Counted from the stretch's first letter, positions 1-20,913 are shown. The stretch is DNA of 20,913 nt from an uncultured Deinococcales bacterium (GCA_964247135.1 CAXTTL010000064.1:1-20913); one strand, 5' to 3'. Program-made: numbers and translations. The notes: a model not told the origin generated them from the sequence alone.

Positions 1-474
1 ACGACGAACGCGGGTGCTTGCCAGCATGACCCTCGAGCCTGGCAGGTACGCCATTGGACTGCGAACCGTGCCACCAATCCGAATCTCGAAATGCAAGTGT
101 GGTCCGGTGCTGTGACCGGTCGAACCGACTTTTGAAATCAGTTGCCCTTGACGCACGATTTGACCCACCCGAACCAGCAGTCTCGAGTTATGGGCGTAAC
201 AGTATTCGCGTCCATCATTGCCGGTGATTTTAATGAAGTTGCCGTAACCGTGTGGATTCCAGCCCGCGAAGTTCACACGACCCGAAAGCGAGGCGTAAAC
301 GGGTGTACCGATTGGCGCGGCAATGTCAATACCAGTATGTCCGTACCGTCCACCGTAACCTTGGGTGATGATCCCTTGGACGGGCCACAATGGGCGCTCT
401 GTGTACCCAAAACCAATTCCTGTAAACGCGGACAGTGCCACAACCAAGACTGCAATTTTACGCAACAGTTTCAA
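1..474 (-). CDS. M23 family metallopeptidase with signal peptide (3' end runs off window; not in ORF track)
   Basis: Manual translation from TTG at 474 (GAGGAG RBS at 480-485): MKLLRKIAVLVVALSAFTGIGFG..WPVQGIITQGYG..HTGIDIAAPIGTPVYA..YAHNS..VGSTGHSTGPHLHFEIR. HxxxD and HxH zinc motifs are present. Confidence 0.92.
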   Translation of the reverse strand, partial: MKLLRKIAVLVVALSAFTGIGFGYTERPLWPVQGIITQGYGGRYGHTGIDIAAPIGTPVYASLSGRVNFAGWNPHGYGNFIKITGNDGREYCYAHNSRLLVRVGQIVRQGQLISKVGSTGHSTGPHLHFEIRIGGTVRSPMAYLPGSRVMLASTRVRR

Positions 475-615
475 AATTTCTCCTCGAGCAATTTGGTTGA
501 TCTTGGCTTCAGTTCAGCGCTCTTGCGGGGTGTAATGCGGCGGAACAATGTGGTCTGAAGACACCAAATTCTGGGGGTGTACACCGTTCGAGCAGACTCG
601 AGGGTGCAACGCGGC

Positions 616-644
616 AGTTTACACGAATCAAAGTGCTAAGCCAA
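616..644 (-). promoter_or_regulatory. Candidate sigma70 promoter of the M23 gene
   Basis: TTGGCT (644-639), 17 nt spacer, TAAACT (621-616) on the minus strand. Confidence 0.45.
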
Positions 645-701
645 GGTTAAAACGCACATGAGAACCGATCATCGTCACTCGAAGTGTAACAAAATGCGTT
701 G

Positions 702-731
702 AGCATGAGTTTCAGTGCTGAAACTCATGCT
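702..731. repeat. Perfect 14-bp inverted repeat (possible terminator or REP-like element)
   Basis: AGCATGAGTTTCAG-tg-CTGAAACTCATGCT, about 90 nt downstream of the KTSC gene. Confidence 0.7.
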
Positions 732-820
732 TAAAATTGTTGAGCATAAATTCGTTCACGGGCGTATAACGCTCTTAAAATTAGCCAGGGCTAAACGCTC
801 GAGCGTCTTTGCAACCCTCA

Positions 821-1051
821 TTAACGCCCTGTTTTACGATCCGACACCTTGGTTTCGTGGTACGACTCGATGATGTTCTGTCGCGCATAACCGCCGTGCG
901 AGGGCGCATTCATCAGTCCCTCGAATTCTTCTGCGGGTACATCCATGTACTGCCAAACCTCTCCGCTTTTAAATTCCAGCTCGAGTGTTTGGGTGACCTT
1001 GTCGTAACCAATGCTTTTGAGCATACTCGAGTTCACGGTTTTGCGATCCAT
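821..1051 (-). CDS. KTSC domain-containing protein
   Basis: MDRKTVNSSMLKSIGYD..TLELEFKSG..YMDVP..LMNAPSHGGY matches the KTSC pattern. ATG at 1051 follows AAGGTGG. Confidence 0.88.
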   Translation of the reverse strand: MDRKTVNSSMLKSIGYDKVTQTLELEFKSGEVWQYMDVPAEEFEGLMNAPSHGGYARQNIIESYHETKVSDRKTGR

Positions 1052-1161
1052 AATTCCCACCTTTTCCACTAAATTGACATAAGCCCAAGCCTGATGATAT
1101 CAAAAAAAGCTGTACAGACCGAGTTTTAACCTCGAGAATCAATATTTTGGGTCTGTAAGCT

Positions 1162-1167
1162 TAGAAT
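1162..1167 (+). promoter_or_regulatory. -10 box of probable leaderless transcript
   Basis: TAGAAT 6 nt before ATG 1174, no SD sequence. Confidence 0.6.
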
Positions 1168-1173
1168 TTTACA

Positions 1174-2001
1174 ATGCCGACTTACGCCATTGGTGACATT
1201 CACGGATGCCTCGATCAAACCCTCGAGTTACTCAGGAGCGCCGAACTGACCGACCGCTCTGGACATTGGGCAGCCCGAGACGCCCAACTGTGGTTTTTGG
1301 GCGACTTTACCGACCGTGGACCTGACGGCATGGGCGTGATTGACCTGGTCATGCGCCTGGAAAAAGAAGCCATTTTTGAGGGCGGTTTTGTCGGGGCGCT
1401 CTTGGGCAATCACGACCTGATTCTGCAAGAGGTTTATCACTTTGGCAACCATGACGTGCCAGGCTTTAAGCGCGTGGGCAAAAAAGTTGGTTTTATTGAC
1501 ATGTGGATGAAAAACGGCGGCAAAATGACCGACCTCGAGCGACTGACGCCAGAGCGGGTTTCGTGGCTTTTAAACCTGCCAGCCCTCGCCAAAGTTGGCA
1601 ATACCTTATTAATGCACGCCGACAACACCTTTTACCTCAATTACGGCTCGAGCATTCAGGAGGTCAACAAAAACATTCACGCCGTCCTGACCGAACACGA
1701 CATGGAAACCATCGATACGCTCGAGGATCAATTCTCCAAGCGGCTCGAATTTGTTGAACCCGACTTTGCGCAACTGGTCAACATTGCGGACTTTGAGGGT
1801 GGTTTTGCCAGGGCGCAAAAGATGCTCGAGACATTTGGTGGCAGCAAAATTGTTCATGGTCACACACCGATTTTTCGCTTGTTGGATCGCTCACCGATAG
1901 AAGTCACCGAGGCTTGGGCGTATCAAAACGGCTTGTGTGTCAACTTGGATCATTGTTTGTACGCGGGTGGCGAAGGCTTTGTCTACGAAATAAGTGGATA
2001 G
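1174..2001 (+). CDS. Calcineurin-like metallophosphoesterase (PPP Ser/Thr phosphatase-like)
   Basis: GDIHG, GDFTDRG, GNHD and HGHT motifs. Confidence 0.92.
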   Translation: MPTYAIGDIHGCLDQTLELLRSAELTDRSGHWAARDAQLWFLGDFTDRGPDGMGVIDLVMRLEKEAIFEGGFVGALLGNHDLILQEVYHFGNHDVPGFKRVGKKVGFIDMWMKNGGKMTDLERLTPERVSWLLNLPALAKVGNTLLMHADNTFYLNYGSSIQEVNKNIHAVLTEHDMETIDTLEDQFSKRLEFVEPDFAQLVNIADFEGGFARAQKMLETFGGSKIVHGHTPIFRLLDRSPIEVTEAWAYQNGLCVNLDHCLYAGGEGFVYEISG

Positions 2002-2184
2002 CAGTTAGCGATTTACCAATCGCTAAACCCTTCAAGCTTTGGCTTGGAAATTTCGAGCCTCTACAAATATAACTTTCATTCCGGTTTGGTTTCTCGAACT
2101 TTAACGCTTTCTTTGTTGTCACTCGAGGTCTTTGGCTAATGGCTAATTGCTATCTTGCTCATCGCCAATCAACCTCTTTCAACG

Positions 2185-2190
2185 TAGAAT
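2185..2190 (+). promoter_or_regulatory. -10 box of probable leaderless transcript
   Basis: TAGAAT 7 nt before ATG 2198. Confidence 0.6.
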
Positions 2191-2197
2191 CCATTTC

Positions 2198-3418
2198 ATG
2201 ACTCGTCTTATCTGGTTACTCGCCCGTTCGCACCTGCGGCGAAGACGCACCCAAAACCTGATCTCGATAGTGGGTGTAGCGATTGGTGTCATGGTTTTGA
2301 CCACCGCGCTGTCCTTGACCAACGGTTTTGTCAAAACCTTGATCGACACGACCATCAAAGCCCAGCCGCACATCACGCTTCAGGCTTGGGATCAGGAACA
2401 GGGCGGCACCCCGCCAGACCCCAAACTCGAGCAGCGTCTCTCGAGCAACAAAGAGGTGGTCGGCTGGTCGCGTTACGTTCTCACGCAAGGCTTGCTGACA
2501 CGTCGCGCCAGCAGCGGCAAGGGCGGCAGCACCGGCTTTGCCCAGGTTTACGGCGTGGACACCAAACGCGAGGCTGGGGCATTAAACCTCGAGTCCGAGG
2601 ACCGTGTTCAACTCGAGCAATTGCCGCCAGACGGAATTTTGTTGGGTTACGATTTGGCACGTTCGATGCGGCTGATTGTGGGTGACACGATTTATGTGGT
2701 GTCCACCAAGGGTTTGGACATCTCGAGCGCGGTGAAGCAGAAATTTCGCTTTTCGGGCACCTTTCGCACCCGCAATTACCAGATCGACAGCGTTTTTGGG
2801 TTTGTCAATATTCAAGCCCTACAAGACCTGATGGGACTGGGACCGAACATCATGGGCTATCACGTGCGCCTGTCCGACGCCGAACGCGCCATAGGTTTGG
2901 CGAACACCTTGCCCCTCGACCTCGAGCCTGGGAAAATACGTCCGACCAATTTTTATGGTCGCCCCTGGCAGGACATCAACCAGACCTTGATTGCGCAAAT
3001 GCAGTTGCAAAAAAACATCATTTCGATTGTGCTGCTGCTGATCGTGATCGTTGCCGCGTTCGGCATTGTGAATGTACTCGTCTTGACCGTCTTTGAAAAA
3101 ACCCCCGAGATTGCCATCTTGCGAGCGATGGGCGCAAAAGCCAGCGTGATTCAACAGGTTTTCTTGCTCGAGGGTTTTGTCCTGGGGTTTTTGGGGATGC
3201 TTTTGGGCAATCTTTTGGGATTCATCTTGAGCCTGTATTTCACCTTGTATCCGTACCGTTTGCCTGGGGATTTGTATTTTATTACTGCACTACCCGCACA
3301 AATGAAAGCCTTCGATTTCGTCTGGGTCAGTATTGCATCGTTATTGACGACACTGGTCGCAGGTTTTATTCCCGCCCGTCGCGCCGCCAACATTCAACCA
3401 GCACGAATCATTCGCTAA
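2198..3418 (+). CDS. LolC/E-family (MacB/FtsX-type) ABC transporter permease
   Basis: N-terminal ISIVGVAIGV TM helix, periplasmic domain, EKTPEIAILRAMGA, three C-terminal TMs ending PARRAANIQP. Start moved to ATG 2198. Confidence 0.9.
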   Translation: MTRLIWLLARSHLRRRRTQNLISIVGVAIGVMVLTTALSLTNGFVKTLIDTTIKAQPHITLQAWDQEQGGTPPDPKLEQRLSSNKEVVGWSRYVLTQGLLTRRASSGKGGSTGFAQVYGVDTKREAGALNLESEDRVQLEQLPPDGILLGYDLARSMRLIVGDTIYVVSTKGLDISSAVKQKFRFSGTFRTRNYQIDSVFGFVNIQALQDLMGLGPNIMGYHVRLSDAERAIGLANTLPLDLEPGKIRPTNFYGRPWQDINQTLIAQMQLQKNIISIVLLLIVIVAAFGIVNVLVLTVFEKTPEIAILRAMGAKASVIQQVFLLEGFVLGFLGMLLGNLLGFILSLYFTLYPYRLPGDLYFITALPAQMKAFDFVWVSIASLLTTLVAGFIPARRAANIQPARIIR

Positions 3419-3449
3419 ACCTCGAGACAAATCCCGCTGCCTCGAGGTT
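3418..3449. terminator. CTCGAG-based hairpin between convergent genes
   Basis: AACCTCGAG...CTCGAGGTT stem, no clear U-tract. Confidence 0.45.
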
Positions 3450-3510
3450 GGGAAATCAGTTCAAAAACAAATCAAAAACCCGAGTCTTTATTTTTAAAAA
3501 TTGTTGTTCT

Positions 3511-3538
3511 GTAGGGGCGCATGGCAATGCGCCCCTAC
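3511..3538. repeat. GTAG-type REP palindrome
   Basis: GTAGGGGCGCAT-ggca-ATGCGCCCCTAC with perfect 12-bp arms. Confidence 0.75.
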
Positions 3539-3547
3539 GTTGGAATT

Positions 3548-5584
3548 TCAAGCGTGGGCGAGTTCGGCTTTTCTCGAGTTGATGATTTTTTCGGCTTGCA
3601 GGGTTGGAACTTGCGCGTAAGAATCAAATTTGAGGCTGTACACGCCGCGCCCACTGGTCAGGCTGTGCAACTCTGGCGAATAATTTTGCACCTCCGCCAA
3701 TGGCACAAGCGCACTGATGACGGTGACCCCACCTTCGGGGTCCATGCCCTGCACTTTGGCGCGGCGGGTGTTCAGATCGCCCAGAATATCGCCCGTGTAC
3801 CGTTCGGGCACGCGAACTTTTAAGAGCATGATCGGCTCGAGCAGCGCGGGTTTGGCTTTTTCGGCGGCGTTGCGCAGTCCAATGCTGCCCGCCGTTTTGA
3901 ACGCCATGTCCGAGGAGTCCACATCGTGATAACTGCCGTCGTAAACCACGACTTTGATGTTTTGCAAGGGGTATCCCGCCAGTGCGCCGTGATGTCTGGC
4001 TTCTTCCACACCTTTTTCGATGCTGGGAATGTATTTGGTCGGCACCACCCCGCCGATCACTTCGGAGGCAAACTCAAATTCGGCACTCGAGGGTTCAATC
4101 CGCAGCCAGCAGTCGCCGTATTGCCCGTGACCGCCGGATTGCCGTTTGAACTTGCCTTGTGCCTGCGCCGATGCCAGCACCGTTTCGCGGTAGGCAATTT
4201 TGGGCAAACTCGAGGTGATGTTGACGCCGTACAATCCCAGTTTTTCGACCGCAATCTCGAGGTGAGTGTGACCCATGCCCGAGAGCAAACTTTCCGCCGT
4301 TTCGGTGTTGCGAGTCAGGTGAAGCGTGGGGTCTTCCTCGAGCAACTTGCCGAGCGCAGTGCCGAGTTTGTCCTCGTCCGAACGCGTCGCCGCATGAATC
4401 GCCAGGCTCGAGATGGCTTCTGGCAACTCGAGCGGTCCAAAATCAATTTGGTTGTTTGGGTCGCACAGGGTGTCGCCCGTGTGCAAGTCTGGGACTTTGG
4501 TGATCGCGCCAATCATGCCCGCCTCGAGCAACGGCACCTCGATCAATTCCTTGCCGCGCAGGGTGTAGAGGTGCGCGGGTTTGAAATCCCTGTCCGAATG
4601 CGAGTTTCTGACCGTGTCACCTGGGCGCAGTTGCCCGCTCCAGACGCGGACATAAGCGACTTTCCCAACAAAAGGATCAATCGCCGTGCGCCAAACCCGA
4701 GCCGAGAATGGCGCGTCAGTATTTGGCGCTCGAGTTTGCCCGTCAACGCCAACCACTTCGGGGCGCTCTTCGGGTGCTCGGAGCGCCTCGACCATCAAAT
4801 TCAAAAGTGGTTCTAAACCCACCAAACTCGAGGAACTCAGCGGCAAGACCGGAAACAATTCGCCGTGATGCACCGCCTCGAGAAACGCGTTTTTGATTGC
4901 CTCTTCCTCGAGTGGTTCGTCGGACAAATATTGTTCCATCAAGCCTTCATTGGTTTCGACAATCGCCTCAATCAACTTGGTTCGGTGCGCTCGAGTGGAT
5001 TCCGCCAGCGCTTCGGGAATTTCTTGAATCTCGAGTTTACCTTTGTTGTACACATAGGCTTTGTCGGAGAGCAGGTCAATCACGCCGCGAAAATTGCTTT
5101 CCGAACCGATTGGAATGTGCGATGCCACCGCCCGCTGCGACAGCGTGTCATGCACACTGTGCAACGCACCAAAAAAATCTGAATGCTCGCGGTCGAGTTT
5201 GCCCACCACCACAATGCGGGGCATGTTGAACTCGTCCGCCGTTTTCCAGACCCGTTCCGTACCCACCGACACGCCCGAGGTCGCGCTGACCACGATCAAA
5301 CTCGAGTCTGCCGCCCGCATCGCGCCGCGAATTTCACCGACAAAATCGGCGTAACCAGGTGCGTCCAATAAATTCAGGCTCGTATCTTGCCAAGTCAAAT
5401 TCAGCACGCTGGTCGCCACACTCATGCCACGTTTTTTTTCGGTTTCCGTATGATCGCTGGCGGTCGTGCCATCCTCGACGCGTCCCAACCGATCTCGAGC
5501 GCCCGCTTTGAACAGCAAGCCTTCAACCAAACTGGTTTTTCCTGCGCCGTTATGACCGACCACCGAAACGTTTCTGACGCGCAC
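3548..5584 (-). CDS. fusA2: Elongation factor G-like protein (EF-G2)
   Basis: GHNGAGKT, RGMSV, DAPGYADF, GKLD, QSGGHGQYG and YHDVDSS motifs; stand-alone location outside the str operon. GTG 5584 lies 7 nt after GAGGAGGT. Confidence 0.92.
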   Translation of the reverse strand: MRVRNVSVVGHNGAGKTSLVEGLLFKAGARDRLGRVEDGTTASDHTETEKKRGMSVATSVLNLTWQDTSLNLLDAPGYADFVGEIRGAMRAADSSLIVVSATSGVSVGTERVWKTADEFNMPRIVVVGKLDREHSDFFGALHSVHDTLSQRAVASHIPIGSESNFRGVIDLLSDKAYVYNKGKLEIQEIPEALAESTRAHRTKLIEAIVETNEGLMEQYLSDEPLEEEAIKNAFLEAVHHGELFPVLPLSSSSLVGLEPLLNLMVEALRAPEERPEVVGVDGQTRAPNTDAPFSARVWRTAIDPFVGKVAYVRVWSGQLRPGDTVRNSHSDRDFKPAHLYTLRGKELIEVPLLEAGMIGAITKVPDLHTGDTLCDPNNQIDFGPLELPEAISSLAIHAATRSDEDKLGTALGKLLEEDPTLHLTRNTETAESLLSGMGHTHLEIAVEKLGLYGVNITSSLPKIAYRETVLASAQAQGKFKRQSGGHGQYGDCWLRIEPSSAEFEFASEVIGGVVPTKYIPSIEKGVEEARHHGALAGYPLQNIKVVVYDGSYHDVDSSDMAFKTAGSIGLRNAAEKAKPALLEPIMLLKVRVPERYTGDILGDLNTRRAKVQGMDPEGGVTVISALVPLAEVQNYSPELHSLTSGRGVYSLKFDSYAQVPTLQAEKIINSRKAELAHA

Positions 5585-5790
5585 AACAACCACCTCCTCG
5601 AGAACAAAGACGGGTTTGGAAACGCCGAACGGACAACAACCTTGGCTTGGGTTGAACGTCAAGATTGTGGATAGACCTCGAGTCTACACCTCGGGATGCG
5701 GGTGATGCGCTGGGTTTTGAGAATTGGAGACAGGGCTAAAAGTGTGATGACCTTGGTCAATGAGGCTTTCTTCTCAAAACAACGATATTG

Positions 5791-5848
5791 GTAGGGTGCG
5801 CCCTGCGCACCGTTGCACTGTGCTGATGGTGCGCGAGGCGCACCCTAC
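5791..5848. repeat. Inverted REP doublet (REPIN-like)
   Basis: GTAGGGTGCGCCCTGCGCACC (5791-5811), 16-nt spacer, inverted copy GTAGGGTGCGCCTCGCGCACC (5848-5828). Confidence 0.8.
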
Positions 5849-5932
5849 AGGTTTGGTGTGGTTGGGAGGACGATTCGGAATCTTGAGGGTCAACACACTT
5901 TTATGGGTATCTCTCAGAAGTGTTGTGCTAAC

Positions 5933-5969
5933 AAAAAACTCGAGGCAAAAAATATTCTGCCTCGAGTTT
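5933..5969 (-). terminator. Intrinsic terminator of the lipoprotein gene
   Basis: AAACTCGAGGCA / TGCCTCGAGTTT stem ending in a T6 run on the minus strand. Confidence 0.75.
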
Positions 5970-5990
5970 GATTGAAATGTCTTGTGGTGC

Positions 5991-6500
5991 TCAGAACAAG
6001 GTCACGGATGCGATCATATCCGTCAATTTTAAAGTCAAGTTGGCACTAAAACCCGATTTGACTTCAAGTCCAAGCCATATTTTCCCAGAGTTGACGGCTT
6101 GTTTTATGACATCGCCACCAATTTCAAAACTGGTTTTGCTGCCCTGCAACGTCAGGTCGCCTGTCAGCTTGGTTTGACTGGCGGCTGGGCACGAAATCAT
6201 CACGCCAAACGAACTGCAATTTGGATCGTTTTTGGGATCGGTGGTGCGTCCGTAAATCACCGCGCCGACGCTGGGCGTACCAATGGAAGCCGCCGAAGCC
6301 TGACCGCGTACCACCACGCTGGCAACGTTGACGGGCGACTGTGAAAAAGCGCTGGCAGCCGATGGGTACATGACGCTGCCAGAGGTTGGGGCGGTCGCAC
6401 CAAAGCTGTAATTTGCGGGGTCAACCGCTATCGAAATCGGCAGGGCATTGCAGGCGCTCAGGGCAACAACCAGTGTGGGCAGTAAGAACAATCGTTTCAT
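5991..6500 (-). CDS. Hypothetical lipoprotein
   Basis: MKRLFLLPTLVVALSA-C lipobox. ATG 6500 lies 7 nt after TGA-TAATTT (extended -10-like). Confidence 0.8.
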   Translation of the reverse strand: MKRLFLLPTLVVALSACNALPISIAVDPANYSFGATAPTSGSVMYPSAASAFSQSPVNVASVVVRGQASAASIGTPSVGAVIYGRTTDPKNDPNCSSFGVMISCPAASQTKLTGDLTLQGSKTSFEIGGDVIKQAVNSGKIWLGLEVKSGFSANLTLKLTDMIASVTLF

Positions 6501-6561
6501 CGGTTTTAAATTATCATCCTGGGACATTTTGGACTGTGCAAAATCCGCAAATTTCAACGCT

Positions 6562-7620
6562 TTACAACACGTCTTTGGTCGTGCCCCTGGCTTTATAATT
6601 CATGTAATTTTTGCGCAACCGAAACGCCGTGTTCATCAAGCTCGAGATGGGTGAAAGACTTTGCTCGTAAGCTGGGAAAAAGACTTTTTGCCCGCCGAGG
6701 CGTTCTTTAAATTCGTAGACACCAAAGCTGTGTTTGTCGCTCGAGATGGTTTTGGGAATGCCGAACAAATCCAGGTACTTGTAACCTTTCGCCATGCCGT
6801 GGCGAATCATGCCCCAGTAAAAACCGTTGCTGGCTTTCGGGTCTTTCTCGCCCTCCTTGCGCTCGAGGCGCGTGCTGCCGCCGTAGAGGTAATTCAGGTC
6901 GTGACCCAGCCCGATAATCAAACCACTGGCGAGCGGAACACCGTCGTAACGCGCCGTGATGATCGTCGCCTCGCCACCGAATTTGTTGCATTCTTTCCAG
7001 ACCGCCTCGTAATAATTTTTTTGGCGCTGCAACAAACTCGAGCGCCTGTTGGTTTCGGAAAAAAGCGCCCAGAAGCTTTCAAAATCGTCTTCGGGCTGTG
7101 CGGTCACGCCCAGTTTCAGGCTGGTGCGGGTGTTGCGCCGCGCCATTTCGTGCATGTTCTTAAAAAACTCGTCTTCGGGTTTGGTCAAATCCAGCAAAAT
7201 CGTGTGCTCGGGTTGAATGGTGCTCGAGTTTTTCCAAACGCCGTAACTTTCGGGAATGTTGCTGCCCGTGCCGTCGGACAAGAGCGGAATCGGTGGTTCG
7301 ATTTTGATGCTGACATCTCCAGCGCCAGCCCAGGCTTTGAGCGCCGCGCCCACGTCCTCGAGTTCGCTAAACGAATTCATGGCGGGACCACGCGGGCAGT
7401 ACAAGAAACTCAAACCCGTTTGCTTGCGCCTTAAGACTTGCGCGGCGGCGAACGGAACGCCGTCACGCTCGAGCTTTAAACGGTGCGGCGTCCAACCGCT
7501 CACGCGGCGCACTTCACCGAAGCCCCAACCTTGCAAAGCGCTGTAATGCGAGAAACTGGTGACGAGTTGATTCCACTCGAGCGGGTCGGAGATGATGGTG
7601 GTGATGATTTTACGGCTCAC
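6562..7620 (-). CDS. FemABX family peptidoglycan bridge peptidyltransferase (lipid II:glycine glycyltransferase-like)
   Basis: LQGWGFGEVR..GW, YCPRGP, IKIEP, QPEHTILLDL, YLYGGS, GVYEFKERLGG. Probable GTG start at 7620, 6 nt after TATCAT. Confidence 0.88.
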   Translation of the reverse strand: MSRKIITTIISDPLEWNQLVTSFSHYSALQGWGFGEVRRVSGWTPHRLKLERDGVPFAAAQVLRRKQTGLSFLYCPRGPAMNSFSELEDVGAALKAWAGAGDVSIKIEPPIPLLSDGTGSNIPESYGVWKNSSTIQPEHTILLDLTKPEDEFFKNMHEMARRNTRTSLKLGVTAQPEDDFESFWALFSETNRRSSLLQRQKNYYEAVWKECNKFGGEATIITARYDGVPLASGLIIGLGHDLNYLYGGSTRLERKEGEKDPKASNGFYWGMIRHGMAKGYKYLDLFGIPKTISSDKHSFGVYEFKERLGGQKVFFPAYEQSLSPISSLMNTAFRLRKNYMNYKARGTTKDVL

Positions 7621-7697
7621 GCTGGGATGATACCGCGAAACTTTGAGGGGATTCTCATGGAGGTTTTGCTTTGTTAGGAAGCTCGAGTATTCAAAGT

Positions 7698-7727
7698 TTG
7701 ACATCCAACTCGAGCGCAAGTTACCGT
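7698..7727 (+). promoter_or_regulatory. birA promoter (probably leaderless)
   Basis: TTGACA (7698-7703), 18 nt, TACCGT (7722-7727), 7 nt, GTG. Confidence 0.6.
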
Positions 7728-7755
7728 TAACCTCGTGCCAGTTTCAGAGTTAACG
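7725..7755. promoter_or_regulatory. BirA operator-like dyad
   Basis: CGTTAACC-N15-AGTTAACG resembles the BirA box TGTnAACC-N14..16-GGTTnACA. Confidence 0.65.
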
Positions 7756-8697
7756 TCAGGCTCGAGGTTCACAGTGTTGCAAATCTTGCAAACTGTGAGT
7801 GGCGTGTTTGTTTCTGGCGAAAACCTGGCGGTGAAACTTGGTGTTTCTCGAGTCGCCATCTGGAAACTGATCTCGAGTTTGGAAACTGAAGGCTACCCGA
7901 TTGAACGCAGCAGCAAAGGTTATCGGTTGGCGGTTGACGCGCCAACGCCGCAAGGTTTGCCGTTTCCGCTCGAGTACAAAGCCAGCACCACTTCAACCCA
8001 AGACGATGCTCGAGTGTTGGCGCGGTCTGGAGCGCCAGAGTTCAGCACGGTGCTTTCAGAGATTCAAACCGCAGGGCGTGGGCGTCGTGCCAAAGTCTGG
8101 CATTCGCCGAGCGGTGTGGGTCTGTACTTCACGGTTTTGCTGCGACCCACGCGACCCGTGACCGAATTGGGCGTGCTGCCCCTTCTGGCGGGTGTGGCAT
8201 TGCAACGCGCCATCAAACTCGAGACTGGGTTTGAAGCGCTCTTAAAATGGTCTAATGACTTGCTGGCAAGCGATGGACGCAAACTGGCGGGTATTTTGCT
8301 TGAGGCTGAACTCGAGGATGGCATGGCGCGGTTTGTTTTGTTGGGCATGGGTTTGAACGTGCGAATTCAGGATTTTCCGATTGATATTCCTGCGGCAGCA
8401 CTCGAGGAATTTGTGTCAACGGTCAACCGCAAAAAACTGCTCTCAACCATCATGCTCGAGTTGCAAAAGTTGTACCAAAGCTGGTCAGAACACGGCTCGA
8501 GCGTGGTGATCAAAGCTTGGCGCGAATCGAACGCGACGCTGGGGCGCGAAGTCAGTGTGCTGGAACCAAACGGCTCGAGTTTTTCTGGGGTGGCGCAGGA
8601 CATTACTAACGATGGTGCGTTGATCGTCAAAACCGCTGGCGGCATCAAAACCGTCAACGCTGGCGAAGTCAGTTTAAAGTTTGTCTCCAACGGGTGA
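7735..8697 (+). CDS. birA: Bifunctional biotin--[acetyl-CoA carboxylase] ligase / biotin repressor
   Basis: N-terminal HTH (SGENLAVKLGVSRVAIWK), STQD, QTAGRGRR..W.SP, KWSND, KLAGIL. Confidence 0.95.
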   Translation: MPVSELTSGSRFTVLQILQTVSGVFVSGENLAVKLGVSRVAIWKLISSLETEGYPIERSSKGYRLAVDAPTPQGLPFPLEYKASTTSTQDDARVLARSGAPEFSTVLSEIQTAGRGRRAKVWHSPSGVGLYFTVLLRPTRPVTELGVLPLLAGVALQRAIKLETGFEALLKWSNDLLASDGRKLAGILLEAELEDGMARFVLLGMGLNVRIQDFPIDIPAAALEEFVSTVNRKKLLSTIMLELQKLYQSWSEHGSSVVIKAWRESNATLGREVSVLEPNGSSFSGVAQDITNDGALIVKTAGGIKTVNAGEVSLKFVSNG

Positions 8698-8726
8698 AAT
8701 CACCCTCGAGAATCGAAAGGAAGCCT

Positions 8727-9299
8727 ATGACCACATCTGTATTAAAACCGCAAAGCCTGATTCCCGCCCTCTTCCCAGAACAAAGCCTGACTCGAGATAT
8801 TGCCCTGATTCTGGCTGGCAGTTTGTTGATTGCCGCGCTTGGGCAAGTCAGCATTGGTGCGCCCGTGCCGATGACCTTGCAAACCCTGGGCGTGCTGCTC
8901 GTTCCGCTGGCGTTTGGGTTCAGGCTTGGAACGCTGGCAGTTATCGCTTATCTTCTCGAGGGTGTGATTGGTTTGCCCGTGTTTGCTGGTTTCAAAAGCT
9001 TCTGGACGCCGAGCGCCTTTGGTCCAACTTCTGGTTATCTGCTGGGCTTTTTGTTTGCGGCGCTGGCGTTGGGTTGGTTTGCCGATAAGGGTTGGACGAA
9101 AAATATTTTCTTGATCGTTGCCGCCATGCTGATCGCCACGGTTTTGATTTACATTCCTGGCGTGTTGTGGCTAGCGAAATTCTTCCCAGGTCACGGCATC
9201 GAGTACGGTCTGACGCCGTTCTTGATCGGCGATGCGATCAAAGCCGCGATTGCCGCCGTGTTGCTGCCCAGCGTTTGGGCGTTTGTCAACCGCAAGTAA
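8727..9299 (+). CDS. bioY: Biotin ECF transporter substrate component BioY
   Basis: PVPMTLQT, G.IGLPVFAG, GPTSGYLLGF, PFLIGDAIK. ATG 8727 follows AAGGAAG; GTG 8694 is an alternative start. Confidence 0.95.
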   Translation: MTTSVLKPQSLIPALFPEQSLTRDIALILAGSLLIAALGQVSIGAPVPMTLQTLGVLLVPLAFGFRLGTLAVIAYLLEGVIGLPVFAGFKSFWTPSAFGPTSGYLLGFLFAALALGWFADKGWTKNIFLIVAAMLIATVLIYIPGVLWLAKFFPGHGIEYGLTPFLIGDAIKAAIAAVLLPSVWAFVNRK

Positions 9300-9313
9300 T
9301 CCTGATTTTATCG

Positions 9314-9345
9314 AGGCTCGAGGGTTCAGCTCTCGGGCTTTTTTT
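9314..9345 (+). terminator. Intrinsic terminator of birA-bioY
   Basis: GGCTCGAGGG-ttcag-CTCTCGGGCT followed by a T run. Confidence 0.75.
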
Positions 9346-9401
9346 GTTGCCTCTTTTCGTGTTCCATCCCAAGTCCATATCTCTTGGGTTAAACTGCATC
9401 C

Positions 9402-10310
9402 ATGAAACTAAGCATGATCGGTTTGGGTCGTATGGGTGGCAACATGACGCGTCGTCTGATGAAAGCGGGACATGCTGTGGTGGCGTTTGATCGCAACCCT
9501 GAAACGGTGCAGGCGTATGCGCTCGAGGGTGCAATCGCCGCCAGTTCACTCGAGGATGCCGTGGCTAAATCCCGAGCAGACGGTCAACCTGCGGTCATTT
9601 GGGTGATGGTTCCCAGCGGCAAACCGACGCTGGATACGGTGCTCGAGGCGGCAAAGCATTTGCAAAAGGGCGACATCATCATCGATGGCGGCAACAGTTT
9701 TTACAAGGATTCGATTCAAACAGGTTTACAACTCGAGGCGCTCGGCATTCATTACATCGATTGCGGCACTTCGGGCGGAATTTGGGGTCTCGAGAATGGT
9801 TACTGCCTGATGGTGGGCGGTTCAGATGAGTCGTGTAAGGTTTGCGAACCGATTTTCCTGGCGTTGGCACAGGAAGGTGGCTATTTGCACGCGGGTGTTT
9901 CAGGCGCGGGGCATTTCACCAAAATGGTTCACAACGGCATCGAGTACGGCATGATGCAAGCCATCGGTGAGGGTTTGGACATCATCGAGTCCAGCCCGTT
10001 CAAGGTCGATTTGCACGCTTTAACCAACCTTTGGAATCACGGTTCGGTGGTGCGCAGTTGGCTGATGGAACTCGCGGAACGCGCCTTTGCGTCTGAACCT
10101 CACCTCGAGAGCATCAAGGATTACGTCGAAGATTCCGGCGAGGGTCGTTGGACGATTCAAACGGCGATGGAATACAACGTACCGGCGCCAATTATTACGC
10201 TGTCGTTGCTCGAGCGTTTTCACTCGAGGGACGATGTTTCATTTAGTGCCAAGGTGGTGGCGGCGCTGCGCAATCAGTTCGGTGGTCATGCGGTGAAAAA
10301 AGAGGGTTAA
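9402..10310 (+). CDS. gnd: Decarboxylating 6-phosphogluconate dehydrogenase (short YqeC type)
   Basis: IGLGRMG, WVMVP.G, IDGGNS, GTSGG, GHFTKMVHNGIEYG, DSGEGRW, RNQFGGHAV. TAAACT lies 6 nt before the ATG. Confidence 0.95.
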   Translation: MKLSMIGLGRMGGNMTRRLMKAGHAVVAFDRNPETVQAYALEGAIAASSLEDAVAKSRADGQPAVIWVMVPSGKPTLDTVLEAAKHLQKGDIIIDGGNSFYKDSIQTGLQLEALGIHYIDCGTSGGIWGLENGYCLMVGGSDESCKVCEPIFLALAQEGGYLHAGVSGAGHFTKMVHNGIEYGMMQAIGEGLDIIESSPFKVDLHALTNLWNHGSVVRSWLMELAERAFASEPHLESIKDYVEDSGEGRWTIQTAMEYNVPAPIITLSLLERFHSRDDVSFSAKVVAALRNQFGGHAVKKEG

Positions 10311-10344
10311 GATCGCAGTTCACAGCATTTTTAGATTGTTCAAT

Positions 10345-10380
10345 GTTGCTCGAGAACTGATTTCTCGAGCAACTTATTGT
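10345..10380 (+). terminator. Intrinsic terminator of gnd
   Basis: GTTGCTCGAGAA-ctgat-TTCTCGAGCAAC (12-bp perfect stem) followed by a T-rich tail. Confidence 0.7.
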
Positions 10381-10505
10381 TTTGTTTAGTCTTGCCTGAA
10401 AAGTGCGTTGGGGTATTTCTATTTCTGCAAAGCCTGTGTTAACATGCCCTTCAGGCAAAAAGCCAAAGTTGAGTGCTCGTTTCGTTTGTCATGTCTGCTA
10501 CGGCA

Positions 10506-10519
10506 TGGAAGCGTTACCA
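10506..10519. promoter_or_regulatory. LacI/GalR-family operator candidate
   Basis: TGGAAGCGTTACCA pseudo-palindrome with central CG, upstream of the sugar ABC operon. Confidence 0.65.
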
Positions 10520-10558
10520 AATCACTTAAACTGTCCGCTTCTCGAGGAGGAGAAGGTT

Positions 10559-11797
10559 ATGAAAATGAGGAACACAGCAGTTGTCGCAGCACTCACGGTT
10601 GCATTGGGCTTGGGTATCGCCAGCACCCAGAGCACAGGCAAAATTTCGATCTGGACGGATTTCAAAGGTGGAGAACTCGCATGGTTCACCGCCGCCGCCA
10701 AAGCGTTCGAGGCAACCCCAGCCGCCAAGGGCGCAAAGCTCGAGTTAACAAGCGTGATCTTGGGCGAAACCCGTGACAAATTCATTCAAGCCGCTCCAAA
10801 GGGCGAAGGTCCAGATTTGATCGCCACCATCCCTCACGACCAAATTGGTGAATTCGTGACGGCGGGCGTGCTCGAGCCGATGACCAAATACTTGGACGCC
10901 AAGACCAAAGCCGACACCCAAGCCAGCGCGATTGACGCGTTCAACTACAAGGGCAAATTGTTCGGTTTGCCAATGTGGAGCGAAGCCGTTGCGGTGGTTT
11001 ACAACAAGAAGCTGATCAAAAGCATTCCAAGCAACTGGGATGCCTTTATCGCCGCCGCCCAAAAGCTGACCAACCCAGAAAAGCAAGAATTTGGTTTCCT
11101 GGCTCCAATCGGCATTCAGTACCACATGAACGGCATTTACCGTGCCTTTGGCGCTTATGTGTTCGGTAAGAACAAAGACGGCAGCCTGAACCCACAAGAC
11201 ATCGGTCTTGCCAACGAGGGCGCTGTCAAAGCCGCCCAGACCATCAACGACTTGCGTTTCAAGTACAAGTTGATCCCAGAAGGCACCGAAAATCCTGATC
11301 TCGAGAAGGACTTGTTCACCAAAGGCAAAGTTGCCATGTGGTTGACCGGACCTTGGGACATGAGCGCCGTCAAGGACGCCAAGATCGATTACGGCATTGG
11401 CTTGTTGCCCAAACCAACCGGTGCGCCAAACAAGTGGTCACCGTTCATTGGTGTGCGCGGTTTGGTCATGAACGCGTATTCCAAGAACAAAGATGTGGCT
11501 GCGGCATTCGCGCAGTACCTGATCTCGAAGGAAAGCCAAATCAGCCTCAACCAAGAAGGTGGACGCTTGCCCATCTCCAAGAGCGCCCTGATTCAACTCA
11601 AAGGCGACCCAACCGTCAAAGGCTTCGGCGCCGCATCGGCTGCCGGTATCGCCATGCCAAACATTGCCGAAATGGGCAGCGTTTGGGGTCCTTGGGGCGA
11701 TGCGCTGAACCTTTCGATCAAAACCGCCAACCCTGACTTTGCCGACCTGCACAAAAAGGCTGTGGCAGCCATTTTGGGCGCGATCAACAAGAAGTAA
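10559..11797 (+). CDS. malE: Maltose/maltodextrin ABC transporter substrate-binding protein
   Basis: Signal peptide, GEGPDL..PHDQIG, YNKKL, TGPW, PFIGV, MPNIAEMGSVW. ATG 10559 follows GAGGAGG. Confidence 0.88.
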   Translation: MKMRNTAVVAALTVALGLGIASTQSTGKISIWTDFKGGELAWFTAAAKAFEATPAAKGAKLELTSVILGETRDKFIQAAPKGEGPDLIATIPHDQIGEFVTAGVLEPMTKYLDAKTKADTQASAIDAFNYKGKLFGLPMWSEAVAVVYNKKLIKSIPSNWDAFIAAAQKLTNPEKQEFGFLAPIGIQYHMNGIYRAFGAYVFGKNKDGSLNPQDIGLANEGAVKAAQTINDLRFKYKLIPEGTENPDLEKDLFTKGKVAMWLTGPWDMSAVKDAKIDYGIGLLPKPTGAPNKWSPFIGVRGLVMNAYSKNKDVAAAFAQYLISKESQISLNQEGGRLPISKSALIQLKGDPTVKGFGAASAAGIAMPNIAEMGSVWGPWGDALNLSIKTANPDFADLHKKAVAAILGAINKK

Positions 11798-11815
11798 CTC
11801 GAGCTTCTCGAGCAC

Positions 11816-11845
11816 GCGCCCCGTCCCATTTCTGGGGTGGGGCGC
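11816..11845 (+). terminator. Intercistronic stem-loop after malE (mRNA stabiliser or partial terminator)
   Basis: GCGCCCCGTCCCA-tttc-TGGGGTGGGGCGC. Confidence 0.6.
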
Positions 11846-11965
11846 ATTTGTTTATCAGAAGGTTTTATTTTGACCAAGATTTTTATGCTATTGCACCACA
11901 AATTGATCGCCAAGACCTGAATAAACTCGAGAAATCAAGAAATTCCAAATTAAAGGGGTGAGTGT

Positions 11966-13408
11966 ATGGCAAGCGTAGTGCGAACACGAACACGAGAGAA
12001 AGTCGCCAACGGAGGTTTTTTTGGGCTGGGTTCGACCACACCGCCCGAAGGCGCTGCGGGGGCAGCCCTGGCAATCGCTTTGGTGCTCGGCATTTGTTTT
12101 CTGGCGCTGGCGCTGGGCTTGTTGCTCGCCAATGGTTTGAACGCCCTGGCGGACGCCCAACATTGGGACGAACCCAAACGGTATTGGTTGCTGGCATTTA
12201 CCGTGCTTGCCATGATTCCAATTTTGCTGGTGGCGGTCAGGATCATGCCCTGGTTGTCCAATTGGTATTATTTGCTGCCAGCCATCGTGTGTTTGCTGGC
12301 GTTTACGATTTACCCAATTGTGCTGACCTTTTACTTTGCATTCACCAATTACAGCGCCATCAACAGCGGCGAACCCGACTCGAGCGCCCAGATTGAAGTC
12401 AAAATTCTTAACCCCACCACGCTATCGGTGCTGAGTGGTGCGGTTGCCGCCACCGATTTGCGCTGCGAAACACCAGATTGTGCCGGTCGAAGGGTGGCAT
12501 TTCTCGATGACCGTGGCAGCACCATCAAAAAAGTCTTGACCAACATTGCCAACGTCGATGGCAGTACCATCACCTTAAGCTCCGCCCTGCCCGAAGGCTT
12601 GACCGCCACGCGCCTCAGCCGCGTGAACGACATCAAGCTGGTGGGTTTTGGTAATTTCTCGAGAATCTTTGCCCAAGCCAGCCAACAGTTGCTGCCGATT
12701 TTTATCTGGACGGTTGAATTTGCGGTTTTCACCACCATCATCAACGTGGTTTTTGGGGTGCTGCTGGGAATTTTGATCAACAACCGCCGTCTTAAATTTC
12801 GCAATGTTTACCGCTCCTTGTTGTTTTTACCCTGGGCTGTGCCTGCGGTCATCAGCATTCAAATGTGGACCAAATTGCTCGACGCCAACTTTGGGGCGCT
12901 GAACAGGTTGTTTGGCTTTGTCGGTTTAAACCCTGCACCCTGGCTGATCGACGGACTTTGGGCAAAAGCCGCGATTTTGCTGGTGAATTTGTGGCTCGGC
13001 TTTCCGTACATGATGACCGCCACCGTCGGCGCGTTGTCCTCCATTCCAGACGAATTGTACGAGGCTGCCGAAATTGACGGCGCAAACCGTTGGAATCAAA
13101 CCCGTTTTATCACCCTGCCGATGTTAACCGCTGCTTTTACCCCAATTATTCTGGGAACATTCGCCTATAACTTCAATAACTTCGGCATTATTTACCTGCT
13201 TACGGGTGGCAAACCCATCGAAACTGGACAACTGCCGACCGCACACAGCACGGATATTCTGCTTTCCTGGGGCTACAACACTGCCTTTTTGAACGGCATC
13301 GACCGTGGCATGGCGAGCGCCATTGCGGTACTGGTCGCGTTTTTGACCATCGGCATCAGCATGGTCAACTTCAGTGTCGCCGGTGTCTTTAAGGAGGCAA
13401 GGAAATGA
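11966..13408 (+). CDS. malF: Maltose/maltodextrin ABC transporter permease MalF-type
   Basis: AFTNYS, large periplasmic loop, LPWAVP, VNLWLGFPYMM, YEAAEIDGA EAA loop, NFNNF. Confidence 0.88.
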   Translation: MASVVRTRTREKVANGGFFGLGSTTPPEGAAGAALAIALVLGICFLALALGLLLANGLNALADAQHWDEPKRYWLLAFTVLAMIPILLVAVRIMPWLSNWYYLLPAIVCLLAFTIYPIVLTFYFAFTNYSAINSGEPDSSAQIEVKILNPTTLSVLSGAVAATDLRCETPDCAGRRVAFLDDRGSTIKKVLTNIANVDGSTITLSSALPEGLTATRLSRVNDIKLVGFGNFSRIFAQASQQLLPIFIWTVEFAVFTTIINVVFGVLLGILINNRRLKFRNVYRSLLFLPWAVPAVISIQMWTKLLDANFGALNRLFGFVGLNPAPWLIDGLWAKAAILLVNLWLGFPYMMTATVGALSSIPDELYEAAEIDGANRWNQTRFITLPMLTAAFTPIILGTFAYNFNNFGIIYLLTGGKPIETGQLPTAHSTDILLSWGYNTAFLNGIDRGMASAIAVLVAFLTIGISMVNFSVAGVFKEARK

Positions 13409-14778
13409 CTTCAGGTTCTGGCAATTCGGGTTCTGGACAAGTCTCAAGCTCGAGCTTTTCGTGGCAGAGTATTGTGGGTTGGGTTTTGGGGGCGGCATTG
13501 CTGGCGTTTACCGTCATCACCGTTCGGGATTTAGCCTCGAGGGTGCTGCCGCGTTCGTTTGCGGTGATGTACCCCGAAAACGGTGGGCGCAACGTGCTGC
13601 TGGGCTTGCTGGGCGCGGTGGCACTGATTTTTTTCACCTCTTATATCGGTAAGCTTTGGGGCGAGCGCACGCGTCAGGGTCGTAAAATCAATTACTGGGC
13701 GATCATGACCGATCAGTTGACGCATTTGTTCTTCTGGATTTTTATTCTGGTTGCCTTGTACCCCATTATTTTTGTGGTCAGCGCCTCGTTCGACCCGCGC
13801 AACACCCTGACCGACGCCAGCCTTGGCGACACCGGACCGCTGATCGTGCAAGCCAAAGTCTTACCGAGTCTCGAGGGCAAGGATTTTAGCAATTACGAAT
13901 CGCTCTTTAAAGGCGTGGTGATTGCCCCCTGGCAAATTCTGGGGCTAGCGGTTTTTGTGCTGGGTATTTTGGGCATCGCGGCGCTGTGGTTTGCGGTGCA
14001 AGCCAACGGTGGCAAAACCAACGCTGGCATCAATCAAAACCGAACTCGAGCCTACTGGGCAATAGCGCTGGGTTTGCTGGTGTTTTTCGGCACGCTCGGA
14101 CCCTCGCAATTTACGGGCGACGGCAGCCTCGAGGCAAAGTTTTTGCTGTGGTTGCGCAACACCTTTATCATCTCGACCATCACTGGGGTCTTGACCGTGA
14201 TGCTGACCACCACGGTGGGTTATGCGATGGCGCGGCTTCGTTTCCCAGGGCGTTTTCAGGTCTTGCTGTTCTTTATTTTCGTCCAGATGTTTCCCGTGTT
14301 TTTGGCAGCCGTGGCGATTTATGACCTGATGTACCGCCTGGGCTTGCTGGGCAGTTTTGCGGGTTTGATTCTGGCGTACTCTGGTGGGTCTATCGCTTAC
14401 GGCACCTGGATTTACAAGGGTTACGTCGAAAGCCTGCCCCCAAGCCTCGAGGAGGCGGCGCTGGTGGACGGCTGCACCCGTTGGACGGCGTTTACCAAGG
14501 TCGTGCTGCCGCTTTCGGGTCCGATGCTGGTGTTTATTTTCTTGCAGCAATTTATTGGCACGTATGCCGAATTTTTCTTGGCGAATATTCTGCTTGCCGC
14601 TGGCGTGGACAACTGGAACATCGGTTTAGGACTTCGTAGCTTCGCACAGCAATTTACCGCCGAGTACGGCAAGTTCAGCGCGGCTGCGGTGCTCGGTGCG
14701 TTGCCGATTGTTGCCTTGTTTTACGGCTTTCAACAATTCTTTGTTTCTGGCGCACTTTCGGGCGGCGTCAAAGAATAA
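13405..14778 (+). CDS. malG: Maltose/maltodextrin ABC transporter permease MalG-type
   Basis: YAMARLRFPGR, QMFP, SLEEAALVDG EAA loop, C-terminal GGVKE; ATGA overlap with malF. Confidence 0.88.
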   Translation: MTSGSGNSGSGQVSSSSFSWQSIVGWVLGAALLAFTVITVRDLASRVLPRSFAVMYPENGGRNVLLGLLGAVALIFFTSYIGKLWGERTRQGRKINYWAIMTDQLTHLFFWIFILVALYPIIFVVSASFDPRNTLTDASLGDTGPLIVQAKVLPSLEGKDFSNYESLFKGVVIAPWQILGLAVFVLGILGIAALWFAVQANGGKTNAGINQNRTRAYWAIALGLLVFFGTLGPSQFTGDGSLEAKFLLWLRNTFIISTITGVLTVMLTTTVGYAMARLRFPGRFQVLLFFIFVQMFPVFLAAVAIYDLMYRLGLLGSFAGLILAYSGGSIAYGTWIYKGYVESLPPSLEEAALVDGCTRWTAFTKVVLPLSGPMLVFIFLQQFIGTYAEFFLANILLAAGVDNWNIGLGLRSFAQQFTAEYGKFSAAAVLGALPIVALFYGFQQFFVSGALSGGVKE

Positions 14779-14799
14779 AGTGGTTAAAAATAAATGGAT

Positions 14800-14829
14800 A
14801 TCCGCTCGAGATTCTCGAGCGGATTTTTA
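14800..14829 (+). terminator. Intrinsic terminator of the mal operon
   Basis: ATCCGCTCGAG-att-CTCGAGCGGAT followed by a T run. Confidence 0.75.
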
Positions 14830-14889
14830 TGCGGATGAACTGAAGGACAACAATACAATTAATATCAATCGTAATTTTGAGAAGCGACT

Positions 14890-15159
14890 TTAGCGTCCGG
14901 CACGGATTGTTTGCTTTGAATTCTGTGGGGTATCCACGCCCGCTTCGGTGACTTCCGACTCCTCGAGCAGAAGTTCGGCGCTGCGCTCCTCAGGATTTTC
15001 AGCCCTGTGTTTGACTTTGGCTGCCGCCCGCTCGACCTCGGCAATTTTTGCTGGGTGAGCCAAATCGCTGGGACTTTTTTGATCTGGGCGCTGATTGTCA
15101 AGCGGTTGTTTTGACTGTTGAGCAACCTTGGACCGCTTTGAGGCAGTGGAGCTGGGCAT
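14890..15159 (-). CDS. Small hydrophilic hypothetical protein
   Basis: 89-aa ORF with GAGGA RBS; charged/polar composition with no Trp, Phe, Tyr or Cys. Confidence 0.65.
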   Translation of the reverse strand: MPSSTASKRSKVAQQSKQPLDNQRPDQKSPSDLAHPAKIAEVERAAAKVKHRAENPEERSAELLLEESEVTEAGVDTPQNSKQTIRAGR

Positions 15160-15219
15160 AAATGAATTCCTCTCTGGCGATCAGCAAGATAAAGCTCAAC
15201 ATTGGAACGCCTTAACCTG

Positions 15220-15329
15220 ATATTGACAGGATTGATTGATCTTGAGTTGAATCTGAACTGAAATTGTCTTGAGTCTTCAGCTTTCTTTCAGTGATGCCTC
15301 AGGGTGGCGTCAGTTCTGCGCTTCAGACT
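15220..15329. promoter_or_regulatory. Divergent promoter pair with 11-bp-phased TCA(A/G) arrays
   Basis: YTGA at 15236, 15247, 15258, 15269 (minus-strand TCAR) and TCAG at 15277, 15288, 15299, 15310. Each array ends 10 nt before a CAnnnT hexamer. Confidence 0.6.
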
Positions 15330-15390
15330 GAGCCAGGAGTCACTGAACGCAGGTGCAATCGTTGACCAAAATCGAGCCACAAATGGCGAT

Positions 15391-15438
15391 GTTTGATCAA
15401 CGTTCGTGTTCCTGGTTTGATCAAGGTTCATGTTCCTG
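15391..15438. repeat. 2 x 24-bp tandem repeat
   Basis: GTTTGATCAACGTTCGTGTTCCTG / GTTTGATCAAGGTTCATGTTCCTG (2 mismatches). Confidence 0.85.
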
Positions 15439-15523
15439 TCCAAATCCAGCGACAGCAAAATTGATCGATTGTGATATTCCCTAAGAGCACAATCTTGGCG
15501 TGTACACCGCTTGAGGAGCCGAT

Positions 15524-16876
15524 ATGATCAAAGAACACGAATTGATTGGAAAACCCGTGGTGCTTTACGACGGTCAAAAACTTGCCCCAGTGGTTGGTGT
15601 GCTGTTAAACCCAGACGGATCGGAGTTGATGGCGTTGACGCTGGAAGGTGAAAAAGACAATCCTCGAGCGATTGCCCTCACAGGCATTGACCTTGGAAAT
15701 GACGCGATTGTTCTCGGTCAAGACACCAAAATTGTGGCAATCAGTTCTTGGTCGCAGGCACAATCCGCGATGTCAAGCGGACCCTACCGTGGACGAGAGG
15801 TGCTGAGCACCGTCGGAGAGCATTTGGGAACCCTGAATGGGCTTTGCTTCGACGAAAAAACCGGTGCGCTGGTCGGCATTGAGATTTCCAAAGGACCGCT
15901 GGCAGATTTGCGCGGACGCACCTACATTCCAAACCCAGGCATCAGGATTGGTGAAAAAGTGCTGGTCGAACCCGAGGCACTCGCGGCAAGTCAAAATATC
16001 TCGAGCGCCCTGAATCAAGTGGTCTCAAACCTTGGTGTGGTGGTTGCTGAGGCGGGGAATTCGTTGAAAACGGTGGCGCTCGAGGCGTCCAATGTGGTTG
16101 GTGGCGCGGGCAGCAGCGCGATTGGCTTGGCACGAAATAAATTCGAAACCAATCAGATGCGTTACATCGTTGGGCGTACCGTACCTCAAGACTTTAAAGT
16201 CGATGACAACTTGAGCATCGTTGCGGGTGAAACCATCACTGAAGCCCAAGCCGCGCGAGCCGCCGAACACGGCACGTTACTGGGGCTATTTTTAGCCACT
16301 GGGGGTTCGAGCATCCGTGAGGGTTGGAAACGGGCGAAGGATTTGGCATCGCAAACTTTTGAACGCCTGCGCGGCGGGGCTGAAGTCACTGAAAACTCGG
16401 ACTTGAACGGACTCGAGGTGACGCTGGGGTTTACGGTCAGTCGAGCTGTGGGGGATGCGAATTCGCCGATCATTCGGGAAGGTGAGACGGTTAATCAAGA
16501 CACCATTCGAATGGCAGCCTTTGATCGCTACGGTGCGGATTTGATCAATGCCGTGTTTGGCGAAATGAATGCGGCGCCATCGTTTGATGAACTGAATCAA
16601 CCCAAAGATGATCCCTCCATTTTGGCTTTGGACGACGACGGCAATCCAAACGTTCAGGCTGAAGAAGAATCCGTGATTCGTTCTTCTGTGGGTAAAACCG
16701 TGAACCAACCCGTGTTCAGTTACGACGGACAAACCATTATTACGCCCGATCAGCCCGTCGGCGGCGAACTGCTCGAGCAAGCCCGCGACAAAGGTGTCGT
16801 AACCGAATTGAGTGCTGCGTTGGATGCAGATCAAACCATTCGCCCGAGCAATCCCAATCGGTCTGAGGACGCTTGA
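15524..16876 (+). CDS. PRC-barrel domain-containing protein with C-terminal repeats
   Basis: Two PRC-like units (ELIGKPVVLYDGQKL; GREVLSTVGEHLGTLNGLCFDEKTG) and a GAGGAG RBS. Confidence 0.8.
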   Translation: MIKEHELIGKPVVLYDGQKLAPVVGVLLNPDGSELMALTLEGEKDNPRAIALTGIDLGNDAIVLGQDTKIVAISSWSQAQSAMSSGPYRGREVLSTVGEHLGTLNGLCFDEKTGALVGIEISKGPLADLRGRTYIPNPGIRIGEKVLVEPEALAASQNISSALNQVVSNLGVVVAEAGNSLKTVALEASNVVGGAGSSAIGLARNKFETNQMRYIVGRTVPQDFKVDDNLSIVAGETITEAQAARAAEHGTLLGLFLATGGSSIREGWKRAKDLASQTFERLRGGAEVTENSDLNGLEVTLGFTVSRAVGDANSPIIREGETVNQDTIRMAAFDRYGADLINAVFGEMNAAPSFDELNQPKDDPSILALDDDGNPNVQAEEESVIRSSVGKTVNQPVFSYDGQTIITPDQPVGGELLEQARDKGVVTELSAALDADQTIRPSNPNRSEDA

Positions 16877-16937
16877 AAACGAATTGTTACTGATCAAATA
16901 CAAATGAATTGTCACCAATCAAGCTACAGAGGATTTT

Positions 16938-17456
16938 ATGCACGCCAAAATACCGATGCCCACCACCGTACTCGCCGAAATTCGTGCCGCCAAATGTCGC
17001 ACCATCGCAAGCTACACAAGTTTCGCAGAAGCCCAAAACGCTCTGGATTACCTGATTGACCACGGTTTTCACGAACAATCTTTGGCAATCGTTTTAAAAG
17101 AGGTAAGCCACTTTGAACCGATACCTCAGGAGTCCAACTGGGTCTTCTCGAGCGGGCAAACCGCCCTGAATGGCGCTGTGGTTGGATTGGGCATTTCGTT
17201 TCTGGCATTGATGATTTCGATGTTGACACCGGCTTATCAAGCCTCGGTCGACCTCGCCTTTTCTGGGGTGGCGTATGGGGCGCTCACCGGTGGCGTCATT
17301 GGCGTATTGACCTGGGTCTTTGCCCAAAAAACGGCTGCCAAAAACGCCGCGAATGCGTTAAGGGCAGCGCAATACAATGTCATCGCGCAAAGCACCGATG
17401 CCACTCGAGCACAAGAGGTTTTGTTTGGCTTGATACAACCCACCGCTCGAGCTTGA
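16938..17456 (+). CDS. General stress protein 17M (YflT)-like membrane protein
   Basis: IASYTSFAEAQNALDYLIDHGF..LAIV followed by two Gly-rich TM helices; GAGGA RBS. Confidence 0.7.
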   Translation: MHAKIPMPTTVLAEIRAAKCRTIASYTSFAEAQNALDYLIDHGFHEQSLAIVLKEVSHFEPIPQESNWVFSSGQTALNGAVVGLGISFLALMISMLTPAYQASVDLAFSGVAYGALTGGVIGVLTWVFAQKTAAKNAANALRAAQYNVIAQSTDATRAQEVLFGLIQPTARA

Positions 17457-17475
17457 AAGTTTGTTCTACAATGAG

Positions 17476-17509
17476 TTGAAGGCACCCTCTTTTTGGAGGG
17501 TGCCTTCAA
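17476..17509. terminator. Hairpin between convergent genes (probable bidirectional terminator)
   Basis: TTGAAGGCACCCTC-tttttg-GAGGGTGCCTTCAA, 14-bp perfect stem. Confidence 0.75.
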
Positions 17510-17531
17510 GCTTTGGTGCCCGAAGAAAATA

Positions 17532-18080
17532 TTAGCGCAAATCAAGTCCGTTATTTTGCAATTGCCAGGACTGTAAATTGTCCATATGAGGTTCGCGGTT
17601 GTAAGGTCCAGCCAAATGCTCCTCTGCTGCCGGATGAAACACCATGTTGGCTGCTGGATGAAACACCATGTTGGCTGCTGGATGAAATACCATGTTGCTC
17701 TCTGAGGGAACGATTTTTTCATCTGAACGCAGCGTCTCGAGCCGTGCCATGATCGCATTGACATGGTTGTCCAGGGCAGCCTGCAAGTTTGTGCGTTCTT
17801 GCTTGCTGCGTAAATCCAAAACGCGTTGTAAATCAATCAGTCGCTCGAGGTCTTTCACGCGGCTGGCTTGGAATTGGGTAAAACTGGATTTGCCAGCCCA
17901 AAAAAACATCAGGGCGGTTAAGGTCACACCCAGCAGCCCGATCAGCAACAATGGCAATTGAAACACACCCAAAAACGGCAGATAAATGGCACTCGAGATG
18001 ACCAAACTGTTCAGGTTCGCCAACGCCACCAAGGTCACCAGAAAGATGGTTATTCCGAACAACAGCTTTTGAATTCTCAT
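17532..18080 (-). CDS. LapA (DUF1049)-like two-TM protein with coiled-coil tail
   Basis: TM-N-loop-PL-TM pattern, then a helical segment and a repeat-containing tail; ATGA-coupled to the upstream ORF. Confidence 0.6.
   Translation of the reverse strand: MRIQKLLFGITIFLVTLVALANLNSLVISSAIYLPFLGVFQLPLLLIGLLGVTLTALMFFWAGKSSFTQFQASRVKDLERLIDLQRVLDLRSKQERTNLQAALDNHVNAIMARLETLRSDEKIVPSESNMVFHPAANMVFHPAANMVFHPAAEEHLAGPYNREPHMDNLQSWQLQNNGLDLR
17625..17696. repeat. 3 x 24-bp in-frame tandem repeat encoding NMVFHPAA
   Basis: Units start at 17625, 17649 and 17673 and differ at only a few positions. Confidence 0.95.
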
Positions 18081-18340
18081 GCCGTGCCCCCTTGGGTGAG
18101 CGGTCGTACCGGCGGAACCTCGGTGGGGATAGCTGGCGGAACTTCGCTCGGAACCGGATCAGAAATGGTCGGTGGAAAATCTGGTCTGGGAATGATGTTT
18201 GGCGGGTCTTTGATCGGTGGAAAATCTGGAATTTGCGGGGGTTCGGTGATCGGTGGTCTTGGAGGCATGGTCGGAGGCTCGATGTCTGGACCCGTCGGTA
18301 GGCTCATGACAACCTGCGGTTGAAGCTGAAGGTAAATCAT
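18077..18340 (-). CDS. Small proline-rich protein
   Basis: 87 aa with 28 Pro; TAGTTT 6 nt before the ATG; ATGA overlap with the next gene. Confidence 0.7.
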   Translation of the reverse strand: MIYLQLQPQVVMSLPTGPDIEPPTMPPRPPITEPPQIPDFPPIKDPPNIIPRPDFPPTISDPVPSEVPPAIPTEVPPVRPLTQGGTA

Positions 18341-18346
18341 GGCTTC

Positions 18347-18388
18347 AAACTAAGCGCGTTGGTTGAACCGGAGCTGATGGCACGTTGA
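18347..18388 (-). promoter_or_regulatory. Leaderless promoter with three phased TCA(A/G) repeats
   Basis: YTGA at 18385, 18374 and 18363; 10 nt; TAGTTT (18352-18347); 6 nt; ATG. Confidence 0.6.
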
Positions 18389-18398
18389 CCCTCAGCAA

Positions 18399-18432
18399 AA
18401 AAGTCATTTGAAAACAAAAGTCATTTGAGAAC
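18399..18432. repeat. 2 x 17-bp tandem repeat
   Basis: AAAAGTCATTTGAAAAC / AAAAGTCATTTGAGAAC. Confidence 0.8.
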
Positions 18433-18447
18433 AGCATTTTGGTGCCA

Positions 18448-18897
18448 TCAAGAGCCTTGCATCGGAATAATCGAAATGCTGCCATTGCGCTCGAGCACCG
18501 CGTAACGAACCTGCTCCAAACGCTCGAGTCCCTGCAAAGCGCGGGCTGCCTCGAGAATGTCGTCCTCATCGACTTGAGCTTGACGCATACGTTCGCGCAA
18601 CGGCTGACCGTTGCTGACCAGCACCACCGGCACATCATCGAGCAAGCGCTCCAAACGTTTGGAACGAAGCTTTAATACGCTCAGCACAATATCGAGTGCC
18701 ACCAGGCTCAAAATGGAAAGAAAGGCTCCGGTCAACGAGTGATCCTCATTGGTCAAGGCGTTCTGAACCGCCGAGGAGATGATCAGCACCAGCACCAAAT
18801 CAAAAGGTGTGGCTTGGGCGAGTGTCCGTTTGCCAAACAAACGAAACACCAGCAACAAAAACACGTAAAGTACAGCCGCTTTGAGTACAGTATCCAT
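18448..18897 (-). CDS. DUF421 / YetF-family membrane protein
   Basis: [39 protein letters not shown]. Confidence 0.9.
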
Positions 18898-18905
18898 ATC
18901 GACCT

Positions 18906-19400
18906 TTAAGGATAAACAAACTGCGAAAACCCGAGGCTTCCGGCTGGAGACTCAGAACCAAGTACGCCCGAAAGCGCTCCCGCCCGCATGGGTCGAAACT
19001 GAAACCTGACCTCGAGGTCATCAAAAGCGACAAACTCAAAATCGGTTTCCGAACCCCTGACCTGAACCTGGCGGGGTTCGGGAGCGACGGACTCGAGATC
19101 GATGTCCTGCAAGAAACTTTTGTTGAGCGACAGGCTGGCTTTGTGCTGCCGGTCTGCTCTCAGTTGAACGCGCAATTCGCTCGGGGTGTTGTAACGCAGG
19201 AAAAAGTCGTAATCCAAATGCAAGGTCTTGTTTTCAAGCGTCCGGGCGCTGAGTGGTCCTGAACCAAACAATCCTGCCAGAGCCGCAAGAATCAACACCA
19301 ACATGCCAAACCAAATCAGGCGCTCGAACCTCCACTGCCAGTTCTGAAACTCGAGGTCCTCTGGCTGCTCAAAAGAGGCTTGAAGTTGGTTTTCGCTCAC
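18906..19400 (-). CDS. Hypothetical single-TM membrane protein
   Basis: [22 protein letters not shown] overlap with the SDR stop; 8 nt from the DUF421 gene. Confidence 0.75.
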
Positions 19401-20242
19401 GTGTTCACAACCTCGCCGCCATTGGGGTGCAAAAACTGTCCAGTAAAATATGAAGCATCATCGGAGGCGAGAAAGACAAAACTTGGTGCGACCTCCTCCG
19501 GTTGTCCTGGGCGTTTCATGGGGGTATCCTTACCAAATTTTTTGACCTTGTCTTTGGGAAAGGTCGAGACGATCAGCGGCGTCCAAATTGGACCAGGAGC
19601 CACCCCGTTGACCCGAATTCCACGGTCTGCCAAATTGGCTGAGAGCGAACGTGTGAAGGCAACAATCGCGCCTTTGGTGCTCGAGTAATCAAGCAGTTGT
19701 TCACTGCCTCGGTAGGCTGTGACCGAGGCGGTATTGATGATCGCTGAACCCTTTTTAAGATGCGGCAAAGCAGCTTTGACCATGTAAAAATAAGCGAAGA
19801 TGTTGGTGCGAAAAGTACGCTCGAGCTGTTGGGCACTGATCTTTTCAATACCCGGTTGTGGCTGCTGCTCGGCGGCATTGTTGACCAGAACATCCAAATG
19901 CCCGTGTCCGTGAATGACTTTCTCGAGCACTTCAAAGCAAAATTTTTCATCACCGACATCACCAGCAATGCAGGTACAACTGCGACCATGCGCCTCCACC
20001 AATTGTCTGGTTTTTTCGGCATCCTCATGCTCATTTAAATAGACAATCGCCACATCTGCGCCCTCGGCGGCAAAGGCAACCGCCACCGCGCGACCAATCC
20101 CGCTGTCACCACCCGTAATCAATGCCACCCGACCCTCGAGTTTTCCTGCGGCTCGGTAATCTCGGTCTTGGCTTTTGGGTTGAGGTTGCATTTGGCTCTG
20201 TAGTCCAGGACGACGACTTTGGCTTGTGGCAGTTTTGGGCAT
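19397..20242 (-). CDS. SDR oxidoreductase of the YhdF/YdaD (general stress protein 39)/YghA type
   Basis: PGLQSQMQPQP, GKLEGRVALITGGDSGIGRAVA, NNAAEQ, YSSTK, PGPIWTPL, R.GQPEE. ATG 20242 follows AAAGGAG. Confidence 0.92.
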   Translation of the reverse strand: MPKTATSQSRRPGLQSQMQPQPKSQDRDYRAAGKLEGRVALITGGDSGIGRAVAVAFAAEGADVAIVYLNEHEDAEKTRQLVEAHGRSCTCIAGDVGDEKFCFEVLEKVIHGHGHLDVLVNNAAEQQPQPGIEKISAQQLERTFRTNIFAYFYMVKAALPHLKKGSAIINTASVTAYRGSEQLLDYSSTKGAIVAFTRSLSANLADRGIRVNGVAPGPIWTPLIVSTFPKDKVKKFGKDTPMKRPGQPEEVAPSFVFLASDDASYFTGQFLHPNGGEVVNT

Positions 20243-20592
20243 AAAGACTCCTTTGGATTTACCAAATTCCAAGTGCGCTGTGATGGTCCAAATGATGCTC
20301 TAGCAAAATCAATCAAAACATCACAAAACCAAGTTGTGGCTTCGTGCTCGAGGCTGATCAAACTCACCAAATTCGAGTGTGACCGTGACCGAAACTTCGA
20401 GTAAAACCCTTGGCGCTTGACTTTAAACTAAAGGCGAAGACTGTCCATTGGCTTTTGCGCAACTGAAGAACAGTTGAAACTCGGGAACCTTTTGACTCCT
20501 AAGTCGATTTGAGTGAACTGCAAGAGTTGTAACACTCGAGCTACAAATTGCTCAAGTCTCACCCCTGATTCCGTCTTAGACACTCTTTCCTT

Positions 20593-20634
20593 TGGCGGGT
20601 CGTGCATGGCTCGAACCTACGACCTGTGGTTTTG
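20593..20634 (-). pseudogene. Degenerate 3' half of a tRNA (probably Trp); putative att site of an integrative element
   Basis: CAAAACCAC-AGGTC-GTAGG-TTCGAGC-CATGC-ACGACCC-G-CCA gives variable loop, T arm (1 mismatch), acceptor 3' strand and CCA. No 5' half upstream. Confidence 0.72.
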
Positions 20635-20705
20635 AAAAAGGGTTAAGCAAAAATGTACGGGTAAATCTATTCTATGAAACCACATTTGACCAAATTCTGC
20701 CGATT

Positions 20706-20912
20706 TCAACTGCCGTATTTTGAGCTATAGCACATGGAATTTGGTCGCTCGAGCGACGGATGTTGAATGTGGCAACCCAGTCTGGCGATGGCGGCGATGA
20801 TGGTTGGGTGGACTGGGTAAAACGCGTAGAAGGCATGTTGCAGCCTATCGGAGACTCGAGGTTCATTGGAAGTGCGAACTCGAGCCGCAAGCGCCCAGAA
20901 ACCGATTGTGGT
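20706..20912 (-). CDS. C-terminal fragment of a TraX-family membrane protein (possibly degenerate; 5' end outside window)
   Basis: Open frame ..IGFWALAAR..RLQHAFYAFYPVHPTIIAAIARL..; FYxFYPxH is the typical TraX C-terminal motif. Confidence 0.5.
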   Translation of the reverse strand, partial: TTIGFWALAARVRTSNEPRVSDRLQHAFYAFYPVHPTIIAAIARLGCHIQHPSLERPNSMCYSSKYGS

Positions 20913-20913
20913 G

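Follow-up and report, generated by a model that had tools for sequence, protein, structure and literature searches.

The window analysed here, the whole 20,913-nucleotide stretch of DNA from an uncultured Deinococcales bacterium, carries ordinary housekeeping genes, including those for an EF-G paralog, BirA, BioY, a 6PGDH-like protein, a sugar ABC transporter and an SDR protein (Table 1). We counted 123 copies of the palindrome CTCGAG in it (5.9 per kb, at a GC content of 0.505–0.550), in agreement with the initial annotation of this DNA, which had estimated about 120 sites, or 1 per 170 bp. None of 100 dinucleotide-preserving shuffles of the window reached this number (mean 3.67, standard deviation 1.92, maximum 8); the 5–6 sites that the initial annotation had expected hold for a zero-order model, whereas a dinucleotide model gives 3.7. 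By codon phase, as judged from home-made and crude gene calls, 56 sites read CTC-GAG (Leu-Glu), 29 nnC-TCG-AGn and 10 nCT-CGA-Gnn, with the remaining 28 not lying wholly within a called gene. Two sites form the cores of an inverted repeat that lies just past the stop codon of a minus-strand gene (5991–6557) and is followed by T's. From its sequence, this repeat looks like a terminator hairpin made of CTCGAG.

Table 1. Features of the window, with coordinates counted from its first nucleotide.
Feature	Position	Strand	Description
Whole window	1..20913	.	123 CTCGAG sites, spread over ordinary housekeeping genes and spacers; 17 called genes named by Pfam
EF-G-like gene	3548..5662	-	18 CTCGAG sites; Deinococcus orthologs have 0 or 1
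Inverted repeat with two CTCGAG cores (5939-5944, 5961-5966)	5936..5969	.	Perfect 12-bp arms (5936-5947 and 5958-5969), 10-nt loop
Very close site pair	11798..11812	.	Starts 9 bp apart; rare class
Other close pairs	14805/14814, 2426/2440, 10209/10223, 10349/10364	.	Site positions
6PGDH-like and sugar ABC transporter genes	9402..14778	+	Best-aligned stretch; used for the six-species count of site gains and losses

The whole genome (5,091,702 bases) contains 33,925 CTCGAG sites, equivalent to 6.7 per kb or about one per 150 bases; the next most common non-overlapping hexamer has 6,081 copies. All 386 contigs have at least 2.56 sites per kb, which rules out a restriction to this contig, a possibility that the initial annotation had named. 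The observed-to-expected site ratio (O/E) was 24.8 and 35.2 under Markov models of order 0 and 1, above the at least 15-fold genome-wide excess of a short palindrome that marks the class of highly iterated palindromes (HIPs), and 14.4, 3.45 and 1.24 at orders 2, 3 and 4. The low values at high orders arise because these models absorb CTCGAG itself: 88% of CTCGA pentamers in the genome fall within it. The flanks of the sites are nearly random, so the word has no longer repeat around it, and they show a weak mirrored preference (A-N-G-CTCGAG-C-N-T) that is symmetric in both coding and non-coding DNA. We observed no zero-order depletion of the one-mismatch neighbours, for which the initial annotation had proposed to look: their O/E ranged from 0.5 to 1.8, transitions were the commonest, and depletion was confined to two neighbours that include CTAG, which is itself avoided throughout the genome. 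The deamination neighbours CTTGAG and CTCAAG were likewise undepleted, with O/E of 1.16–1.18.

Coding sites in the genome numbered 26,833, compared with 3,738 when synonymous codons were shuffled within genes (~7-fold); the gene calls here, too, are home-made. The excess over codon usage extended to all three phases, with 16,855, 3,864 and 6,114 sites observed against 2,954, 250 and 534 in the shuffle, such that the two non-Leu-Glu phases were enriched 15- and 11-fold. Short intergenic DNA (GC 47%) contained 2,181 sites where 50.5 were expected, a 43-fold excess. The initial annotation had held that the sites occur in coding and intergenic DNA and in all three codon phases, and that protein composition alone does not account for them; both statements stand, the former for the window and the genome alike. 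Site density was nearly flat across genes and spacers, at 6–7 per kb (6.63 in coding DNA, 6.78 in uncalled DNA; 9.2 in short spacers), and flat relative to gene starts; within 20 bases past stop codons it was 14 sites per kb. Leu-Glu dipeptides are spelled CTCGAG in 78% of cases, although CTC is used for just 25% and GAG for 46.5% of the codons for Leu and Glu, respectively; of the sites attainable by synonymous change, 77.9% are realised in the Leu-Glu phase, and 41.7% and 49.1% in the other two. Leu-Glu is also the most over-represented dipeptide (O/E 2.37, compared with 1.01 for Glu-Leu, 0.73 for Val-Glu and 0.51 for Met-Glu), and of the 8 alignable Leu-Glu sites in the EF-G-like gene, only 3 are Leu-Glu in the Deinococcus orthologs. 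The pressure towards CTCGAG overrides codon preference and replaces amino acids.

We compared site retention with that of control hexamers. Across five species that are ~85% identical, 73–84% of sites were kept, compared with 42–50% for controls, and in the non-coding DNA of the same species the values were 56–76% and 27–36%. A second region gave similar retention (51/71, 53/73 and 19/24 sites, against 0.40–0.50 for controls), as did the EF-G-like gene compared with a species of the same genus (12 of 17 alignable sites, against 0.48). Between genera (~68% nucleotide identity), only 3–5 of 16–18 sites in the EF-G-like gene were kept, with control values of 0.11–0.16. Hence, sites are conserved within the genus and turn over between genera, where the excess over controls is weak. 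In a six-way alignment of ~16 kb, we identified 22 single-lineage losses, 17 of which were single transitions distributed over all three positions of the half-site, and 9 single-lineage gains, which arose from varied ancestral sequences and included two- and three-step changes.

The density of sites was lower in DNA that appears to be recently acquired. A contig with a DarB-like methylase-helicase had 3.5 sites per kb and a phage-like contig 3.45 per kb, and two segments that lack same-genus orthologs had 2.6 and 4.6 per kb, compared with 6.5 in the conserved core, in a small sample. Phage-like and plasmid-like contigs still carried 10–14 times the expected number. Roughly half the usual density in mobile-looking DNA, again in a small sample, is as expected for the HIP class, and would be explained by a process to which all DNA residing in the cells is exposed, in proportion to residence time. 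Sites also affect one another at short range: gaps of <10 bp and of 10–20 bp occur in the genome at 0.25 and 0.55 times the geometric expectation, an interference test showed that CTCGAG sites less than ~30 bp apart impede one another, and intervals between sites are overall distributed a little more evenly than at random (coefficient of variation 0.96). Close site pairs that do occur extend into a longer inverted repeat in 243 of 1,326 cases in non-coding DNA, as against 252 of 4,649 in coding DNA.

Enrichment was found in all 19 genomes of the family, which have 838–4,448 copies of GCTCGAGC against 0–165 of the reversed control. Samples of 20 kb from five of these genomes gave O/E of 12–33 at GC contents of 0.46–0.62, and nine loci of related metagenome-assembled genomes (MAGs) gave 16.5–29.1. 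Deinococcus-like and Thermus-like genera are without the trait. Across the order there is a gradient, from no enrichment in Deinococcus-like genomes, through 3–16-fold in lineages with a solitary methylase, to the 12–33-fold of the CTCGAG-rich family. We conclude, with a probability of about 0.9, that CTCGAG is a HIP-type word shared by the family and held at ~4–8 per kb whatever the GC content (46–62%). The proposal in the initial annotation of a HIP outside the cyanobacteria is thereby upheld: the enrichment is genome- and family-wide, extends to all frames and to spacers, exceeds codon usage and is conserved in position.

Known cyanobacterial HIPs comprise HIP1 (GCGATCGC) and the alternates GGCGCC, GCsGC and rCCGGy (PMC4390886), with HIP1 site conservation argued to reflect selection for function, a role in chromosome structure proposed, and a distribution described as periodic over 10–90 kb (Xu, Lawrence and Durand, 2018; PMC5861425). 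Like HIP1, CTCGAG is a short, GC-rich palindrome with an enrichment of at least 15-fold. Both words occur in every reading frame and in intergenic DNA, characterise a lineage, show above-background conservation between species and are scarcer in newly acquired DNA. Unlike HIP1, it is a different word, of six bases rather than eight, in Deinococcota; it reaches ~6,700 sites per Mb, compared with the 300–2,700 per Mb quoted for HIP1; it nearly saturates its synonymous opportunities and leaves a clear dipeptide imprint; and no matching methylase was found in the hyper-enriched family. HIP1 proper, with its cyanobacterial hosts and DmtA and DmtC, is a separate case: the host here is a member of the Deinococcales, and CGATCG has 47 copies in the genome (O/E 0.03). 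The element itself is real and HIP-like, and our searches revealed no agent that drives it.

We searched the 19 family genomes for enzymes that could act on CTCGAG, with the reservation that 13 are incomplete MAGs (57–92% complete) in which absences are weak, such that the argument leans on the closed genome G030 and on G005 (94% complete). The XhoI nuclease (PF04555) was found in 0/19, as was Vsr (PF03852). XhoI/PaeR7I restriction-modification systems recognise the same word, and an XhoI-family nuclease with an adjacent methylase is present in 6 of 121 sampled genomes of the order (5 intact, 1 decayed); however, orthologs of both XhoI-adjacent methylase types, beta- and gamma-class, were found in 0/19 family genomes, and restriction predicts neutrality or avoidance of sites, not a 25-fold excess. 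Searches with five methylase Pfam families revealed no ortholog group present in all family genomes: G030 has no PF01555 gene, G005, with the highest enrichment, is without both conserved Dam-class groups, and different genomes have m5C methylases that are not orthologs of one another. In E. coli, very-short-patch repair by Dcm and Vsr raises the frequency of CCWGG, with a small effect confined to the T/G deamination neighbour. CTCGAG resembles that case in that a repair preference would raise the frequency of a methylase site, and differs in the missing Vsr, the undepleted deamination neighbours and the gains and losses at all positions. Neither a Vsr-driven bias nor XhoI-type restriction-modification is borne out in the 19 family genomes, and methylation-directed repair of the Vsr type as the origin, one of the possibilities that the initial annotation had put forward, finds no support in the family's gene content.

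We tentatively favour, at somewhat less than even odds, a molecular drive in which the whole six-base word enjoys a fixation bias. At each of the six positions, a change that completes a site would have a raised chance of fixation, and a change that breaks a site a lowered one. The agent may be a protein that recognises CTCGAG in double-stranded DNA by means of a symmetric dimer, which would fit the mirrored flanks, and that tips the repair of mismatches or heteroduplexes, during replication or recombination, towards the strand with the complete site. It could work together with methylation by an as yet unrecognised enzyme, or without methylation, and the pressure would halt if another site is already present within ~30 bp or if a change would generate GAGCTC, an avoided word. 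Consistent with this drive, density is flat, gains and losses involve all positions, flanks are symmetric and mobile DNA carries the word. We infer biased repair, rather than selected use, as the cause, and likewise what kind of agent is at work. That Vsr, XhoI nuclease and XhoI-linked methylases, the canonical enzymes, were found in none of the 19 genomes, and that these share no methylase group, counts against the drive, and conservation of existing sites is equally expected from selection for function. The interference between sites <30 bp apart is not predicted by a strictly independent repair bias at each site; the drive accounts for it only if something further is assumed, for example that hairpins are costly or that a bound protein leaves a footprint.

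It is possible, if unlikely, that CTCGAG is instead an uptake or recombination signal that marks the DNA of the clade, with CTCGAG-rich fragments preferentially taken up or recombined. HIP1 has been reported to raise transformation efficiency in Synechococcus PCC 7002 and to co-vary with genes for DNA-uptake machinery, and it has been discussed as Chi-like or uptake-related. The sequences that mediate preferential uptake in Neisseria (DUS) and in Haemophilus and other Pasteurellaceae (USS) are non-palindromic, 9–12 bases long and present at ~1 per kb, with a known receptor for DUS; they form terminator-like hairpins after genes, and those of Haemophilus alter proteins. CTCGAG is similarly over-represented in genes and spacers, forms terminator-like stems from inverted site pairs after genes, alters proteins and is scarcer in accessory and mobile-looking DNA, and competence genes are present (intact ComEC in 18/19 and DprA in 18/19 family genomes). 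However, ComEC and DprA also match 10–11 of 14 control genomes, including E. coli, and so say little, and CTCGAG, a six-base palindrome at 6.7 per kb (6–7 times denser) with weak symmetric flanks, falls outside the definition of a DNA uptake sequence. With one site per 150 bp every fragment has many, and the marginal gain from a further site should be tiny, yet most Leu-Glu positions are filled. Interference reaches only ~30 bp, compared with the kilobase scale of an uptake fragment, phage- and plasmid-like contigs are rich in the word, and no receptor for it is known.

A doubtful alternative is a methylation-centred HIP, as in Elhai's model, in which the sites are modified by an orphan CTCGAG methylase of unrecognised type. 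They would then be created and kept by methyl-directed repair or through some other role of the modification, in strand discrimination, replication or gene control. In the work of Elhai (2015; PMC4390886), each case of a frequent alternate HIP came with a methylase to match. Outside the family, a gamma-class methylase (Eco57I and TaqI_C domains) adjoins the decayed XhoI gene in genome G016, and its orthologs (43–61%) are found in 8 further genomes from three families, where they are solitary amid housekeeping genes. Median dinucleotide-corrected O/E for CTCGAG was 10.2 in these nine genomes, compared with 2.8 in 22 other non-family genomes, a comparison of one 12–20-kb sample per genome that is limited by the shared ancestry of the genomes, and in which a single neighbouring pseudogene is the basis for assigning CTCGAG specificity to the enzyme. 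By contrast, the hyper-enriched family contains only partial relatives of this enzyme (26–31%), in 4/19 genomes, and the beta-class methylase is found in Thermus-like genomes, whose GCTCGAGC counts are low (4–19 copies). The co-occurrence of orphan methylases with enrichment that the initial annotation had proposed to examine was thus not found in the family and appears, with weaker enrichment, elsewhere in the order. The idea of a methylase is weakened, not dead, given the link outside the family, and an unrecognised enzyme is possible because methylase specificity cannot be read from sequence.

Binding of the sites by an abundant architectural (nucleoid) or regulatory protein, with selection on chromosome structure maintaining them, appears improbable. 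Conservation in genes and spacers and the symmetric flanks are as this would predict, the ~30 bp exclusion resembles a protein footprint, and the spacing is slightly over-even. Nevertheless, the sites change position from genus to genus at an unchanged density, density does not vary relative to gene starts, mobile DNA also bears the word, and amino-acid-changing selection on each of ~34,000 sites is demanding. Finally, the view that CTCGAG follows from base composition or from codon or dipeptide usage, or belongs to a dispersed repeat, is refuted by the synonymous shuffle, the spacers, the Leu-Glu codon figures and the flank analysis, even though high-GC relatives and viral records are rich in both CTCGAG and its reversal GAGCTC, as a preference for CTC and GAG gives, and a fourth-order Markov model "explains" the word, a fit that is circular.

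To our knowledge, work on HIP1 has been confined to cyanobacteria and has left it unexplained for about thirty years. With a second, independent case, from Deinococcota, the two can be compared, in that a gene set or property common to both is a candidate cause, and the order-wide gradient of enrichment provides a natural series for the methylation hypothesis. In practice, CTCGAG is a strong marker for MAG binning and for spotting foreign DNA in the clade, it biases k-mer- or codon-based analyses, and XhoI-type enzymes cut the DNA of the clade very small unless it is modified. On a more speculative reading, to which we give a low probability, CTCGAG represents a new kind of sequence drive, in which a CTCGAG-reading factor without a canonical methylase, restriction nuclease or Vsr partner fills nearly every position that the code allows and alters amino acids, on the chromosome and on resident mobile DNA, across the family. 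If this reading is true, HIP-type words would arise generally and convergently from site-directed bias in repair or recombination rather than being a cyanobacterial oddity, and the search for the agent would be better served by the CTCGAG-rich family, whose word is shorter and more densely spaced.

The high CTCGAG count that the initial annotation reported for the window was borne out: we found 123 sites, compared with a mean of 3.67 ± 1.92 and a maximum of 8 in 100 dinucleotide-preserving shuffles, in DNA with a GC content of 0.505–0.550. All 17 genes called in the window have ordinary housekeeping roles, among them those for an EF-G paralog, BirA, BioY, a 6PGDH-like protein, a sugar ABC transporter and an SDR; a search of the window for a tRNA gene found none. 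Enrichment extends beyond this single contig, C64, to the entire metagenome-assembled genome (MAG; 5,091,702 bases, 386 contigs, 84% complete), which contains 33,925 copies of CTCGAG, or 6.66 per kb, with at least 2.56 per kb on every contig (median 6.8). No 16S rRNA gene was found in the MAG. CTCGAG is by far the top hexamer of the MAG; words overlapping it come next in rank, and the most frequent hexamer without overlap has 6,081 copies. The observed/expected ratio (O/E) was 24.8 under a zero-order model and 35.2, 14.4, 3.45 and 1.24 under Markov orders 1 to 4, respectively. The drop at high order reflects circularity: of the 38,652 CTCGA pentamers in the MAG, 33,925 lie within CTCGAG.

We measured CTCGAG use in coding DNA against home-made gene calls, for which ORFs of 90 codons or more were scored with an iteratively trained codon model and reduced to a greedy non-overlapping set; the resulting 4,009 genes make up 79.6% of the genome. 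Called genes held 26,833 sites (6.63 per kb) and uncalled DNA held 7,098 (6.78 per kb). In a synonymous shuffle, codons were exchanged within each gene such that the protein and the codon usage of the gene were kept (10 replicates). Observed and shuffled counts were 16,855 and 2,954 in the CTC-GAG phase (O/E 5.7), 3,864 and 250 in the nCT-CGA-Gnn phase (O/E 15.4), and 6,114 and 534 in the nnC-TCG-AGn phase (O/E 11.5), giving an O/E of 7.2 for all phases together. This comparison is conservative, since the retained codon usage is already inflated by CTCGAG. Spacers of 30–300 bp (1,977 pieces, GC 0.469) held 2,181 sites, or 9.2 per kb, against 50.5 expected. CTCGAG exceeds what codon usage explains in all three phases and in spacers, and a compositional artefact is excluded as its source.

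Permutation of codons within genes gave an expectation of 1,554 sites, a 17-fold excess, and the gap between this null and that of the synonymous shuffle shows that protein sequence is affected by CTCGAG. Leu-Glu has the highest O/E of all dipeptides, at 2.37 (Glu-Leu 1.01, Val-Glu 0.73, Met-Glu 0.51), and 16,855 of 21,642 Leu-Glu pairs (77.9%) are encoded as CTCGAG; overall, CTC accounts for 25% of Leu codons and GAG for 46.5% of Glu codons. Synonymous opportunities in the two other phases are realised in 41.7% and 49.1% of cases, and CTCGAG sites take up 44% of CTC, 45% of GAG, 32% of CGA and 29% of TCG codons. Two Deinococcus orthologs of the EF-G-like gene in the window have Leu-Glu at only three of the eight alignable Leu-Glu sites.

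CTCGAG sites were kept more often than control hexamers. Five same-genus species with DNA ~85% identical to the window (star-like tree, pairwise identity 0.84–0.89) retained 67/82, 65/89, 55/66, 87/104 and 76/95 of its sites, as compared with fractions of 0.42–0.50 for control hexamers in genes; for non-coding sites, retention was 9/16 to 13/17 against 0.27–0.36 for controls. For a second 20-kb region, on another contig, 51/71, 53/73 and 19/24 sites were kept, with controls of 0.40, 0.48 and 0.50. In alignments of five or six genomes, CTCGAG occurred in one or more of them at 115 positions, 57 of which were fully conserved; 22 showed a loss and nine a gain in a single lineage. Seventeen of the losses were single transitions, affecting the central CG in eight cases, positions 2/5 in five and positions 1/6 in four, and the ancestors of gained sites differed at various positions, in some cases at two or three bases. 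The EF-G-like gene is ~68% identical in nucleotide sequence between genera, and only 3–5 of its 16–18 sites coincided at that distance (controls 0.11–0.16). CTCGAG density is constant between genera while the positions turn over.

The almost random flanks of CTCGAG show that it does not belong to a longer repeat. They carry a weak symmetric bias that does not differ between genes and spacers: A is favoured at –3 (0.41 in non-coding and 0.35 in coding DNA), G at –1 (0.36 and 0.40, respectively), and the mirror bases C and T at +1 and +3. Density around gene starts and ends is flat at 6–7 per kb, apart from two local peaks: 14 per kb within 20 bases downstream of stop codons, and 9.5 per kb from –40 to –21 relative to starts. 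Some pairs of sites in spacers form the core of longer hairpins, one of them within the window: the inverted repeat is longer by at least 3 bp in 243 and by at least 5 bp in 118 of 1,326 close non-coding pairs, and in 252 and 41, respectively, of 4,649 close coding pairs.

Gaps between sites average 148 bp (coefficient of variation 0.96). Those below 10 bp occur at 0.25x and those of 10–20 bp at 0.55x the geometric expectation, and only three exceed 2 kb. A gap of exactly 6 would give rise to GAGCTC, a word without a single copy in the genome, and is for that reason absent from the MAG. We determined the fraction of Leu-Glu encoded as CTCGAG as a function of distance to the nearest other site, with within-gene permutation as the control (sd ≤ 0.02). 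Observed and permuted fractions were 0.15 and 0.67 below 9 bp, 0.45 and 0.72 at 9–15 bp, 0.67 and 0.75 at 15–24 bp, 0.745 and 0.77 at 24–36 bp, and 0.82–0.87 and 0.79–0.80 at 48–192 bp. The deficit at short distances indicates that sites repel each other within ~30 bp, and this exclusion accounts for a deficit of 300–1,000-bp gaps. We reject long-range selection for coverage: CTCGAG use climbs only to ~40–100 bp from the next site before reaching a plateau, and the deficit relative to permutation is limited to distances below 36 bp.

CTCGAG is abundant throughout the family to which the MAG belongs (family f1). Nine "Deinococcales bacterium" loci found with the EF-G-like query (74–96% amino-acid identity) had O/E values of 16.5–29.1, as compared with 0.3–0.4 for the loci of Deinococcus pimensis and a Deinococcaceae MAG. 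When we counted GCTCGAGC in a sample of 121 genomes from the order, with the reversed word as a control, all 19 family f1 genomes were rich (838–4,448 copies; reversed control 0–165); counts were 7–199 in 26 genomes of a Deinococcus-like genus and 4–19 in 16 genomes of a Thermus-like genus. We also measured O/E in one 12–20-kb sample from each of 36 genomes. Five family f1 genomes gave values of 12–33 at GC 0.46–0.62, equivalent to 4–8 sites per kb; most other lineages gave 1.4–9, with CTCGAG in most cases the top palindromic hexamer, and one Deinococcus-like genome had no site in its sample. G103 and G107, both low-GC genomes from one other family, reached 8 (12–16 after dinucleotide correction). 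Among sequencing runs, only nine contained 5–7% of the words sampled, in every case in the form of assembled contigs.

The contigs of the MAG that are poorest in CTCGAG include C112, which encodes a DarB-like methylase-helicase and an HNH nuclease (3.5 per kb), and C75 (3.45 per kb), whose many unknown genes share one orientation and which gave a weak match of terminase type. These densities are still 10–14 times expectation. The DarB-like region of C112 is a mobile element with half the CTCGAG density of the genome. In the second 20-kb region, two flanks lacking same-genus orthologs had 2.6 and 4.6 sites per kb, compared with 6.5 in the shared core. We scanned IMG/VR for three CTCGAG within ~80 bases. 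The densest records among the matches listed have high GC (64–72%), and GAGCTC reaches at least half of the CTCGAG count in four of five viral records counted whole (e.g. 276 against 305, 135 against 67). We therefore attribute these records to codon usage rather than to phages of family f1.

CTCGAG behaves like HIP1, the highly iterated palindrome of cyanobacteria, as described by Elhai (PMC4390886) and Xu et al. (PMC5861425). It is a different word, and CGATCG has only 47 copies in the MAG. In the open-access literature searched, we found no published description of CTCGAG as an over-represented word in Deinococcales. For HIP1, uptake or recombination signalling is now argued, a role that we consider rather unlikely for CTCGAG. 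ComEC and DprA are each present in 18 of the 19 family f1 genomes.

A methylation-centred system with an unrecognised enzyme appears unlikely. The MAG has five PF01555 hits, two PF00145, three PF07669, one PF02086 and one further PF02384 gene, and none of its own methylase genes qualifies as a driver of CTCGAG. A 258-aa PF01555 enzyme on contig C189 is strain-specific (best match 41% in the other 120 genomes), and PF01555 is missing from the closed genome G030 and two other family f1 genomes. Two MmeI-like enzymes and the DarB-like giant belong to types that are non-palindromic or mobile, the Dam-class enzyme has a SacI-like nuclease as its partner, and among five good genomes the genes for PF07669 and for PF00145 are mutually non-orthologous. 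The PF02086 genes fall into two conserved groups, each restricted to 7 of 19 family f1 genomes; group B adjoins a SacI-family nuclease, which fits the complete lack of GAGCTC, and neither group was found in G005, the most CTCGAG-enriched genome sampled. An NCBIfam search of the methylases returned no specificity names. A solitary PF01555 methylase on contig C36 has no evident nuclease partner, and both G070 and G025 have PF01555 genes of similar score and ORF length.

The XhoI nuclease (PF04555) was found in 6 of the 121 genomes of the order and in none of the 19 in family f1. A beta-class methylase neighbouring XhoI has relatives in 25 of 121 genomes, none in family f1 and most in Thermus-like genomes, where CTCGAG is rare. 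In G016, a gamma-class methylase adjoins a disrupted XhoI gene; orthologs with 43–61% identity occur in eight more genomes of three families. These were solitary among housekeeping genes at all six loci scanned (G103, G107, G061, G069, G029 and G043; L171-L176), with an N-acetylmuramoyl-L-alanine amidase gene as a neighbour in three genomes of two families, and the enzyme appears to be a long-established orphan methylase of the order. In family f1, we found only partial relatives with 26–31% identity, in 4 of 19 genomes. The median dinucleotide-corrected O/E was 10.2 in the nine gamma-methylase genomes and 2.8 in 22 other non-family genomes, a comparison of related and hence non-independent genomes, with one sample each and a presumed CTCGAG specificity of the enzyme. 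The co-occurrence of CTCGAG enrichment with methylases and Vsr-like nucleases suggested by the initial annotation appears for the gamma-class enzyme outside family f1 and is not supported within it, where no gamma- or beta-class ortholog was found and Vsr was found in none of the 19 genomes, including the MAG.

CTCGAG apart, the MAG shows extreme avoidance of palindromes. The SacI site GAGCTC, which is CTCGAG reversed, is absent from 5.09 Mb; GGCC has 380 copies (O/E 0.02), CTAG has an O/E of 0.07, and more than 20 palindromic hexamers fall below 0.1 (e.g. one copy of GGGCCC, three of CGGCCG, four of AGGCCT, five of CGTACG and seven of GGATCC). Avoidance of GGCC is common to two family f1 genera (O/E 0.00–0.06) and weaker in high-GC genera (0.21–0.72). 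The Dam-class/SacI-like gene pair is conserved in G030 with 72–83% identity. Four short repeats in the window are of a dispersed kind, and all five same-genus genomes contain dozens of copies. Long ORFs of 257–296 codons, two of them listed in the table, run antisense to the EF-G-like and FemAB-like genes; the codon-model gene calls dropped them, and they probably reflect stop-poor antisense frames in the composition of the MAG.

Locations of features in the window, in other contigs of the MAG and in genome G016
Feature	Location	Strand	Description
EF-G-like gene	window 3548..5662	-	
Hairpin	window 5936-5969		CTCGAG pair at the core
Short dispersed repeat	window ~3463-3545		
Short dispersed repeat	window 5790-5850		GTAGGGTGCGC...GCGCACCCTAC hairpin; REP-like by look
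Short dispersed repeat	window ~9903-9959		
Short dispersed repeat	window ~13032-13119		
Antisense ORF	window 3926-4816	+	
Antisense ORF	window 6661-7434	+	
Dam-class methylase	C320 (L381:1064-2985)		adjoins SacI-family nuclease homolog (Pfam RE_SacI, E 8e-07)
PF01555 methylase	C36 (L382:3011-4057)		349 aa, SPPF motif; between fabF-like gene and alaS
DarB-like antirestriction methylase-helicase	C112 (L387:1671-6167)	-	1,499 aa; HNH endonuclease and ATPase nearby
Gamma-class methylase	G016 (L170:1099-3323)		Eco57I and TaqI_C domains; adjoins XhoI gene with two stop codons

It is improbable that CTCGAG is an architectural binding site. We tentatively favour (probability about 0.4) a whole-site fixation bias that would be exerted by a symmetric reader of CTCGAG, most likely through biased repair of heteroduplex, because the pressure is local, nearly saturating and blind to gene context, and because it changes proteins, acts on mobile DNA and works at all six positions of the site.
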